Source: a virus (lineage: Duplodnaviria; Caudoviricetes). Taken from it: a DNA stretch of 64,000 nt. The stretch covers positions 1,747 to 65,746 of IMG/VR virus record IMGVR_UViG_3300021958_011649; one strand, 5' to 3'. The notes under the pieces are model-generated. The model did not search any database. It had not been told where the DNA came from and saw nothing but the letters and a program-made list of their open reading frames with translations. Shown piece by piece: positions 1 to 64,000 of this stretch. How positions within the stretch are numbered: position 1 is the first letter of the stretch; the number at the start of each line of letters is the position of its first letter. A program made the position numbers and the translations under genes.

Positions 1-342
1 AACAATTGGACAAACCTGATGAATTTCATCCTCCATCTCAAACAACCAAACGAAAAAACGTGGGTCTGTAAAGATAAAAAGAATATCGGGTTTCTCTGTT
101 GCTAGTGCGACTCGTAAAAGCTCAGGACTACCAAAGCCATCAATAGGTTTAATAATAAAATCTTCATTAACAACAACAGTTCTGTAATCAGAATGCTTAA
201 GTGCTGCACCAAATTGTCGAAAAGTCCAATTTCCTTTCTTAATCAAGCCATTAATCAGATGTCTTGTTTGTGTTCCAACGCCACTTGTTGAAAGTGCATG
301 ATCAGAAAGAACCATGACTTTCAATTTTTTGTCTTGTTCCAT
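1..342 (-). CDS. Glycosyltransferase family 4 (GT-B), N-terminal part; runs off the left edge
   Basis: Not in the ORF track. Manual translation from ATG at 342 gives MEQDKKLKVMVLSDHALSTSGVGTQTRHLINGL...EKPDILFIFTDPRFF, open to base 1. AAGGA SD upstream. Confidence 0.75.
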   Translation of the reverse strand, partial: MEQDKKLKVMVLSDHALSTSGVGTQTRHLINGLIKKGNWTFRQFGAALKHSDYRTVVVNEDFIIKPIDGFGSPELLRVALATEKPDILFIFTDPRFFVWLFEMEDEIHQVCPIV

Positions 343-371
343 AGTTTAAATTTCCTTATCAGAGATATAAC

Positions 372-401
372 AATAGTAACACTCTACGATAAAAAGTAAA
401 C
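372..401 (-). promoter_or_regulatory. Possible sigma70-type promoter (GTTTACT-N16-TACTAT, extended -10 TGn)
   Basis: Minus strand reads GTTTACTttttatcgtagagTGtTACTAT about 30 nt before the GT4 start; single instance. Confidence 0.35.
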
Positions 402-1243
402 TATTTACAATATTCTGTGTTCTCGTAAGGACAAAATTTGCAATTATTTCTATTTTTAAGAAACATTCCTTTTCTAACAGACTTAATCATGTTTCTCATT
501 AGTTTTACGCCCTTCTCAAGTGTCTTAGGGCCTACTGAGACAGGGACAATATCACAAACTTTTCCTGGTTTTGCCCCTCTCTTAAGAAGAATAAAAGCAC
601 ATCTAATGTCTTTCAACGGAACATTATGTTTAATAGACCAAAAGTGCTTGTATAGAATTAACTGTGCTGTCATTCCTAAGTCTTGCTTCTTGTCTCTTCT
701 CCACCCATAGGATCCTGCAGTCTTCCAATCAATAATCCAGTATTCATGTCCTTTTCCTCGTTTTTTAGGAACTTTTAAAACGCCGTCAATAAAACCCTTG
801 AAAGAAAGAGGTTTTGAAAGATTATCAATTGGCTCATATAACTGCTCTTCAGCATTAAAACACTCCCACCCGGGAAAATGTTCATCCAAAAAAGAAAGAA
901 CCTCATCCCAAGAATTGTTTGCCCAAGATTCCCAAACTTCAACAGGTTCGTGTTTGTACCAGCCGGGTTGTTTAGAATACCACTCAGGGTTTTCGAAATC
1001 AGCATCTAACCATGCTTTTTTCATCTGCTTGATTATACTATCCCTGTCAATCTGCCTGCTCTCTATTAAAGTCTCACAACCTGCGTGAACTGCAGTTCCA
1101 AAATGAAGATAGGGTGAATCTTCAAATGTATCAATCTTGTCAATTTGAGCCAACTTGTGTTGCCATGGACATGTTTTCCATTGTTTTATTTCAGAAAAAG
1201 AAATATGTGGCTTACCAGTTGGAAATAAATTTTCTTGACTCAT
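401..1243 (-). CDS. PD-(D/E)XK nuclease, RecB/Cas4-like (PDDEXK_1 family)
   Basis: SFSEI..W..CP, GTAVH, KGFIDG..IIDWKT, QL.LY, C-terminal CKFCPY..C. Start placed at the second Met because the SD overlaps the first ATG. Confidence 0.85.
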   Translation of the reverse strand: MSQENLFPTGKPHISFSEIKQWKTCPWQHKLAQIDKIDTFEDSPYLHFGTAVHAGCETLIESRQIDRDSIIKQMKKAWLDADFENPEWYSKQPGWYKHEPVEVWESWANNSWDEVLSFLDEHFPGWECFNAEEQLYEPIDNLSKPLSFKGFIDGVLKVPKKRGKGHEYWIIDWKTAGSYGWRRDKKQDLGMTAQLILYKHFWSIKHNVPLKDIRCAFILLKRGAKPGKVCDIVPVSVGPKTLEKGVKLMRNMIKSVRKGMFLKNRNNCKFCPYENTEYCK

Positions 1244-1300
1244 CTTTAACATCCTTTCATTGTTACAAATGAAAGATACACAAAAAAGACAAGATTTACA

Positions 1301-2218
1301 CTAGTAAGAATTAATCATATCTTCAAGTGAAAACATTGGACCCCAACCAAGCTCTCTTACTGTTTCTTCAATGTCAGCTAAAGTTTCTTTTACTTCAGCA
1401 GGCCTCTCAGGAATGAGTGAAACAACTGGGTTAGAATGAATTAAATTAGCTAATTCAATCATTGAATAGTTTTTTCCTGTCCCTACATTATAAATCTTAA
1501 ACGGAATCTCAGAAGCAGAAGCATTCATTGCACAAATATTCGCATTAACAACATCTTCAATATAAGTAAAGTCTCTTCTTTGATTTCCTGGAGAAACTAT
1601 TGTCATTGGTTTGTTTTCCTTAACTTGTCGTTTAAACAAACCAATAACTGGCGCATATTCTCCCTTCAAGGGTTCTCTAGGACCGTAAACATTAAAATAT
1701 CTTAAGACAATACTTGGAACATTGTATAGTTGATTATATAACTTACAAACTTGCTCACCCATCCATTTTGACATTGAGTATGGGTTCAAGCAGTCAGTTG
1801 GCATATTTGGCTGAAACGGAATTGAATTCTGATGACCATAAAGTGAAGAAGTACCAGAATATATTACTCTTTTAATTTGATACTTTCTGGACCACTCTAG
1901 AACCCTCTGTGTACCTACTACATTTACTTCAAAACAACTACCTGGAGAACCAATGGTTGGTTGTATTCTGCTTCTTGCTGCTAAGTGAAAAACATAATCG
2001 ACTCCTGTGAATATTCTTTCACAAGAGTCGTCTTTAGATATATCTTTTTTAAAATAAAAAACCTTGTCATTTAAAGATTGATGATAATAAAATATTTCAT
2101 TTTCTGGTGCAGAAAGATCATCAATTACCCTGACTTCATGACCTAACTTGACCAATCTATCAACAATGTGTGACCCAATAAAACCACAACCACCAGTTAC
2201 AACACTAACTGTTTTCAT
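1301..2218 (-). CDS. NAD-dependent sugar epimerase/dehydratase (extended SDR)
   Basis: VTGGCGFIGSH, HLAA, YSMSK (YxxxK), LRYFNVYGP, RDFTY, YNVGTG. Confidence 0.92.
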   Translation of the reverse strand: MKTVSVVTGGCGFIGSHIVDRLVKLGHEVRVIDDLSAPENEIFYYHQSLNDKVFYFKKDISKDDSCERIFTGVDYVFHLAARSRIQPTIGSPGSCFEVNVVGTQRVLEWSRKYQIKRVIYSGTSSLYGHQNSIPFQPNMPTDCLNPYSMSKWMGEQVCKLYNQLYNVPSIVLRYFNVYGPREPLKGEYAPVIGLFKRQVKENKPMTIVSPGNQRRDFTYIEDVVNANICAMNASASEIPFKIYNVGTGKNYSMIELANLIHSNPVVSLIPERPAEVKETLADIEETVRELGWGPMFSLEDMINSY

Positions 2219-3056
2219 TTTTTTTACTTACAGCACCAGGTATGTCATACCAATCTAGATCTTTTCTAACTTGCTTGTTTTTCTCCCAAGCACCTTTCAT
2301 AACATCTGGGGTAACACCGAGCTCTTCAGCTCTTTTAATCATTGCATTTAAATCTTTTGGAAAACATTTTCCTCCAAAACCTAGATCACCATCATGACCT
2401 GGGACGTCAATGTGAGAATTACCAATTCTTCCGTCTGTAATAAAACCTTCTATTGCTTTTTCCCAATCTCCCTCTATTGCATTACACACTTGATACATTT
2501 CATTCATAAATGAAACCTTGGTTGCAAAAAAGCAATTACACATGTACTTGATTAGTTGGGCTGTTCCAAAATCAGTCTTTATAATTTTTGTATAAGGGAA
2601 TCGTAGTCTATAAAGTTTTTCAACAATATCATTAGCTAAAATATTGTCACTACCTAAAACTATTCTAGAAGTGTTAATAAAGTCCAAGCGAGCTTTTCTT
2701 TCAGTTAAGAACTCTGGATTAAAAACAAAGTTCATTTTAGGATATTTGTTTGCTAGCCTTTCAGTTGTCCCGGGAACAACAGTTGATTTAATTACAACAA
2801 CTTTTTTATCTATGCAACTATATTGAGAAAGCTCTTTAGATACAGACTCAACAATTGAAAGATCACATTCGCCCGATTCAAACATTGGCGTAGGTACACA
2901 AATGAAAATCACATCTGATTCGTTTACCAAGTCTTTCATTGAATGTGTTGATCTTTTTGGGTTTTTGTCATAAATCATTATGTCATCAACATGAAGAATA
3001 AAGCCGTGCATAATTGCTGACCCTACAAATCCGTTACCTATAATTCCAATTTTCAT
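2205..3056 (-). CDS. ugd: UDP-glucose/GDP-mannose 6-dehydrogenase family, short form
   Basis: GIIGNGFVG, ICVPTP, IKSTVVPGT, NPEFL, KY..N.FFATK, GFGGKCFPKD; ends about 100 aa earlier than canonical Ugd. Confidence 0.85.
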   Translation of the reverse strand: MKIGIIGNGFVGSAIMHGFILHVDDIMIYDKNPKRSTHSMKDLVNESDVIFICVPTPMFESGECDLSIVESVSKELSQYSCIDKKVVVIKSTVVPGTTERLANKYPKMNFVFNPEFLTERKARLDFINTSRIVLGSDNILANDIVEKLYRLRFPYTKIIKTDFGTAQLIKYMCNCFFATKVSFMNEMYQVCNAIEGDWEKAIEGFITDGRIGNSHIDVPGHDGDLGFGGKCFPKDLNAMIKRAEELGVTPDVMKGAWEKNKQVRKDLDWYDIPGAVSKKNENS

Positions 3057-3071
3057 GTGAATATCATCCTT

Positions 3072-3752
3072 TTATAATATGTCATTGTTCAAGACAAAAG
3101 AAAAAATGTGAGCATCTCTAAAAATTTTAATTTTTCTTTTATTTTTTTTAGTTTCTGAGTTGAGATTCTCACTATGGAAAGTTAAATTATTTTCTTGGTT
3201 TTTCACAGACAATTTTTTAAAATTATCAATTAAGTCAAAATCTTCAAAGAAAAAACAAGAAAAAAAAGATTTTCTAATTGCTGGATATAAAAGATCTAAA
3301 TCTTCATCAACGAGATGAATAAGATGTGAGTGGCTAAACACAACGTCAATTTTTTCTTTTTTGACTGCCATTTTTTTTAAAAAGTCTGAACTTAACTCAT
3401 TCTTTAAATCGAAATTTGGAAAATTTTTCTTACCTAGAAATATTACATCTTCCCAAGAGTCGTTTCCTGAGAGTAAAACATTTTTAAAACCTAAATTAAA
3501 TAGATTTTCTCTAATAAATTCTAAATTGTAACCAGAATTACAACCCATCTCATGAACTCTAATTTTATCTTCTTTTCGGAATTTTTCTTTAATAAAGTCT
3601 AATATTATTTGAAATATTTCACTTCTACCTTCTTGCGTTTCTAAAGAGTTGGCATATGCTTCTAATGTATTTCCTCGAGTTTTTACATAATCACTTTTAT
3701 TTTGCCAAAATTCTACTCCCACACCTTTCCTGTCTGGTCTGTTCCATTTCAT
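3072..3752 (-). CDS. Class I SAM-dependent methyltransferase-like
   Basis: VHEMGCNSGYNL motif I, GND motif II, DVVFSHSHLIH. Confidence 0.65.
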   Translation of the reverse strand: MKWNRPDRKGVGVEFWQNKSDYVKTRGNTLEAYANSLETQEGRSEIFQIILDFIKEKFRKEDKIRVHEMGCNSGYNLEFIRENLFNLGFKNVLLSGNDSWEDVIFLGKKNFPNFDLKNELSSDFLKKMAVKKEKIDVVFSHSHLIHLVDEDLDLLYPAIRKSFFSCFFFEDFDLIDNFKKLSVKNQENNLTFHSENLNSETKKNKRKIKIFRDAHIFSFVLNNDIL

Positions 3753-3794
3753 TTTATTTGTATCCTCATGTTTAAAAACTTTAAAAACAAAATA

Positions 3795-4541
3795 CTACCA
3801 TCCTATCCCGGGATAATACATGTTATTTTTTTCAAATATTTCATGATTGTTTTTGATAATATTTACAATTTCCAAAACGGAGCCTTTAATATTTTTGTTT
3901 TCAATTTCAGAAACTAAAAATCTTACTACTTCTAAATCCTCTGGATAGTCTACAGTATATCTAAATTTTGACATGTCAGTTTTGTTTTTTAAAACACCAG
4001 CTTTAAAATTATTATCGTATTTCCACATGTAAAAAGTAACGTGTTCTCTATCTTTTTTATTGACTGCTTTTTTATAAGTTTCTTCTAAAGCTTGAAAACT
4101 AAAAACTTCAACATCTGATCCATCCGGGTACATGCTCTTTTGTTCTTTAATTGAGGCCGTATTTGCAAAATATTCATATTGGTTTAAAAAAAATTCATTC
4201 AAGCATATATCTATTGTTTCAGGATCAATCAAGGGACAATCAGCAGTTAATCTTACTATGTTTTCAAGACTATAATGCTTACTACAATCATAGTATCTAG
4301 ATAAGACATCGTTTTCATCGCCCCTAAAACACTTAATATTTTTTAACTTGCAAAAATCATAAATTTTATCGTCTTTAGGGCATGTAGAAGTCGCTATGAT
4401 TACGCCATCAATATTATTAGACTTTTTTACTCTATTAATCATATACTCAAGCATAGTGACATTTTCTTTTATTTCCATAAGAACTTTTCCAGGAAGTCTT
4501 GTAGAACCCATTCGAGCTTGAATTATTACACCTGTTTTCAT
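3795..4541 (-). CDS. SpsF-like cytidylyltransferase (CMP-nonulosonate synthetase family)
   Basis: IIQARMGSTRLPGKV, RGDENDVLSRY, VRLTADCPLIDP, REHVT, RYTVDYPEDL. Confidence 0.88.
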   Translation of the reverse strand: MKTGVIIQARMGSTRLPGKVLMEIKENVTMLEYMINRVKKSNNIDGVIIATSTCPKDDKIYDFCKLKNIKCFRGDENDVLSRYYDCSKHYSLENIVRLTADCPLIDPETIDICLNEFFLNQYEYFANTASIKEQKSMYPDGSDVEVFSFQALEETYKKAVNKKDREHVTFYMWKYDNNFKAGVLKNKTDMSKFRYTVDYPEDLEVVRFLVSEIENKNIKGSVLEIVNIIKNNHEIFEKNNMYYPGIGW

Positions 4542-4542
4542 C

Positions 4543-5862
4543 TTAATTTAACCTTTCAAATCCAGACTGTCTAATCTTGGTTTCAATTATATTATCAATG
4601 TTGTTATTATATAAAGCTATAGCTATTTTTTCAAAAACTTTTTCAACATCTAATGCATACTTTTCAATAATTTTTTGATCATGACTATAACTAAGATAGA
4701 TGCTGTTTGAAGCAAGATAGTTTAACTTTAGCATTTCTTGTGAGAAAACAGTTAGAATCTTATTGTTTTCTTCACCGTAATTTGGTTTAAATGTTATTAA
4801 AGGCATAAATTCTGTTGTTTTAAAATCCAAGTCGTATTTTTTAAACAGTCTATTCCAGACATCAGAAATCATTCTTCCATGTCTTACAAGATGATCATGA
4901 ACGTTTTTTTCTTGTAGTTGTTTAATTGTCTCAAGCCCTGCAATAAAACCGACCCTTTCTGTCCAGAAGGTGCTACTTATAAAGGTATCTTGCGAAGCAT
5001 CCATTATTTCATGCTTACCTACAATAGCAGATATTGCGAAACCATTACCCATTGCCTTACCGTACACTGCAATATCTGGAGTAAAATCATCATAAAGATT
5101 AAAAGCTCCGCCTAGACAAACCCTCCACCCAGAAGTTATTTCATCTAAAATTATTATTGCATTTTTTCTTTTTGCAACTTCCTTAACTTTTTGTAAAAAT
5201 TCTTTTTTTGCAAAATCATAGCGTGCCCCTTCTATTACAATAGCTGCTATTTCTTTACCGGATAACTGTTTTTCAATGTCATTGACACAGTTATATTTAA
5301 ATGGTATTGCAGAGCCCGCCAAGCTTTTTGGTACTCCTAGTGGTGATAATCCTTCGAGCAAGTGATCGTTAAGATTGTTTTCATCTTCAATGTTGGTTGC
5401 TAAATACCAGTCAGACCAACCGTGATAACCGCTAAAGGCAATTGTGTCCTTTCCTGTGTAAGCTCTTGCTATTCTAACTGCAATTGCCATTGCTTCACCA
5501 CCCGTTCTAGCAAATTTTACACCACCAGCAAATTTATTTATTTCTAACAACTTTTCTGCTAAGTAAACTTCTTCAGGGGCATTTAAAGTAGTGTTTACAC
5601 CTTTTGTAATTGCTTTTTTTACTTCATTGTTGACACTTTCGTTTGAGTATCCCAATATTGCTGTACCAATTCCCATCTGAGCCATATCAATATATTTTTT
5701 CCCATCTAAGTCCCAAATATTTACGCCTTTAGATTTGGAAAAATAAGTTGGCCACAAACCAGGAACATATCTTCCTGGTCTCTTTGAAAGTAAACCATTA
5801 CCTCCCGGTATGCATTTAACAGCTTTTTTCCAAAGTTTAATTCCCGAATTATTATCTTTCAT
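4543..5862 (-). CDS. Class III PLP aminotransferase, glutamate-1-semialdehyde aminomutase-like
   Basis: WDLDGKKYID, KFARTGGEA, GYHGWSDW, ILDEITSGWR, YGKAMGNGF, STFW. Confidence 0.85.
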   Translation of the reverse strand: MKDNNSGIKLWKKAVKCIPGGNGLLSKRPGRYVPGLWPTYFSKSKGVNIWDLDGKKYIDMAQMGIGTAILGYSNESVNNEVKKAITKGVNTTLNAPEEVYLAEKLLEINKFAGGVKFARTGGEAMAIAVRIARAYTGKDTIAFSGYHGWSDWYLATNIEDENNLNDHLLEGLSPLGVPKSLAGSAIPFKYNCVNDIEKQLSGKEIAAIVIEGARYDFAKKEFLQKVKEVAKRKNAIIILDEITSGWRVCLGGAFNLYDDFTPDIAVYGKAMGNGFAISAIVGKHEIMDASQDTFISSTFWTERVGFIAGLETIKQLQEKNVHDHLVRHGRMISDVWNRLFKKYDLDFKTTEFMPLITFKPNYGEENNKILTVFSQEMLKLNYLASNSIYLSYSHDQKIIEKYALDVEKVFEKIAIALYNNNIDNIIETKIRQSGFERLN

Positions 5863-5905
5863 TTTATTGTTCCTTAATTCTTAAAATAGTGAATTATTTG
5901 CTTGT

Positions 5906-6718
5906 TTAACATGGAGTAAATTTTGCTTTTTCTGGTAATAAAAACTTCATAAATTGCTGCTCAAAATAAGTCATTTTTTTACTGTAAACTCTTTCACTCA
6001 CAGAGAAACATGAATATTTACTTTCAAACTCTTTTACACTTTTACATATTTTAATGTTGTGTTTTTTTACACCAATTAATGTTTCAAAATCTCTTAAGTA
6101 ATCATTCATTCTTTCCATTTTTTCTTCTAAAGAAATAGTGTCAAATTGTTTTCCAACCTTTTGAGTAATATCTTTTGCAGGAGATCCTGCATATATGTGA
6201 TTTTCTTCCATATCCTTGGTAACAACTGAACCAGCAAGAGCCATAGATTTGTCACATGCGTTAATTGGTGATACAATACAATGCCCTACAAACCAAACGT
6301 CGTTACCAATTGACATTTTTTCACTAGAATTAAATCTACATCCTTCAAGAGTATCTCCGTACTTAATATGACTCCACAATTGAGAATGTGCACCAATTCC
6401 ACAATTGTCACCTATTGAAGTCCCTCCAATACTATCAATTATACAATATTGTCCGATCCAGCAATTGTGACCAATTGAACAGGATTTATATCCATGAACA
6501 TTTGTATTGTGATGAATCTTTCCGTAATCACCAATTGAAAAGTTATCACAGATAATTTGTACATTATGGCCAATATAAGTGTTGTCTCCTATGACAATAT
6601 TATCAGCTGACCCACTAACGCCTCTAATTACAGCAGTTTTTTCAATTACAACATTTTTTCCAACCTTTATATTTTTTGCATTTATGTTTGGATAAATTTG
6701 CTCATTCTTGTCACTCAT
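5906..6718 (-). CDS. Hexapeptide-repeat (left-handed beta-helix) acyltransferase
   Basis: Repeated [IV]Gxxxx hexapeptides, IGNDVW, AGSVVTKD, YAGSPAK. Confidence 0.8.
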   Translation of the reverse strand: MSDKNEQIYPNINAKNIKVGKNVVIEKTAVIRGVSGSADNIVIGDNTYIGHNVQIICDNFSIGDYGKIHHNTNVHGYKSCSIGHNCWIGQYCIIDSIGGTSIGDNCGIGAHSQLWSHIKYGDTLEGCRFNSSEKMSIGNDVWFVGHCIVSPINACDKSMALAGSVVTKDMEENHIYAGSPAKDITQKVGKQFDTISLEEKMERMNDYLRDFETLIGVKKHNIKICKSVKEFESKYSCFSVSERVYSKKMTYFEQQFMKFLLPEKAKFTPC

Positions 6719-6745
6719 AATAACCTCAAATTAAAATAAATATTT

Positions 6746-7597
6746 TTAATTGGTATGTCGCCTATAGATCTTTGCAGCTTGCTCTGTTTCTCTAATTTCT
6801 AGTTTTGCCTCACCAATGATTTCATCAGCTTCTCTTAATTGTCTGATCATATTTTTCATTTGGACTTCATCGATAGAAACAGGACTATCAACACATGTTT
6901 CTTCAATTTTAAAGTGTTTTTCTAAAATTTGTGCTCCTTTTAAAAAGGAAAAAACAGGTATTCTTATGTCTGGAGTATGATCAGATTGACCAATAATACA
7001 GTCAAAAGAATTTTTCAAAACATCAATTGAACCTAGATTTGCATTTTTTTCTTTTGTTGGATAAGCAGATACGCAGTGTAATATTACAGAGTTGCTACTT
7101 CCAACAATGTTGTAAGCTTTTTTAACTTCGTCAAGATTTGACATACCTGTAGAGAATATTGTTGTCTTATTTTTTTTAGATATTTTCCTTAAAAGACGAT
7201 GATTGACAATGTCAAAAGAAGCAATCTTATAAAAGGGAACATTAATGCTGTCCAAGAATTCAACACTTTCTTCATCAAAAGGTGTTGAGAAAAAAGTTAT
7301 ACCTAAATCATCAGCATGTTTTTTTAGTTTATCAAAATCATAATAACTTAACTCACAATTTTTTAATATCTGGAATATCTCAGAATCTTTTTTTACTCTT
7401 TTTTCAGTAACATAAGTTTGAAATTTAACGCTATCAGCGCCAGATCTATGTGCAGCATCAATTAATCGAAGAGCTTGATCAACTTTACCATTATGATTAA
7501 TTCCTATCTCAGCGATAGTGTAAAATCTGTTATTGGTGTCAAAGCCATTTTTTCTTAAATCTTTAAAGAAGAAATCATTACTTTTTTTAGTTACCAC
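6746..7597 (-). CDS. neuB: N-acetylneuraminate synthase family (NeuB/SpsE/PseI/LegI-type)
   Basis: IAEIGINHNG, GADSVKFQTY, FSTPFD, YKIASFD, STGMS, LHCVSAYP, GQSDHT, EKHF; no C-terminal AFP/SAF domain. Confidence 0.9.
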   Translation of the reverse strand: MVTKKSNDFFFKDLRKNGFDTNNRFYTIAEIGINHNGKVDQALRLIDAAHRSGADSVKFQTYVTEKRVKKDSEIFQILKNCELSYYDFDKLKKHADDLGITFFSTPFDEESVEFLDSINVPFYKIASFDIVNHRLLRKISKKNKTTIFSTGMSNLDEVKKAYNIVGSSNSVILHCVSAYPTKEKNANLGSIDVLKNSFDCIIGQSDHTPDIRIPVFSFLKGAQILEKHFKIEETCVDSPVSIDEVQMKNMIRQLREADEIIGEAKLEIRETEQAAKIYRRHTN

Positions 7598-8304
7598 GAT
7601 GTAAACCCTCCATCAACAACAATATTTTGACCGTTAACATAATTAGAAAAATTACTTGAAAGAAATAAAAACGGACCTATCATGTCTTCTAGATTTGCCA
7701 TTCTATCTTGAGGACAGCGTGTAGAATAGCTGCTTATAAAACTGTCTCCTTGTGGGTTTTTGTTGTTAAATATACCACCTGGGGAGACACAATTAACTTG
7801 GATATTCAAGCTAGAAAGGTGCACGGCAAAATATTTTGTCATTTGAATGAGACCAGCCTTAGAGGCGCCGTAAACTTCAGGACTATGTCTTTTTAAGTCT
7901 GTGTATATCCTCGGGTCTGGACTAACGAGACCATATATTGATCCCACGTTTATTATTTTACCTTCAGTCTGATTTGCTTTTTTATAATTTTTAACATAAT
8001 TTTTGATACAATTAAAAGATCCCCAAAGATTTACGTCAAGAACTTTTTTAAAGTCTTTTTCTTTCCTTTCTAAAAAAGGCTCAAAAGTACTAATACCTGC
8101 ATTGTTTATTAGTACATCAACATTACATTTTCGATACAAATCTTCAAAAAAGTCTGAAGTTTCTTTTTCCGATGTAACATCAAAATCTTCAAAATCAACA
8201 GCAATAACACTTTTGCAATGTTTCTCAAATACACTTTTTAAATAAGCTCCAACTTGCCCTTTACCACCGGTAATAAGAACATTTTTTTCTTTAATATCAA
8301 ACAA
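7591..8304 (-). CDS. Short-chain dehydrogenase, PtmA/FlmA-like
   Basis: ITGGKGQVG, LINNAG, YGASKAG, VNCVSPGGIF, YVNGQNIVVDGGFTSW. Confidence 0.85.
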   Translation of the reverse strand: MFDIKEKNVLITGGKGQVGAYLKSVFEKHCKSVIAVDFEDFDVTSEKETSDFFEDLYRKCNVDVLINNAGISTFEPFLERKEKDFKKVLDVNLWGSFNCIKNYVKNYKKANQTEGKIINVGSIYGLVSPDPRIYTDLKRHSPEVYGASKAGLIQMTKYFAVHLSSLNIQVNCVSPGGIFNNKNPQGDSFISSYSTRCPQDRMANLEDMIGPFLFLSSNFSNYVNGQNIVVDGGFTSW

Positions 8305-8312
8305 TTTACACT

Positions 8313-9101
8313 TTACCTTTTTCTAATATTATCAAGCGTTAAAAGCAAATCTCTTAGCTTTTTTATGTCAAAATAATACTCAGGTGTTATGTATTTTACA
8401 TTGTTTATTTTTGCAATTTCTAAAATTTCTTTAACAATTTTTTGATCGGGAAGCTCATGAACGTCTCTCGCTATTTCATCTGACTTTTCAGGAATAAAAG
8501 GCTTACAAAACTGAATTTGTTTTGTTTTTTTCATTGGTAATTTTTTAATATATTCTTTATAATCTACTTTCATGTTATGAGCAGAAACTGCAGCATGAGC
8601 ATTGTCAAACAAAAAATAAATTTTATTGTCATTTACAATATCTGATATGAAGTCAGGATCACAAACGTCCTCATAAGCTTTTGTGGGGTAAAAGTTGTTA
8701 TTTTCTATCAGGATAGAGACTTCATCACCTACTATTTTTTTAATAATTTCAATATTTTTCTCAGCATTCAAAAACATTTCATCTCTAGTAAACAAAGTAG
8801 AGTCTTTACCTACTTGAAACATATTATTACCAATTTCAGGGTTTTTGCAGTTAGAAGCACAATGAAAACTAATGTACTTTAAGTCTTTTTTATGTGATTT
8901 TATTTTTTCAATAAGATAAAATTCTGAGTCTGACATATTGTGGATTGGTTGAATTTTATCTGCATGGAAGAATAGTTGATTGTCTAAATTACAATTAAAG
9001 CTATCATGCCTGGTTTCAAAACCGTCACACAAATCTTTAATAATTTCTACATTTTCTTCTGTTTTAAATAAATGAGAAACAGGTAATATTATATCAAACA
9101 T
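8313..9101 (-). CDS. TIM-barrel metalloprotein (xylose-isomerase/DUF692-like)
   Basis: IENNNF, FLFDNAHA, DVHELP, TPEY acidic/His ligand pattern. Start moved to the Met after a GGAG SD. Confidence 0.5.
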   Translation of the reverse strand: MFDIILPVSHLFKTEENVEIIKDLCDGFETRHDSFNCNLDNQLFFHADKIQPIHNMSDSEFYLIEKIKSHKKDLKYISFHCASNCKNPEIGNNMFQVGKDSTLFTRDEMFLNAEKNIEIIKKIVGDEVSILIENNNFYPTKAYEDVCDPDFISDIVNDNKIYFLFDNAHAAVSAHNMKVDYKEYIKKLPMKKTKQIQFCKPFIPEKSDEIARDVHELPDQKIVKEILEIAKINNVKYITPEYYFDIKKLRDLLLTLDNIRKR

Positions 9102-10233
9102 TAAAAAACTCCAATATAGACTCTGAAACAAAATCGACTTTATCAAAACCCATTTCATTGAAAATAGGTAGCCTCAATATTTTTTGACTTTCACGTGTTG
9201 TGTTAACGTCTTCTCCGACAAATGTTCCGAACTTTTTACCTGCCTGAGAAGAGTGCAAAGGTAAAAAATGAAACGTAGCTTGAACACCTTTTTTTCTTAA
9301 GAATTCAATTAGTTTGTCTCTTTTTTTAGGTTCTTTTAAACTTATTCTAAAAATATGACCATTATGTTTGCAATATTCAGGAATAAAAGGCAAAGAGAAA
9401 TAATCATTGTTGTTAGTTAGATTATTGTAGTATCTATTCCAATAGCTTAACCTCTTTTCAGTTATTTTTTCAACCAGTTTAAGCTGATCAAGTAAAAAAG
9501 CAGCATTGAGGTCGCTCATTGTATAACTAGCACCTAAATCGACCCAGGAATATTTTTGAACTTTACCATCAATAAATTTTCTTCTATTTGTACCCTTATT
9601 GTACACAACATGTGATCTATCACTTAAGCTCTTGTTATTAACAAATAATGCGCCACCTTCACCGCACTGAATATTTTTTGTCTCATGAAAGCTAAAAGTA
9701 GAGATATCTCCTATTGTTCCCAAGTGTTTATCTTTGTAAAAAGAAAAAATACACTGAGCTGCATCTTCGATTACAAATAAGTTATGTTTTTTAGCAATCT
9801 TACTTATTTCATCCATATCACAAGAAACCCCTGCATAATGAACACATACAATTGCTTTTGTCCTTTCTGTTATTGCTTCTTCAATTCTTTTTGGGTCAAT
9901 ATTTAAAGTTTTTTTATCAATATCAACAAACTTGATTTTTATTCCCCTGTTTGCAAAAGAGCTAGCAGTAGTAACAAAAGTAAAGCTAGGCATTATTACT
10001 TCATCTCCCGGACAGAGCTCAAGAATTATTGATGAAGCTTCGAGTGCCGAAGTGCAGGAAGTCGTAAAAAAAACTTCATTATCTTTTTTGTTGATAAAAC
10101 GCTTAACTTCATCTTTACACAGATTTGAAAAGTAACCGTCACCAGACATCTTTTTTAAAGCTATTAGCTTTTTAACATTTTCTATTTCAGTTTCAACAAT
10201 TGTCGGAGAAGTGAAAGGAATTTCAATTTTCAT
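9094..10233 (-). CDS. rffA: dTDP-4-amino-4,6-dideoxygalactose transaminase (DegT family)
   Basis: TSCTSALE, PSFTFVTTA, VHYAGVSCDM, EDAAQ, FSFHETKNIQCGEGG, KYSWVDLGASY, HNGHIF. Confidence 0.88.
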   Translation of the reverse strand: MKIEIPFTSPTIVETEIENVKKLIALKKMSGDGYFSNLCKDEVKRFINKKDNEVFFTTSCTSALEASSIILELCPGDEVIMPSFTFVTTASSFANRGIKIKFVDIDKKTLNIDPKRIEEAITERTKAIVCVHYAGVSCDMDEISKIAKKHNLFVIEDAAQCIFSFYKDKHLGTIGDISTFSFHETKNIQCGEGGALFVNNKSLSDRSHVVYNKGTNRRKFIDGKVQKYSWVDLGASYTMSDLNAAFLLDQLKLVEKITEKRLSYWNRYYNNLTNNNDYFSLPFIPEYCKHNGHIFRISLKEPKKRDKLIEFLRKKGVQATFHFLPLHSSQAGKKFGTFVGEDVNTTRESQKILRLPIFNEMGFDKVDFVSESILEFFNV

Positions 10234-10948
10234 TTTTAAACCTTTTAAAATTATTTAGACTATAAAAATATTCTTTTTGTTTTTTCTTGAAAACTAAGTT
10301 AGGAGAACTTCCAAAGACTATGGTATCGCTAGGGACGTTTTCATCTTTAACTGTTGTACCCGCAGAAATAAAAACATTGTCGCCTATATGACAATTACCT
10401 AAAACAGAAGAATTTGCAAACATTCTAACGTTTTCTCCGAAAACTGGATAGACACCTTTATTCATACCCACAGTGCAACCATGCTGAAATGTAAAAAAGT
10501 TACCAAAAGTTGCTCTTCCTATTACTGTTCCGACAGGATGACCTAGCAAAAATATTTTCGGAAGTTCAACATCATGATACAAGTCAAGACCGTTTAGCAT
10601 CTTATTTAAATAGTATATTTTATCTGCAAGATTTTCAAAACCCGTTTTGTTTTTTACTTCTCTAGAGAGAAAGTACAAGAACATTGAGTACTGATCGGTA
10701 TTAAAAACATTAAAAATAAGGTCTTTTTCTTTCCAGAAATACTTAATGTCTATTTCTTTAAAGCAAAACTCAGTTGATGATAATGCTAAGTCTAGAATGT
10801 TGCTTGATTCTAATAAATTTTTCTCTTTTTTTTCTAATAAGAAGTTTTTGTTAATCTGTCTTTTTACAAGCTTTTTTAGCTTTTTCTTGCCGACATTAAT
10901 AATCATATAAAATTTCTTTAACCTTTTTAGCAATTTGCTGAGCTGCAC
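10223..10948 (-). CDS. Serine-acetyltransferase-like (CysE/WcaB-type) sugar acetyltransferase
   Basis: HPVGTVIGRA.FG, QHGCTVG, LGNCHIGDNVFISAG; true start may be 10906. Confidence 0.7.
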   Translation of the reverse strand: MQLSKLLKRLKKFYMIINVGKKKLKKLVKRQINKNFLLEKKEKNLLESSNILDLALSSTEFCFKEIDIKYFWKEKDLIFNVFNTDQYSMFLYFLSREVKNKTGFENLADKIYYLNKMLNGLDLYHDVELPKIFLLGHPVGTVIGRATFGNFFTFQHGCTVGMNKGVYPVFGENVRMFANSSVLGNCHIGDNVFISAGTTVKDENVPSDTIVFGSSPNLVFKKKQKEYFYSLNNFKRFKNEN

Positions 10949-12071
10949 TAGTTTCTGAAAAAAAGAAGTATTTGTTTAATTTTTCTTTGCTGAATTGATT
11001 TATAAAAGTTCTTTCTTTGCAAACGCTCAAAAATTCCTCAACTGTGCTGGTGTCAGTATAAATTTCTTCACAAAGATTATCACACATGTGCCACCCAGCA
11101 TATTCTCTCATTCTATAAGAGACAATTGGCTTGTTTATTAAACCCAGTTCAAACCCTACATGACTTAAATTAGTAATAGCAAAATCACAAATCTTATATA
11201 AGTCAAAGCCATCTTGTGCATCAATACAAGAAAAAGAGCTATATGGGTATTCTTCATATCTAGGTTTTCTATACCCTCCTCTCATTGCCCTAGGGTGTAC
11301 TCCGTAATATTCTGATTCTTTTTCAGTTGAAATATAATCTCCTGGATGAGTTTTAAAACAAATCTGATAATTTAATTTTTGCAATTGTTTAATACCAGAA
11401 TTTAGTTGATCGATTGACTTTTTATATTTGTTATCTGGGCCAGGGTTTCCCGGTAGATATGCAATAATTGGTAATTCTTTTTTCAATTTATATTTTTTAC
11501 AAAACTCTTCTTTACTAATTTTAGGTGGGCCAATCAAATGATCAAAAGAAGGAGAACCAGTAACAAAAACTTTTTTAGGATCTTCTTTTAGAGGTACTCC
11601 ACAAAAATCAGGATACTTTGAAGAATCATGCATGATACTTTTCCAGGCAACTCCTTTTGAAAAAAAGTACTCCCATCCTGTCTTAATAGAATCGCAGAAT
11701 AAGCCATCTCCTCCGCCAGTATCCCAAAAAGCTATCTTAACTCCTGATTTTTTAAGATATAAATTTCTATTTGCAAATCTATGTTTAAACTGCATATGTG
11801 AAGGCATAATGATTAATTTACAATTATTTTTGTTATACACCTCTAACATTTCTTTTTCATTTTTTATAGTTGTACAATTTAAGTTTTTGAAAACATTTAC
11901 GTCAAACCAAAACTTTTCGTTACCTCGCCAAACCTTTTTTATTCTAATATCTCTATGATTAATAACTGGAATTACGTTAAATTCGCTAGATAGAAATTTG
12001 AATAAGTTTAAGCCTTCATAAGGAGTTGTACACCAAAAAACATCTCCAAAATAAAGCATTATATTTTTCAT
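10896..12071 (-). CDS. GT-B transferase resembling CDP-glycerol glycerophosphotransferases and bacterial sialyltransferases
   Basis: VTGSPSFD, FKTHP, DFAITNLSHVGFE, KPIV. Confidence 0.55.
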   Translation of the reverse strand: MKNIMLYFGDVFWCTTPYEGLNLFKFLSSEFNVIPVINHRDIRIKKVWRGNEKFWFDVNVFKNLNCTTIKNEKEMLEVYNKNNCKLIIMPSHMQFKHRFANRNLYLKKSGVKIAFWDTGGGDGLFCDSIKTGWEYFFSKGVAWKSIMHDSSKYPDFCGVPLKEDPKKVFVTGSPSFDHLIGPPKISKEEFCKKYKLKKELPIIAYLPGNPGPDNKYKKSIDQLNSGIKQLQKLNYQICFKTHPGDYISTEKESEYYGVHPRAMRGGYRKPRYEEYPYSSFSCIDAQDGFDLYKICDFAITNLSHVGFELGLINKPIVSYRMREYAGWHMCDNLCEEIYTDTSTVEEFLSVCKERTFINQFSKEKLNKYFFFSETSAAQQIAKKVKEILYDY

Positions 12072-12072
12072 T

Positions 12073-13020
12073 TTAAACGCTCTTTTTATTTTTTAAGTAG
12101 AATTTAACTGTTTCTTTAATTGAATCTTCGTAGACAAAGTTAGGTTTCCAACCAAGATTCTCAATTTTTTCTGTGTTAATTAAGTACCTTTTATCATGCC
12201 CGGGCCTGTCTTCGACAAACGCTAGCAATGAATTATTAAATTCAAATCCCATTTCTTTTGCTATCTTTTTTACAGTTGTAATATTATCCTGCTCAAAACC
12301 AGAAGAAATATTATAAACTTCATTATCTTTTCCAGATTGCAAAACTTTTAGAATTGCTGAAGCTGTATCTAAAACATAAATCCATTCTCTTTTTTGCATA
12401 CCATCGCCGTAAACTGGAACTGGTATTTTCTTTTGAAGACATTCAATGATTTTAGGTGTAAACTTTTCTGAATGTTGTCTAGGCCCAAAATTGTTACCTG
12501 CTCTTATCATTTTATATGAAACATTGTAAGTGTTTGAAAAAGCACAGACAAAGTGTTCTGCTGCTGCTTTAGAAGCAGAATATGGATTTTTTGGATTTAA
12601 AGCATGATCTTCAAAAAATTTAGAACTTGCAGGACCATAAACCTCATCAGTAGAAATATGAAGTATATCAATGTCTAAATCTTTACAAACTTCTAGAATA
12701 CTAACAACACCTTTAATGTTGGACTCAATAAATTGATCACAACCAAGAATTGAATTGTCAACATGTGTTTCTGCAGCAAAATTTATTATACATTCGATTT
12801 CGTGTTTTTGACAAATAGATCTTATTGCATCAGTGTTACAAATGTTTTCATGATAAAAAAAGAAGTTTTTATTTTTTCTTGCATGATTTAAGTTTGAGAT
12901 TGACCCGGCGTAAGAAAGTACATCTACACCTACAACATAGTAGTTTTCTTGTAGCAACAAATCTACCATGTGACTGCCTATAAAACCCGCGCAGCCAGTA
13001 ACAATAACTTTTTTTAACAT
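12073..13020 (-). CDS. rfbB: dTDP-glucose 4,6-dehydratase
   Basis: VTGCAGFIGS, FAAETHVDNSI, HISTDEVYG, NPYSASKAA, NNFGPRQH.EK, DRPGHDKRY. Confidence 0.92.
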   Translation of the reverse strand: MLKKVIVTGCAGFIGSHMVDLLLQENYYVVGVDVLSYAGSISNLNHARKNKNFFFYHENICNTDAIRSICQKHEIECIINFAAETHVDNSILGCDQFIESNIKGVVSILEVCKDLDIDILHISTDEVYGPASSKFFEDHALNPKNPYSASKAAAEHFVCAFSNTYNVSYKMIRAGNNFGPRQHSEKFTPKIIECLQKKIPVPVYGDGMQKREWIYVLDTASAILKVLQSGKDNEVYNISSGFEQDNITTVKKIAKEMGFEFNNSLLAFVEDRPGHDKRYLINTEKIENLGWKPNFVYEDSIKETVKFYLKNKKSV

Positions 13021-13043
13021 AACGGCTTACTATTATCCTCTTG

Positions 13044-13772
13044 TTACAAATTATTTATAAGATTATTGGCTTTTTGATAAGATGAAAATGTTCCAGCATC
13101 AATCCACCAACCATTTAAAATATTATAATTTACTTTGCCGTTATTTACATAGAAATTGTTTACTTCAGTTATCTCAAACTCTCCTCTACTTGATATTTTT
13201 GTCTTCTTGATGATGTCAAAAACTTTTTTGTCATAAACATAAATACCTGTCACAATCATGTCAGAAACAAGATTTTCCGGATTTGGTTTTTCAACTATTT
13301 TGGTTATTTTTTTATCTTTTAAAAACGCAACACCAAACCTGTGAGGGTCACTTACTTTCTTTAGATTTAAAACGCAGGAAGAGGCACCTGCTTCTTTGTT
13401 CTTGTTAAAAACTTTGATGCAATTCTCTAGTTTATCTTGGAATATATTGTCACCTAGAATAACAACAACATCATCATCACCAACAAAATCTTTGCATAAA
13501 ATTAAAGCGCCACCGATGCCATCAGGAGAATCTTGAATTCTAAAAGAAATATTACAACCAAATTTTTTACCGCTACCAAGCAATTCTGTCATAGGCCCAG
13601 CATGATGAGAGCCTGTGACGATCATTATGTCAACTATTCCCGCTTCAGTAAGTTTGAAAATACTATGCATTATCATTGGTTTGTTACCAACTGGTAACAA
13701 GTGTTTATTTGAAACTAGTGTTAAAGGTCTAAGTCTAGATCCGGTTCCGCCTGCCAATATTATTCCTTTCAC
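13044..13772 (-). CDS. rfbA: Glucose-1-phosphate thymidylyltransferase, short SpsI-like form
   Basis: KGIILAGGTGSRLRPLT, KHLLPV, ILGDNIF, RFGVA, VEKP, RGEFEIT, WIDAGT. Confidence 0.9.
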   Translation of the reverse strand: MKGIILAGGTGSRLRPLTLVSNKHLLPVGNKPMIMHSIFKLTEAGIVDIMIVTGSHHAGPMTELLGSGKKFGCNISFRIQDSPDGIGGALILCKDFVGDDDVVVILGDNIFQDKLENCIKVFNKNKEAGASSCVLNLKKVSDPHRFGVAFLKDKKITKIVEKPNPENLVSDMIVTGIYVYDKKVFDIIKKTKISSRGEFEITEVNNFYVNNGKVNYNILNGWWIDAGTFSSYQKANNLINNL

Positions 13773-13774
13773 AA

Positions 13775-14422
13775 TTAATCCCCTTCAATTAATAGACATG
13801 TATAAAGCTGTGGTGCTTCAGGCCACAAAAACATGCTTTTTTCTACTATTATGTTGATGCCTAACTCTTTTAATTCTTTTTCATGTAAAACAAAAGGTAC
13901 TTCTTCTTTTATTGCGTTTAATATACTATTGTAGCCGAACTTTTTACAGTTTTTTTCAAATTTACTAAAATCTAATGATTTAATCATTTTTTCACTTAGA
14001 TAGCAAGACCACAAATAGTTTTTTTCCGAATAAGCAAATTCATGTTCTTGATCCTTCAACCAACCTATTTTAAATCTTTCAAACCTCCAGTGATCACCTA
14101 AGCCCCAGTCAATTAAAATCTTGCCGCCTGGTCGCAATAATTTCTTAAATTCTTTTATCATCTCTAGGGGATTTTTCGAAAAATAAGCAGTTCTTGTGCA
14201 TATTAAAAGATCAAATTTTTCCTCAGAAACATAAGGAAAAAGGTTAATATTCCAATTGTTTAGAGATAGATCAAAAAAGCATTTTTTTCTAGATCTGATC
14301 ATTTTAGTAAATGTATTTTCTTTTGGTTGCCCAAAACATCCTACTGAATCAAAATGTTTGTTTAAGTTTATTCCCATCACACGAGTGTAAAATTCAAAAA
14401 CAATCTGATCTGATCTTCCCAT
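13775..14422 (-). CDS. Class I SAM-dependent methyltransferase-like
   Basis: FDLLIC...LLRPGGKILI post-motif pattern; motif I weak. Confidence 0.55.
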   Translation of the reverse strand: MGRSDQIVFEFYTRVMGINLNKHFDSVGCFGQPKENTFTKMIRSRKKCFFDLSLNNWNINLFPYVSEEKFDLLICTRTAYFSKNPLEMIKEFKKLLRPGGKILIDWGLGDHWRFERFKIGWLKDQEHEFAYSEKNYLWSCYLSEKMIKSLDFSKFEKNCKKFGYNSILNAIKEEVPFVLHEKELKELGINIIVEKSMFLWPEAPQLYTCLLIEGD

Positions 14423-14450
14423 TTTTATTCCAGTTATTTGTGTTGTTGTA

Positions 14451-15164
14451 CTATAGTAAATCTTTTAAAAAACAAAATTTAATATTTTCTTCTTTTGCAT
14501 TTTTCAAAAACAAAGCTAAATCATCTGTCATTTGCTTGGAAAGATAATTCTTGTCCCATTCGCAAGCATGATAAACTATCTCTGTCTTTTCGCTTAGTAC
14601 TAGAGGGTCAAAAGGAGGATTACAATTATAATAAACAACATCTTTAAAATTGTTTTCAAATCCTCCATAGGTTTTTTTTGCGTAATCTTTGGGTGACAAA
14701 GCTAATATTTTTATTCCTGAATCTTTTGCTGCCTGAATAGCATCTCCTGACATCCGCCAAGCGGGAGGTCTAAAAATCATTTTAAATGATGAAGTCAAGT
14801 CAGCAAGTTTAACAACTTCAAACATTGCTTTAAATCTTTTTATTGCATCATCATAACTTAAGTTTTGAAACTCATCATTGTCTGACCTTCCCGGAATACC
14901 ATGATAAAAACCATGATAGCAAATTTCAAAATTTCTTTCAGGTAAATTTTTAATGAAATTGCAGAACTCTGGAAAAAGATTAATTTGTAAAGGGTGTTTT
15001 GTTCCTGTCCCTGGTTTAACTGTTCTCCAATAAGATATAGGAACAAAGAGTGAAAACTTAATATCAGGAAACTTAGATATTAAATAATAGCAATTCTCTA
15101 AAACCTTTATTGACGACATTGGATGAGGAGAGACATCATCTATACTAATATTAACTTTTCTCAT
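14451..15164 (-). CDS. Polysaccharide deacetylase-like (DUF2334/NodB fold)
   Basis: ISIDDV, HGFYH, NDEF, FRPPAW. Confidence 0.75.
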   Translation of the reverse strand: MRKVNISIDDVSPHPMSSIKVLENCYYLISKFPDIKFSLFVPISYWRTVKPGTGTKHPLQINLFPEFCNFIKNLPERNFEICYHGFYHGIPGRSDNDEFQNLSYDDAIKRFKAMFEVVKLADLTSSFKMIFRPPAWRMSGDAIQAAKDSGIKILALSPKDYAKKTYGGFENNFKDVVYYNCNPPFDPLVLSEKTEIVYHACEWDKNYLSKQMTDDLALFLKNAKEENIKFCFLKDLL

Positions 15165-16098
15165 TTTCTAGGTCCTCTATTATTCTGATATATTTATCAA
15201 TTGAGTCTTCTACTTTTTCACTGTATTTAGATACATTATTTTTAAAAATAGAATATTCATTATCCATTCTTTCTATTGATGAAATAAGACCTTCAAAACT
15301 AGAATATTCAAGACCAAATCCTTTGCAGTATTCATTAATTGAACCACCCCCAGTCCTGTAAAGAACAGGTAATCCGCAAGCTAGTGCCTCTAAAACATGA
15401 TTTGCTCCTGCTTCCTCAAGAGAAGCTGTTAAGTAAAAGTCATTCTCTGGTATTTTTCGAGATAAAGTCTCAACATCAACAGGTGGTATTGTTTGAATAT
15501 TTAAAGAAGAATATTTTTCTGAGAATCTACCAATATATGTTAACCTAACACTTTTACCATTTATAGTGCCACCATTTAAAAACTCTCCAAGCATAGAGTA
15601 TATTTCGAAACCTTTTTTGTCATTTGTAGACCAGTGATGTGTGACAATATTTATTTGATCTGATGATACTCTATCATCAGTTCTGTTATAGTAGAACTCA
15701 GACATGGGTCGATTCTCTATTATTGAAAAGTTTCTTTCTGTATGATTAATCATTTTTCTTGACCAGTGACTAGGAAAAATGTAAAAATCTGAGAGATTCT
15801 TCGATGCTATCTCCCTAAGTATTTTTGTTAAGTCAGGCTTTGAATGTGTCCCTACGTCTCCAACCCTTTGCAATATTTTAGTGTTCTTAAAACTAGCCTT
15901 ATAGTCTAAAAAATTTTGATACCATACACCTTTTTTATTTGGTCTTGGGTCATAGCAAAAAATTATGTCTATATCTCTTTCTAAGTCAAAAGTTAGTTCA
16001 TGACCTATTTCTTTAAGCCTCTTGCAGAGTGAAGACAAAGTTTTATTTCCACCACCCCAAGGTCCCTCTACGGGTTCTCTGTTTAGATATATTTTCAA
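15151..16098 (-). CDS. Glycosyltransferase family 4
   Basis: GPWGGGN, FPSHW, YIGR, EAGANHVLEALACGLPV. Confidence 0.85.
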   Translation of the reverse strand: MKIYLNREPVEGPWGGGNKTLSSLCKRLKEIGHELTFDLERDIDIIFCYDPRPNKKGVWYQNFLDYKASFKNTKILQRVGDVGTHSKPDLTKILREIASKNLSDFYIFPSHWSRKMINHTERNFSIIENRPMSEFYYNRTDDRVSSDQINIVTHHWSTNDKKGFEIYSMLGEFLNGGTINGKSVRLTYIGRFSEKYSSLNIQTIPPVDVETLSRKIPENDFYLTASLEEAGANHVLEALACGLPVLYRTGGGSINEYCKGFGLEYSSFEGLISSIERMDNEYSIFKNNVSKYSEKVEDSIDKYIRIIEDLENEKS

Positions 16099-17121
16099 TT
16101 ACTTCCTCACCGAAAGAATAGTGTTGCTCATGTGTGATTGCTTCATTGCGTTAATTGTTAAAAAGTCATAAAAGCCTTGTTCTACAGTATAAAGATTGCC
16201 ATTAAATGATTCTTTTAGGAGCATTGCAATTGCAGTCTGCTGGTCATTAAAGCTATTCTCGACATAAGGGTTTCTCCAATATATTCCTAAGCCCGACAAT
16301 TCAATAGATTTAGTAGTAGATTCATCTGTAACAGTTCTTATAGCTTTCTCAATAATTGGCCTTCTATTTTTATCACAGTAAGTTACAGAGAATTTTTCAT
16401 AATCATCATCCATATTTTCCATTCTTCCTGAAATTATTGATCCATCAACTGAATAGGCTCTTAATAACTGAATTGGTTTTAAAATACTCTGCTTGCAATT
16501 ATAAGCGAAGCTATGCATCAAAAGCTCTCCTTTTTCAAGCATTGTTTGACCGTGTGTCCAAAAATCAGAAGTTCTATTGATATTTCCTGACTTATCTACA
16601 AAGCCTTGTCTATTTTCAAAATCCTGAATCTTTCCAAAAAAACTTATAGGCCTTGATCCTAGACAATATTTCCTTAACTGAGATATTCCGTGATAATCAA
16701 ATGACCTTCCGTCATTGAAAACCCAGTAAGGTCTACTTATTATTCCCATGTTGTAGATTTCTTCTTTTACCTGTTCTATTGGCAAGTAAATCCACTGCTC
16801 TAAAACTCCTACAGGATTTAAGTTTTGCAACCATCGTTGATCAGAAACAGGTGTTTCAATTAGTAAAGAAGTTCCAAAATCAATGTTTCCAACAACATCG
16901 AAGCTTTCTTCGCTAGGCAAGAAACAAAGCACTAGATCAAGGTTTAGATTTTTAAAATCTTCTAATTTATCAACAATACTATAATTGTCAATATTTTCAA
17001 ATATCTTTAGTTTTTCTTTGGTTCTATTCCAGATAAAGATGTTACAGCCAAGTGAATCTAAAATTTCCCTATATACGTTTAAAAATCTTTTACCAGATCC
17101 TACAATACCTACTTTTTTCAT
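16099..17121 (-). CDS. Gfo/Idh/MocA-family oxidoreductase-like
   Basis: N-terminal Rossmann KKVGIVGSG, WNRT, LLIETPV (EKP variant). Confidence 0.65.
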   Translation of the reverse strand: MKKVGIVGSGKRFLNVYREILDSLGCNIFIWNRTKEKLKIFENIDNYSIVDKLEDFKNLNLDLVLCFLPSEESFDVVGNIDFGTSLLIETPVSDQRWLQNLNPVGVLEQWIYLPIEQVKEEIYNMGIISRPYWVFNDGRSFDYHGISQLRKYCLGSRPISFFGKIQDFENRQGFVDKSGNINRTSDFWTHGQTMLEKGELLMHSFAYNCKQSILKPIQLLRAYSVDGSIISGRMENMDDDYEKFSVTYCDKNRRPIIEKAIRTVTDESTTKSIELSGLGIYWRNPYVENSFNDQQTAIAMLLKESFNGNLYTVEQGFYDFLTINAMKQSHMSNTILSVRK

Positions 17122-17811
17122 TTATATTTCCTCAAATGCTCTCATGGTTTGCATATGTAAACTATCTTCATAATGATCGTCAATAATTTGCTCTCTACTA
17201 AGAAAATTATAAATCAATCTTATTGATTTTTCTCCTTTCATTTCAGGACAAACTGCATGCATCCCGCAAGTGTCAAACAATATCGCTTTATCGGATGATG
17301 TACTTATTTTTTTAACTTTTAAAATATTAAACAGCTGATTATCATAGCCGTTGTTTGGAAAAATAATCCTATTAGAACCTATTAAATATAAAAGCCTATC
17401 ACGCTCAGAATCTTCAAGTTGAGGGTAGTATATTATCTTAAGACCGGCGGGTGTCTTACCTACTGGATCTCCAGATAGAGAATAGTAAGTATCTCTATGC
17501 CAATTCATATAGCTGTTCTCATCCTCAACAACTCTAACTTGTATGTGAAAAAGAGACATGTCTCTAAGAGAAATTGATCTAATCTTTTCTTTTATGTTAT
17601 TTTCTTTTAGAATATCCATAAAGACACTATCGTAATTTATAACATCGGGTCTAAAGTCCTGTGTTTTTGGATATTTTGATTTTAAAAAGTAGTCCTTGTT
17701 CTTAATTTTGTTATCGAGTATTTCTTTTAAAACTTCGTCTAACTGCTTTGTATTTTTAAGACTTATTTCTGCAATGCCATCTCTATAAAAATCTACATAG
17801 CTCTTTTTCAT
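17122..17811 (-). CDS. 2OG-Fe(II) dioxygenase, PhyH-like
   Basis: WHRD (HxD), distal HAV, R in IRLIYNF. Confidence 0.6.
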   Translation of the reverse strand: MKKSYVDFYRDGIAEISLKNTKQLDEVLKEILDNKIKNKDYFLKSKYPKTQDFRPDVINYDSVFMDILKENNIKEKIRSISLRDMSLFHIQVRVVEDENSYMNWHRDTYYSLSGDPVGKTPAGLKIIYYPQLEDSERDRLLYLIGSNRIIFPNNGYDNQLFNILKVKKISTSSDKAILFDTCGMHAVCPEMKGEKSIRLIYNFLSREQIIDDHYEDSLHMQTMRAFEEI

Positions 17812-18767
17812 TTTAAACTTATCCTCGATGTAGAAGAAAATGATTTAAAAAAATCATCATATTGACCTATAACTTTCTTATGGCCAAACTTTAAAAATTT
17901 ATTGTAATTAGATTTGGTTGATGAAAAAGCTTTTATAAGTTTTTCTTCAGTTATATCTTCTTCGAAATCATAAATACAATTACTATCAAGAAATCTAAAC
18001 TGACCTGATTTTGTCGATATTATTGGAACTTCTAGGTGAGAACATTCAAAAATTGCCTGAGGTCCACCTTCACATCTTGAAGAGACAACATAGAGATCCA
18101 AAGCGTTATAAAGACTATTGATAATCTCCTGCGTTGGTAGCTCAATGTAGGTATGTGGTATCTTTTCTTCTTCGAGTCGTCTAATGACATATTGCCTTCG
18201 CCACCCACTTAAAACTACATGCAAATCTTTTTTAAATTTGTGTATATGTTTTACTTTTTCAACAAAAATATCCGGACCTTTTTCAAGTTTAGGAGATTTT
18301 AAATCTGAACCCTCTGTGTCTCTCTGAAAAGATCCCACCAGAAACTTGTCTACAGGCAGTCCAATTTCTAATCTCGATTCTTTTTTGTCTTTTTTAAGCC
18401 ATATTTCATGATTAATCCAGTGAGGTAAAATACTCACTGATTTTGACGACATACTTTTAATAAGATTAGCAGTTTCTTCATTATATGTTAGATAATGATT
18501 TACAAAATTATCTCTTAATAAAAAATTTTGCTTTCTTTTTTCGTCAAATTTTTCAGGAACTTCGTGATGTATTGTGCAGACGACGTAGAAGTTCTTTAAT
18601 ACCTCTGGGTGAATCTGATTCCAACACCAAGATCCCAAAAGCCATATTACATTGGTATCTTTTTCAATTTTATTAAATGAAACAGCATGGTTTGAGAATT
18701 TTTTATATTCTTCTCCCATTCTATCAACAATCCAGTTTTCTCTAGGAATATGACAAAATATCTTCAT
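17808..18767 (-). CDS. Glycosyltransferase family 4
   Basis: GSFQRD, EKGPD, DLYVVSSRCEGGPQAIFE. Confidence 0.85.
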   Translation of the reverse strand: MKIFCHIPRENWIVDRMGEEYKKFSNHAVSFNKIEKDTNVIWLLGSWCWNQIHPEVLKNFYVVCTIHHEVPEKFDEKRKQNFLLRDNFVNHYLTYNEETANLIKSMSSKSVSILPHWINHEIWLKKDKKESRLEIGLPVDKFLVGSFQRDTEGSDLKSPKLEKGPDIFVEKVKHIHKFKKDLHVVLSGWRRQYVIRRLEEEKIPHTYIELPTQEIINSLYNALDLYVVSSRCEGGPQAIFECSHLEVPIISTKSGQFRFLDSNCIYDFEEDITEEKLIKAFSSTKSNYNKFLKFGHKKVIGQYDDFFKSFSSTSRISLK

Positions 18768-19708
18768 GTTAACGATATATCCTTAAAGACATTATAGTAT
18801 GAATTCACACATTTTTCAAAACGAGAAACTTTTTTATTTGTCTTTCTATCTCTGAAATCTCTATGAACAGATATTTCTTTTACATTTCCAAAATCCATCT
18901 TAGGCGGATTATAAAGTTCACAAGGTTTAAAATCCCATTCATCTTCTATGATTATAATACCATTATCAACTACTTCATGTGTTCCACCTGTTGATGAACA
19001 AACAATTCTACAACCAGCTTCTTGAGCATCTACAACAACATTTGGACAGTGGTCTAAATAAGCCAAATGAATAAACGTAGAAGATTTTTTATACAAAGAT
19101 AACAAGCTAATGTAATCCAATTCTCCTAGAAAAACTAATCGTCCTTGAATTGAATTAGTCAGGCTTGATACTTTTGCATCTTTTCCGGCAATGGCTAAAA
19201 CAGCATCTTTAGGAGCAAACTCCAGAAAGTATCTAATGTTCTCATCTAAACGCTTGTGAGGTCTCCAGCTCGAAGCACAAGACCATACTTCAACATCTTT
19301 ACCAAGCTTATCATCCCAAATATCAGAATTGACAGAATTTATTAAAAAATTATCCGCAGCATTGTGAATTACATGACCGTTTTTGTGTGGGCCAAACCAA
19401 GACTCAGTTAACTGCTTATTAAAGTTTGACTGAAATATGACAGCATCGGAATTTTCATAAGCAAATCTAATCGGTGCATTTTGCTGTTTAAAGTCCTGTT
19501 CAGAATTGAAATATATACCATCTAGTCTCAAAACCATTGGTTTAGCTTTATACACTTGTTGTTGAATGAGACAGAATTCAACATCTGCTTCATCCTGATT
19601 TGACAAATTAACAAGATCATTGTTTATCAGACTAGCAAAAAGGGTCCTAGTAAACTTATTAGGACCGCTGTTTGAATGAGGATTGAAATTATGAGTAAAA
19701 ACTTTCAC
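18764..19708 (-). CDS. Glycosyltransferase family 4
   Basis: SGPNKF, VIFQSNF, IHNA, HKRL, DHCPNVVVDA. Confidence 0.82.
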   Translation of the reverse strand: MKVFTHNFNPHSNSGPNKFTRTLFASLINNDLVNLSNQDEADVEFCLIQQQVYKAKPMVLRLDGIYFNSEQDFKQQNAPIRFAYENSDAVIFQSNFNKQLTESWFGPHKNGHVIHNAADNFLINSVNSDIWDDKLGKDVEVWSCASSWRPHKRLDENIRYFLEFAPKDAVLAIAGKDAKVSSLTNSIQGRLVFLGELDYISLLSLYKKSSTFIHLAYLDHCPNVVVDAQEAGCRIVCSSTGGTHEVVDNGIIIIEDEWDFKPCELYNPPKMDFGNVKEISVHRDFRDRKTNKKVSRFEKCVNSYYNVFKDISLT

Positions 19709-20070
19709 CGCTTATAATCATCCCTGATTCTAACGACATCATCGATTTCTGGAGAACTAACCTCCATCAAGACAACATCAGTTGTTCCAGCGCCAAATCT
19801 ATGAACTTGTCCAGGTTTAACATGGTAAACAGACCCAGGACCCAAAGTTTGACTAAATTCTTCATTGTCGCTTTCCCAAAGAATTAAAACACCACTCATG
19901 ACATATATGGTTTCTTCTTTTTCTTTGTGATATTGTAAGCTTAAACGATGGTTAGGTTGGATGTGTAATATTTTTCCGCAATATTTGTCACACAAAGCCC
20001 AATGAACCTCATAACCCCAAGGTTTTTCAATTCTTGCCATCTCTCTTATATTATTAATCATTTTATACAA
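19705..20070 (-). CDS. Cupin, mannose-6-phosphate-isomerase type II C-terminal-like
   Basis: IEKPWGYE, LSLQYH..KEET, PGQVHRF, EVSSPEIDDVVR; start may be 20040. Confidence 0.8.
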   Translation of the reverse strand: MYKMINNIREMARIEKPWGYEVHWALCDKYCGKILHIQPNHRLSLQYHKEKEETIYVMSGVLILWESDNEEFSQTLGPGSVYHVKPGQVHRFGAGTTDVVLMEVSSPEIDDVVRIRDDYKR

Positions 20071-20779
20071 AACCTCTTGATCTAACTAATCTTACAGTAT
20101 CCATTTGATTTTTTTCACTCCATTCTCTAACAGAAACAGAGTTTGAGTTAATCCTATAAAGATAACAAATCTCATTTAAGAATTTTCTCTTATGACTTAA
20201 ATACAGCATTGGCAAATAAAGAGCTTGGTCATATCCTCTAACAAACCAGTTCCCGTCTAAATCTTTAAAGTTTTCATCCGAAATAGCTTTTAAAACACAG
20301 CCTCGCCATGTTTTAAGGTGCGATGTACACCAAGGATATTCATAGGGATTCACAGGAGGCGATTCTGGCAACTCTTTTGAGATGTTCATAGAATTAATAT
20401 CCCAAGAGTGTGCAGTCCAAACAGTGTCAACGTCGTCATCTTCTGAATATGCTTTTAAAAGTAAGCCCACAGTATTTTCATTGCAGAGTGCATCATCAGC
20501 ATCAATTACTGCAACAACAGTTTTTGAATCATTTTCATATTCTCTTGCAGCATTAACAACATTTTTAAGAGCATAACATTTTTCTGTGTTTTTAACAACC
20601 TTGAATCTTTCATCTCCCTCAGTTAACTGGACAGCCAATTCAAAGCTATTATCAGTTGACATGTCATCAATGATTACATGTTCCCAATTTGAATTCTTTT
20701 GTTCCTTAATTGATTCAATTAGATCTTTAAGATGTGAAGATGCATTGTACATCGGACTTATGAATACTACTTTTTCCAT
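20063..20779 (-). CDS. Glycosyltransferase family 2
   Basis: ISPMYNA, IIDDMSTD, IDADD (DxD), YLYR. Confidence 0.88.
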   Translation of the reverse strand: MEKVVFISPMYNASSHLKDLIESIKEQKNSNWEHVIIDDMSTDNSFELAVQLTEGDERFKVVKNTEKCYALKNVVNAAREYENDSKTVVAVIDADDALCNENTVGLLLKAYSEDDDVDTVWTAHSWDINSMNISKELPESPPVNPYEYPWCTSHLKTWRGCVLKAISDENFKDLDGNWFVRGYDQALYLPMLYLSHKRKFLNEICYLYRINSNSVSVREWSEKNQMDTVRLVRSRGFV

Positions 20780-22728
20780 TATTTAGAACCCTCTCTTTTT
20801 TCAATCCACTCTTTCATTATTGAAGGATGTCCTTTTTCAACATCAATCCAAGGTGTAGGTTTATCAAAATCAATTCTACTATGAAAAATCCAGCCACCCA
20901 TTTCTTCTTTCATTCTAACTGAAATATCTTCAATTTCTTGATCAGTAACATCTTCCCATTTTTTATCAAAAAACATATTGTTCTCAGGAACATCGTCAAT
21001 AACTTTGTTATAAAGGGAAGCCCAATGTCGACTCCAGAAGTTTTTATAAGAATAAACTTTTCGTTTTAAATCAAACCATGAATAGTGATGTACACCAGGT
21101 AATTGTTCAGTAGCAAGATTAATAAAGTTACGATAAGCTTTGAGCGCATCTTTATTACCTTCCATTGCTGCCATCCTAACTTGATGAAGTTGAGGTGTGT
21201 AGAAGTTCATGTCTGGAATAATTTGATAACTATCTGTATGAATATAATCATCACCGTCTGAACCAATAGAGAAAAGATTTCCTTCCTCATCATAACGTCT
21301 ATGTTGAGCATTTACACCGTGAGTTATGTGTGGATCATTCTTGCTTAAGCGCCATTTCCACGGATTGATGTCAACTCTAACTTTTTCAGAACCACCCCAG
21401 TACTCAATAACAGGAAGAGAAACAAGTTTTGTTGTCTTTGGTAATTGTCTAATTAATTTCTTTACTTTACCGTAATCATCTTCGTGAATTACTTCATCAA
21501 TATCAACTTGCCAACACCACTCCCCTGTGCAAAGAGTGCGTGCAGCTGCTTTCTGCTGACCGTTAAATAACGCAAACCTTTTATCATTCCAGTCGCGCTT
21601 AAGCTGTCTAACGACCAACCTCGTGTCTTCTGCAGCCCATTTTTGTAACTCTTCGTAAGTTCCATCATCAGAACCACCATCCAAAACAACAACTTCATCG
21701 CAAAAACCTAAAAGAGACGTAATTGATTCTCGCCATGGATAGTCACTGTTCATAACGTTATAAGCTTGTGTATATCCTGAAAGCTTGACTTCTCTATTTG
21801 CAAAACCACTAATAGTATCCCAAAATCTATTAAAGCCTTGAAGTAAGTAATCTTCTATTTCATCTCTTCCTTGTTGCCACCAAGTTTCTGTTTGGTGTTG
21901 AACATTTTCATTCAACATTAATTCAAGTCCCATTAACTTGGCTTCAATAACCAATCGAGGACATGTATCGCCACCAAGCGGCATAAAAGCTAAACCTTTA
22001 TATTCAGAAAGCGTTCTTAATAGGTCACTATAGTTTAAACCACCAATAACATCATATTCTACACCTTTATTTGATAAGAATTCTTTTGTTTGTTCAACAC
22101 CCTTAATTAAAGAAGTTGAGTTAATAACAACAAATTTATCATTATGTCCATTACTTTGACGAGCATTATGAAGTTTTTCAATATGTTCTAAATCCTTGAC
22201 TTCAAAGATTGAGCTGAGAATTGTTTGTGGTCTTTCTTTTAAGAAAGAAAATCTTTCATGATAGACGTTTCTTTGGCTCTCAGACATCCAGAAAATGTGT
22301 TCTGCACCCGTAAAAAATGCAGAAACCAGTTTACCATGGTTTTGTTGATGACAATCACATTCTTTATCCTGGTGTATTCTATGAACATCAATTGATCGGT
22401 ATGAACAGAATTTATAATCATATTCAACAATAAAATAGTGACAGTTTGCAACTATTTTTGGAAGCATGTTAAAGTCAATTCTGGAAAAATTAAAAAAGAC
22501 CCAAATTTTCTGTGCGCCTTTCATTAATAGTTCATCGTTTAATTCATTACATTTTAATTGAAAAGTTTTGTATGTTGCATTGTTTGCTAGTGCTCCTGTT
22601 GTTAGCTCAGCACCACCTGTATATTCATCCATAAACATATCAGCAACAAATACAATGTCTGACTCTTCAAATGTTATTGAGTTTCTACTACTCGCTTTTT
22701 TCTCACTCTCGAAAGGTGTTGTAAACAT
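20779..22728 (-). CDS. Two-domain glycosyltransferase (N-terminal GT-B-like plus C-terminal GT2)
   Basis: N-half GGAELT, KGV, DTCPRLVIEAKLMG; C-half DEVVVLDGGSDDGT, QVDIDE. Confidence 0.8.
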   Translation of the reverse strand: MFTTPFESEKKASSRNSITFEESDIVFVADMFMDEYTGGAELTTGALANNATYKTFQLKCNELNDELLMKGAQKIWVFFNFSRIDFNMLPKIVANCHYFIVEYDYKFCSYRSIDVHRIHQDKECDCHQQNHGKLVSAFFTGAEHIFWMSESQRNVYHERFSFLKERPQTILSSIFEVKDLEHIEKLHNARQSNGHNDKFVVINSTSLIKGVEQTKEFLSNKGVEYDVIGGLNYSDLLRTLSEYKGLAFMPLGGDTCPRLVIEAKLMGLELMLNENVQHQTETWWQQGRDEIEDYLLQGFNRFWDTISGFANREVKLSGYTQAYNVMNSDYPWRESITSLLGFCDEVVVLDGGSDDGTYEELQKWAAEDTRLVVRQLKRDWNDKRFALFNGQQKAAARTLCTGEWCWQVDIDEVIHEDDYGKVKKLIRQLPKTTKLVSLPVIEYWGGSEKVRVDINPWKWRLSKNDPHITHGVNAQHRRYDEEGNLFSIGSDGDDYIHTDSYQIIPDMNFYTPQLHQVRMAAMEGNKDALKAYRNFINLATEQLPGVHHYSWFDLKRKVYSYKNFWSRHWASLYNKVIDDVPENNMFFDKKWEDVTDQEIEDISVRMKEEMGGWIFHSRIDFDKPTPWIDVEKGHPSIMKEWIEKREGSK

Positions 22729-22783
22729 TTATTGTCTCCTGTTTACAACAATTCTACATAGACAATCAAGAAGTTAAATTATT

Positions 22784-25700
22784 TTACGGGTATGTTACAG
22801 ATTCATCAAGTTTAAAAACTATTTGAATCCCACAATCCCCCAAATTGTTTGTTTCTGTTCTGACTTGAAAATGTAACATGTCACCAGGATTAAAAGAATT
22901 AGAACCGCTAACTGTTAGTGTGTTTCCTGTCCAGTCAATAATTGCTTTATAGTCTGTTGTACCAGCTAAAGTAAAAGGAATATCAGTGCTGCCCGTTACT
23001 ATTGCTTCAATGTTTGAATTATCAAATTTTCCATCCAGTCTGTTTCTTCTAAACCAGGTAATTACAGGCTCACCGCTAAAAGGACTCCCAGTTACGGTGG
23101 GAGTAACCATTATTCTCTCTATACTTCCTGAAGCTGGAGCTATAAACTTACTAGCTGCTGTTGTAGAAGCGAATACCCCTCCAACTTGATAGACATTAAG
23201 AAAATCAAGCGATGTTGAGCTAACAGTATTTGATAATAAAAGATATTCATACCTGTAAGTCGGTGCTGGCGCTCCGCCGTCTGCAGTTATTGCCCCACTG
23301 ACATGTAAGTCGCCACCGAAGACTGCGGTTCCGGGTGTTCCTCCACCTCTGCTTCCGATAGAGCCCGTGAAGAAGAAATTAGAATCAGTTGCCTCTATTT
23401 GAGGACTACCAAAATCGCTCGGATTTGACATAAACAAGTAATTATCTGAAATTGCTTGGAAAGATTCAGAACCAGCATTAGTATCATAACCTCCACGATA
23501 AGTTCCTGATACAACTAAATCACTATTTAAAACTGTTGTTCCACCTGATGTTCCTTTTCCGCCCCCACCAGATGGTGTTGTTCCAGAAACGTAAAGAACT
23601 ACATCTGTTCCGACATTTTCATCTGCAGCATTTAATTCGTTAGATCCGATTAACACCTGATTATCATCAGCATCAACAAGAATTGCTGAATTTAGATTCT
23701 TAGAAGCAACTCTGAAATTAACATCATAATGTCCACCTATCCTTGGAATTTCTTCAGTGTTAACAACAACTTCTTGAATTGCTGCATCTATCTTTAAAAA
23801 AGATCCATCCAGGTTTCCAAAAAATTCAACATCACCAACATCAGTGTCAACAAAAATTGATTTCTTACCTGCATCATTATAAACAGTGAAATCATTTGTA
23901 GTTGCCCCTGCTCTAGCATCGTTAACTGTTAAGCCCTCTTGAATTACAGAGTTAGATTGACCATATAAAGCGCCCGATACGACAACATCGCCACCGAAAA
24001 CAGAAGTTGCAGTAGTCCCTTTTCCTCCAATAGCGCCAGAAACAAAGAAGTGTGTATCAGAAGCAGCAGGTGGTAAACCTTCTGCATGGAACATTACAGA
24101 ATCATCAGATGATGAAACAAAAATTGCCCTCTTTTGGTTTGTTGTTGAAACAGAAAAGTCTTGATCAGAATCCTGGCCGTGATTAAAAAGAGCACCCTTA
24201 ATGTCGAACGTCCCGGGAGAATTACTACAAACGAAAACAGGGTTTGATTCAGCATCTGCGGTGAATCTTAGGGAATCATCAAAAACTAAATATAAGTTAT
24301 TATTACCGTCTATAATCAACGAATTGTTATCTTCTTGCAACTTAACACTTCCCGCTGCATTCATATACAAGGTAGGAAAAGCAGTTCCTTGAGTATCCGA
24401 AATCCTAATATTGTTAAAGGCTCTCATTTCATCAACTGAATAAAACACCCCACTGACCACAGTGTCACCGCCGAAGACTGATGTTCCTTCTGTTCCTTTT
24501 CCTCCGACTGTTCCAGAAACAAAGAAGTTTGTATCAGTGCCGGGTAGAGGTGGTAAACCGTTTGAGAATTCAGCTGATGCAAAACCAAATAATGCAGATC
24601 CTGTTACAGCTAATCCAACGTTTGAACCTGCTTGCAATTGAACGGGTTGTCCATCAACTCCAATTATTGCCCCACTACCTGATGCATATGCAAGATTCAA
24701 GCCTAAAGAAGCAGTTGTTGAACAATTTGTGGAATCACCAATAAATATTTGACCATCATTTAAGTTTGGCGTTGCATTTGAACGTCCAGCACCACCAACT
24801 TTAACACGACTATCACCGCCACCACCATCTCTAACAACAAAACCCATGTTCTGTAAAAGATTTTCACCCCCAGTAGGTCTAATATTTGTCAAAGATCCAG
24901 AAGTATGGTTTGAACCAGTAGCAACATATAAAACATCTCCTTCAGAAAAGATGCCACCATACAAAGTGTTTATATTAAAGTTTGATAAGTCTCCAGAAGT
25001 TACAATTTCAACTGCAGCTCCATCAGCAGCATTTGTTGCTGCAAGGCCAAAAGCTGGCATCTTATTTGGATCGTCACATGCAGCCAAAGCAACAGTTGGG
25101 GTCTGACCGCTGATACCTTTGATGTATACAGCTTGACCTTTCTGTATTGTGTCGCCCTCATCATTTTTAGCGTTAAATCTAATTGCACCTTGAAGATCTC
25201 CATAAAACTCTTTTGAATAAACTCCCAAATAAGCTTGATCAGGAGAACCAATATTTAAAGTTTCTGTAGCCCCACCAGGATAAATTGAACCTGAAACAAC
25301 AACATCTCCACCAAAAACGGCAACACCCCTGCTTGTAGAATCTTTTCCTCCAATAGATCCTGAAACTAGAAAGTTAACGTCACTCATTGTTCTTGGGTTA
25401 GGAGCGCTGGGAGAATCACCCACACCACCTGACATGAAAGCAATATATTCTCTTTGAGCATCCACAACAATGGCAGATTTTGCTCCATCAGTTTTTACAA
25501 AGAAATCAATTTGACCATTAGCAGGATTAACATAAACTGCTGGTTGCGAAGCATCGACATCAGCGGGAGAACCATATACTGCGAATGATGTTCCTTGATT
25601 TGATGTAACTTGAAATGTATTGTCAGGATAAGAACTTCCTGCTTCAAGGTTGATCTGTGCTCCTTGTTTTACATAAAGACTGCCAGACACACTTAAACTT

Positions 25701-25996
25701 CCTGATGTTGTCTCATCAACTTCTATCACCTGTCTTTCAGCATAAAGAGTTCCAGATACAACAAGATCACCTCCAAAAAGAGTGACACCTGTTCTTGTAT
25801 TAGCAGAACCAGAAACAAACAAGAAAACATCAGAACCAACATCGTTAAACATTGCTGCATCTGAAACGCCACCTTCTCTATCCGAAGCAATAGAACCAGA
25901 ATATATTGCAATTCCTACTCCTGTTCCGGAAATACTACCAGAACCAATAATCTTACTTGTCTCTAATTGACCCGCTCTAAAATCTTTTGTTGCCAT
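22784..25996 (-). CDS. Large Ser/Gly/Thr-rich fibre-like structural protein with six internal repeats
   Basis: Six copies of D.xF[FL]VSG....G....VFGGDxVVSG; central GQAVY..G..G..P.V.LA....MPAFGL segment seen in phage fibres; beta-rich C-terminal head. Confidence 0.7.
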   Translation of the reverse strand: MATKDFRAGQLETSKIIGSGSISGTGVGIAIYSGSIASDREGGVSDAAMFNDVGSDVFLFVSGSANTRTGVTLFGGDLVVSGTLYAERQVIEVDETTSGSLSVSGSLYVKQGAQINLEAGSSYPDNTFQVTSNQGTSFAVYGSPADVDASQPAVYVNPANGQIDFFVKTDGAKSAIVVDAQREYIAFMSGGVGDSPSAPNPRTMSDVNFLVSGSIGGKDSTSRGVAVFGGDVVVSGSIYPGGATETLNIGSPDQAYLGVYSKEFYGDLQGAIRFNAKNDEGDTIQKGQAVYIKGISGQTPTVALAACDDPNKMPAFGLAATNAADGAAVEIVTSGDLSNFNINTLYGGIFSEGDVLYVATGSNHTSGSLTNIRPTGGENLLQNMGFVVRDGGGGDSRVKVGGAGRSNATPNLNDGQIFIGDSTNCSTTASLGLNLAYASGSGAIIGVDGQPVQLQAGSNVGLAVTGSALFGFASAEFSNGLPPLPGTDTNFFVSGTVGGKGTEGTSVFGGDTVVSGVFYSVDEMRAFNNIRISDTQGTAFPTLYMNAAGSVKLQEDNNSLIIDGNNNLYLVFDDSLRFTADAESNPVFVCSNSPGTFDIKGALFNHGQDSDQDFSVSTTNQKRAIFVSSSDDSVMFHAEGLPPAASDTHFFVSGAIGGKGTTATSVFGGDVVVSGALYGQSNSVIQEGLTVNDARAGATTNDFTVYNDAGKKSIFVDTDVGDVEFFGNLDGSFLKIDAAIQEVVVNTEEIPRIGGHYDVNFRVASKNLNSAILVDADDNQVLIGSNELNAADENVGTDVVLYVSGTTPSGGGGKGTSGGTTVLNSDLVVSGTYRGGYDTNAGSESFQAISDNYLFMSNPSDFGSPQIEATDSNFFFTGSIGSRGGGTPGTAVFGGDLHVSGAITADGGAPAPTYRYEYLLLSNTVSSTSLDFLNVYQVGGVFASTTAASKFIAPASGSIERIMVTPTVTGSPFSGEPVITWFRRNRLDGKFDNSNIEAIVTGSTDIPFTLAGTTDYKAIIDWTGNTLTVSGSNSFNPGDMLHFQVRTETNNLGDCGIQIVFKLDESVTYP

Positions 25997-25998
25997 TT

Positions 25999-26241
25999 TT
26001 AATCCTCTATTGCAATGTAATGAACTTCACCTGAAAACAAACTAGAAAAATTAGCTGTAAAACCTGAAGTTGTTATGTTGCTTAAAAAACATTCAACCGA
26101 ACCAACACTAGACTCAAGAGTTGCAACAACTTTAGGAATCGAAGAAAAAGTTGAAGAAAAAGATATTGTGACACTTTCTTGATTGGTTACAGCTTGTTTG
26201 GCTGCTTGTGTATTTTTTCCACCTAGCGTTACAACAGCCAT
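25999..26241 (-). CDS. Small H-type-lectin/gp53-like beta protein
   Basis: VTISFSSTFSSIPKVVAT..SNITTSGF..GEVHYIAI; paralogue of 26245-26565. Confidence 0.55.
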   Translation of the reverse strand: MAVVTLGGKNTQAAKQAVTNQESVTISFSSTFSSIPKVVATLESSVGSVECFLSNITTSGFTANFSSLFSGEVHYIAIED

Positions 26242-26244
26242 TAT

Positions 26245-26565
26245 TTAACTTCCTTGAATTGCATGATAATGAATAGTTCCAGTAAATAATTGAGAGGTTT
26301 CAACAACAACATCTGATGTTGTTATGGAAGATATATAAACATTAACATTTGCCATGTCGTTAGATTCAGAGTCAACAGAAACAACTGTTATGATCGGAGC
26401 TGATGAAAAACTAGTGGAGAAAGCATGAGTTACAGAACTTTCATTTGAAAATACAATTGCTCCAACTTCAATTGTTGCTGTGTCTCCACCTGTAGTAGAC
26501 TCAAGAACAGGCTTCTTTCGTATGAAAGGATATACTTTTCTAAATCTCTGTTTGTCTCTTGCCAC
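26245..26565 (-). CDS. Small H-type-lectin/gp53-like beta protein
   Basis: VTHAFSTSFSSAPIITV..NVYISSITTS..GTIHYHAI; GTG start after GAGG. Confidence 0.55.
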   Translation of the reverse strand: MARDKQRFRKVYPFIRKKPVLESTTGGDTATIEVGAIVFSNESSVTHAFSTSFSSAPIITVVSVDSESNDMANVNVYISSITTSDVVVETSQLFTGTIHYHAIQGS

Positions 26566-26600
26566 TTTTAAACCTCAAATATATTCTAAGTATTCTACAA

Positions 26601-27938
26601 TTATATAATTTTTGCAGCTATCGATGATAAATAGGACCTTTCACCTTTTTTCAACTGAATATGACCTGCTACTTTTTCATTCTTAAACTTCTCAGCAATA
26701 ATTGTCAAACCATTTGAAAGAGAATCAATATAAGGTGTATCAATCTGATCAACATCGCCAAGAAGAATAATTTTACTATTTTCACCAATTCTTGTAATAA
26801 CAGTTTTTAACTCATGAATAGTAGCATTTTGTGCTTCATCCATGATAAGAATAGTATCGCTAAATGTTCTACCCCTCATAAAAGAAAGCGGTGCAATCTC
26901 AATGACGCCCTGTTCTCTCATTGAATTAAAATAAGATAAGTCTTTATCTTTTAATCCTTGCCTAAAGTTGTCCATAATTGGAGACATCCAAGGCAACATT
27001 TTTTCATTTAGATCACCAGGAAGGAAACCAATATCTTTTCCAACCGGTTGAATGTTTCTTGTAATTACAATTCTGTTATATCTGCCAGAATGTAAACCAG
27101 CAATTGCAGTCATCAAAGTTAAGAATGTTTTACCGCTTCCTGCAAGCCCAGTTATCGTAACAAGAGGGACATCACTTCTTTCGAGTAAATTAAGGGCAAA
27201 TAGCTGCTCTCTATTTTTATCTTTAACGCCTACCAGATCAAGCTCTTTTGCAGTTCTTATTCTGTTAATTCTTTTATCGTAATAACATCCAACAAAAGAT
27301 TTCTTTTCCCATCTAATGCAAAGAAATTCATTTTGATTTAAAGTTCTTCCAATCTCTTCTTCAATTATTGGAACAATATCTTCACAAGTGTCTTCACTGT
27401 CAAAAAGCCTATCAATTAACGCTGGATCACCAACTGTAACATCGACATAACCTTTGTAGAATTGACTTTCATCACTAAGAACCTTATCTTTATAATAATC
27501 TTCTGAGTTGATACCTAAAGCATCACATTTAACTCTGAAGTTGATATCTTTAGTAACCAAAACGACTTTCTGATCAGATTCTTGTGATAGCTTTAATGCA
27601 ACTGATATTATTTGGTTGTCGACACAATTAGGATCTAAACCTACGGGAACCTTAGCCTTTTGCGATAATAAAACCCTGATATTTTGTTTGTCAAAAATAT
27701 CAATGCCTGTGTGAAGGTTGCCTTCTTTTCTTAAATCGTCAAGAAATCTATTTATATATCTTGCATTCTCACCAATTAAACCTTTTTTGTCTTTAAATCT
27801 GTCTAGTTCATCAAGAACAGATAGTGGAATTAAAATGTCATTCCCTGGAAAAGAATGAATTGAACATCTGTCATAAAGTAAAACTGAAGTGTCAAGAATA
27901 AAGATTTTTCTAACTTCAGGTTTTTTTTGTGTTTTCAT
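26601..27938 (-). CDS. phoH: PhoH-family ATPase with N-terminal PIN domain (PhoH2/YlaK-type)
   Basis: FILDTSVLL, LDELD, LVTKDINFRVK, GLAGSGKT, IGFLPG, RGRTF, MDEAQN, GDVDQID. Start reset to the Met after an AGGA SD. Confidence 0.92.
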   Translation of the reverse strand: MKTQKKPEVRKIFILDTSVLLYDRCSIHSFPGNDILIPLSVLDELDRFKDKKGLIGENARYINRFLDDLRKEGNLHTGIDIFDKQNIRVLLSQKAKVPVGLDPNCVDNQIISVALKLSQESDQKVVLVTKDINFRVKCDALGINSEDYYKDKVLSDESQFYKGYVDVTVGDPALIDRLFDSEDTCEDIVPIIEEEIGRTLNQNEFLCIRWEKKSFVGCYYDKRINRIRTAKELDLVGVKDKNREQLFALNLLERSDVPLVTITGLAGSGKTFLTLMTAIAGLHSGRYNRIVITRNIQPVGKDIGFLPGDLNEKMLPWMSPIMDNFRQGLKDKDLSYFNSMREQGVIEIAPLSFMRGRTFSDTILIMDEAQNATIHELKTVITRIGENSKIILLGDVDQIDTPYIDSLSNGLTIIAEKFKNEKVAGHIQLKKGERSYLSSIAAKII

Positions 27939-28005
27939 CGACAATCCTATTGTTAATCTCATTAGTTCAATATAGAATATTATTCTAAAAGGAGTAAAAA
28001 TAAAT

Positions 28006-28245
28006 ATGAAGTGTTTTTTACACAACAAGAAATTTAATAAACATTGCGCAAAAAAAGATTGTCGATACTGGATTAAGTCTTCATCATGTCAAAACTGTTG
28101 TATACTTGGATCAGAAAGCGCAAATAGCAACCTTACCCTACAGGATGTAGGTGAAATATTTAATGTGACAAGAATGAGGATATGTCAAATTGAAAAAGCA
28201 GCGATAAGGAAAATATCAGAAAGATTATCAAAAAGAATGAACTAA
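28006..28245 (+). CDS. Stand-alone sigma-70 region-4 HTH protein with Cys-rich N-terminus
   Basis: LTLQDVGEIFNVTRMRICQIEKAAIRKI aligns with sigma70 [27 protein letters not shown]; N-terminal C..HC....C...C..CC. Confidence 0.75.
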   Translation: MKCFLHNKKFNKHCAKKDCRYWIKSSSCQNCCILGSESANSNLTLQDVGEIFNVTRMRICQIEKAAIRKISERLSKRMN

Positions 28246-28248
28246 AAT

Positions 28249-28282
28249 AAAAAAGCCGGATTAAAAATCCGGCTTAATTTTT
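28249..28282. terminator. Intrinsic terminator between convergent genes
   Basis: AAGCCGGATT-AAA-AATCCGGCTT perfect 10-bp stem, A-run on the left and T-rich on the right. Confidence 0.8.
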
Positions 28283-28304
28283 ATCTAAAAATAAAATAAA
28301 TCTT

Positions 28305-28490
28305 TTATTCTTTGTCAGCTGTCAGAGAGTCTTTGACCAACTCTGAAGCAATCTTTTTACATTCACGTAAACCTTTTCGAATTCGAACACCAGCTGATTT
28401 GTTTCCTTGGGAATTTTTAATCAAATCTGTCTGAAGAGATTCTACAAGAGTACGAAGAATATCGTATTTTTCTACTAGTTGCTCATTCAT
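28305..28490 (-). CDS. Small basic protein, histone-H1-like Hc1 family
   Basis: GNKSAGVRIRKGLRECKK resembles the GNKAAGTRARK core of Hc1-like proteins. Confidence 0.55.
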   Translation of the reverse strand: MNEQLVEKYDILRTLVESLQTDLIKNSQGNKSAGVRIRKGLRECKKIASELVKDSLTADKE

Positions 28491-28504
28491 TTTAACGCCC
28501 CTCC

Positions 28505-28750
28505 TTAAAGAATTAATTGCGGCTTATCTTCAATTTTAGTATCTTCTGATTCATTGTTAATAGTTTTTTTGAATTTTTTTAAAAAACTAGTCACTTCTTG
28601 AACTTCATTGTGATTCTCAAGAGTTAACGCTAACAAAAACATTATGTCATATTTCTGACTATCAGTTACACCAAAATCTAATATCGTCTTAGAAATATCA
28701 CGAGATTGTTGTTTAAGCTTAACTTCTTTTTCTAAAATAACATTACTCAT
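28505..28750 (-). CDS. Hypothetical protein
   Basis: GAGG SD, coupled in operon. Confidence 0.7.
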   Translation of the reverse strand: MSNVILEKEVKLKQQSRDISKTILDFGVTDSQKYDIMFLLALTLENHNEVQEVTSFLKKFKKTINNESEDTKIEDKPQLIL

Positions 28751-28751
28751 A

Positions 28752-29225
28752 TTAACCTCCTACAATAATATCTTCAATTGTTTCAGTTTTGATTTTTATC
28801 TTACTTTCAGATAAAATCTCAACAAACTTAACTTGTTGTTTTTCACCTAAAACATCTCTTTTTATTACAGATATTTCACCCCACCTTTCCTCTTCGACAA
28901 TGTCTAAAACATGCTCCCAAGTTGCCAAATCACACTCTGACTTACTGAGAACATTTGATAGTCTTTCAGGAAGCATTAATGAAATATCTTCGATGCTTAT
29001 TGTTACTTCACTTTGATCTTTTCCACCAACTATGTCAGATCGACATATGTCAAAAACACGATGTAAGGTGTCACAATTATTGCATTTTACAAACTTTTCA
29101 ATAACTTTTCCTGAATCATCAAACTTTGAATATACAGGAAACTTGTGATTTGTTACAAAACCATCACTAGTTTTAAAAATTGCAAGATAACAGTGACACT
29201 CAATAAGGTGCTTAAGACCAGGCAT
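28752..29225 (-). CDS. Hypothetical protein with probable Zn site
   Basis: ECHC ... CNNC ..H..C. Confidence 0.7.
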   Translation of the reverse strand: MPGLKHLIECHCYLAIFKTSDGFVTNHKFPVYSKFDDSGKVIEKFVKCNNCDTLHRVFDICRSDIVGGKDQSEVTISIEDISLMLPERLSNVLSKSECDLATWEHVLDIVEEERWGEISVIKRDVLGEKQQVKFVEILSESKIKIKTETIEDIIVGG

Positions 29226-29450
29226 CTATTTCTCTTTTAACTCTTTTGTAACAGCTACAATTTCGTTAGACGCTCTAGAAAATGAAGCTTCAATACTTGA
29301 CTCTAAAATTCTTCCGATTTTTAAAAGCTCTGAGCGTTCAACACTAATTGTACCTTCGTTTGACGAGTTATATAAGTCTTGAATTGCTTGTGATTTCAAA
29401 TAAGAAACAACATTTGAAACGCTTTGCATTACTTTTGATTCTACAGACAT
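29226..29450 (-). CDS. Hypothetical helical protein
   Basis: GGAG SD; stop directly abuts the next ATG. Confidence 0.7.
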   Translation of the reverse strand: MSVESKVMQSVSNVVSYLKSQAIQDLYNSSNEGTISVERSELLKIGRILESSIEASFSRASNEIVAVTKELKEK

Positions 29451-29460
29451 GATAATTCTC

Positions 29461-30702
29461 CTATTTTATGAATATCAATTTTTCCAATTGAGAAAAAGTA
29501 TCTTTTAAACTCTTTGACTTCAATTTAACTAATTCTATACAATAACAGGGCACATAGTAAAAACTTTTATCATCTTTTTTCATTTTTATCATTCTTTTCC
29601 CAATATTTCTAAAGAATCTAAGAATATAATCTAGCTCTCTAATAAAATCATTTTCTTTAAACATTGCATCAGGAATATAGACTTTTATTGTTTTTGAATT
29701 AATGTTTCTTATTCTATCTCTTATTAAGCTTTTTGCATCTTCGCTTTGGCACTCATTAACTCTTTTTTGAAGAAAAAGTTTATGTTTTAAAATCTTAGAG
29801 TCATCACAAATCGGAGAAACTGAAACACCCATCCTCGAAAGAGTTAATTTACTTCCCGTTGGTAATTCTTTTCTAACCTCTTGGGATATTGTTTGTCCAA
29901 GTTTTGAAGAAACAACTCCCGAATTGTGAACTATTGCCAGATCATTTAAGATGTTAATCGTATTTTCATCAAAGGAAATAACAACAGGAAAAACCTCAGT
30001 TCTACCTTGGCTGTTGTTTTGAATAATGTTGTGTTTTACTTCTGGGGACATTCCAAAACAAAAAATAACATGAGGTATTTTAGTATTTCCTGCTTGGTGT
30101 AGAAGATGATGAATTTCACCTACAGATTCAATGTATCCATCAATTATAATAAACTTATAATTGTGCATTGTATGCTCGTTTTTGGACCCTAAAAAATCTG
30201 TATCATAATCAAAACTAAAAAAGACATTATCCTTCTTTTCAACAACGATGTCTGAGCCTTTTGATTTTTTAATTTCTATTAGGTTTTCAAGTGAAGCATT
30301 TTCAAAGAACCATTGAGCAAACTTTCTGTTACTTTCATATGTTAAGCTTTGACAAAAGTCTTTACACATTGACTTATTGTATAAAAAATATTCAAAATTC
30401 TTTACATTTAAGTCTTCAAAAAAGTCTTTAACAAATAAATCACCAAGAAAAGGATAGTTTTTCTCACATTCATCAAACTCTTTTCTAATTAGTGATTTAA
30501 GTTCTTGATACTGATGATTTCCATTGTTTTTGTTTAGATAGTTTAATGCGACATCAGAAATTACTTTTGAATTCTGATATAAACAATTAACGCTGGATGA
30601 AATGTTATTGTAATCATCCAGCGTTTTATTTAGAAAACTATCAACAAAATCTCTACTATATACTTCTTTTTTAAGAGTCTCTCCAGAGATTGTTTGACGC
30701 AT
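29461..30702 (-). CDS. Degenerate chaperonin (GroEL/Cpn60-like) protein
   Basis: Apical-domain-like IIIDGYIESVGEIHHLL...P.VIFC..MS..V...I..N....LNDLA; RDRIRNI...IKV; no GDGTTT motif. Confidence 0.55.
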   Translation of the reverse strand: MRQTISGETLKKEVYSRDFVDSFLNKTLDDYNNISSSVNCLYQNSKVISDVALNYLNKNNGNHQYQELKSLIRKEFDECEKNYPFLGDLFVKDFFEDLNVKNFEYFLYNKSMCKDFCQSLTYESNRKFAQWFFENASLENLIEIKKSKGSDIVVEKKDNVFFSFDYDTDFLGSKNEHTMHNYKFIIIDGYIESVGEIHHLLHQAGNTKIPHVIFCFGMSPEVKHNIIQNNSQGRTEVFPVVISFDENTINILNDLAIVHNSGVVSSKLGQTISQEVRKELPTGSKLTLSRMGVSVSPICDDSKILKHKLFLQKRVNECQSEDAKSLIRDRIRNINSKTIKVYIPDAMFKENDFIRELDYILRFFRNIGKRMIKMKKDDKSFYYVPCYCIELVKLKSKSLKDTFSQLEKLIFIK

Positions 30703-32605
30703 AAGTTAATATCTCCTCTGCTGAGTCTTCATTATACCCATAATCTTCTATTAATGTCAAAATCATTTCATTATATTTTTTCTTTTGGTCATCATCACGT
30801 GATTTACTCTTTGTAACGATTCTTGAAATGTCTTTAACTGACATAATGAGATATTGCTCAATGGCTTCTTTTAGAGGCCCATAAGACTTATAATTAATGG
30901 TCTCACCACGTCGCATCTTAGAGAACATGTAAGCTGTAACATCTGATCGGAAACCATCACGGCCAGAACCAACAACACCAATCATTTCCTCAATTGACTT
31001 CATGAATTTCTCATCTGGCTCTCTTTCTTCACGAGTAATCTTGTTCTTAACTTTTTGCTTTGTTGTATAACATTCAGCATTATCAAGATAAGAGTCAAAC
31101 AAAGATTGTGCTTGTTCTTCATATGCAGTAATAAAAGCTTTTGCGATTTCTGTCTCAAGAATCTTAAGATATTCTTCGCGAATAATCATTTGAAGAATTT
31201 CAAGATATTTCTTCTTTGTATCTTCAACAATGATTTGCTCTTTAACTTGCTTAATCATACTATCCATAACATTGATAGGAGTAATCATATCTTTGTCTGA
31301 ATCAGAAAGAGCAGCATCTAAAGCTTTCATAACGAAACGAGTTGAAATACCTTCCATTCCTTCATGCTTAGCTTCATCTTTAAGATCTTTAATATCAACC
31401 TTTTTAACACGGCCTTTCTCAATGATTGCTTCACCATTATAAATTTTCATTTTGGTAAGCAAGTCACATTTATTTGTTGCCTGAAGTCGACTCATAACTG
31501 AGAACATAGAAGCAACTTTAATAGAATGAGGTGCAATATGAGCATCTTTAAAATCTGAACGATTGATCATTTTCTCATAAATCTTCATTTCTTGTTCTAA
31601 CTCAAGAACATAAGGAACTTCGATTTTAAGAACCCTGTCCAAAATAGCTTCGTTAGTATGCTCTGATTTGAATCTGTTCCACTCTGATTCATTACAATGG
31701 GATAATATAACCCCGTCAAAATAAATCATGTCATTCTTACCTGGCGAGGGGACACGCTTTTCTTGCGTTGCTGTCAACATAGTGTGAAGGAATTCAATTT
31801 CATTCTTGAAAACCTCAACAAACTCAACAATACCTCTATTACCCACATTGAACGCTCCGTTAAGAGATAACACGCGAGGGTCGTCTTCTGGGTATAGGTC
31901 TAATTTTGAAATATCTTCAGTACCAATTAAAACACTAACATCTTGAGAATTAGCATCCATTGGTGGGACAACAGCAACACCCCTTCTACCACGCTGAGAA
32001 AAAGATGATTGTTTGACGGGGAAATCTTCATACTTTCCATCGAATTCTTCAATAAGTCTATGTCTACATATAGGACATAAGTCACCTTCAATGTGAACGC
32101 CTAGAAGCTCTTCGAATTTAGGTCTAAGTGACCTAGGTAATAAGTGTAGTGGCTCCTCTCTAATAGGACAACCATCTAGATGATAATGATTATCAGCATG
32201 CTCTAAAGAACTCTTGATTGATTCTACCAGGGCAGATTTTCCTGCACCAACAGGTCCCATAAGTAAAAGAACTTGACGGCTTTCTTCTCCTTTGTGAGCA
32301 GCTGACTTTAAGAACCTCATTAGCTTGTTAATAACTGATTCCATACCAAAAAAGTCTTTCTTGAAATAGTCATAAACTCTAATTTTTTCACCGTTATAAA
32401 CATCTCTGTATTCATCGTTGTCGACATCAACAGTTTTCATTCCAAAGTCTTTAATTGTTTCATAAAGGCGCTTATGTGCTAGTTTAACCTGTGCTGGGTC
32501 TTTCTGGATTTCTTCTAAATATTCTAAGAAAGTTCCAGAAAATTTTTCTTCTTTTTTTTCAGATCTTTGACTCTTAATTAAGTCTAAAAAATTCTTCTTT
32601 TTCAT
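30671..32605 (-). CDS. prkA: PrkA/YeaG AAA+ family ('serine protein kinase')
   Basis: FFGME, LLLMGPVGAGKS, GCPIREEPL, GNRGIVEFVEVFK, HCNESEW, APH, EGMEGISTRF. Confidence 0.93.
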   Translation of the reverse strand: MKKKNFLDLIKSQRSEKKEEKFSGTFLEYLEEIQKDPAQVKLAHKRLYETIKDFGMKTVDVDNDEYRDVYNGEKIRVYDYFKKDFFGMESVINKLMRFLKSAAHKGEESRQVLLLMGPVGAGKSALVESIKSSLEHADNHYHLDGCPIREEPLHLLPRSLRPKFEELLGVHIEGDLCPICRHRLIEEFDGKYEDFPVKQSSFSQRGRRGVAVVPPMDANSQDVSVLIGTEDISKLDLYPEDDPRVLSLNGAFNVGNRGIVEFVEVFKNEIEFLHTMLTATQEKRVPSPGKNDMIYFDGVILSHCNESEWNRFKSEHTNEAILDRVLKIEVPYVLELEQEMKIYEKMINRSDFKDAHIAPHSIKVASMFSVMSRLQATNKCDLLTKMKIYNGEAIIEKGRVKKVDIKDLKDEAKHEGMEGISTRFVMKALDAALSDSDKDMITPINVMDSMIKQVKEQIIVEDTKKKYLEILQMIIREEYLKILETEIAKAFITAYEEQAQSLFDSYLDNAECYTTKQKVKNKITREEREPDEKFMKSIEEMIGVVGSGRDGFRSDVTAYMFSKMRRGETINYKSYGPLKEAIEQYLIMSVKDISRIVTKSKSRDDDQKKKYNEMILTLIEDYGYNEDSAEEILTYASNNLWRDS

Positions 32606-32661
32606 GTTACCTCACGAATGTTGTTATCTCTAATCTAAATATATCATTAAAACTGTATTAG

Positions 32662-33981
32662 TTAAACTTCCCATAGTTCTTCTTCAACGATAGTGTAAAG
32701 TTTTACATCTCCGGAATTCCATAGGTTCTTAATGTGTTTAACTGTGTTGTCAGCATGACTTAAATCTAAATCTCTGCCATCATGCTCATGTTTTAAAACC
32801 AAAGTTCCATCACTTTCAACTCTATCAACATAAATGTGTGGTATTGTATTTATTCCTGTGTTTTTAATTAAATCATCACGAACACTTTTCCAATCGTCAT
32901 GATCAGCAACCTCAGAAATTACGACATCACCATTTTTCTCTGTCTGATGAGCGAAGAAATTTAACTCTCTATAATCTTCTTCTTCTAAAAACAATCTAAT
33001 AGCTGCTATGTCATCATGAATTTCTCTAACCTCAAAACATCTATCTAACCCTTCTTCTCTTTCTAGCTTTTGAAAAATATAGAAACCTAAATGATATGGG
33101 TTAACTCCTCCAATGTGAGGTCTAACAACTGCATTATGCATTTTCATAAATGGAACATGATATTTGTCATCAAGTCTAAGATCATGTAATATCTTGTAAT
33201 GCCAAAAAGAAGCCCAGCCTTCGTTTAATATTTTTGTTTTGATCTGTGGGATAAAATATTTGCTTTCATCTTTAACAATCTCAATTAAATCTGATTGCCA
33301 AGTTTTCCATGGGCCGCCGTATTCCAAAAGAAAAGCAAGAATATCGTGATCAGGCTCTAAAAGCATATTATCCAACATTCCAAAATCAATTGCCTGACCA
33401 CTTTGTTTTAACTGATTTAATTGATTAATTTTTGACTGTTTGATTTCTTGTCTAGTCTTTCTAGGAATATTATATCTTTGTGTCTGAAACCTGATTGTGT
33501 GTAAGTCATCTAAAAAGTTTTCAACTCTTTCTTGCCCAATCAAAGGATCTTCAACATAGTTTTGAATTCTTTTCTTAGCATTTCTCATTTTTGAAACAAC
33601 ATACTTTGGATCAGTATCGCTAAAACATCTATTGTTCTTAAAAAAGTCACTATGTCCAACACAATGTGCCATAATCAAAATCTGAAGATATAGCGGATTT
33701 TGCTCCATCAAGTAAGCAATTGATGGATTTGAATTAATAATCAACTCATAGGGTAGTCCAGACATGCCTTTGTTGTAGAAAAAATGCGTTCGTTCAAAAG
33801 ATTTACCGTAAGACCAATGGTTATAATGACTTGGCATTCCATGATATGCCATGTGTCCAATCATCTCATAGTAATCACAAATCTCATAACTAATCGGATG
33901 CCAATCTAAGCCATAACCATTTGCAATATCACAAATTGTATCATCCCACTTTTTTAAATCACTAAGTTTCCAATCACTCAT
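32662..33981 (-). CDS. spoVR: SpoVR/YcgB family protein
   Basis: GMPSHYNHWSYGKSF, YELIINSNP.IAYL, AHCVGHSDFFKNN, TKILNEGWASFWH, NPYHLG. Confidence 0.93.
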   Translation of the reverse strand: MSDWKLSDLKKWDDTICDIANGYGLDWHPISYEICDYYEMIGHMAYHGMPSHYNHWSYGKSFERTHFFYNKGMSGLPYELIINSNPSIAYLMEQNPLYLQILIMAHCVGHSDFFKNNRCFSDTDPKYVVSKMRNAKKRIQNYVEDPLIGQERVENFLDDLHTIRFQTQRYNIPRKTRQEIKQSKINQLNQLKQSGQAIDFGMLDNMLLEPDHDILAFLLEYGGPWKTWQSDLIEIVKDESKYFIPQIKTKILNEGWASFWHYKILHDLRLDDKYHVPFMKMHNAVVRPHIGGVNPYHLGFYIFQKLEREEGLDRCFEVREIHDDIAAIRLFLEEEDYRELNFFAHQTEKNGDVVISEVADHDDWKSVRDDLIKNTGINTIPHIYVDRVESDGTLVLKHEHDGRDLDLSHADNTVKHIKNLWNSGDVKLYTIVEEELWEV

Positions 33982-35150
33982 TATAATTTTCCCCCGAATA
34001 GTTTAGCAAATTCTGGCCAAACATCTGATTTTTCCAAAATCTTTAAAACTTTAAAACTACTATTTTTATTTTCAACAACTTCAAAAACCTTAGCCATTTC
34101 AGCACCCCAGAGATTGTGAGCTTTAATTTGAATATATCCTGATAATTGACTCATGTTTGCTAATTGTGTCATTAAGTCAACAGCTTTTTGGTTGTCTTCT
34201 GGCCAGTTTTCACCATCTGAACAGTGAAAGGTATAAATGTTCCAACTATTTGGATTATACCTTTCTTCAGTTATGTCTAATGCCATTTTAAGACCAGAAC
34301 TAATGTAAGTCCCGCCACTACTTCCCTTCTTAAAGAAATCATCTTCTGATACTTCTTGAGCTTCAGTTGAATGAGAAATAAAAACAGTTTCAACACTAGT
34401 GTATTTGTATCTAATAAATTGATATAGCAAAAACATAAAAGAACGAGCTAAAAACTTTTTATCTTTTGTCATTGAACCTGAGGTATCCATAATAAAATAA
34501 ATCACAGCATTTGTGATGGGTTTTTTAGTAACCTCAATGTGTTTATATTTTAAGTCATCTTCATGAAACGGAAATCTTTCACCTGACTCAGTATCAAAAG
34601 TTCCGTTTTTCTGAGCTCTTTTTTGTCTTCTAATTTTATTTTTAAGAGTTTCTTTTTTTGAAAGTCTAGTTCTAATGCCTTTTGAACGATAACCTTTTCT
34701 TTTAATTTTCTCAGCTACAACAGTTGTATTTGCTTTCTTTTCTAGATCAGGTAAATTGAGATCATCAAAAAGATATTTTGCTAATTCATCTAATGTTACT
34801 TCAACTTCGTAAAATTCTTCACCAGGCTCATTTCCAGGCTTATCAGGTTTTCCTCCCTGACCTTTTTGTCCCTTTTGACCCTTCTTGATAACTTGACCTT
34901 TTTTAATATCAGAACCTGGTGCAGCACCAACACCTTTACTTCCTTGTCCTCGACCATAAACAAACTGAAATTCTTTGATACCCCTGACAGGTATTTTAAT
35001 CTTTTTCTTTCCGTCTTGACCTATAATACTTTCTTCAGCAACAATGTCATGGATTCCTTCCTTGATAGCTTTCTCAATTTTCTCTTTATGACGTCTTCTA
35101 TCTGTAGCTGATCTATCTGCATTTGTACTGTGTTTCTTAAAAATTGACAT
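33981..35150 (-). CDS. yeaH: YeaH/YhbH (DUF444) VWA-domain protein
   Basis: DRRRH...I...I..IV.EESII, LFDDLNLPDL, F..DDLKY, MDTSGSM (MIDAS), GGTYISS, SDGENW. Confidence 0.92.
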   Translation of the reverse strand: MSIFKKHSTNADRSATDRRRHKEKIEKAIKEGIHDIVAEESIIGQDGKKKIKIPVRGIKEFQFVYGRGQGSKGVGAAPGSDIKKGQVIKKGQKGQKGQGGKPDKPGNEPGEEFYEVEVTLDELAKYLFDDLNLPDLEKKANTTVVAEKIKRKGYRSKGIRTRLSKKETLKNKIRRQKRAQKNGTFDTESGERFPFHEDDLKYKHIEVTKKPITNAVIYFIMDTSGSMTKDKKFLARSFMFLLYQFIRYKYTSVETVFISHSTEAQEVSEDDFFKKGSSGGTYISSGLKMALDITEERYNPNSWNIYTFHCSDGENWPEDNQKAVDLMTQLANMSQLSGYIQIKAHNLWGAEMAKVFEVVENKNSSFKVLKILEKSDVWPEFAKLFGGKL

Positions 35151-35242
35151 AAAAATTATTTCTCTTTGTTTGTTATAAGAATCTATTATAGAAATCTTAA
35201 TACATAATTATAATTATAAATAAATTAAGATGAGATTTAATA

Positions 35243-35938
35243 ATGAATAAAAATAATCCCCATTCCCATTCCTCAATTAAATTATTAAACGAAATAATTG
35301 AAGATTTACAAGTAATTTTTGAAAAAAATAAAAGAAAAAAGAAAGCAGAAGACAAACCTCATCCTACTCAGTACGGTGCCCCTCAGGGTAGTAAAAGAGA
35401 TAAAGCACTCGATAGATGCAAAAAACTTTACAAAGATGGTAAGACAAAAGAAGCAGCAAAGTGCAGAGATAACATGGAAAAGAAAGAAAGAGAAAAAAAG
35501 AGTTTTAAAAATACACCTAGGCCCGATACTAAGAAAAATGAATCTAAACTAGATCAGGATACATTAAGAGAATTGCTAGAAGAGATTTTAGAATTTGAAA
35601 AATTAGAATATGCACTTGGTGAAGTTGAAAACTTAGAGCAAGATGGTTTAGAATTGATTGATGAAAAAAAGAAACGCAAAAAGAAGAAAAAGAAAAAAGC
35701 TTCTAAAGGATTATCAGCTGCAGTAAAAAAATCACTTGATAAAAAAGCAGATAAAAGATGCTTAACACGTGGTTCTGTTTATTCAGAATTCAGAAAAGGT
35801 CTAGCTGCTTATCTCTCTTCAGGTTCTAGAAAAGGTATGACTGCTCATCAATGGGCACATGCAAGAGTTAACTCTGCAACTCCAAGCAAACCATGGGCAA
35901 CTGTTAAAAAGAGAAAAACGTGTCCGAAGAAGAAATAA
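35243..35938 (+). CDS. Lys-rich protein with DUF5824-like C-terminus
   Basis: RKGLAAYLSSGSR..TAHQWAHARVNS; internal leader-like NESKLDQDTLRELLEE. Confidence 0.6.
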   Translation: MNKNNPHSHSSIKLLNEIIEDLQVIFEKNKRKKKAEDKPHPTQYGAPQGSKRDKALDRCKKLYKDGKTKEAAKCRDNMEKKEREKKSFKNTPRPDTKKNESKLDQDTLRELLEEILEFEKLEYALGEVENLEQDGLELIDEKKKRKKKKKKKASKGLSAAVKKSLDKKADKRCLTRGSVYSEFRKGLAAYLSSGSRKGMTAHQWAHARVNSATPSKPWATVKKRKTCPKKK

Positions 35939-36294
35939 GAAAACTTATTAGAACTATTCTTCTAGAAAAAGGTGATCCTAAAGTAGGGACAGGTAAAAAA
36001 CCAAAAGGTTCAGGCAGAAGACTCTATACAGATGAAAATCCTAAAGATACAGTTCCCGTAAAGTTCAGAACAAAAGAAGATATACAAGATACATTTTCTT
36101 CAAAAGCTTTTAAGTCCAAAGACCACAAAAGACAATCACAAATTATTAATCTAGTACATCAACGTGTCAGAGCTGCATATAAAAACGCAAAAGACCCAGA
36201 TACCAAAAAAAGACTTAAAAGAGCACTTGATTACGCAGAAAAAAGAAAAGAATCAAGCAAGAAAAAAACAGAAAGAATGAGGAAGAAGAAATGA
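35920..36294 (+). CDS. Basic hypothetical protein with N-terminal leader
   Basis: MSEEEIRKLIRTILLE leader; GTGKKPKGSGRRLYTDENPKDTV. Confidence 0.7.
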   Translation: MSEEEIRKLIRTILLEKGDPKVGTGKKPKGSGRRLYTDENPKDTVPVKFRTKEDIQDTFSSKAFKSKDHKRQSQIINLVHQRVRAAYKNAKDPDTKKRLKRALDYAEKRKESSKKKTERMRKKK

Positions 36295-36929
36295 AAATAA
36301 CAAGAAAACAATTAAAAAAACTAATAGAATCCTTTCTTCAAGAAAAAATCTCAACAAAAACTATGAAGTGTCCAAAGTGCGGTACAATAAACGATTCTGG
36401 CATTGATAAGTGTTCAAATTGTGGTCATGATTATGATAAACCCTTTCAAGGAAGAGTTTGGAAAGAAGTTACAAAAGAAAATAAGAAATTAAAAATCTTC
36501 GAAAAAGTAAATAAATTCCTGTGTCCAGAACCAACAAAAAGTGTCGAACTTAACACCCTAAATAGAGATAAGGCCATCAGAGAAGATTTTATCAAATACG
36601 GCCCGCTTAATATTGAAGAGCCAGGTAACTATTGGAAAGAAATAGCAGAAAAATGGAACACAACTGAAAAAGCAGCAAAAAAGTCTCTTTGCGGTAATTG
36701 TGTTGCTTTTGACATAAGTCCACAAATGGAACAGTGCATGCCTGGTGACATTGAAGTAGACGATGATGGTGGTCGACTTGGATACTGTTGGATGCATCAC
36801 TTTAAATGTCATAGTTTAAGAACTTGTAACACTTGGGCAAAGGGTGGACCAATACAAACCGACGAAGTATCAAATACTTGGTTTGAGAAAAACTCTGAAG
36901 CAGCTCTTAAAAAAGACCCTATCGAATAG
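36291..36929 (+). CDS. Leader-bearing Cys-rich protein (zinc ribbon plus Cys-rich domain)
   Basis: MKITRKQLKKLIESFLQE; CPKC..CSNC; CGNC..YCWMHHFKC..C..WAKGGP. Confidence 0.75.
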   Translation: MKITRKQLKKLIESFLQEKISTKTMKCPKCGTINDSGIDKCSNCGHDYDKPFQGRVWKEVTKENKKLKIFEKVNKFLCPEPTKSVELNTLNRDKAIREDFIKYGPLNIEEPGNYWKEIAEKWNTTEKAAKKSLCGNCVAFDISPQMEQCMPGDIEVDDDGGRLGYCWMHHFKCHSLRTCNTWAKGGPIQTDEVSNTWFEKNSEAALKKDPIE

Positions 36930-37632
36930 TACTAAGATCTTTATCTAATATTTCGTCTTTTGTATCAAAAAGATCCTGTAACAAATTTTGACTTCTGATT
37001 ACTTTATACATGATGTTTTCATCAGAAAGTTCACCTGCTTTTTCCAAACCAGACTGTCTCATCTTCTTTAATTTCTTTATCATTTTATCGAGTGGCCTAG
37101 TGATGTTTCTTTCCCTAGCTTGTTTCAATGCAACTCTGATTTCTTTTGAAAGTTTCTCTGATTTCTTGGTTACATTGTCAACATCAAGTTCATCTTTAAA
37201 CTTTTTTGGTTTAACTAGCCACTTGTTATCTTGAACGCTATACACACCAGTCGAGGCATGATCTTCATCGTGTTTCTGCGGGTATATTTCAACCTCAATG
37301 TCTTTTAGCTCGATATCATGTCTATTATTCCAGAATGTCTTTTTTGCACTAAAAAACTCTTCAACTAAATCAAGATTATCGTCAACTGTGCCAAAATCAA
37401 TTACTAGATGTAAATCAATATCACTAAAAGGTGTGTAATTGTAATTAGCGTAAGAGCCAGTCATTGTAATGTCTATTACATCAACAGGCACACCAAGATA
37501 CTCTAAAAACTCATCAGCTATTTTTAGTAAAGCTTCTCTAAATTCAGGAAGAATCTCTTCGTCTTCATTCCATATCTTCTGTGACAACTTGCTGTGCGGT
37601 AGGTGTGCTGTCACTGTTTTCTTCAAACTCAT
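36919..37632 (-). CDS. Pol-beta-superfamily nucleotidyltransferase
   Basis: TGSYANYNYT.FSDIDLH (GS + DxD), EVEIY, GVYS. Confidence 0.8.
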   Translation of the reverse strand: MSLKKTVTAHLPHSKLSQKIWNEDEEILPEFREALLKIADEFLEYLGVPVDVIDITMTGSYANYNYTPFSDIDLHLVIDFGTVDDNLDLVEEFFSAKKTFWNNRHDIELKDIEVEIYPQKHDEDHASTGVYSVQDNKWLVKPKKFKDELDVDNVTKKSEKLSKEIRVALKQARERNITRPLDKMIKKLKKMRQSGLEKAGELSDENIMYKVIRSQNLLQDLFDTKDEILDKDLSTIR

Positions 37633-38551
37633 TTCCGTATAACTCTCTATATTTTAGTAATGATAGTTCTTTTGCCTTAGCTTCGATTACTACATCGATG
37701 CATTGACCATAAGTATCAATCTTGTCATAAATATAATCAGAATGAGCATTCGGGTTAACCTTTTTTCCTTCTTTTTCAGCAGCAGACTCTGAATAATGAC
37801 ACGTAGGTCTTACATCGCCCCAAGTTTTAACTGCTAGAGCCAAAGCTTCTTCAGTTGTTTGTCCACCTGTGCAAAATTTATGATGATGAAAGTCAAAAAC
37901 AATCGGAACTCCTGTTTTGAGATGAACCAAATCATAAAGCATGTTAGTTGAATACAGATTACCTTTATCATCATTTTCCACAGTTAATCGAGATTTAACA
38001 GATTCAGGAAGTTTTTCAAAGTTTTGACACCATCTATCAGTTGCTTTTTGATGGTCACCATAAGCTGCACCAACATGAATGTTGATTTTTGACCAATGAT
38101 TTCTGGGCATACCCATTAAATCAAATATTTCACCATGTGTGGTCAAGTCTTTAAAAGAATTTTCAACTACATTTTGCTTTGGTGATGCAAGAATATTAAA
38201 AGGACCAGGGTGAAAAGAAAGTCGAATACCATTTTCTCTTGCATACTCACCTGCAATTGCCAAATGCTTGCAAATTTCTGTATAATCAGGTAAGTCTTTT
38301 AAATTATATTCAGATGCCCAAGGAAATAGGCAGGACGTCATTCTGAACACTTTAACATTGTTATTCTTATTCCATTTAAGGATAGGTAAAAGATCAGCTA
38401 CATTCAGCTTGGCAAGGTGTGACGCATACTTTACGCCCTTTTGCTGGAATGTCCTTTTAATCATGCCGCGATTGTTGGTTATTTTGTTTTTGACAGAATT
38501 TTGAATTGACAGGTTGATGCATGCATAACCTAAATTGAGATTATTTTTCAC
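37565..38551 (-). CDS. uvsE: UV-damage endonuclease
   Basis: LGYACIN, FRMTS, RLSFHPGPF, INIHVG, RLTVENDD, FDFHHH, HYSES, AHSDY, IEAKAKE. Confidence 0.93.
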   Translation of the reverse strand: MKNNLNLGYACINLSIQNSVKNKITNNRGMIKRTFQQKGVKYASHLAKLNVADLLPILKWNKNNNVKVFRMTSCLFPWASEYNLKDLPDYTEICKHLAIAGEYARENGIRLSFHPGPFNILASPKQNVVENSFKDLTTHGEIFDLMGMPRNHWSKINIHVGAAYGDHQKATDRWCQNFEKLPESVKSRLTVENDDKGNLYSTNMLYDLVHLKTGVPIVFDFHHHKFCTGGQTTEEALALAVKTWGDVRPTCHYSESAAEKEGKKVNPNAHSDYIYDKIDTYGQCIDVVIEAKAKELSLLKYRELYGNEFEENSDSTPTAQQVVTEDME

Positions 38552-38593
38552 AATTGTTACCTTTAGAGAATAAGTAAATTTAGGGGAACTAAA

Positions 38594-39442
38594 ATGATTA
38601 GATTAGTCAAAATAATTCGGGGGGTTGCTGTGTTCTTTTTTATTATATTCTTTTGTTTTTTAAGTTGCACGCGTATCAGTAAAGTTGAAGTTTACAATAA
38701 TCACTCAAATAAAATGGAAAGGACACTAGCTAATCACTATTCGTCACCTTTTCCAAATGAAAACTTTGTGCATCTTAAAAAATATTTACTTTTAGATGAT
38801 GAAGGTTTTATCTGCAGTGATTCTGACAAATTATCAGAATGCGGTCAAAACGAAGCACTAGTATATACTTCAGCATCAGGAGGAGTTGTAAAGAGAACTA
38901 AAGATTCAATAAAGATTCTCACAGCTGCTCACTGGTGTGTTGAAGGTGAAAACGATTCAGAAACAATAAGAAACACCATTGAAGGTTCACTTTTGGAAGA
39001 AGGTGAAAAACCAATGTATTTTTTAACAGGTGACTTTTTTGGGAAAAGAGAAAAAGTAGAAATTTTAAGTGTTGATATGGAAAATGATCTATGCTTGCTA
39101 GAAATGAAATCTGAGTTCTCAAAAAGAGCTAAAAATATAAAAATAGCAAAAAAAGAGCCCACAATTGGTGAAAAAGTACATACCATTGCTGCACCTGAAG
39201 GTCTTAACGGTTTCAATCTAAGACTCCATTTCGAAGGGAGATATGCAGGTTGTACAAACGAAGTTGAAGGTTTTATGTGCTTATATTCTATTCCTGGTAC
39301 TTACGGAACTTCTGGAAGTTTAGTTTTAAACGAAAGAGGCGAGTTAGTAGGTGTAATTTCAGTTGCAATTATCTCTTTTAATGACGTCACAGGTGGTCCA
39401 CATCTTTATCAGATACAAAGTTTTCTAGATCAAAACCTATAA
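38594..39442 (+). CDS. Trypsin-like serine protease with lipoprotein-like signal
   Basis: ILTAAH, NDLCLL, GTSGS triad motifs; hydrophobic N-terminus ending FLSC. Confidence 0.85.
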   Translation: MIRLVKIIRGVAVFFFIIFFCFLSCTRISKVEVYNNHSNKMERTLANHYSSPFPNENFVHLKKYLLLDDEGFICSDSDKLSECGQNEALVYTSASGGVVKRTKDSIKILTAAHWCVEGENDSETIRNTIEGSLLEEGEKPMYFLTGDFFGKREKVEILSVDMENDLCLLEMKSEFSKRAKNIKIAKKEPTIGEKVHTIAAPEGLNGFNLRLHFEGRYAGCTNEVEGFMCLYSIPGTYGTSGSLVLNERGELVGVISVAIISFNDVTGGPHLYQIQSFLDQNL

Positions 39443-39465
39443 AGCCAAATAATTATTAACATTAT

Positions 39466-39473
39466 TATTTATA
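39466..39473 (+). promoter_or_regulatory. TA(N)TTAT(A) motif, candidate late promoter (one example of about 8)
   Basis: Sense-strand TATTTATA 11 nt before the ATG; the same or variant motif precedes starts at 35243, 47038, 48266, 52180, 54160, 56319 and 58534. Confidence 0.45.
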
Positions 39474-39484
39474 AAGGCTTTAAA

Positions 39485-39712
39485 ATGAAGAAAGATAAAA
39501 TAACTCTGTCTGAAATTATTGACATTATTGTTCTTTTAGAAAAAAAGAAAAAACGCAAAAAGAAAAAAGCAAAAGACCAAGACGGTGATGGTAAAAACTC
39601 TTTTCGTGATGTTATGATTGCAAGATATAAAGCTTCAGGCATGTCACATGAAGACGCCGTAGAAAAAGCAATGAAATATGAGAAAATGAAATATGAAATT
39701 ATTCGTAGATAA
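39485..39712 (+). CDS. Small basic protein with DxDxDG motif
   Basis: KDQDGDGKNSFRDVMIAR; preceded by TATTTATA. Confidence 0.6.
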   Translation: MKKDKITLSEIIDIIVLLEKKKKRKKKKAKDQDGDGKNSFRDVMIARYKASGMSHEDAVEKAMKYEKMKYEIIRR

Positions 39713-40112
39713 AGGTTTAAACCTAACTGAAGAAAAGGTCAAACTAGCTGGTGAGTTTTGTCTTTTTTGTGCAGAAGAATTACCAATTGAAGGTAATTTT
39801 GAAATATACATGGTTGCTGATAGAAAACCTCACAACATAACAACAACAGCTGCATATGAAATCGGTAACAATGTTTGTAGAGTTTATTGTAAAAATAGAG
39901 CACTAGTGGACTGTCTAAGATCAATTGCACATGAAATGACTCACATGATGCAAGATGAAATGGGACTCATTGTTGGAAATATCAGAGATGCAGGTGGTTT
40001 TCACGAAGACCAAGCAAATGCTCGTGCAGGTGAACTAATAAAGAGATTTGCTAAATCTAAAGAGGGAAGAAGAGCTATTTACGAAGGAAAGCTTAAGCAG
40101 AAGCTGATTTAG
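39693..40112 (+). CDS. Zincin-like metallopeptidase
   Basis: IAHEMTH (HExxH) plus downstream EDQANA. Confidence 0.7.
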   Translation: MKLFVDKGLNLTEEKVKLAGEFCLFCAEELPIEGNFEIYMVADRKPHNITTTAAYEIGNNVCRVYCKNRALVDCLRSIAHEMTHMMQDEMGLIVGNIRDAGGFHEDQANARAGELIKRFAKSKEGRRAIYEGKLKQKLI

Positions 40113-40794
40113 ATGATCCACTTTTTAATTCAGCAATTTTCTCTTTTAATTCAACCTCATCAAAGCTTTTCATTTTTACATCAGCAATGTCAAAATGAAC
40201 GTGAACAGCGTTATTATCTCTTTCAATGATCGAGCTTTTACCTTTTCCCTTTTTAAGTTCAGCAAATTTAACAAAATCAGAAAGATACTTGTTTACAAAC
40301 TGAACAGATTTCCATATGTCATCTAAGTTTGCACCAGATATGTCAAAAGCAGCGGTGTTACCTTTCCCACCGTGTCCTCTGCCTACATGTCTTGCAACAA
40401 CCATCTTCTTTACTTTTGTAATAAACCTATGCATCGCATCAAGATCATTTTCATTACCTTTGTAACCTTTTTTCTTTGCATATTTTCTTATGATTCTATC
40501 TTGATTAGCTTGATCTCTAACAACACTTGTTAGAACAGCGCCCTCGGGAAGGAAGGGTTGTAAAACAAGCCAAGCAGTTTTTCTAGCTTGAGCATTACCA
40601 TCTGATCCCCAGTCAATACCAGTGCCACCCGGAACATTACTTGAAACCTTGTCAAGAGAAGCATCTAAATCAACATCACCTGCCAAAGATAGGTCAAGCT
40701 TTCTCGGGCCAGAATCTGCAAATTTTATTGCTAAGCTTTCATTAAGATACATGTTGCGAATTAAACTTCGCAAATGCTTTTCACTAATTTTCAT
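40093..40794 (-). CDS. Leader-bearing peptidase M15-like (D-Ala-D-Ala peptidase/endolysin fold)
   Basis: MKISEKHLRSLIRNMYLNE; LTSVVR, GH....AAFDI, ERDNNAVHVHF. Confidence 0.55.
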   Translation of the reverse strand: MKISEKHLRSLIRNMYLNESLAIKFADSGPRKLDLSLAGDVDLDASLDKVSSNVPGGTGIDWGSDGNAQARKTAWLVLQPFLPEGAVLTSVVRDQANQDRIIRKYAKKKGYKGNENDLDAMHRFITKVKKMVVARHVGRGHGGKGNTAAFDISGANLDDIWKSVQFVNKYLSDFVKFAELKKGKGKSSIIERDNNAVHVHFDIADVKMKSFDEVELKEKIAELKSGSSKSASA

Positions 40795-40796
40795 GA

Positions 40797-42479
40797 CTAA
40801 ACCTTTCTAGAAAGTCTTTTAATCAAAGCTTTAAGTTCTACACCTTCATTTAGTGTTGAGTAATCACCCGCAGGAATTGTAACGTCAATGGTTCCACGTG
40901 TTTTTCTTCTACCTGTAATCATTTTTCTAACTTGTGCTGAAAGACCTTTCTCATCAATACCATCCCAGTTAGACCTAAAATATTGAACTCTTCCACGAGG
41001 CCCAGTGTTAATTTTAATTGAATATTCGCTTGGAATCTTTTTAGAAGCTGGAAGTGTATCAACAATTACCTGCTGAAACTCTGACTTAAACTCTTCAATG
41101 TTTTTATTATCACTCAGAGGTCCTGTTATGTTAACTCTAATATCACTTACATTTTTTGGAGCTAGTTGTTGAGTTGCTCTTCTCGCTCTTTCTTGAGCAC
41201 CTTTTCTAGAAATACCCCCAGCTCTATTTCCGCCTCTTGAGCCGCCTCCTGTTGCAGGACAATTGTCTTTTTGGTCTTCTGTTCTAGCGTCAGGAAACTT
41301 TTCGTCAAGAATTCTTGTTGCTCTTGCGTTGTTGCCCAAAGACTTAAAAGCACCAAGTGGAGCATCTGCTTTCTTTCGTGTTAACCAACAACCTGTATCT
41401 TCACTAACTTTATATTCCCATGGGTCTGTGTCTGATGTAGTGTAAATCTCAACTCTATCTTTAGCTTCCTGTCCTTCACCTTCTTCACCAAGAGCAGCTT
41501 CATCTGCTGCATCTTCTGCTCCAGCAACTGCCTTTTCAACTTCCTTAGCGACTTTCACTGAAGCCTCTTGATACTGACCCCACTCATCTTGTGTCATTTT
41601 GGTTCCAAAAATATCAATAAAAGCAACGTCCATTTTATCAGCTAAAGGAGCTTCAACATATTCTCCATAATCTGATGCATCAAGCTCTTCATTGAAAACA
41701 TTCAATAAATGTGAATCCATAAACCACTCTTTTTCGTACTTTTTCTGAAAAACATCTGAAACAAAAGAAACATCAAGAATTGTTGGAATTTCATTTAAAA
41801 CTTTTTGAATCTCTTCTTCATCAGTTCCCATCCCAAACAAACCTTTTCCTGACATAATATCAATTCCGCTACCCTTTGTTGCGTTGTATAATCTTTTTGC
41901 AAAAGCTTGAGCCTCTTGATTAGAAATGAGCTCCGGTTGAGTCTTCCATTTTGCTGCCAACTGAGCGTTTCCTTGTTCTTTAAAGTTTTTTGATATCTCC
42001 AAGCAAGTTTTCTTGTATTCTTGATAAAGAGAAGCATCAAGAGCTTTTTTAGAAACTTCTCCTCCATCAGCGTGACTTGCCAAAAAATAACCTGCTGTGG
42101 CTACACCCAAAGCAACAACGCCAAGAGCAATCCAACCCGGAGGACCAGCAAGTACGCCAAGCGCCTGACCCGCACCAGCAAGTGCAGCACCACCTGCACT
42201 ACTAGCTAAAGCTCCACCAGCTAAAGCTGCACCACCCGCAGATCCACCAACACTACCAATAGCTCCTGCAAGAGCCACGGGTGCTCCATACCCTGCTAAA
42301 CCAGCGATTGTACCGTACCCTGCTAAACCAGCAGCGCCAGTTCCAACACCGGCAGCAACACCACCTAAAATATCTTTTGTAGCAGTTCCAGCCGATCCTG
42401 GACCAGCTTCATTTAATTCTGCTTCTTGAATCAACTTCTTGCGAATCAACTTTCTAATTTCACTTTCTTTTATATACAT
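40797..42479 (-). CDS. Leader-bearing multidomain protein: Gly/Ala hydrophobic segment, annexin-like repeat, GCW domain
   Basis: AKRLYNATKG..GMGTDEEEIQKVL..F.KKY..LL..F.EEL; GCWLTRKK domain shared with 45533-46666. Confidence 0.7.
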   Translation of the reverse strand: MYIKESEIRKLIRKKLIQEAELNEAGPGSAGTATKDILGGVAAGVGTGAAGLAGYGTIAGLAGYGAPVALAGAIGSVGGSAGGAALAGGALASSAGGAALAGAGQALGVLAGPPGWIALGVVALGVATAGYFLASHADGGEVSKKALDASLYQEYKKTCLEISKNFKEQGNAQLAAKWKTQPELISNQEAQAFAKRLYNATKGSGIDIMSGKGLFGMGTDEEEIQKVLNEIPTILDVSFVSDVFQKKYEKEWFMDSHLLNVFNEELDASDYGEYVEAPLADKMDVAFIDIFGTKMTQDEWGQYQEASVKVAKEVEKAVAGAEDAADEAALGEEGEGQEAKDRVEIYTTSDTDPWEYKVSEDTGCWLTRKKADAPLGAFKSLGNNARATRILDEKFPDARTEDQKDNCPATGGGSRGGNRAGGISRKGAQERARRATQQLAPKNVSDIRVNITGPLSDNKNIEEFKSEFQQVIVDTLPASKKIPSEYSIKINTGPRGRVQYFRSNWDGIDEKGLSAQVRKMITGRRKTRGTIDVTIPAGDYSTLNEGVELKALIKRLSRKV

Positions 42480-42487
42480 GTTTTCCT

Positions 42488-43150
42488 CTATGAAAATAAA
42501 TCTACTATGCTACCTAAAGCACCACCAGCAACTGCCTTCAAAGTAGAAGGAATATCCTTTAACTCAAACTCACAAATCTTTTCAGCTATTAAATCTCTAA
42601 CCTTTACGGCAAATCCAGAATCTTTAATAGCATTCTTTATCATTTCTTGAACAGTTCCCGGTAAAACCCCACTTACACCTGATGCCTGACCACCTAACAT
42701 TGATTGAATAATCTTTTGAACAACAGCATCCTCAAAGTCAATCAGTAAAATATCTGCTATTTTTTCGCATTCACCCTTTTCATACATGTCATACAATTCT
42801 GAAAAGTTAAAGCCTCTCTTAGCAAAATTCTTAACTCTGTTTGCAAACCAAATTCCTAAAAAAGAATCTGAAGCAATCCCCATTGACTGCATCAAAAATT
42901 GCACAAAAGCAAGCACAGCATAATTACCAAAACCTTCTTTTCCTGCGTCAGCAACAGAATCAAGTGCTGAATCTATATTTTCACCACCCAAAATACCAGC
43001 ATCAGATTCTACAGCTTTTTCTTCTTGCTCAACAATTCTTATAAACTCTTTAATCAAAGCTTTCTTTTTCTGAGATGAAATATTCTTTTTCTCAACAACC
43101 AAGAAAAACTTTGACATGTCAGCATATTTTAACAATTTCTGTTGTTTCAT
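42488..43150 (-). CDS. Hypothetical helical protein
   Basis: 220-aa ORF, AAAGGT SD. Confidence 0.7.
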   Translation of the reverse strand: MKQQKLLKYADMSKFFLVVEKKNISSQKKKALIKEFIRIVEQEEKAVESDAGILGGENIDSALDSVADAGKEGFGNYAVLAFVQFLMQSMGIASDSFLGIWFANRVKNFAKRGFNFSELYDMYEKGECEKIADILLIDFEDAVVQKIIQSMLGGQASGVSGVLPGTVQEMIKNAIKDSGFAVKVRDLIAEKICEFELKDIPSTLKAVAGGALGSIVDLFS

Positions 43151-43190
43151 GTGATTACCTTTCGATATTTTAATTATTACACAGCAATGT

Positions 43191-43643
43191 TTAATTCTCT
43201 AAAAGCCTGTCAATAATATTTGACCTCACACCCCAATTCTTATGCTGATCTTTTCCCATGTGATGCTCATAATGCCAAGGCATGTTCTTCTTCCCCCATT
43301 CAACATCAATGTGAGACCTGCGATGCTTAATATAATACTGCACGCAAGAAATAACTAAAACGCCATAAAAAACCGGTGCTGTAAACAAAACAGGCAAATG
43401 CAAAACAAGCAAAAATAAAATACCAAGCATCTCAAACAAAGACTCCCTGGTAAACACGTTCACATAATTCTCATCAAACATTTCGTTCTTTCGTGCAATA
43501 CGATGATGAGTACCAAAATGTCTTTTAAAAAATCGAGGAAACAACTTGACATCATGCAAGAAATACCTGTGGACCAAATACTCCATTAGATGGCCGTAGA
43601 ACCAACCAGAAGCAGCGTGTAAAATCATAACAAACCAGAACAT
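43191..43643 (-). CDS. Fatty-acid hydroxylase/sterol desaturase family membrane protein
   Basis: EYLVHR, HFGTHH, HRRSH, HYEHH His boxes, NWGV, hydrophobic helices. ATG start after GAGG. Confidence 0.8.
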   Translation of the reverse strand: MFWFVMILHAASGWFYGHLMEYLVHRYFLHDVKLFPRFFKRHFGTHHRIARKNEMFDENYVNVFTRESLFEMLGILFLLVLHLPVLFTAPVFYGVLVISCVQYYIKHRRSHIDVEWGKKNMPWHYEHHMGKDQHKNWGVRSNIIDRLLEN

Positions 43644-43653
43644 AAAACACCTC

Positions 43654-43676
43654 AAAAACACTGCAGAATTCAGTGT
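43654..43676 (-). terminator. Possible intrinsic terminator
   Basis: Minus strand ACACTG-AATTCTG-CAGTGT followed by TTTT. Confidence 0.45.
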
Positions 43677-43713
43677 GGCAATGTGTTTCAGTATTGGTCA
43701 GTTAGCTTAGATT

Positions 43714-44124
43714 TTACTCTCCGCCGCCTCCATCACCGCCGACATCGCCACCAATGTCAAATCCAAAATCTCCAAAATCACTATCATGATTATAATCGTT
43801 CCCACCATAGCCAAAATACCAACGAAGCTTCTTTGTTAATTCTTTTTTAGCTTTACTAGCCTTACTTTTTTTCTTTTTCTTTCGCTTTCGTTTTCTTTCA
43901 AGTATCGGTGTATCTTCCTCTTGAATACCATGTGATTCATGTGCTTCAGGAAGCATATCAGAATTTGCTACTTCTACTAAACTATCTGCAGGAATGTTGT
44001 GCTCAACTAATCCACCTTCCCACTCAACATCATAAAAATTTATGTTACCGTTATTATCTAAAGAGTGCCAAACAACTTCACCAATCTCATTTAAAGCAGA
44101 ACCCTTCCGCTTAACATGAGTCGC
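43714..44124 (-). other. In-frame continuation of the 44125-44775 ORF beyond its TGA
   Basis: After GHT-TGA the frame stays open (ATHVKRKGSALNEIGEVVWHSLDNNG...YDVEWEGG) and joins the 43714-43956 ORF. Confidence 0.75.
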
Positions 44125-44775
44125 TCACGTGTGGCCAATAATGTCTTCATGAGCATCAGTCTTGTTTGGGACTTGGTCAATACCATAATCATAATAAGCA
44201 TAAGAAGGTAACTTTTCCAATTCTTCTCTAATTAAATTTCTGATTGTTTTTAAAGTCAAAGATTCTTCAAGCCCACTTGTATCAATAACATCACCATTAT
44301 CATGAACTTTAATCGAAGGATCTTTTTCTGAGAGCTTCTCAATGTATTTATCGTCATCTTCAACGTCAGTGTCACCTTCTTCAGCGTCCCTCATTGATTG
44401 TGCCACGAGATCAGCACCAGCTGCACCACCTTCATCTTCTAATTTTTTCTTTGCTGCATCAACTTCAGTATCTGATATTTCTAATGATGCCTCTATTAAT
44501 GCTCTTAATTGTTTTCTTGTGATTTTTGATTCATTAAAACCACTTAATTGACGATTCAAACCTCCTAAATAAGGTACTAGCTCATCAAGAATGTCAACTT
44601 TTGTCAAGGGCTCATAAGAGTCAATTTCATCATCAATGCGGCCAACAGCCTTGTCAATAAGTCTTTCAACAGCGGGAAAAAATTGTCTTTTTAAATTAAT
44701 TCGTTTTACCTGACCATCAGACAATCCAACTTCTTCAATTAAAATATTCATTAATTGTCTTTTTGTTAGTTTCAT
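44125..44775 (-). CDS. Protein with three copies of the leader motif (polyprotein-like)
   Basis: MKLTKRQLMNILIEE; NE-SKITRKQLRALIE; EE-SLTLKTIRNLIREELE. Confidence 0.75.
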   Translation of the reverse strand: MKLTKRQLMNILIEEVGLSDGQVKRINLKRQFFPAVERLIDKAVGRIDDEIDSYEPLTKVDILDELVPYLGGLNRQLSGFNESKITRKQLRALIEASLEISDTEVDAAKKKLEDEGGAAGADLVAQSMRDAEEGDTDVEDDDKYIEKLSEKDPSIKVHDNGDVIDTSGLEESLTLKTIRNLIREELEKLPSYAYYDYGIDQVPNKTDAHEDIIGHT

Positions 44776-44993
44776 AAATTACTCTCAATTATCTCAATGT
44801 TATTAACTATTAACTGTCGCAAGGATTGATACATCTTTTTTTTAATAAACTCATCAATTTTCTTAGATAACCGCAGAGGAACAACAATGAAAATGTCATA
44901 AAAATAATAAACTCTATTAACGCCACGCGATGTTACTTTCATCTTTGGATTGCACAAAAGTCTCACAGCAAAATCAACTTGATTAGCTTTCAT
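44772..44993 (-). CDS. Small hypothetical protein
   Basis: ATGA-type overlaps at both ends. Confidence 0.5.
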   Translation of the reverse strand: MKANQVDFAVRLLCNPKMKVTSRGVNRVYYFYDIFIVVPLRLSKKIDEFIKKKMYQSLRQLIVNNIEIIESNL

Positions 44994-45214
44994 TCTAACC
45001 TCGAAACCAATTCTAAGCTTTTGGAAGAAATAAATGAAGTTCTACCTCCATAACTATAAATCTTGCAGATAAAAAAATCACAATCTTTTCTTTTTGGTAT
45101 TGTTATTCCCACAACCAAAAAATATCCCGAGTCAAATGTATTATGAGCAATTATCTGCCCATATACAAAGTTTTCAGTGTCAATCCTCTTGACAATGTCC
45201 CCCAACATTATCAT
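44990..45214 (-). CDS. Small hypothetical protein (SH3/KOW-like start)
   Basis: MIMLGDIVKR; coupled to neighbours. Confidence 0.55.
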   Translation of the reverse strand: MIMLGDIVKRIDTENFVYGQIIAHNTFDSGYFLVVGITIPKRKDCDFFICKIYSYGGRTSFISSKSLELVSRLE

Positions 45215-45225
45215 ATCTTAAATAA

Positions 45226-45462
45226 CTATTCGTCATCTAAAGATACTACTGTATAAACTCTATTATCAGTTTCTTTTCTCATTGTCCCGTCAGAAGCCAT
45301 CAGGGTTAAAAGTTTAGAATACAAAAAATTACCCGTAACTATCTTTTCCTCAACAACAAGATAATAATCAGGAGGTGCTTCTTCAACAACAGGATGAGAA
45401 CCTTGTGCCCCTAGCAACTTAAAAGTGGCGTTTAATCTAACCACATCACAAACTTTTGGCAT
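45226..45462 (-). CDS. Small hypothetical protein
   Basis: Start reset to MPKVCDVVRL after GGTGG. Confidence 0.55.
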   Translation of the reverse strand: MPKVCDVVRLNATFKLLGAQGSHPVVEEAPPDYYLVVEEKIVTGNFLYSKLLTLMASDGTMRKETDNRVYTVVSLDDE

Positions 45463-45532
45463 TTTTCCACCACAATATAATATATATAAACAAGATAGAT
45501 TATAATGTAATCGTAAATCTGGAGACATTTAA

Positions 45533-46666
45533 ATGAAAATTACAAAAAGCGAACTAAACAGGCTTATTGAGTCTTTTCTTTCAGAAGATTTGCTCACAGA
45601 AAAAGTTGCAACAAATATCAAAAACCAAATCGAAGAAATTGATAAATGTTTCACAAACCCTAGTGAAGTTCCAAAAACTAAAGAACAACTACAAAAAGAA
45701 AAAAATCCGTATGAATTGGTTAAGGGCGATTTGTTACTCGATAAAGAAGAGTTAAAAAGTAAAATTGCAGAATTCAAAGCAATTATAGATGACATTAGAA
45801 GAACTCCTGGCGGAGAAGGCGATAAAAAGAAAATGAAGTTGCTCGGAAGGGCAGAAAGATATGAAGAGCTTGAAGTTAAGCTTGAAATACTAAAGTTAGC
45901 TTTGAAACATGTCGAAGACAGTGAACAACAACAAGCAGCTACAAGACCACTTCGTCCAGCTGCAACAGACTATGATAAAATTTACGAGTCTGAAGATGAC
46001 ATATACCATTACAAAGTTGACAAAGATACGGGTTGCTGGATAACAAAAAAGAAGTCAAGCACAAAATGGTTGAAAATCAAAGGTAATCCAAAAATTAAAG
46101 ACTGGAAAAAAGTCATGGCTGCCCTTGATAAAAAATTCTCACAAGCTAGGTCTGAAGAAGACAAACAAAAATGTGATGCAGCTTCACCAGAAAAAAGAAA
46201 GGCAGGAGAAGGGCCTGAAAGAGGTGTTTCAAATATTGAAATCTATAACGCAATTAGAGATGGAAAAAGGGAATATGTTTATGTATCTGAGACAGACAAG
46301 AATGTTCCAGTATATGTGGTCAACCCTTGGGCTGTGGGTAGTGCAATCTTAGATGCAGCAACAAAAGGAGAAGCAATTTCTGCAGCAAGAGAATTTAAGG
46401 ATGAAGTAAATGAGGGTCTTGTTTTCATGGATAGATTGGGCAACGTATATTTCTATGGAGAAAATATGCAGTCAGAAAAGATTCCATATTTCAATCCCGT
46501 AGAAAAAGAAGTAAAATATTACTCAAATACAGGCGCAGCAGAACTTGGAGATAGCTTTTTTAGAAGTAATGCGGGACTAAATGCTTCAAGATTATTCAAT
46601 GACATTATCGGTTCAATGGGAACCGGAGATTTAGGAATGTTTTTACAAGCCAAATCAATAGGCTAA
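45533..46666 (+). CDS. Leader-bearing protein with GCW domain
   Basis: MKITKSELNRLIESFLSE; YHYKVDKDTGCWITKKK...LDKKF..AR.E..K..C; GGAG SD. Confidence 0.8.
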   Translation: MKITKSELNRLIESFLSEDLLTEKVATNIKNQIEEIDKCFTNPSEVPKTKEQLQKEKNPYELVKGDLLLDKEELKSKIAEFKAIIDDIRRTPGGEGDKKKMKLLGRAERYEELEVKLEILKLALKHVEDSEQQQAATRPLRPAATDYDKIYESEDDIYHYKVDKDTGCWITKKKSSTKWLKIKGNPKIKDWKKVMAALDKKFSQARSEEDKQKCDAASPEKRKAGEGPERGVSNIEIYNAIRDGKREYVYVSETDKNVPVYVVNPWAVGSAILDAATKGEAISAAREFKDEVNEGLVFMDRLGNVYFYGENMQSEKIPYFNPVEKEVKYYSNTGAAELGDSFFRSNAGLNASRLFNDIIGSMGTGDLGMFLQAKSIG

Positions 46667-46676
46667 GTTTAAAACT

Positions 46677-46991
46677 TTAAATCTCAATAACATACAAAAA
46701 GTCATTCTTCGGAGTGACTTTTTCTTTTTGTCCGGGCCGACAAAACTCTTGATGCACAATGTCAAAGTCTTCATCTAAAAACAACATCGTTAAAGGAAAA
46801 TAAACATTCTTCATTGTAAATGAGGCTCTAACAGGTGTATCATATATAAAAATCATTCCATGATTTTCGGGTAAATAATCTAAACCAGACAAACCTCTTT
46901 TTCTTTTTTCATCACTGCCTGCCACCCACAAACTATATACTTTACCATTTATCTTTGCATTTATTTTACTGTAACCCTGCAACACGTGCAA
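46677..46991 (-). CDS. DUF192 family protein
   Basis: VA.SDEKRKRGL, HGMIF.Y, FTMKNVYFPL.MLFLD, YVIEI. Confidence 0.8.
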   Translation of the reverse strand: MHVLQGYSKINAKINGKVYSLWVAGSDEKRKRGLSGLDYLPENHGMIFIYDTPVRASFTMKNVYFPLTMLFLDEDFDIVHQEFCRPGQKEKVTPKNDFLYVIEI

Positions 46992-47037
46992 TTTCTCCCT
47001 AAACTATTGTATACTAATTATACAAGGAGATACCACT

Positions 47038-47661
47038 ATGCTTATCAAAAAACTTCTCAAGACATTACTGTTTACATCATTAATTGCTTCTACAGTTGCA
47101 CAAGCAAATGAACCTAATATAGTGCACACTGCAAACATCTCAACATATCATACAAATGTTGATCATTTACATAATGATATTCACAACTATTGGTATAGAA
47201 CACCTAATGTTGTAATTTGCGAAACATCAAGTGTCACAAAAGCGCAAGTAACTGATGCAGTAAACTTTTGGAAAGAAGCTGGGTTTAAAATTGGAAAAGT
47301 TTACAAAGAAGCTGAATCAAATTACAAATGCCCAACAAATACACATGACTTTATTTATGATGTAATCTTTATAACTCATGACATGCAAAACATAGGTAAA
47401 GAAAGCTGGGGCATGACAAAAAGATTTTATGACTGGTGTGATGAATTATACGGATCAAGCGAAAATCACTGTATTAAAGGGCAAGGTTTTCACTCATATG
47501 TGCTTGGTGCCAGAATTCAATTGGCAGATGACATCCAACACAACTCTAGGGCGACAACCGTAATTGCTCATGAATTAGGTCACGCCCTAGGTTTTAAACA
47601 CGTTGATGATTATAACGATATTATGACCAGTCAACCAATCGGAAGATACCTTCCTTATTAA
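47038..47661 (+). CDS. Secreted matrixin (M10)-like metallopeptidase
   Basis: HELGHALGFKH plus Met-turn DIM; Sec-type signal ending AQA. Confidence 0.85.
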   Translation: MLIKKLLKTLLFTSLIASTVAQANEPNIVHTANISTYHTNVDHLHNDIHNYWYRTPNVVICETSSVTKAQVTDAVNFWKEAGFKIGKVYKEAESNYKCPTNTHDFIYDVIFITHDMQNIGKESWGMTKRFYDWCDELYGSSENHCIKGQGFHSYVLGARIQLADDIQHNSRATTVIAHELGHALGFKHVDDYNDIMTSQPIGRYLPY

Positions 47662-48266
47662 TCCTCAGCAAAAGGATCTTCGTCGCCAATGTCACCTAAG
47701 TCATCTTCAACTTCCATATCAGGATCGTAGAGCTCTAAAGAATCATCAACATCAAAAACATCTTCAATCTCACCGATACCTAAGTTGGCGTCTTCAAGGG
47801 CGCCTGCGAGAGCATCAAGTGCATCATCTTGTTCTTCAGTTGTAAGTAACATTGCCAATCGAGCAAGAGCATTACCAATTGCATCTTTCTTTGTCACTCT
47901 TGATGAAACCTTTTTTGGTTTTGGCATGCTCATTTCTTCAGGATCTTCGCCTCTTAAAAGTGGTCTAACCTGACCTGACATCTGGCCAGAAAAAGATCTT
48001 TGAGAACCCGGACCACCTTCTTGCCCGTAACCAAATGGCATTTCATCGCCAGGCTTTGGAAGATCTTCACCCTTATACTTTACAACCTTTCCTTTGTATC
48101 CCATGACAGGTTCTTCACCTTCACCTGGACGATCTGGATAGAGGTCAACAGTAAATTCATCACCATCTCTTTTGAAAGATTTTGGGTCAACTCTCTCATT
48201 AATTCTCATCATTTCTTCAAGAATCATTCTCTTGAGAGTCGCACGACTTAAACTTCTTTTTTTCAT
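47658..48266 (-). CDS. Leader-bearing acidic hypothetical protein
   Basis: LSRATLKRMILEEMMRINE; acidic tail. Confidence 0.7.
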   Translation of the reverse strand: MKKRSLSRATLKRMILEEMMRINERVDPKSFKRDGDEFTVDLYPDRPGEGEEPVMGYKGKVVKYKGEDLPKPGDEMPFGYGQEGGPGSQRSFSGQMSGQVRPLLRGEDPEEMSMPKPKKVSSRVTKKDAIGNALARLAMLLTTEEQDDALDALAGALEDANLGIGEIEDVFDVDDSLELYDPDMEVEDDLGDIGDEDPFAED

Positions 48267-48313
48267 TTTTTACATCTCCATAAAGAATATTAACTATAAC
48301 TATTATGCTAAAC

Positions 48314-48877
48314 CTAAGACATCTTAAATTTTCTTAAAGCAACCAGTGCATCTATCACAGGTGCCAAAGGCTCACCCTTTTCATCTAGCTTTCCATATAT
48401 CTTGCCAGACCATTCCTGTGGCACCAACTGACCATATCTTCGATATCCTGCCCTGGGATCTTCACAATCTGCAGGTATATCCCATGTCACTATATCAGAT
48501 CTAGACTTAATATAATATTCCCACACGCGTTGGGCATCAGCTGACACAGACTTACGATCTGAGGTTAGCCCGTGCTTACCAGAAAGCTCGATTGCAATAT
48601 CATATAATAACGGACCATAACCACCACGAGAATAAGATTTCTTAACCTCGTAAGCGCCACAACCATTGTTAAATTCAGCTTCAACAGCTCCAACAGCACG
48701 ATCACGAGCAACAAAGCCAGGCGGCGGATTATCCCAAGAAATACTATGCATCAATTCAATCTTATACCTTCTACCCGGGCCAAATGACACACTCACGTAG
48801 AAATCATCACCTAAATCTGACGGCATCTTCATTGCCTCAGAAATTATACTGCGTAATTTTCTTCTTGTGATTCTCAT
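48314..48877 (-). CDS. Leader-bearing GNAT-like protein
   Basis: MRITRRKLRSIISE; GYGPLLYDIAIE..SDR..S.DA..VW; paralogue of 57935-58534. Confidence 0.55.
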   Translation of the reverse strand: MRITRRKLRSIISEAMKMPSDLGDDFYVSVSFGPGRRYKIELMHSISWDNPPPGFVARDRAVGAVEAEFNNGCGAYEVKKSYSRGGYGPLLYDIAIELSGKHGLTSDRKSVSADAQRVWEYYIKSRSDIVTWDIPADCEDPRAGYRRYGQLVPQEWSGKIYGKLDEKGEPLAPVIDALVALRKFKMS

Positions 48878-48889
48878 TTAAAATTATTT

Positions 48890-49435
48890 CTAATATTCAT
48901 ATTCCAAAACATTTCTCAAGCCTTGAGAAAATCTTTCTTCAATTTCACTGTCAAAATACGGATTATCAAAAACTTCATCAGGAATATCAATCATCGGCAA
49001 CATATAATCCTTAATATTTTCTACGATGTCTTCAAAAGAATATCCTTTTTCCATCATTTCTTGAAATGCATGATTTGGTTCTTTAGCAACTACACTATCA
49101 AAATACTCAGCAACAAGATTTGTAATTTCATCAACATGCAAAAGCTTTCTCATAAAACGATTATCATCCGGACCTACTTCAAACTCTAAATCATCTAAAT
49201 AACCTTTAAATGCAATTTTTCTAGGCTCATTATAATAGTGATCTAAGTCACTAGAATAAGAACCTTCATAACCAAATGTATCTGCCATATCATCTGCCAT
49301 GTTTCGATTCATTTCATCATCAGATGTCGCAAGAACTTCAATCTTACCTTCGGGATCATAGTCATAAAGATCGCCACCTGGCTTGATTGTAATTTCTTGA
49401 ATTAATTTTCTTAATTGTCTTCTCGTTATTTTCAT
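48890..49435 (-). CDS. Leader-bearing acidic hypothetical protein
   Basis: MKITRRQLRKLIQE. Confidence 0.75.
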   Translation of the reverse strand: MKITRRQLRKLIQEITIKPGGDLYDYDPEGKIEVLATSDDEMNRNMADDMADTFGYEGSYSSDLDHYYNEPRKIAFKGYLDDLEFEVGPDDNRFMRKLLHVDEITNLVAEYFDSVVAKEPNHAFQEMMEKGYSFEDIVENIKDYMLPMIDIPDEVFDNPYFDSEIEERFSQGLRNVLEYEY

Positions 49436-49437
49436 TT

Positions 49438-50043
49438 CTATTGTTCTCCACTTAAAGAAAAAGAAACAACCACACCATAATCTGTTTCTTCTGTTTCAAC
49501 ACTTAGCCCTAAGTCGGGCCTATCTCTCGACAAACCATCTAAGATACTCTTATATATTCTCGCACGAGTAAATCTAACTCTTCCATCATTACCTAAATTT
49601 GGAACAGGAAAAATAACAAAGTTTCTAATCGAACTCAAATCATCACTTAGTGTCGGCAGTTTATTATCAATAAAATTTTCAACAATTTTAATAACTGAAG
49701 AAAATACTCGCATATCAAACTTATTTGTCTCATGCTCAAAACTTTTAGCACCCTCAACATTAAAATCTATCACCCACTCTCTACTCAAATTCTTAATCTC
49801 AACAATATACCGCAAGCCATCACTTGTTGTAAATGTGTATTTAAAAGATTCAACATTCGAAACAGGTACTTCTTTTTTTCCGACAATTTTTTCATATGAT
49901 CTTTTTAAAAATCCAGACTCTGGAGTCTGTTCAGGCGCAATATCTTCTAGTTCTTCAGAATCATAAGGTTCAGAAGTAAACTTAATCTCATTTAATAAAG
50001 CTAATCTAATTAATTTTCTTATTCTATTTTTTGTTATCTTCAT
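49438..50043 (-). CDS. Leader-bearing hypothetical protein, paralogue of 55313-55867
   Basis: MKITKNRIRKLIRLALLNE; Y.F.T....Y.V..W...F...T..FDM.V...VI.IV..F..N.LP..RAR.Y..IL. Confidence 0.75.
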   Translation of the reverse strand: MKITKNRIRKLIRLALLNEIKFTSEPYDSEELEDIAPEQTPESGFLKRSYEKIVGKKEVPVSNVESFKYTFTTSDGLRYIVEIKNLSREWVIDFNVEGAKSFEHETNKFDMRVFSSVIKIVENFIDNKLPTLSDDLSSIRNFVIFPVPNLGNDGRVRFTRARIYKSILDGLSRDRPDLGLSVETEETDYGVVVSFSLSGEQ

Positions 50044-51002
50044 TATCCAATTCCATACTCACCATCTTTATCAAAAAGTGAGATATCAATTAACTTAAAA
50101 CCTTCACCATTGAGATCTGTCCCTATGTTACCCGGTACTATTTCATTATAATCAAAGAAATAACCAGAGTTTTCCAAAAGTTTAGCTAATCTATTAAACT
50201 TTACAATGTTAATATCTTTTGAAAAAATCTCTCTAAGTTTGCTTAAGACATCTCTTTCAAGAATTTCACTCTTCTGTTCAAAGGTTAAGCCTTTTTCATC
50301 CCATATTTTTAATCCTGCTAATCTTTCAAATAAAGTTCCCGATTGAAGATTGTTTCCCCTAATAGCAGAATGAAACAAAATCTGCAACCATATGTCTTCG
50401 TTGCTTAGATTCATTCTTTTTTTGTCATGTTCAATGATTGCGTCACTAGCATTGCTGTATATTGGAGAAATTTTAAACCACAAGTTTAAAAAGTTATAAG
50501 CGTCTCCAGTTCCCGGAAAGACCTTTTTAATCTGTTCTCCCATTTCTTCCCACGTTGTAATAACATTTGCCTTCTCAATAACCAGCCACCGAGGCAAAGA
50601 CAACCTAGGAGACCCATCTGGTTCTCTCTCATATGCATAAACCTTTGGAAAAAACTCAGGAAAACGATTAAAAAAATCCAACTCATTCTGATTTGAAATC
50701 TCAGATTCTGCAGAATAATCAATACCTGCGTCGGGACTCGGGTCATCCATTCTATTTGATATCTTTAATATCAAATCATTACTACCAGCAATTTCATAAG
50801 CATCACGAAAACTTCCGCCACCAAATCGACGTCCTACATTTGCTTCGAGCCATGGCCTGTTTAAAACTTGCTCACCATTTTGAACAACATATAACATGTC
50901 AGGATTCTCAATTAATGCTGTAATACCTTTTCCAAAATATTTCTTTTCGGGTGCAGAATATTCCAAAATAAGTTTTCTTAACTGTCTTCTTGTAAGCTTC
51001 AT
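50043..51002 (-). CDS. Leader-bearing protein-kinase-like fold protein
   Basis: MKLTRRQLRKLILE; GGGSFRDAY, LILKIS, NQNE, WLVIEKA, EIVPGNIG, KLIDIS. Confidence 0.6.
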   Translation of the reverse strand: MKLTRRQLRKLILEYSAPEKKYFGKGITALIENPDMLYVVQNGEQVLNRPWLEANVGRRFGGGSFRDAYEIAGSNDLILKISNRMDDPSPDAGIDYSAESEISNQNELDFFNRFPEFFPKVYAYEREPDGSPRLSLPRWLVIEKANVITTWEEMGEQIKKVFPGTGDAYNFLNLWFKISPIYSNASDAIIEHDKKRMNLSNEDIWLQILFHSAIRGNNLQSGTLFERLAGLKIWDEKGLTFEQKSEILERDVLSKLREIFSKDINIVKFNRLAKLLENSGYFFDYNEIVPGNIGTDLNGEGFKLIDISLFDKDGEYGIG

Positions 51003-51005
51003 TAC

Positions 51006-51653
51006 TTAAACGCCTACATCCGCAGAGTAATTAAGATTATTATGAATAAAGTGAATAAGCTTTTCCTCTAAAACAAAATCCTGCTCATGTGATAATCGAC
51101 TTATTCTCTTAATAATTTGCTTCAAATCACTTTGTGACATTAAATCTGCACTTTTACCACTGATTGTATGTAATATGAGTCCACCAATCCACTCGGGATT
51201 ATTCACAATTGAATCAGGTAACCTGCCAGGGTTTTCATCACTATAAATAGAATCTTCAACTTCATCAGTTATGTAATCATGAACATAAACTAATAAATTA
51301 ATACCCATAGGATCTGATAATGTTTCAGTCAAAACATTCCACATTTCTAAATCATTGGGATCATTAGAAGAATATAAAAGTCCGATCTCTGGAATAAAAG
51401 CAAGTAATGCGTCTATTATTGCCTTTTTTTGCGTATTTACTAAATCACCCATATAATCGTCGCCTTCATAACCACCTTCATCCTGCAACATACTAGCTAG
51501 TTCATATCCCATGTTCTGATTCTCTTCATCTCCTAAAGCGATCAAAGTGTTTATGTTTTTCTTTTGTTCAGGATCAGAAATATAATCAACAGGATTCTTT
51601 GGAAAAACTGTCGTCTCTATTAATCTTCTCAATTGTCTTCTTGTAACTTTCAT
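51006..51653 (-). CDS. Leader-bearing acidic hypothetical protein
   Basis: MKVTRRQLRRLIE. Confidence 0.75.
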   Translation of the reverse strand: MKVTRRQLRRLIETTVFPKNPVDYISDPEQKKNINTLIALGDEENQNMGYELASMLQDEGGYEGDDYMGDLVNTQKKAIIDALLAFIPEIGLLYSSNDPNDLEMWNVLTETLSDPMGINLLVYVHDYITDEVEDSIYSDENPGRLPDSIVNNPEWIGGLILHTISGKSADLMSQSDLKQIIKRISRLSHEQDFVLEEKLIHFIHNNLNYSADVGV

Positions 51654-52180
51654 TTTAAAACCTCATAAATCTTTTTCATCTGTGTGTCTTCACCAATGTG
51701 AATTCCAGCAAAATCTACACCCATCTCATCAGCAACAACCTTCAAAGATTCAATATTCTCTAATGCATCCTCAAAAACTATCACCAACTCATAATCCCGC
51801 TCACTCAATAACTTCCTCAAAACAGGTGGCTTATTATCCGATCCAGCAGTCGCAAACAACCTCGGCATCTCATCAGACTCATATCCCTGCTTTATGAAAA
51901 ACTTCACCAGACCCGGAATAGCACCAGGTGCACGTGCCGTGATAATTACAACATCCTCACCCTGCCGAATGGCCGCATCAAGGATCTGCATAGTGTGGGG
52001 TATCAATCCACCTGATACTCGATCAAAATCAGAAAAATCTAACTTATCACCCGCCTGATACTTGTAACTCGCAAACGCATGAGAATCTAAAACGCTTTCC
52101 TCACCACCACGAATCAACTTAACAACTGAATCCGATCGAACAATGGTGTCATCGAAATCAAAAACATATAAAACAGACAT
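51650..52180 (-). CDS. HAD-superfamily phosphatase (phage RNA-repair-associated HAD-like)
   Basis: FDFDDT, IITAR, K, FEDALENI. Confidence 0.8.
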   Translation of the reverse strand: MSVLYVFDFDDTIVRSDSVVKLIRGGEESVLDSHAFASYKYQAGDKLDFSDFDRVSGGLIPHTMQILDAAIRQGEDVVIITARAPGAIPGLVKFFIKQGYESDEMPRLFATAGSDNKPPVLRKLLSERDYELVIVFEDALENIESLKVVADEMGVDFAGIHIGEDTQMKKIYEVLK

Positions 52181-52183
52181 GAC

Positions 52184-52206
52184 TATAAATAGGAAAAACT
52201 TTTAAA
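52184..52206. repeat. Intergenic ATAAATAGG plus inverted-repeat element, copy 1 (partial)
   Basis: tataaataggaaaaacttttaaa. Confidence 0.6.
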
Positions 52207-52210
52207 TTTA

Positions 52211-52426
52211 TTAAATCAGTGAATCAAAAACTTGATAAAGATCTTCAACAACTTCTTTTTGAAATTGGCTCCCTTTACCATCTGCAACTATTTTAAACAA
52301 ATCAAAAAACGGTCCAAAATAATCTGCGTCAGGAACTTCGGCTATCATTTCTTTACTGCTTCTTCTAAAAAACTCTGACCATTGATTTGGTTTAAAACCA
52401 TTCGCCTTAAGCCAATATGATATTCT
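52211..52426 (-). other. 71-codon in-frame continuation of the 52427-54160 ORF beyond its TAA
   Basis: After EMFVRV-TAA the frame reads RISYWLKANGF...DLYQVFDSLI then TAA TAA, filling the apparent intergenic gap. Confidence 0.75.
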
Positions 52427-54160
52427 TTAAACTCTAACAAACATCTCAGCAGGCATTGAAACATAAGCTATTTCATCAGCATTCATCTTTCCAACTCTAG
52501 CTAGATAATACTGCCAGTTTGTTAAACCATCTAAGTTTCTTGAACCACCACTAATAATCTTCTCAATGTCTGACTTTCTATAAACATATTCACCTAACTC
52601 ATCGCCAGACCTTCCAACAAGCTTTCCAGAATCTGATAAAAGATCAGATGCCATTCGAATGTTCTTAGCATCGATTAGTTCTTTTGCGACGTTATCACCA
52701 CCTACAAGAACAGTTAACATTAATTTATCAATAGCGTGTACAATTTCATGCTCCATTGTTTCTTGAATATTTTTTTCCAAACCTTCTTTTGCAAATTGTG
52801 CATAATTTATAAAAACTGTTGGAGGATCTGTGTGTCTCATCATTCCTCTTGTTGCTTTACCCATCCCTTCAGCTGCTGCAGACTCTGCATCTGTTATAAT
52901 TTTAACTTTAATTTTTGACATTTTTTGAAGTAATGCATCTGTTAATATTTCTATATCCCTAGGTTGAACAGCTTTTCTATTTGATTCTAAAACTCCAGAA
53001 TAATATTTCTTAAACAACTCTTGTGGGTTTGAATTTCCCATCACCTCAGACATTTTAATAAACTCTGTTCTAAATTCTTTAAAACTTTTAAAAACAATAT
53101 CTTTCCCAGCTTCTGGATGCTTAAAGACTTTACCAACCAAGTCTTGCGGTCTTGCGTATTGCTTTGGAAGCTTTTCAGCTAACTCTTTTGACCATCTTAA
53201 GCAAACATTTCTTAACTGTCCAGTTGTAACTTCTTGAATAACCTTTGCAGAAGTTCTCTTCACAACAGCTTTTCCAAAATCATCAATTTCACTGTCAACT
53301 GCTTTACCAACAACTGTCATGTTTTCTACAATTTCATCAACGTATTTTTTTGTCTCTCCAAGCCTAGCAATAATTGTTTTCGCTTCTACATCTGTCAATG
53401 CTGATATTTGAGCAATTCTATCTTTTGAAGTAAGCTTGCTCCAGGAATTAGCAAACCATTGCTTGATTTCACTCATTTGAGTCCTGCTTAAAACACGACC
53501 TCTATCTTCAAGTGCCTGCTTTAAAGACTTTGCTACTCCTTTTGCGCCTTCTTTTCCTGCCTTCTTTACAGCTGCTCGAGCAAAAGCAGCACCAATACCA
53601 ATAGCGGGAACAGCGCAAATAAAACTAAAGGCTGCTATTAAATAATCAGGAGGATCCTTAATAGCAGCTACAACACCTGCACCTATATCAGCTGCATTTC
53701 CAATTCCCGGGATAGCTCCTAAAATACCACCAATCTCCACAGTCCAATCAGCAGCTGAAGCTTTACCAGTATCAAGCTTAACTGAAGAAAACTTAATACC
53801 TTTTGTCTGAACGGGAACTGCATAACTACTTTTCTTGTCAAACTTCAAAGCCTTTTGATTAAATTTATTTCCATGATTACTTAGACTATGCGAAGAGTTA
53901 ACAGCTAATAATTTTGCACCTTTCTTTATCAAGAATTGATGATCACTCTTGTTCGCTAAAATCATTACACTTTCTTTTCCCTGGTAATTAAAATAACCAT
54001 AAGCAATAAATTTTTTATCATCAATAGATACCGATTCTAAGCTATCAACCTTCGATGATAAAAAATCTTCTTTTAATAACTCTAATTCTTCAATCAAGAC
54101 TGATCTAACCAAACTCCTAATCTTACTTTCACTTAAAATCACAACATCAAACCTTGTCAT
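52427..54160 (-). CDS. Leader-bearing toxin-like protein: hydrophobic pre-toxin-TG-like segment plus zincin motif
   Basis: ILSESKIRSLVRSVLIEE (GTG start at 54142 likely); GAIPGIGNAAD..A..AA...DY..AAFS..CAVP.IG; EHEIVH ... PAEMFVR. Confidence 0.65.
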   Translation of the reverse strand: MTRFDVVILSESKIRSLVRSVLIEELELLKEDFLSSKVDSLESVSIDDKKFIAYGYFNYQGKESVMILANKSDHQFLIKKGAKLLAVNSSHSLSNHGNKFNQKALKFDKKSSYAVPVQTKGIKFSSVKLDTGKASAADWTVEIGGILGAIPGIGNAADIGAGVVAAIKDPPDYLIAAFSFICAVPAIGIGAAFARAAVKKAGKEGAKGVAKSLKQALEDRGRVLSRTQMSEIKQWFANSWSKLTSKDRIAQISALTDVEAKTIIARLGETKKYVDEIVENMTVVGKAVDSEIDDFGKAVVKRTSAKVIQEVTTGQLRNVCLRWSKELAEKLPKQYARPQDLVGKVFKHPEAGKDIVFKSFKEFRTEFIKMSEVMGNSNPQELFKKYYSGVLESNRKAVQPRDIEILTDALLQKMSKIKVKIITDAESAAAEGMGKATRGMMRHTDPPTVFINYAQFAKEGLEKNIQETMEHEIVHAIDKLMLTVLVGGDNVAKELIDAKNIRMASDLLSDSGKLVGRSGDELGEYVYRKSDIEKIISGGSRNLDGLTNWQYYLARVGKMNADEIAYVSMPAEMFVRV

Positions 54161-54173
54161 CTTTATTTCATGA

Positions 54174-54214
54174 ATAAATAGGAAAAACTTTTAAAAAGTT
54201 TCAGGAAATTTTTC
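54174..54214. repeat. Intergenic ATAAATAGG plus inverted-repeat element, copy 2
   Basis: ataaataggaaaaacttttaaaaagtttcaggaaatttttc. Confidence 0.7.
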
Positions 54215-55247
54215 ATTCCTCTTTTTTACTTTGCGCATCCAACACTTTCAAAAACGCAACCAAATCAGACACTTGCTCATCATTAAACTCTCGACCCAAC
54301 TGCAACCTTCCCATCAATCGCACAGCCTCTTCCAATGTCTCAACACGACCATCATGAAACCAAGGTCCAGTCAAGCCAACATTTCTCAAACTCGGAACCT
54401 TAAAAACCTCCTGATCGCTCACCTGCCCAGTCACACCATAACGTCCCAAATCTACATGTGTCTCATCACCATCCGGACGATAAGGCGCAACAACTCCTAA
54501 CTTCTGAAAACTACGACCACCAAAAAGCGGACCAGAATGACAACCTACACATCCATAACTAACAAAACTATCTAACCCTCTTGCCTCTTGCTCACTCAAA
54601 ACATCATCACCACGCATCCAATCATCAAAACGATCAGAGGTCACCAACGTGCTCTCATATAAAGCAATAGCATCAGCAACGTTGTTAAAAGTCAAACCAT
54701 CTTCATATAACTTTCCAAAAGCAATCTCATAACGCTTATCAAGACTCAAAACTTTAACAACAGCAGATTCACTCGGCATTCCCATCTCACCTGCAGCCAA
54801 AATCGGACCCTTCGCTTGCTCAGCCAAATCAGGAGCTCGACCATCCCAAAACTGAGCCACATGTGACCAAGAATTAAATGTGCTCGGAGAATTACGCTCA
54901 ACTTCTCTACCTAACGCCCCCTTCGACACACGCAAACCATCAACACCCCAATTTTCAACAGGATGACATGATGCGCAGGACTGCGTCTGATTAACAGAAA
55001 GACGTTTGTCATGATACAGTTGGTTTCCTAATGAAACCTTTTCTAAAGTTGCGTCATTGCTGTCTAGCGATGCAACAGGATTAAATCCGAATAGACTCTT
55101 AGATAAATCACGTGCTTCCTGTTGTGATTCAGATAAATGCTGCTGCTCAAGTGCCTGCATCTCAGCAAGTTCTTGTGCAGCTTGTTGTTCAAGTTGCTCA
55201 CTATTATCACTCAAAGAAGAACAAGCAAATAAAATAGAAAATAACAT
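54213..55247 (-). CDS. ccp: Di-haem cytochrome c peroxidase (CcpA/MauG family), lipoprotein
   Basis: Two CxxCH (CASCH, CVGCH), RNSPS, QFWDGRA..L.EQA.GP, FKVPSLRNV, PWFHDG; lipobox LFAC. ATG after GAGG at 55247. Confidence 0.92.
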   Translation of the reverse strand: MLFSILFACSSLSDNSEQLEQQAAQELAEMQALEQQHLSESQQEARDLSKSLFGFNPVASLDSNDATLEKVSLGNQLYHDKRLSVNQTQSCASCHPVENWGVDGLRVSKGALGREVERNSPSTFNSWSHVAQFWDGRAPDLAEQAKGPILAAGEMGMPSESAVVKVLSLDKRYEIAFGKLYEDGLTFNNVADAIALYESTLVTSDRFDDWMRGDDVLSEQEARGLDSFVSYGCVGCHSGPLFGGRSFQKLGVVAPYRPDGDETHVDLGRYGVTGQVSDQEVFKVPSLRNVGLTGPWFHDGRVETLEEAVRLMGRLQLGREFNDEQVSDLVAFLKVLDAQSKKEE

Positions 55248-55312
55248 GTGTATGACCTCGACTAAATATAAATCATACACTAATTCTATGATATTTTTAG
55301 GATGTTTTTTAC

Positions 55313-55867
55313 TTAAATAGTAAAACTTAAAGAGAAGTGTTCAGGTCCGTCTGATTTAATTTCAGCATCAATACCATAATTCTTTAAAATTCTCTGATAC
55401 ACCCTTGCGCGTCTAGCATCACCCTCAAAACCACTCACAGGGGTAATCTTAAAACTACGCTGACTTCTTGCTGACTCATTCTTCAAATGGGGCAACCGGT
55501 TTTCAACAAAATCACGAACAATAGCTATTACTGTACCATAAACCTTCATGTCAAAAGCACCAGTTAACTCGTCATAGCTACCATCAACTAAACGAAACAT
55601 AACATCCCAAGGTCGATGTTCTTTTTCAACTTTTTCACCCGTCTCTTCATCAACCACAAGTTCAGTTACCTTAGCAGCGTTATTAACACTAACCATGTAT
55701 TGCTCATCAGAATCTGTCTTAAAAGCATAACTTAACACTGCAAAAGGTACACCTGGGTTATCAATCTGGGCACCCATAAATCTAAAAGAATAAGGGTCAG
55801 ACTCAAACAACTCAAGAAGCAATGCTTCTCTTATGAGTTGTCTTAAGCGTGCTTGACTAAACTTCAT
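55313..55867 (-). CDS. Leader-bearing hypothetical protein, paralogue of 49438-50043
   Basis: MKFSQARLRQLIREALLLE; TGAFDMKVYGTVIAIV, RRARVYQRIL. Confidence 0.75.
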   Translation of the reverse strand: MKFSQARLRQLIREALLLELFESDPYSFRFMGAQIDNPGVPFAVLSYAFKTDSDEQYMVSVNNAAKVTELVVDEETGEKVEKEHRPWDVMFRLVDGSYDELTGAFDMKVYGTVIAIVRDFVENRLPHLKNESARSQRSFKITPVSGFEGDARRARVYQRILKNYGIDAEIKSDGPEHFSLSFTI

Positions 55868-56319
55868 TAAAGAAGTCCTTCGTCCCTTAGTCTCTGAATC
55901 TCATCAGCTATGTTCTTAAGTGCCATCGGGTATTTCTTGTCAAGTTCAATCAATCCCTTCTGAATAGCTGCAGAATATTCACGATCTGTTGCTTCTAATT
56001 CTTCTTGAGTATCAGCATCAAGATACTGTCTAATCGGATCCAAAACCATGGGAATCATCTTTGTCGATTTATATGTTCCATAATCAACCTCATAATCAGG
56101 ATAAATTTCCAAATGATCTGGTCTTAAATTAAAATTTTTGTCGTGATAAAGCAAATCAGTCCAAACATCCTCTCTAGACATTTTTTGATGCTGATCAGCT
56201 AAGTAACGCAAGATAAAACCAACATTCCAACGCTCAGGGCCTGAACCAGCTGAATCCAAAAACTCTTTTAAAACAGTCTCACGAATTAACGCGCGCAATT
56301 TACTTCTATTCAATTTCAT
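55867..56319 (-). CDS. Leader-bearing hypothetical protein
   Basis: Start reset to MKLNRSKLRALIRETVLKE after GGAG. Confidence 0.75.
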   Translation of the reverse strand: MKLNRSKLRALIRETVLKEFLDSAGSGPERWNVGFILRYLADQHQKMSREDVWTDLLYHDKNFNLRPDHLEIYPDYEVDYGTYKSTKMIPMVLDPIRQYLDADTQEELEATDREYSAAIQKGLIELDKKYPMALKNIADEIQRLRDEGLL

Positions 56320-56344
56320 AATCAACTCCAAACAAATTATAAAC

Positions 56345-56386
56345 ATAAATAGGGAAAGTTTTCAAAAGTTTCCGGAAAATTTTTGG
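56345..56386. repeat. Intergenic ATAAATAGG plus inverted-repeat element, copy 3
   Basis: ataaatagggaaagttttcaaaagtttccggaaaatttttgg. Confidence 0.7.
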
Positions 56387-56389
56387 CAC

Positions 56390-56419
56390 AAAAAACAAAC
56401 GCCGGGGTTTCTCCCGGCG
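56390..56419 (-). terminator. Intrinsic terminator
   Basis: Minus strand CGCCGGG-AGAAAC-CCCGGCG then TTTGTTTTTT. Confidence 0.75.
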
Positions 56420-56505
56420 CGAATTTTACTTTTTTCTTTTCAATTTTTAAAGATGACGAGCAGTACGAGCGCCCACGCTCCTCCTGCCCGCCTCTCACAC
56501 AATCC

Positions 56506-57249
56506 CTACCCCCGCGATGACCAATACGCGTCATTATTCGGATTACACTGATTCGCATGATTATCTAACTCAGCCTGTGAATACCCATCATTACCTCCTG
56601 ACCCTCCTCCACTAGAATAATCATCATCATCATAATCATAACCCCAATCGTCATCCTCGTAAGCGCCACTAGGTAAAATACCCTGCTTCTCACGCTTACG
56701 ATCATCATGAGCTAAACGATTTCGAATAGCCTCCATCATCATACCAGCCCAAATCGTGTATAACTTGTCACCCACAATCCAATACTCCATATAACTCCTG
56801 TCACCATTCTCACTCACATCATGAAAATTGCGCGCATTAGCATACCCAGGAACATCTAAATACAAAACATCATCCGCAGGATCTACACCCGCATGATAAG
56901 GCTTCACACCCGTAAACCACTTCCGAAACTTAACACGCTTACCATAAAGATTATTACCAATATAATAAGGTGAAACTCCAGAATCAAATCGAGGTGTCTT
57001 TAAAAATCGCTCGCCATAAACGCCATCATTATGCGCTGCAATCTCGTTGTGATGCGCCTCAATGTTTTGAATCAAGTCTTCAACGGATTCCCAACCTAAA
57101 TCATCAACTCGGGAAACAGCAACAAACGTGTTGTAATACTCGGAACTAAAGGCTACTTTCCCAGGCAATATCAAAACCCTCCACCAAAGCTCAATATCTT
57201 GAGCACTGAGAGGTGCACCGGTTTCTAATTTCTTTTCTAATGCCATCAT
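56506..57249 (-). CDS. Hypothetical protein ending in an NPNNDAYWSSRG motif
   Basis: 247-aa ORF with acidic/Gly linker and DNHANQCNPNNDAYWSSRG terminus. Confidence 0.7.
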   Translation of the reverse strand: MMALEKKLETGAPLSAQDIELWWRVLILPGKVAFSSEYYNTFVAVSRVDDLGWESVEDLIQNIEAHHNEIAAHNDGVYGERFLKTPRFDSGVSPYYIGNNLYGKRVKFRKWFTGVKPYHAGVDPADDVLYLDVPGYANARNFHDVSENGDRSYMEYWIVGDKLYTIWAGMMMEAIRNRLAHDDRKREKQGILPSGAYEDDDWGYDYDDDDYSSGGGSGGNDGYSQAELDNHANQCNPNNDAYWSSRG

Positions 57250-57251
57250 GT

Positions 57252-57725
57252 CTAAACTCCTGTCTCAATATGGCTAAAATGGGATTCAAGTATCTTGTCA
57301 ATCTCGATTTGCGCATTACTACGCGGATCTGTCAAACCGCTCACTACATCATACATGTACATGCGTAGATCAGGGGTCAACGCGCTATCAAGCATGGGAT
57401 TGGAAAGCTGCCCTCTTTCGATAGCATATGTTGTTTTCACAAAACAACTTCCACCGTGCTTTTCATGAATTGAAAGAATCTTTTCTGTGTCGTTTGCATA
57501 GGAAGCCAACGTCCACTCATTCAAAGCTCTCATGTTAACCATTGAATAAGCGGGATTCTGACCCCAGTAAACACGCAAGACACGTTGCGCGGCTTTGTCG
57601 CGGCGATGAAACTTCTCCATCTTAACGGCTAAACCCCATCGCCAATTAATACGATTTAGACTTGCGTCATAAAATAAAGCGGTGACCAAGTCACCGGGTT
57701 GGAACTCATAAACTTTTTTGACCAT
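57252..57725 (-). CDS. Hypothetical protein
   Basis: AAGGAGG SD; FQPGDLV start. Confidence 0.75.
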   Translation of the reverse strand: MVKKVYEFQPGDLVTALFYDASLNRINWRWGLAVKMEKFHRRDKAAQRVLRVYWGQNPAYSMVNMRALNEWTLASYANDTEKILSIHEKHGGSCFVKTTYAIERGQLSNPMLDSALTPDLRMYMYDVVSGLTDPRSNAQIEIDKILESHFSHIETGV

Positions 57726-57774
57726 CTCGGTCCTCCTTTCATAAAGTTTGATTTGTTTGTTATGTTATGTCCTT

Positions 57775-57818
57775 ACCTTTATCTTTATCTTTATCATTAT
57801 TATTATCTTTATCTTTAT
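57775..57818. repeat. (TTTATC)n-rich low-complexity tract in a 5' leader
   Basis: ctttatctttatctttatcattattattatctttatctttat. Confidence 0.6.
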
Positions 57819-57844
57819 TTGTTGTTATTGCTAACAACTATTAT

Positions 57845-57875
57845 AGTATACACTAGTGGGCGCAAGTTTGCACGC
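57845..57875 (-). promoter_or_regulatory. Repeated promoter, variant copy 1
   Basis: GCGTGCAAA-N16-TATACT, same spacing as the other copies. Confidence 0.55.
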
Positions 57876-57890
57876 CCAACAAGCACACAC

Positions 57891-57912
57891 AAAAAAAGCG
57901 CCGAACCGGCGC
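57891..57912 (-). terminator. Intrinsic terminator
   Basis: GCGCCG-GTT-CGGCGC then T7 on the minus strand. Confidence 0.75.
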
Positions 57913-57934
57913 GAATTTTTTGCTTTTTTAAAAA

Positions 57935-58534
57935 CTAAACAAACCGAATCTTATCACCCAAAGCCGCAATTATACTCGGAGCTCCCGCCGACTTAATAAA
58001 CTTCTTCTCAGTGAATTCCATACGACGGCCATCGCCAAAATCACGATATTCTTTACCTGTACAATTAACCAATGGCTCTGTAACCACATCAGCACGATTA
58101 TCTAAATAAAACGCCCAAACATTCGCAGCATCATCCGAAGTCGTCATCCGATCACTCATAATGCCACTATTACCAGCCAACTCCATCGCAATATCATACA
58201 TCATGGGTCCAGCACCATCAGGTGCTCCATCACGTAAATAAGCACGATGCACTTCCCATGTTCCACCACAATACTCCGGCTTCCAATATCTCATATCCAA
58301 CTCAGCCTTAAACACGCCCTTCTCATCAAGCATTCGAATCTTTAACAGCTCCATAGGCTCGTGCTCAGGAGGCCCACCGTCAGAATGAACAAACCAGTCA
58401 TGACCACCTGGTGTGTATGTGGTTTCCTCAACTGTGATATAGAAGCCTGGAGGCAAAAGCTCGGGCTGCAACATCGGCATCTCGTTAATCACACCCTCTA
58501 TCAATCTTCTCAACTGTAGTCTCGTTATCTTCAT
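57935..58534 (-). CDS. Leader-bearing GNAT-like protein
   Basis: MKITRLQLRRLIEGVINE; GAGPMMYDIAME..SDR..S.DA..VW; AAGGAGG SD. Confidence 0.55.
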   Translation of the reverse strand: MKITRLQLRRLIEGVINEMPMLQPELLPPGFYITVEETTYTPGGHDWFVHSDGGPPEHEPMELLKIRMLDEKGVFKAELDMRYWKPEYCGGTWEVHRAYLRDGAPDGAGPMMYDIAMELAGNSGIMSDRMTTSDDAANVWAFYLDNRADVVTEPLVNCTGKEYRDFGDGRRMEFTEKKFIKSAGAPSIIAALGDKIRFV

Positions 58535-58550
58535 GAGACCTCCTTTCTAG

Positions 58551-58605
58551 ATAAATAGGAATACAAACTCAAAAAGTTTTCAAAATTTTTCCGGAAATTT
58601 TTGGG
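58551..58605. repeat. Intergenic ATAAATAGG plus inverted-repeat element, copy 4
   Basis: ataaataggaatacaaactcaaaaagttttcaaaatttttccggaaatttttggg. Confidence 0.7.
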
Positions 58606-58917
58606 CCAAAACCAAATAGCCACAGCTCTACGATTCCCAGAATGACTCCAAAAACCCGAATCTCTCCCGTTTTACTCCAATTCCTTGCTGTGTGTGATAG
58701 GGCTGAGGTAAAGTTTTGTAAAAGTTGGACGATCGGTGAAGAGACTAGGGCGACCCTGGCGCGGAGTCCAGATGCCGGTGGGCTGGACACCAGGGCCGCG
58801 CCCTGCCAGGGCCCCCTACTAGGGTTCTAGATAGGGCCCAAAGTAGCCCCCTCGAGAGCCCACTAAAAAGGGCCCTAGATAGGACCCTCGATAGCGCTGT
58901 GAGAAGGCGCCGGAGGC

Positions 58918-59559
58918 TTAGAGCTCTCCGTTGGCGATGGCAACCAGCTGACCGATATGCTTGATGGCGATTCGACGAGCACGTTGGATTGGGGTCATGT
59001 TGTGAGCACCACAGTATCGATACCAGCCAGAGCGTCCACCACGTTGACCACGAGCAACAGCTTGGGGCGAGGTAAGCGACTTCTTGGCGTAGCGTTGTTG
59101 GTTCTTGTGGTTAAGACCTAGGAGCCATTGCGCGAAGTGAGTACCAGCAACGCTATCCGCGGCGTTGAACCCGACGCCGTTGTGGGTATCCGTATGGCGT
59201 GAGTTCTGCTCAGAGGCGGTTTGGAGTTTGAAGAGTCGCACGATGGCGTTCTCGACCGCTGAGTCCTTGGTTTCGAGGAGGTTACGAATCTGGTCCTCAG
59301 TCCAGACGCGTTGTTCCGCTTGGGGTTCGGGAGCGACCTCAGTTTCCTCAGGAACTTGGAATTCGATTTCGGGATATTCGACCTCGAACTTGCCGTTGTG
59401 AGTTAGGTCATTGATGACCGCTGAGTGATCCTCGGACTTCCAGCGAGATTGGAGTAGAGCTTCGACGATGTTGAGTTGTTCGACGATGTTGTCCTTTACT
59501 CGATAGAGTTCTTGAGTTGAGAGAGAGTTGAGGGACTTGATGAAGTTGGTGTTGTCCAT
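58918..59559 (-). CDS. Hypothetical protein with phage QTxxEQ...NGVGFN domain
   Basis: WTEDQIRNLL...AV..AIVRLFKLQTASEQ...NGVGFN..D; GGAG SD. Confidence 0.75.
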   Translation of the reverse strand: MDNTNFIKSLNSLSTQELYRVKDNIVEQLNIVEALLQSRWKSEDHSAVINDLTHNGKFEVEYPEIEFQVPEETEVAPEPQAEQRVWTEDQIRNLLETKDSAVENAIVRLFKLQTASEQNSRHTDTHNGVGFNAADSVAGTHFAQWLLGLNHKNQQRYAKKSLTSPQAVARGQRGGRSGWYRYCGAHNMTPIQRARRIAIKHIGQLVAIANGEL

Positions 59560-59591
59560 GTTGTTTGGCTCCAGGTTGGGGTTGTATTTAT

Positions 59592-59623
59592 ATTATACCC
59601 AGGTGACCTACTTTATGCATGTC
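59592..59623 (-). promoter_or_regulatory. Repeated promoter, copy 2
   Basis: GACATGCATAAAGTAGGTCACCTGGG-TATAAT-ATAAATA then CAACCCCAAC leader and GGAG. Confidence 0.75.
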
Positions 59624-59638
59624 CCGGGCAGTGAGACC

Positions 59639-60253
59639 TTAGTTGGTCTCAAAGCCAGTTGCTTCGGGAGTGTCGCCGCTGCGAACCCAAAGAATCTGGA
59701 AGTTGTTGTCTGAGAGTTTGATGTTGTCCAGAAGACCATGGTCATCACGCAATCGACGCAGCGAGTCCAGAACTTCGTCACGAGAGAAGTTTGCGGGTCC
59801 ACCAAGCTTGTTCCAGACATCGCGATGACGAACACAGGTTCCTGGCTTGTCGAGGAGTGCAGACGCGGCTTCTGCTACAGCGATGTCGATTTGGCGACGA
59901 CGTAGAAGCTTGTCACCCTTGATTGCACCTCGTTGAGCTTTTTGAGTAAAGCAGATGTCTCCATAGTCAGAGCAGACCGTGAGGTATTCTTTCTGGACCA
60001 GCAACGCGAAGGTCGGCAACGGGAGGTGAGCATCTTGAAGGTCTTTTTCTTCGAGGAAGCGATGACGTGAGTTGCGGTCACCGGTGGCGGAATCCTCGAG
60101 AGTTCGAAGGACGAGGAACAAGAAGTTGTTGGACACGCGGTCTTGACGCTTCTTGGTGTGACCTCCGAGAGCTGGGACGACGAGTGCGGGAAGTTGAGCA
60201 GTAGACTCCACGAGGGCGGGAGCGTTTTGGGTTGTGGTGAGTTGTTGTGTCAT
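59639..60253 (-). CDS. Hypothetical protein, possible C-terminal winged HTH
   Basis: HRDVW..L.....SRDEV.DSLRRLR..GLL; GGAG SD. Confidence 0.7.
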   Translation of the reverse strand: MTQQLTTTQNAPALVESTAQLPALVVPALGGHTKKRQDRVSNNFLFLVLRTLEDSATGDRNSRHRFLEEKDLQDAHLPLPTFALLVQKEYLTVCSDYGDICFTQKAQRGAIKGDKLLRRRQIDIAVAEAASALLDKPGTCVRHRDVWNKLGGPANFSRDEVLDSLRRLRDDHGLLDNIKLSDNNFQILWVRSGDTPEATGFETN

Positions 60254-60280
60254 GGTGACTCCAGTTGGGGTTGTAATAAT

Positions 60281-60312
60281 ATTATACCTTAGTGAGCTTA
60301 ATTTTACATGTC
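60281..60312 (-). promoter_or_regulatory. Repeated promoter, copy 3
   Basis: GACATGTAAAATTAAGCTCACTAAGG-TATAAT-ATTATTA then CAACCCCAAC and GGAG. Confidence 0.75.
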
Positions 60313-60363
60313 TAGCGCCAAAGCGAGGGGTCCAATGAAGAACCCCAAGCCAGAGCTAGGTTA

Positions 60364-60735
60364 CTAGTCTTCGATAACGAATGGATCGCTTGAAACTACT
60401 TCGCCTTCCTCATCGAGTGATTCAAGCCAGCCAGTCAAGGTGAGTTGATTGGGGTCTTGAGCCGGAGCTTCTTCCTCTTGAACTTGAGCACCTGATTCGA
60501 GCAGGAGCTTACAAGCACGAGCTATAGCAATGCGCTCGCCTCGAGAGAAGTTCGAATCAGCGAGCTTCTTGAGTCCACCTTCTTCTTGAACTTTGAAGAT
60601 GGGAGCTCCCTGGTAGATGATGGTCTTAGCATCGAAAGGACGACCATTGCACTCGCCTTGAGCTGTGTACTCGGGTCGAGATTCATTAGAGTTAGGGGTT
60701 GCGACTAGGTTGAGGATTTTGATTGAATGAGCCAT
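60364..60735 (-). CDS. Hypothetical protein
   Basis: Start reset to MAHSIKIL after CAGGAG. Confidence 0.7.
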   Translation of the reverse strand: MAHSIKILNLVATPNSNESRPEYTAQGECNGRPFDAKTIIYQGAPIFKVQEEGGLKKLADSNFSRGERIAIARACKLLLESGAQVQEEEAPAQDPNQLTLTGWLESLDEEGEVVSSDPFVIED

Positions 60736-60780
60736 GAGGCATCTCCTGAGTTGTGGTTGGTTGTTGGGGTTTGTAATAAT

Positions 60781-60812
60781 AGTATACCAGGTTGAGTTAA
60801 GTTTTGCATGTC
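60781..60812 (-). promoter_or_regulatory. Repeated promoter, copy 4
   Basis: GACATGCAAAACTTAACTCAACCTGG-TATACT-ATTATTA. Confidence 0.75.
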
Positions 60813-60832
60813 CAGCATTTAGGCCATGGGTC

Positions 60833-61063
60833 TTAGTTTTGTAGAGCCACCTCACGGATTCGAGTGTAATGTCCATCGAACCAGTATGCATCGACGGTAT
60901 CGTGAGGTTCGTATTCATCCATGTCATCACGTGCGTTCTCGACATCGGCGTGGAGTTCGGGATTAGTTATCCAGCGTTGAGCTCCTTCGAGGGTGGTGAA
61001 CACACCGAGGATGATTGATGGTGCATCGTAGTCTTGAGCTTTTTCGATAATGTAAACGTTCAT
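60833..61063 (-). CDS. Small phage hypothetical protein
   Basis: MNVYII...ILGVFTTLEGA; AGGAGG SD. Confidence 0.75.
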   Translation of the reverse strand: MNVYIIEKAQDYDAPSIILGVFTTLEGAQRWITNPELHADVENARDDMDEYEPHDTVDAYWFDGHYTRIREVALQN

Positions 61064-61082
61064 TTTGTTGCCTCCTAATAAT

Positions 61083-61114
61083 AGTATACCACCGCGACTA
61101 AACTATTGCATGTC
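61083..61114 (-). promoter_or_regulatory. Repeated promoter, copy 5
   Basis: GACATGCAATAGTTTAGTCGCGGTGG-TATACT-ATTATTA. Confidence 0.75.
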
Positions 61115-61918
61115 TCGACACAAACCGCCACTCAAAAGTTACCCCTATATAGCAACGGCACCGATAGCTATTTGCCCCTCCCGATATACCTCTCACCCCA
61201 GTGACACACCCGACGTCTCACTTTCCTCTGCACAAACCCAGTAGTCACCTACCCGCACTGTTGCACCACTGTGCGCCACACACCCAACCATTTGCCACCC
61301 TGACGCTTTGCTTCACCCAGATCTGTCGCCCTTTGCGCATTACACCACCTGCAACTTACCCAACGCCGCATACCCATACTGCCACTGCACTGCAACGCTT
61401 CGCCCTCTTAGATCCCCTTCCCTAACTGAGAGCTCTTCCCGCTTTCAGCCGCCTCATGCCGCTCTCCCTACCTCTCACAGCTTGCGTGTTCCCTTCACCC
61501 GTATGCTCGAAGTCCCCTGAAAGCAGTTACCCGCCCCCGGGGAAAGTGAACAAAATGCACTGCCATGAACGACAGAGCTGCTGCGACCCGTGTCACAACC
61601 GTTGCTCCCGAGCCTTCCAAAAGACCGTGTCATCCCTGTCATTCGTATGTTGCTTTGTGATGTAAGTGACCAAGAAAAGTCGCGACCCTCCCCCGGACAA
61701 TGTTCATCAAAGTCTTTGCAGTGAGTCATAAAGCTGAACGATCGAGTGCTGATTAGCGCTAGACATCTTGCGCCCAAAGACCCATAAGACAGATAGAGAT
61801 ACCCGTTTTAACCCGAGCGCACGATGCAGGGAAAAAGCTTAGCGCTTGACGTCTAGTGCCCAGCAACATACGATAGCCCGACTGTGGTTAAGTGACCACA
61901 GCCAGATTTTCGTAGCAG

Positions 61919-62194
61919 TTAAATTTTGTAGTGTTCGTGGAGGCCTGCGATAGAGAAGCGTTTTAGGGCTTGGAGGGAGGTAGCTTGAGCTGTATTGGGT
62001 TGAGCTTTGAAGATGGGGGTGTATGATTTTTTGATCATATCGTAAGTGCCTTGAGGGATAGGTTGGGGTGGGAGTCTGTCTTTGGTGCGGAGTTGGTTAT
62101 AGGTGGCGTTGGTATCTTCGTATGATAGACCTGATTGGATTAGAGTATGGATGGTGAAGACTTCGAAGGCTGAGTATTTGTTTTTGTTGGACAT
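61919..62194 (-). CDS. Small hypothetical protein
   Basis: ATAGGA SD; codon pattern like neighbours. Confidence 0.6.
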   Translation of the reverse strand: MSNKNKYSAFEVFTIHTLIQSGLSYEDTNATYNQLRTKDRLPPQPIPQGTYDMIKKSYTPIFKAQPNTAQATSLQALKRFSIAGLHEHYKI

Positions 62195-62249
62195 GTTATA
62201 GTTCCTATATGATGATTGAGTAGTTTAGAGATTTAGCCGCATGTGAGAA

Positions 62250-62582
62250 TTAGTTTCGGAGGCGGTTGCATCTTGGGATTAAGTTGTTGTTGATGTATGT
62301 GAGTGAGTCGTCTGGGAGTTTATGTAGTTTTATGCCGCTTTTGCATTTCGCATCTTCGGGAAAGAAAGCGCTGATGCCGTGTTCAGATAGGTTTAGGTCT
62401 TTGATGTAGCCCGAGAGTTTATCAGATTGTGAGTCGTATTTGAGAGAGGAGAAGATGGCAGATTTGTTATTTGGGAAGAGGTAGTATGTTTCGCCCATTG
62501 TGTCTGAGTAGTTAGTGAGTGTAGATTTGTAGAAGGTTGAGGTGATATTATTGAATGTGGTTTCTTTTAGAGATTGAGACAT
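62250..62582 (-). CDS. Small hypothetical protein
   Basis: Start reset to MSQSLKETTF after GAGGA. Confidence 0.6.
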   Translation of the reverse strand: MSQSLKETTFNNITSTFYKSTLTNYSDTMGETYYLFPNNKSAIFSSLKYDSQSDKLSGYIKDLNLSEHGISAFFPEDAKCKSGIKLHKLPDDSLTYINNNLIPRCNRLRN

Positions 62583-62586
62583 AGAG

Positions 62587-62751
62587 TTATGGTTCCTCTG
62601 GGTATTTGGGTTTGACGATGAAGGTTTTGTCTTTGTCGTATGGTTTGTCTGTGCGCCATTGATTGATGAAGATTTTAGCTTCTTGGTAAGATGATGCTGT
62701 GTGTAGTTTGATGTTGTCGAGGTATACGACATATTTCATATTTTCGGGCAT
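62587..62751 (-). CDS. 54-aa hypothetical protein (below the ORF-track cut-off)
   Basis: MPENMKYVVYLDNIKLHTASSYQEAKIFINQWRTDKPYDKDKTFIVKPKYPEEP; AAGGA SD. Confidence 0.55.
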   Translation of the reverse strand: MPENMKYVVYLDNIKLHTASSYQEAKIFINQWRTDKPYDKDKTFIVKPKYPEEP

Positions 62752-62800
62752 TGAGTTGAATTCCTTTTTAGCCGCCTGTGAGCGGGTTATTGGTGTTATT

Positions 62801-62832
62801 ATTGTACTATATCTTTTGTGCTGTTTGCATGC
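62801..62832 (-). promoter_or_regulatory. Repeated promoter, variant copy 6 (spacer one base longer)
   Basis: GCATGCAAACAGCACAAAAGATATAG-TACAAT-AATAACA. Confidence 0.5.
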
Positions 62833-62875
62833 ACGAGGTTGTCATTCTGACCACTTTAGATTGTCGCGAGGCATA

Positions 62876-63040
62876 TTACAGTGGCGTGCACTCGCATATC
62901 ATTGTAGGTTCATTGGCGGGTTCTAGACCTGTGGGGTATTCTGCGCCTGATTGAGCGAGGCTGATACCTAGGCCGAGTGCTGTTGCGAGTGCTGTGATGG
63001 TGAAGAGGGCGAAGCCGTTGCGTTCAATGAAATCTTTCAT
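62876..63040 (-). CDS. 54-aa membrane or secreted peptide
   Basis: MKDFIERNGFALFTITALATALGLGISLAQSGAEYPTGLEPANEPTMICECTPL; GGGAG SD. Confidence 0.55.
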   Translation of the reverse strand: MKDFIERNGFALFTITALATALGLGISLAQSGAEYPTGLEPANEPTMICECTPL

Positions 63041-63048
63041 GTGTCTCC

Positions 63049-63147
63049 CTACCCGTTGAAGATGGCGTTGAGAATAGCGATTGTCCAGAGGCCCATGAGG
63101 CCGAAGCAGAAGTTTGCGATGAAGAGCCAGTTTGGTTTGATAAACAT
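63049..63147 (-). CDS. 32-aa hydrophobic peptide
   Basis: MFIKPNWLFIANFCFGLMGLWTIAILNAIFNG; CAGGAG SD directly after promoter copy 7. Confidence 0.55.
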   Translation of the reverse strand: MFIKPNWLFIANFCFGLMGLWTIAILNAIFNG

Positions 63148-63179
63148 GTGTTTGTGTCTCCTGTTTGGTTGGTATTTAT

Positions 63180-63211
63180 ATTATACACTAATGACGCTAT
63201 ATTTGCATGTC
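63180..63211 (-). promoter_or_regulatory. Repeated promoter, copy 7
   Basis: GACATGCAAATATAGCGTCATTAGTG-TATAAT-ATAAATA then CCAACCAAACAGGAG. Confidence 0.75.
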
Positions 63212-63222
63212 GGGATAACGGG

Positions 63223-63573
63223 TTAAACGTTTTTGTTTGAGTTCCTTTTGAAACCAGCCGCTGATGCGATGTTTGATAGTTTTGAGTTGAGGACGGTGTA
63301 GCATTCGATGTTTCTTTTGTGCCACGACGGAGTTTCAGCACAGTACCATTTTGATGTTTGCGCGTTGAAGTTGTATCTGTCCTTTCCGATTTGTATCGAT
63401 GGCATGCCTGATTCGAGGAGTTCTGGGTCTTGAGTTTCTCGTATTTTAGATAGCTCATGGTCGATAGCTGTTGATAGTGATTCGAATTGGTTGTAATTAT
63501 TGAATGTGACGGTTCGTCCGAGGATGTTTAGAGAGTCTGCTGGGTTGATCCATTTAGATTTTGTAGTGGTCAT
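63223..63573 (-). CDS. Hypothetical protein
   Basis: ATAGGAG SD. Confidence 0.7.
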   Translation of the reverse strand: MTTTKSKWINPADSLNILGRTVTFNNYNQFESLSTAIDHELSKIRETQDPELLESGMPSIQIGKDRYNFNAQTSKWYCAETPSWHKRNIECYTVLNSKLSNIASAAGFKRNSNKNV

Positions 63574-63584
63574 GTTGTTTGCTC

Positions 63585-63755
63585 CTATTGTTGGTTTGAG
63601 GGAATGATGTCGTCGATGTATTGTAGAACGACATCGATAACTTCTTGGCGTGAGTTCTTAAGAACAGCTTTGTCGATGATGTCTTGTTTGATTTGTTGAA
63701 TCCATGCGTAGTCTTTATTCATCGCTGCGTAGTTTATCATTGAGATGATGTCCAT
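63585..63755 (-). CDS. 56-aa hypothetical protein
   Basis: Start reset to MDIISMINYA after CAGGAG. Confidence 0.55.
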   Translation of the reverse strand: MDIISMINYAAMNKDYAWIQQIKQDIIDKAVLKNSRQEVIDVVLQYIDDIIPSNQQ

Positions 63756-63774
63756 GTTATTTACTCCTGATGAA

Positions 63775-63981
63775 TTAGACGAATCGTTGAGTTGATTCGA
63801 AGATTTGTGAGCGTTGTGCATCGGTTGGGTAGTCAACGAATTCGTTCCAGAACTGATCACATAAGAAGTCTCTGAGTATTTCTCTGGTGATTGGTTGCCC
63901 GACAAAAGCATATGATGAACGAAGGTCGCTGAGGTGCATTGATACTTGATTGTGAATCCATATATTGAGTTCTTTATCCAT
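63775..63981 (-). CDS. Small hypothetical protein
   Basis: ATAGGA SD with CA-rich leader. Confidence 0.6.
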   Translation of the reverse strand: MDKELNIWIHNQVSMHLSDLRSSYAFVGQPITREILRDFLCDQFWNEFVDYPTDAQRSQIFESTQRFV

Positions 63982-64000
63982 GTTATTTCCTATTGGTTGG

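Follow-up and report, generated by a model that had tools for sequence, protein, structure and literature searches.

In phage T4, the internal proteins IPI, IPII and IPIII (and also Alt) carry a capsid targeting sequence (CTS) that is removed by the prohead protease gp21. Cleavage by gp21 occurs after L/I-X-E, and N-terminal propeptides of 10–19 residues direct a variety of internal proteins to the core (PMC9026906, PMC3012670). That such proteins may have only a capsid targeting sequence in common is established for the T-even phages (PMC3012670, PMC9026906), in which polymorphic internal-protein loci have also been described (Repoila et al. 1994, as cited in reference 23 of PMC3012670). In phiKZ, 201phi2-1 and SPN3US, dozens of head-internal proteins are cut after Glu by a diverged gp21 homologue and have redundant propeptide sites; the cleavage motif of phiKZ-like phages is S/A/G-x-E, and a common N-terminal leader is not described for them (PMC9026906). 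Polyvalent proteins of phages and conjugative elements combine unrelated enzymatic modules and are thought to be delivered with DNA (PMC5512222).

The window (the whole stretch of 64,000 nt of viral DNA analysed) contains 16 ORFs within 35.9–58.5 kb that open with a leader of type MKITRRQLRKLI-x-E (Table 1). Since these 16 mostly unrelated proteins share a short basic helix ending in a head-protease site, it is most likely, by analogy with T4, that they enter the capsid and are clipped inside it. It is thus likely, although well short of certain, that the leader serves an uncultured jumbo phage of T4 type as a capsid-targeting propeptide, resembling the T4 CTS in kind but unlike it in sequence and borne by far more cargo. 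The principle of diverse internal proteins sharing only a targeting sequence is not new; novelty with respect to the T-even phages lies in leader sequence, charge and scale.

Like the T4 CTS, the leader forms a short N-terminal propeptide from Met1, closes in [L/I]-x-E and precedes unrelated mature parts, and it belongs to a lineage with an S77 protease, a gp23-type capsid protein and a gp20-type portal, in which the tagged genes occupy a variable locus. Several differences count against the capsid-targeting reading. The leader of the clade (MKITKRQLRRIIKEE, or MKITRRQLRKLI-x-E in the window) resembles the T4 CTS, MKTYQEFIAE, only in Met-Lys and a Thr; its net charge is +4, compared with −1 for the slightly acidic T4 sequence; tagged genes number 16 in the window and about 30 per genome, as opposed to a handful in T4; and most of the window cargo is acidic, whereas the internal proteins of T4 are basic and bind DNA. 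In addition, 13–19 residues precede the first site in the clade versus 10 in T4 IPII and IPIII, tandem leader–cargo cassettes and polyproteins occur in the clade, and a leader profile gave no match to T4. With phiKZ-like inner-body and ejection proteins the cargo shares a (here predicted) cleavage after the Glu of a three-residue motif, whereas P3 is Leu or Ile, the leader is common to the cargo, and both capsid and protease are much closer to those of T4.

The leader and its distribution

All 16 starts named in the initial annotation exist, and each is followed by [LI]-x-E with the Glu at residue 13–19. The leader is canonical in 12 of them (M-[KR]-[ILV]-[TS]-x-x-x-[LI]-[RK]-x-[LI]-[IV]), and divergent or shifted in the four ORFs starting at 35920, 42479, 48266 and 54160; the last of these regains the canonical register if translation begins at the GTG at 54142, as that annotation had hinted. 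Two extra copies lie in-frame within ORF 44125–44775.

Table 1. Leader-tagged genes of the window, with the two internal leader copies
Coordinates	Strand	Product	Leader (profile score)	[LI]xE ends at residue	Body and relationships
35920..36294	+	124 aa	Divergent, 2 residues shorter, GTG start (15.3 bits)	16 (first)	Basic; homologous to C-terminus of leader-tagged 430-aa protein in G004 head module
36291..36929	+	212 aa	Canonical (24.0 bits)	13, 18	Cys-rich; zinc-ribbon Pfam matches below cut-off only
40093..40794	-	233 aa	Canonical (23.8 bits)	19	Possible M15-type peptidase (M15/VanY; Atlas lead only, 0.84–0.86)
40797..42479	-	560 aa	Divergent (15.4 bits)	19, 24	Gly/Ala-rich segment, then body without assigned function; partial paralogue of 45533..46666 (common segment); homologue in syntenic place in G004
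44125..44775	-	216 aa	Canonical, N-terminal copy (17.3 bits)	14	Putative polyprotein
44479..44529	-	Internal leader copy 1 of 44125..44775	14.4 bits		Preceded by Glu, closes in [LI]xE; translation checked
44215..44268	-	Internal leader copy 2 of 44125..44775	Weaker (9.3 bits)		Translation checked
45533..46666	+	377 aa	Canonical (20.7 bits)	13, 18, 23	Partial paralogue of 40797..42479
47658..48266	-	202 aa	Displaced, 3 residues longer (14.0 bits)	17	Very acidic (net charge −25)
48314..48877	-	187 aa	Canonical (17.9 bits)	14	Weakly GNAT-like; paralogue of 57935..58534
48890..49435	-	181 aa	Canonical (23.2 bits)	14	Very acidic (net charge −29)
49438..50043	-	201 aa	Canonical (20.8 bits)	19	Paralogue of 55313..55867
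50043..51002	-	319 aa	Canonical (24.9 bits)	14	Weakly protein-kinase-like
51006..51653	-	215 aa	Canonical (25.4 bits)	13	Acidic
52427..54160	-	577 aa	Shifted by 6 unless start is GTG 54142 (14.8 bits)	11, 24 (from ATG)	Contains HExxH; peptidase and LPD23 links (Atlas leads only, 0.80–0.87)
55313..55867	-	184 aa	Canonical (22.8 bits)	14, 19	Paralogue of 49438..50043
55867..56319	-	150 aa (from ATG 56319)	Canonical (22.8 bits)	14, 19	
57935..58534	-	199 aa	Canonical (22.4 bits)	13, 18	Paralogue of 48314..48877

A profile made from the 16 window leaders was scanned against six-frame translations, counting matches of at least 12 bits. This returned 17 matches in the window contig, which are present by construction, and 29 and 20 independent matches in two relatives, G002 and G004, respectively; reversed-sequence controls gave none. 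The recurrence anticipated by the initial annotation, which had proposed such a scan, is therefore borne out, as is its expectation that the motif would not be equally frequent in metabolic genes: none of the 36 large ORFs of 1–33 kb (glycan cluster, PhoH, PrkA, SpoVR, YeaH) has a leader start, and the leader is limited to N-termini and polyprotein linkers.

With regard to the closing motif, IMG/VR was searched using a DNA pattern restricted to residues 1–12, leaving residue 14 unconstrained. At least 118 loci were recovered, with Glu at residue 14 in 95 % of the leaders so found, [LI]xE ending at that residue in 158 of 165, and conservation dropping beyond residue 15. Because Glu14 is so widely kept without having been imposed by the search, the leader can be said to end in the gp21 cutting motif. 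This residue is less strict in the lineage of the window (6/13) and G004 (10/18), which counts against capsid targeting; in this lineage the cut may fall at residue 13 or at 17–19. Leaders also come in dialects, the window and G004 having Arg5 and Leu11, and G002 Lys5 and Ile11. Dialect tracks phage lineage rather than cargo, and thus fits one common receptor per phage.

Head genes of the relatives

The window derives from a fragment, 18 % complete, that is syntenic with a 237-kb contig; synteny with G004 extends over approximately 30 kb at 56–84 % amino-acid identity, and is also found with G002. Being such a fragment, this contig has no head genes or protease, and the link to head machinery therefore runs via relatives. 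Many viral contigs of 140–293 kb bear the leader. Both a gp23-type capsid protein and an S77 protease occurred in all five of the large leader-bearing contigs tested first, and each of the four that are at least 90 % complete encodes a T4 gp23-type capsid protein or a gp21-type (S77) prohead protease. Amongst the 44 leader-bearing records searched, S77 was present in 19. These include all four records of 90 % completeness or more, and no record of 62 % or more lacks it; the others are fragments of 2–58 % completeness. A gp20-type portal is likewise encoded in the lineage, in addition to the protease and capsid protein.

The S77 protease of G004 can be aligned to T4 gp21 (PDB 5JBL, E-value 8 × 10−18), with His and Ser at positions where the crystallised chain has Ala. 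Near residue 60, the cleavage position of T4 gp23, capsid proteins of the clade display [LV]-x-E with Ala as the next residue, and protease specificity is, judging from these sequences, probably conserved with T4. Scaffold candidates are very acidic (net charges of −51 and −47); that of G004 contains 24 [LI]xE sites, as compared to 9.1 ± 2.6 in shuffles (about 2.6-fold enrichment), and that of G002 contains 19. Directly behind the capsid gene of G004, and on the same strand, lie approximately nine leader-tagged or leader-like genes, including a leader-tagged homologue of window gene 50043–51002 and a homologue of 35920–36294. Two results count against capsid targeting: the profile scan detected no canonical tagged gene in the G002 head module, and T4-type late promoters (TATAAATA) were not generally found upstream of tagged operons.

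From the analogy with T4 we infer that the tagged proteins dock to the scaffold, are cleaved, stay in the virion and are ejected into the host, and likewise any role as effectors. The basic (+4) amphipathic helix of some 14 residues at the extreme N-terminus would dock each protein onto the acidic scaffolding core during prohead assembly, after which the gp21-type (S77) protease would cut after the Glu of the leader-closing [L/I]-x-E, and, in some proteins, again at another such site some 5–8 residues further. Cutting would release the mature protein within the head, and the cargo would probably exit with the DNA at infection. As to the original proposal of a head-loaded effector library, the capsid-targeting part draws support from N-terminal confinement, recurrence, co-occurrence with S77, the cutting motif and the post-capsid genes of G004; the effector labels (kinase, GNAT, M15, zincin, annexin) are weak or tentative.

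Cargo bodies and their modular arrangement

Removal of the first 26 residues leaves 16 bodies that fall into 12 families, four paralogue pairs amongst them, so that the earlier description of the bodies as unrelated holds between families but not throughout. None of the 16 matched Pfam or PHROG at threshold, and the enzymatic names first given to them accordingly have weak backing: GNAT-like and kinase-like correspond to weak fold matches, and M15 and zincin are leads only. In AlphaFold2 models of two tagged proteins, the leader is a helix of low confidence that stands apart from the body. For 48314–48877 (mean pLDDT 78) this helix spans residues 5–15, and Foldseek gives weak matches to GNAT enzymes (E-value ~1 × 10−2); for 50043–51002 (mean pLDDT 81) residues 1–13 score below 50, and the kinase-fold matches are similarly weak (Foldseek E-value 2 × 10−3, VIA Z 5.1). 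Glu14 of the latter is invariant in nine homologues. The leaderless neighbours are as previously named, namely UvdE, a trypsin-like protein, DUF192 and a di-haem peroxidase, along with weaker assignments to a matrixin-like protein and HAD.

The leader behaves as a module. Homologues of 48314–48877 carry it complete, in another dialect or shortened, homologous bodies more generally may also possess two leaders, and body alignments among homologues start directly after the leader's Glu. A 923-aa protein of G002 fuses modules that are separate tagged genes in the window, joining DUF192, PolyA_pol, a GNAT-like domain and PAP2 in the manner of polyvalent proteins. Unlike in those proteins, most modules of the clade are separate genes with their own leader, and the linkers of the fused ones are leader-like and close in [LI]xE. 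Public data also contain proteins with two or three leader–cargo cassettes in a single frame.

Other accounts of the leader

It is possible, but improbable, that the leader does target the prohead core whilst the proteins it tags are assembly or scaffold accessories, or filler, that are degraded, expelled or left behind rather than serving as host effectors. In T4, L/I-X-E is the cutting site of the core proteins gp22, gp67 and gp68 as well, which for the most part are lost from the head (PMC9026906). In G002 and G004, a small conserved core protein adjoining the protease bears a leader-like sequence at its N-terminus; many tagged proteins of G002 measure only 70–130 aa, and the bodies of the window resemble a scaffold in their acidity. 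Against this, several bodies resemble folded enzymes (AlphaFold2, Foldseek), and [LI]xE is enriched in scaffold but not in tagged bodies (observed/expected 0.93, versus 1.17 in untagged proteins, a contrast that lends weak support to capsid targeting). Furthermore, the position of the array beside yeaH is kept in three genomes with almost no cargo in common, a turnover typical of arms-race cargo and not of assembly factors. The polymorphic loci of T-even phages similarly vary in gene content between relatives at one site, each ORF retaining its targeting leader, although here the array measures 23 kb, several occur per genome (one within the G004 head module), and both leader and host range differ, the host being aquatic and, by analogy with PMC12619734 and phage immuto, probably a member of the Bacteroidota.

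A further account, equally improbable, takes the leader for a tag that acts inside the cell and has no connection with the capsid: a membrane- or nucleic-acid-binding or oligomerisation helix, or a recognition tag or degron, for example for PrkA (AAA+, Lon-like), YeaH or SpoVR. The array adjoins yeaH-spoVR-prkA in G002 and G004 as well as in the window, which may be plain synteny, and the helix is indeed basic and amphipathic; sequence inspection reveals no Sec- or Tat-type hydrophobic core, however. Such a tag would leave unexplained the near-invariant Glu of [LI]xE, the strict Met1 start, the leader-like polyprotein linkers and the tagged genes in the G004 head module, far from prkA.

Lastly, tandem arrays able to grow by duplication, the paralogue pairs and an A-rich 5′ coding region might indicate no signal at all, merely a relic of common ancestry within a single, rapidly diverging family of paralogues or a conserved RNA-level element for translation initiation, but this is very improbable given that the 12 body families lack detectable similarity and two predicted folds differ, that 14 residues stay fixed over the 8,801 public protein clusters matched by the leader profile despite full divergence of the bodies, that codons are broadly synonymous at Ile3, Thr4, Leu8, Ile11 and Ile12 across the 165 leaders, placing the constraint on protein rather than RNA, and that internal leader copies sit where translation does not start.

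Distribution and sequence of the leader

Sixteen ORFs lying between 35.9 and 58.5 kb of the window begin with the leader MKITRRQLRKLI-x-E, in agreement with the initial annotation, which had described a shared N-terminal leader on about 16 proteins. All 16 leaders contain [L/I]-x-E with the Glu at residue 13-19, and in 12 of them the initiator Met forms the leader start in the canonical register, the other four being divergent or shifted by 2-6 residues (see table). A profile built from these 16 leaders was used to search six-frame translations at a cut-off of at least 12 bits, a scan of the genome and its relatives that the annotation had proposed as a check. This returned 17 matches on the present contig, 29 on G002 and 20 on G004 (two related viral contigs), with those in the window arising by construction and those in G002 and G004 being independent; reversed sequences, used as a control, gave no matches. 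Nearly all of the matches in G002 and G004 coincide with an ATG, GTG or TTG start. As to how common the motif is amongst metabolic genes, a point that had also been raised, all 36 large ORFs of the initial 33 kb of the window start without the leader; the products encoded there are sugar and glycan enzymes, PhoH, PrkA, SpoVR and YeaH. Neighbouring genes within the array region that were said to be leaderless (UvdE, trypsin-like, DUF192, matrixin-like, HAD-like and di-haem peroxidase) are indeed without it.

One tagged protein, the product of the three-leader gene, contains two additional in-frame copies of the leader. The gene terminates in a TGA, after which the same frame continues into a further ORF; possible causes are read-through, a nonsense mutation of recent origin and an error in sequencing.

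Coordinates of features in the window and in related genomes
Feature	Genome	Position	Strand	Remark
Conserved element CCTATTTAT	window	52185-52193	minus	
Conserved element CCTATTTAT	window	54174-54182	minus	
Conserved element CCTATTTAT	window	56345-56353	minus	
Conserved element CCTATTTAT	window	58551-58559	minus	
Divergent or shifted leader	window	35920		
Divergent or shifted leader	window	42479		
Divergent or shifted leader	window	48266		
Divergent or shifted leader	window	54160		In register if the start is the GTG at 54142
Late-promoter consensus of T4, TATAAATA	window	35215-35222	plus	Exact; 28 nt upstream of ATG 35243
Three-leader gene	window	44125-44775	minus	Stop codon TGA
ORF continuing the frame of the three-leader gene (minus strand)	window	43714-43956		
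Kinase-like tagged gene	window	50043-51002		
GNAT-like tagged gene	window	48314-48877		
GNAT-like tagged gene	window	57935-58534		
prkA, spoVR, yeaH	window	30671-35150		
prkA, spoVR, yeaH	G004	218.6-223.1 kb		
prkA, spoVR, yeaH	G002	64.5-69.0 kb		
Region of raised G+C	window	58600-64000		
Tandem gp23-type capsid genes (loci L121, L122)	G001, G002	139.3-142.9 kb, 176.3-180.2 kb		
Polyvalent protein of 923 aa	G002	286576-289347	plus	L143:6576-9347
Shortened-leader protein	Flavobacterium phage immuto (NC_055915)	113188-113946		L156:6287-7045

Constraints on the leader were evaluated using 165 independent, non-identical examples from public viral contigs, recovered with a degenerate DNA pattern that specifies residues 1-12 and leaves residue 14 unconstrained. 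Glu14 is present in 95 % of these, 158 of the 165 have residue 14 as the Glu of an [LI]xE, and conservation collapses past residue 15; a second Leu-x-Glu, ending at residue 22, occurs in 45. The codons of Ile3, Thr4, Leu8, Ile11 and Ile12 vary freely amongst synonyms across the same set, making it unlikely that an RNA-level element accounts for the conservation. Variants of the leader form dialects that track phage lineage rather than cargo.

The leader has a net charge of +4, with charged and hydrophobic residues alternating in the absence of any hydrophobic run, and polar or acidic sequence following. A Sec or Tat secretion signal was rejected, as the hydrophobic core of about 10 or more residues is missing; the truly secreted neighbours (trypsin-like, matrixin-like and peroxidase) have conventional hydrophobic N-termini and lack the leader. 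In AlphaFold2 models of two tagged proteins (mean pLDDT 78 and 81), the leader is a helix of low confidence lying apart from the body. Measured against shuffle expectation, [LI]xE occurs at a ratio of 0.93 in tagged bodies (no enrichment) versus 1.17 in untagged proteins (enriched), which weakly supports exposure of the tagged proteins to protease. The leader is captured by no Pfam or PHROGs family, and a tblastn search of 50,697 phage records with one tagged protein and a 22-residue leader consensus yielded nothing useful, with the caveat that the low-complexity filter may mask matches.

The array locus and its cargo

The contig containing the window is a 65.7-kb virus record, estimated by CheckV to be 18 % complete. 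Searching IMG/VR with the DNA pattern for residues 1-12 identifies at least 118 loci, many of which, amongst those listed, are tandem arrays on contigs of 140-293 kb; each of five such contigs tested encodes both a gp23-type capsid protein and a gp21-type Peptidase_S77 (S77) protease. G002 is a complete genome of 293,409 bp with terminal repeats. The window is collinear with 204.6-235 kb of G004, with conserved genes displaying 56-84 % amino-acid identity, and, in inverted orientation, with 58-112 kb of G002. Tagged ORFs number about 33 in G002, in three clusters, and about 30 in G004. The genes prkA, spoVR and yeaH (57-84 % identity) are always flanked by the tagged array on one side and by PhoH and the glycan cluster on the other. 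As the array adjoins yeaH in all three genomes, and almost no cargo is held in common, the locus is fixed in position whilst its contents turn over.

By capsid protein, the nearest cultured relatives are Flavobacterium phage immuto (47 % identity) and Microcystis phage Mel-JY01. The leader-bearing clade probably belongs to, or is related to, the 'moraphages', aquatic phages whose genomes reach 307 kb, whose structural genes are T4-like and whose hosts are predicted to be Bacteroidota (PMC12619734); the leader is not mentioned in that paper. Phage immuto encodes an S77 protease and one shortened-leader protein, with a DUF5661 domain, and several of its other head-proximal ORFs have N-termini closing in [LI]xE; as a cultured relative, it is a possible experimental entry point. 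Separately, directly past the last tagged gene of the window the G+C content jumps from 35-40 % to about 50 %, and the ORFs of this region have no homologue in G002 or G004; candidate explanations are a foreign island, some other part of the genome and a join made during assembly.

Without their leaders, the 16 bodies resolve into 12 unrelated families, so that their earlier description as unrelated holds for the families, but not for four paralogue pairs. No body matches Pfam or PHROGs at threshold, including those described as kinase-like and GNAT-like, and the two tagged bodies that were modelled have differing predicted folds. Functional labels attached previously to the cargo are weak. 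The kinase-like body finds APH(2'') and RIO kinases by Foldseek (best E 1.9e-3, a weak match), with a VIA-align Z of 5.1 that lies inside the background range of the tool; no relative of this protein was found in a scan of viral contigs. For the body shared by the two GNAT-like genes, nearly all Foldseek matches are GNAT enzymes, at E 8e-3 or worse and TM about 0.4. These two labels are weakly supported; the M15 and zincin labels stem from Atlas matches that all score below 0.9 and are leads only. Most cargos in the window are acidic.

Bodies and leaders appear as separable modules. Homologues of the 48314-48877 body are found with that same leader, with one of another dialect or with a shortened one, whilst the kinase-like body has homologues with a single leader and others with two; in both families the alignment of the bodies starts directly after the leader Glu. 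Immediately 3' of a seven-gene tagged array, G002 encodes a polyvalent protein that combines DUF192, PolyA_pol (poly(A)-polymerase-type), a GNAT-like module of the same family as window 48314-48877, and PAP2, these domains being parted by leader-like linkers that close in [LI]xE. A profile of 120 leaders, searched against 1.84 billion public proteins (E 0.001 or better, 50 %-identity representatives), recovered 8,801 protein clusters; in the top-scoring ones, one reading frame encloses two or three cassettes of leader plus cargo. In five public metagenome proteins (P0024, P0025, P0037, P0039 and P0047) there are two or three complete cassettes per ORF, and the internal leaders keep their Met start, which suggests that such polyproteins arose by fusion of adjacent cassette genes.

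Head genes and comparison with T4 and phiKZ

In T4, the prohead protease gp21 cuts after L/I-X-E, and N-terminal propeptides of 10-19 residues target internal proteins to the scaffolding core before being removed; the internal proteins of T-even phages are diverse, with the targeting sequence as the sole common part (PMC9026906, PMC3012670). The leader resembles this capsid targeting sequence (CTS) in being a short putative propeptide at the extreme N-terminus, from Met1, in closing in the gp21 motif [L/I]-x-E (PMC9026906), and in preceding unrelated mature parts (12 families amongst 16 proteins). Despite this, it shares only Met-Lys and a Thr with the N-termini of ipII, ipIII and ipI (NC_000866), it is basic whereas the T4 CTS is slightly acidic, and the cargos in the window are mostly acidic whilst T4 internal proteins are basic. 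Given these few shared residues, and the lack of any match to the leader profile in T4, the two do not belong to the same family; direct homology was rejected because the resemblance is too slight, and on sequence grounds the leader is best described as an analogue or very distant relative of the T4 CTS. Processing of the phiKZ inner-body type, at S/A/G-x-E (PMC9026906), does not fit, since P3 is here Ile or Leu.

Neither an S77 protease nor head genes were found on the present contig, which is 18 % complete; its syntenic relative G004 does possess the protease. S77 is found in 19 of the 44 leader-bearing records searched, the others being fragments, and is present in all four that are at least 90 % complete and in every record that is at least 62 % complete. 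The G004 protease, encoded on the minus strand at L151:12873-13475, aligns to T4 gp21 (E 8e-18), with His and Ser occupying the two positions that are Ala in the crystallised gp21 chain. Capsid proteins of the clade retain [LV]-x-E followed by Ala near residue 60, the maturation position of T4 gp23, and scaffold candidates encoded between the protease and capsid genes are rich in [LI]xE (24 sites in G004, against 9.1 ± 2.6 in shuffles, and 19 in G002), which suggests that the clade protease has the same specificity as gp21. These scaffold candidates, that of G004 lying at 149456-150940, are very acidic, with net charges of -51 and -47, offering an electrostatic partner for the +4 leader. The capsid gene of G004 is followed, on its own strand, by about nine genes that are tagged or leader-like, amongst them homologues of the window kinase-like gene and of 35920-36294. 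In G002 as well as G004, the N-terminus of a small conserved protein encoded beside the protease is leader-like. G001 (a further contig) and G002 contain a tandem pair of gp23-type capsid genes, of about 630-640 aa and with near-identical N-termini; one of the two products may be a vertex protein, as is gp24 in T4.

Interpretation and transcription units

The best reading is that the leader is quite probably a capsid-targeting propeptide, by way of which the tagged proteins would be packaged, cleaved and ejected. The broader proposition is evenly balanced: that T4-type jumbo phages of a widespread, uncultured, aquatic clade rely on one portable code, 14 residues long, to load the capsid with about 30 different proteins per genome for delivery with the DNA, drawing across public data on thousands of families, in which enzyme-like cargos and polyproteins are represented. 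Since T4 and the T-even internal-protein loci already display the principle, this is not a new mechanism. As far as was found, the novel features are the sequence and charge of the leader, the numbers reached both per genome and across public data, the organisation into cassettes and polyproteins, and the phage clade. A literature search for CTS in marine or jumbo T4-like phages returned only work on T4 and phiKZ, and the leader peptide strings occur in none of the papers searched.

Were the leader a packaging code, its cargo would be by far the largest head-delivered protein set in the T4 lineage, and could be listed from sequence alone. The leader would serve as a handle with which to read the injected proteome straight from metagenomes, and thousands of proteins from an abundant, uncultured group of aquatic phages, nearly all without a known family, would become candidates for first-minute effectors acting against defence or in host take-over. 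It would likewise offer a ready-made packaging tag, itself testable, by which foreign proteins could be brought into such capsids and delivered by phages of Bacteroidota-type hosts. The CTS principle of T4 would then be old and general amongst gp21-bearing phages, with the tag co-evolving with the scaffold.

With regard to transcription, T4 late promoters are neither enriched nor generally present upstream of the tagged operons. An exact consensus precedes the first gene of a plus-strand unit that runs into the tagged genes 35920 and 36291, and occurrences of the motif elsewhere are not sensibly placed. Four transcription units on the minus strand, which between them account for 11 of the 16 tagged genes, have the conserved element CCTATTTAT 4-35 nt upstream; before the element comes a stretch that is A/T-rich and partly palindromic (TTTCCGGAAA...TTGAAAAC). 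Two sites immediately 5' of the large tagged array of G002 have this nonamer too, followed there by TGGTATAAT (an extended -10). The element is probably a promoter, perhaps combined with a terminator.
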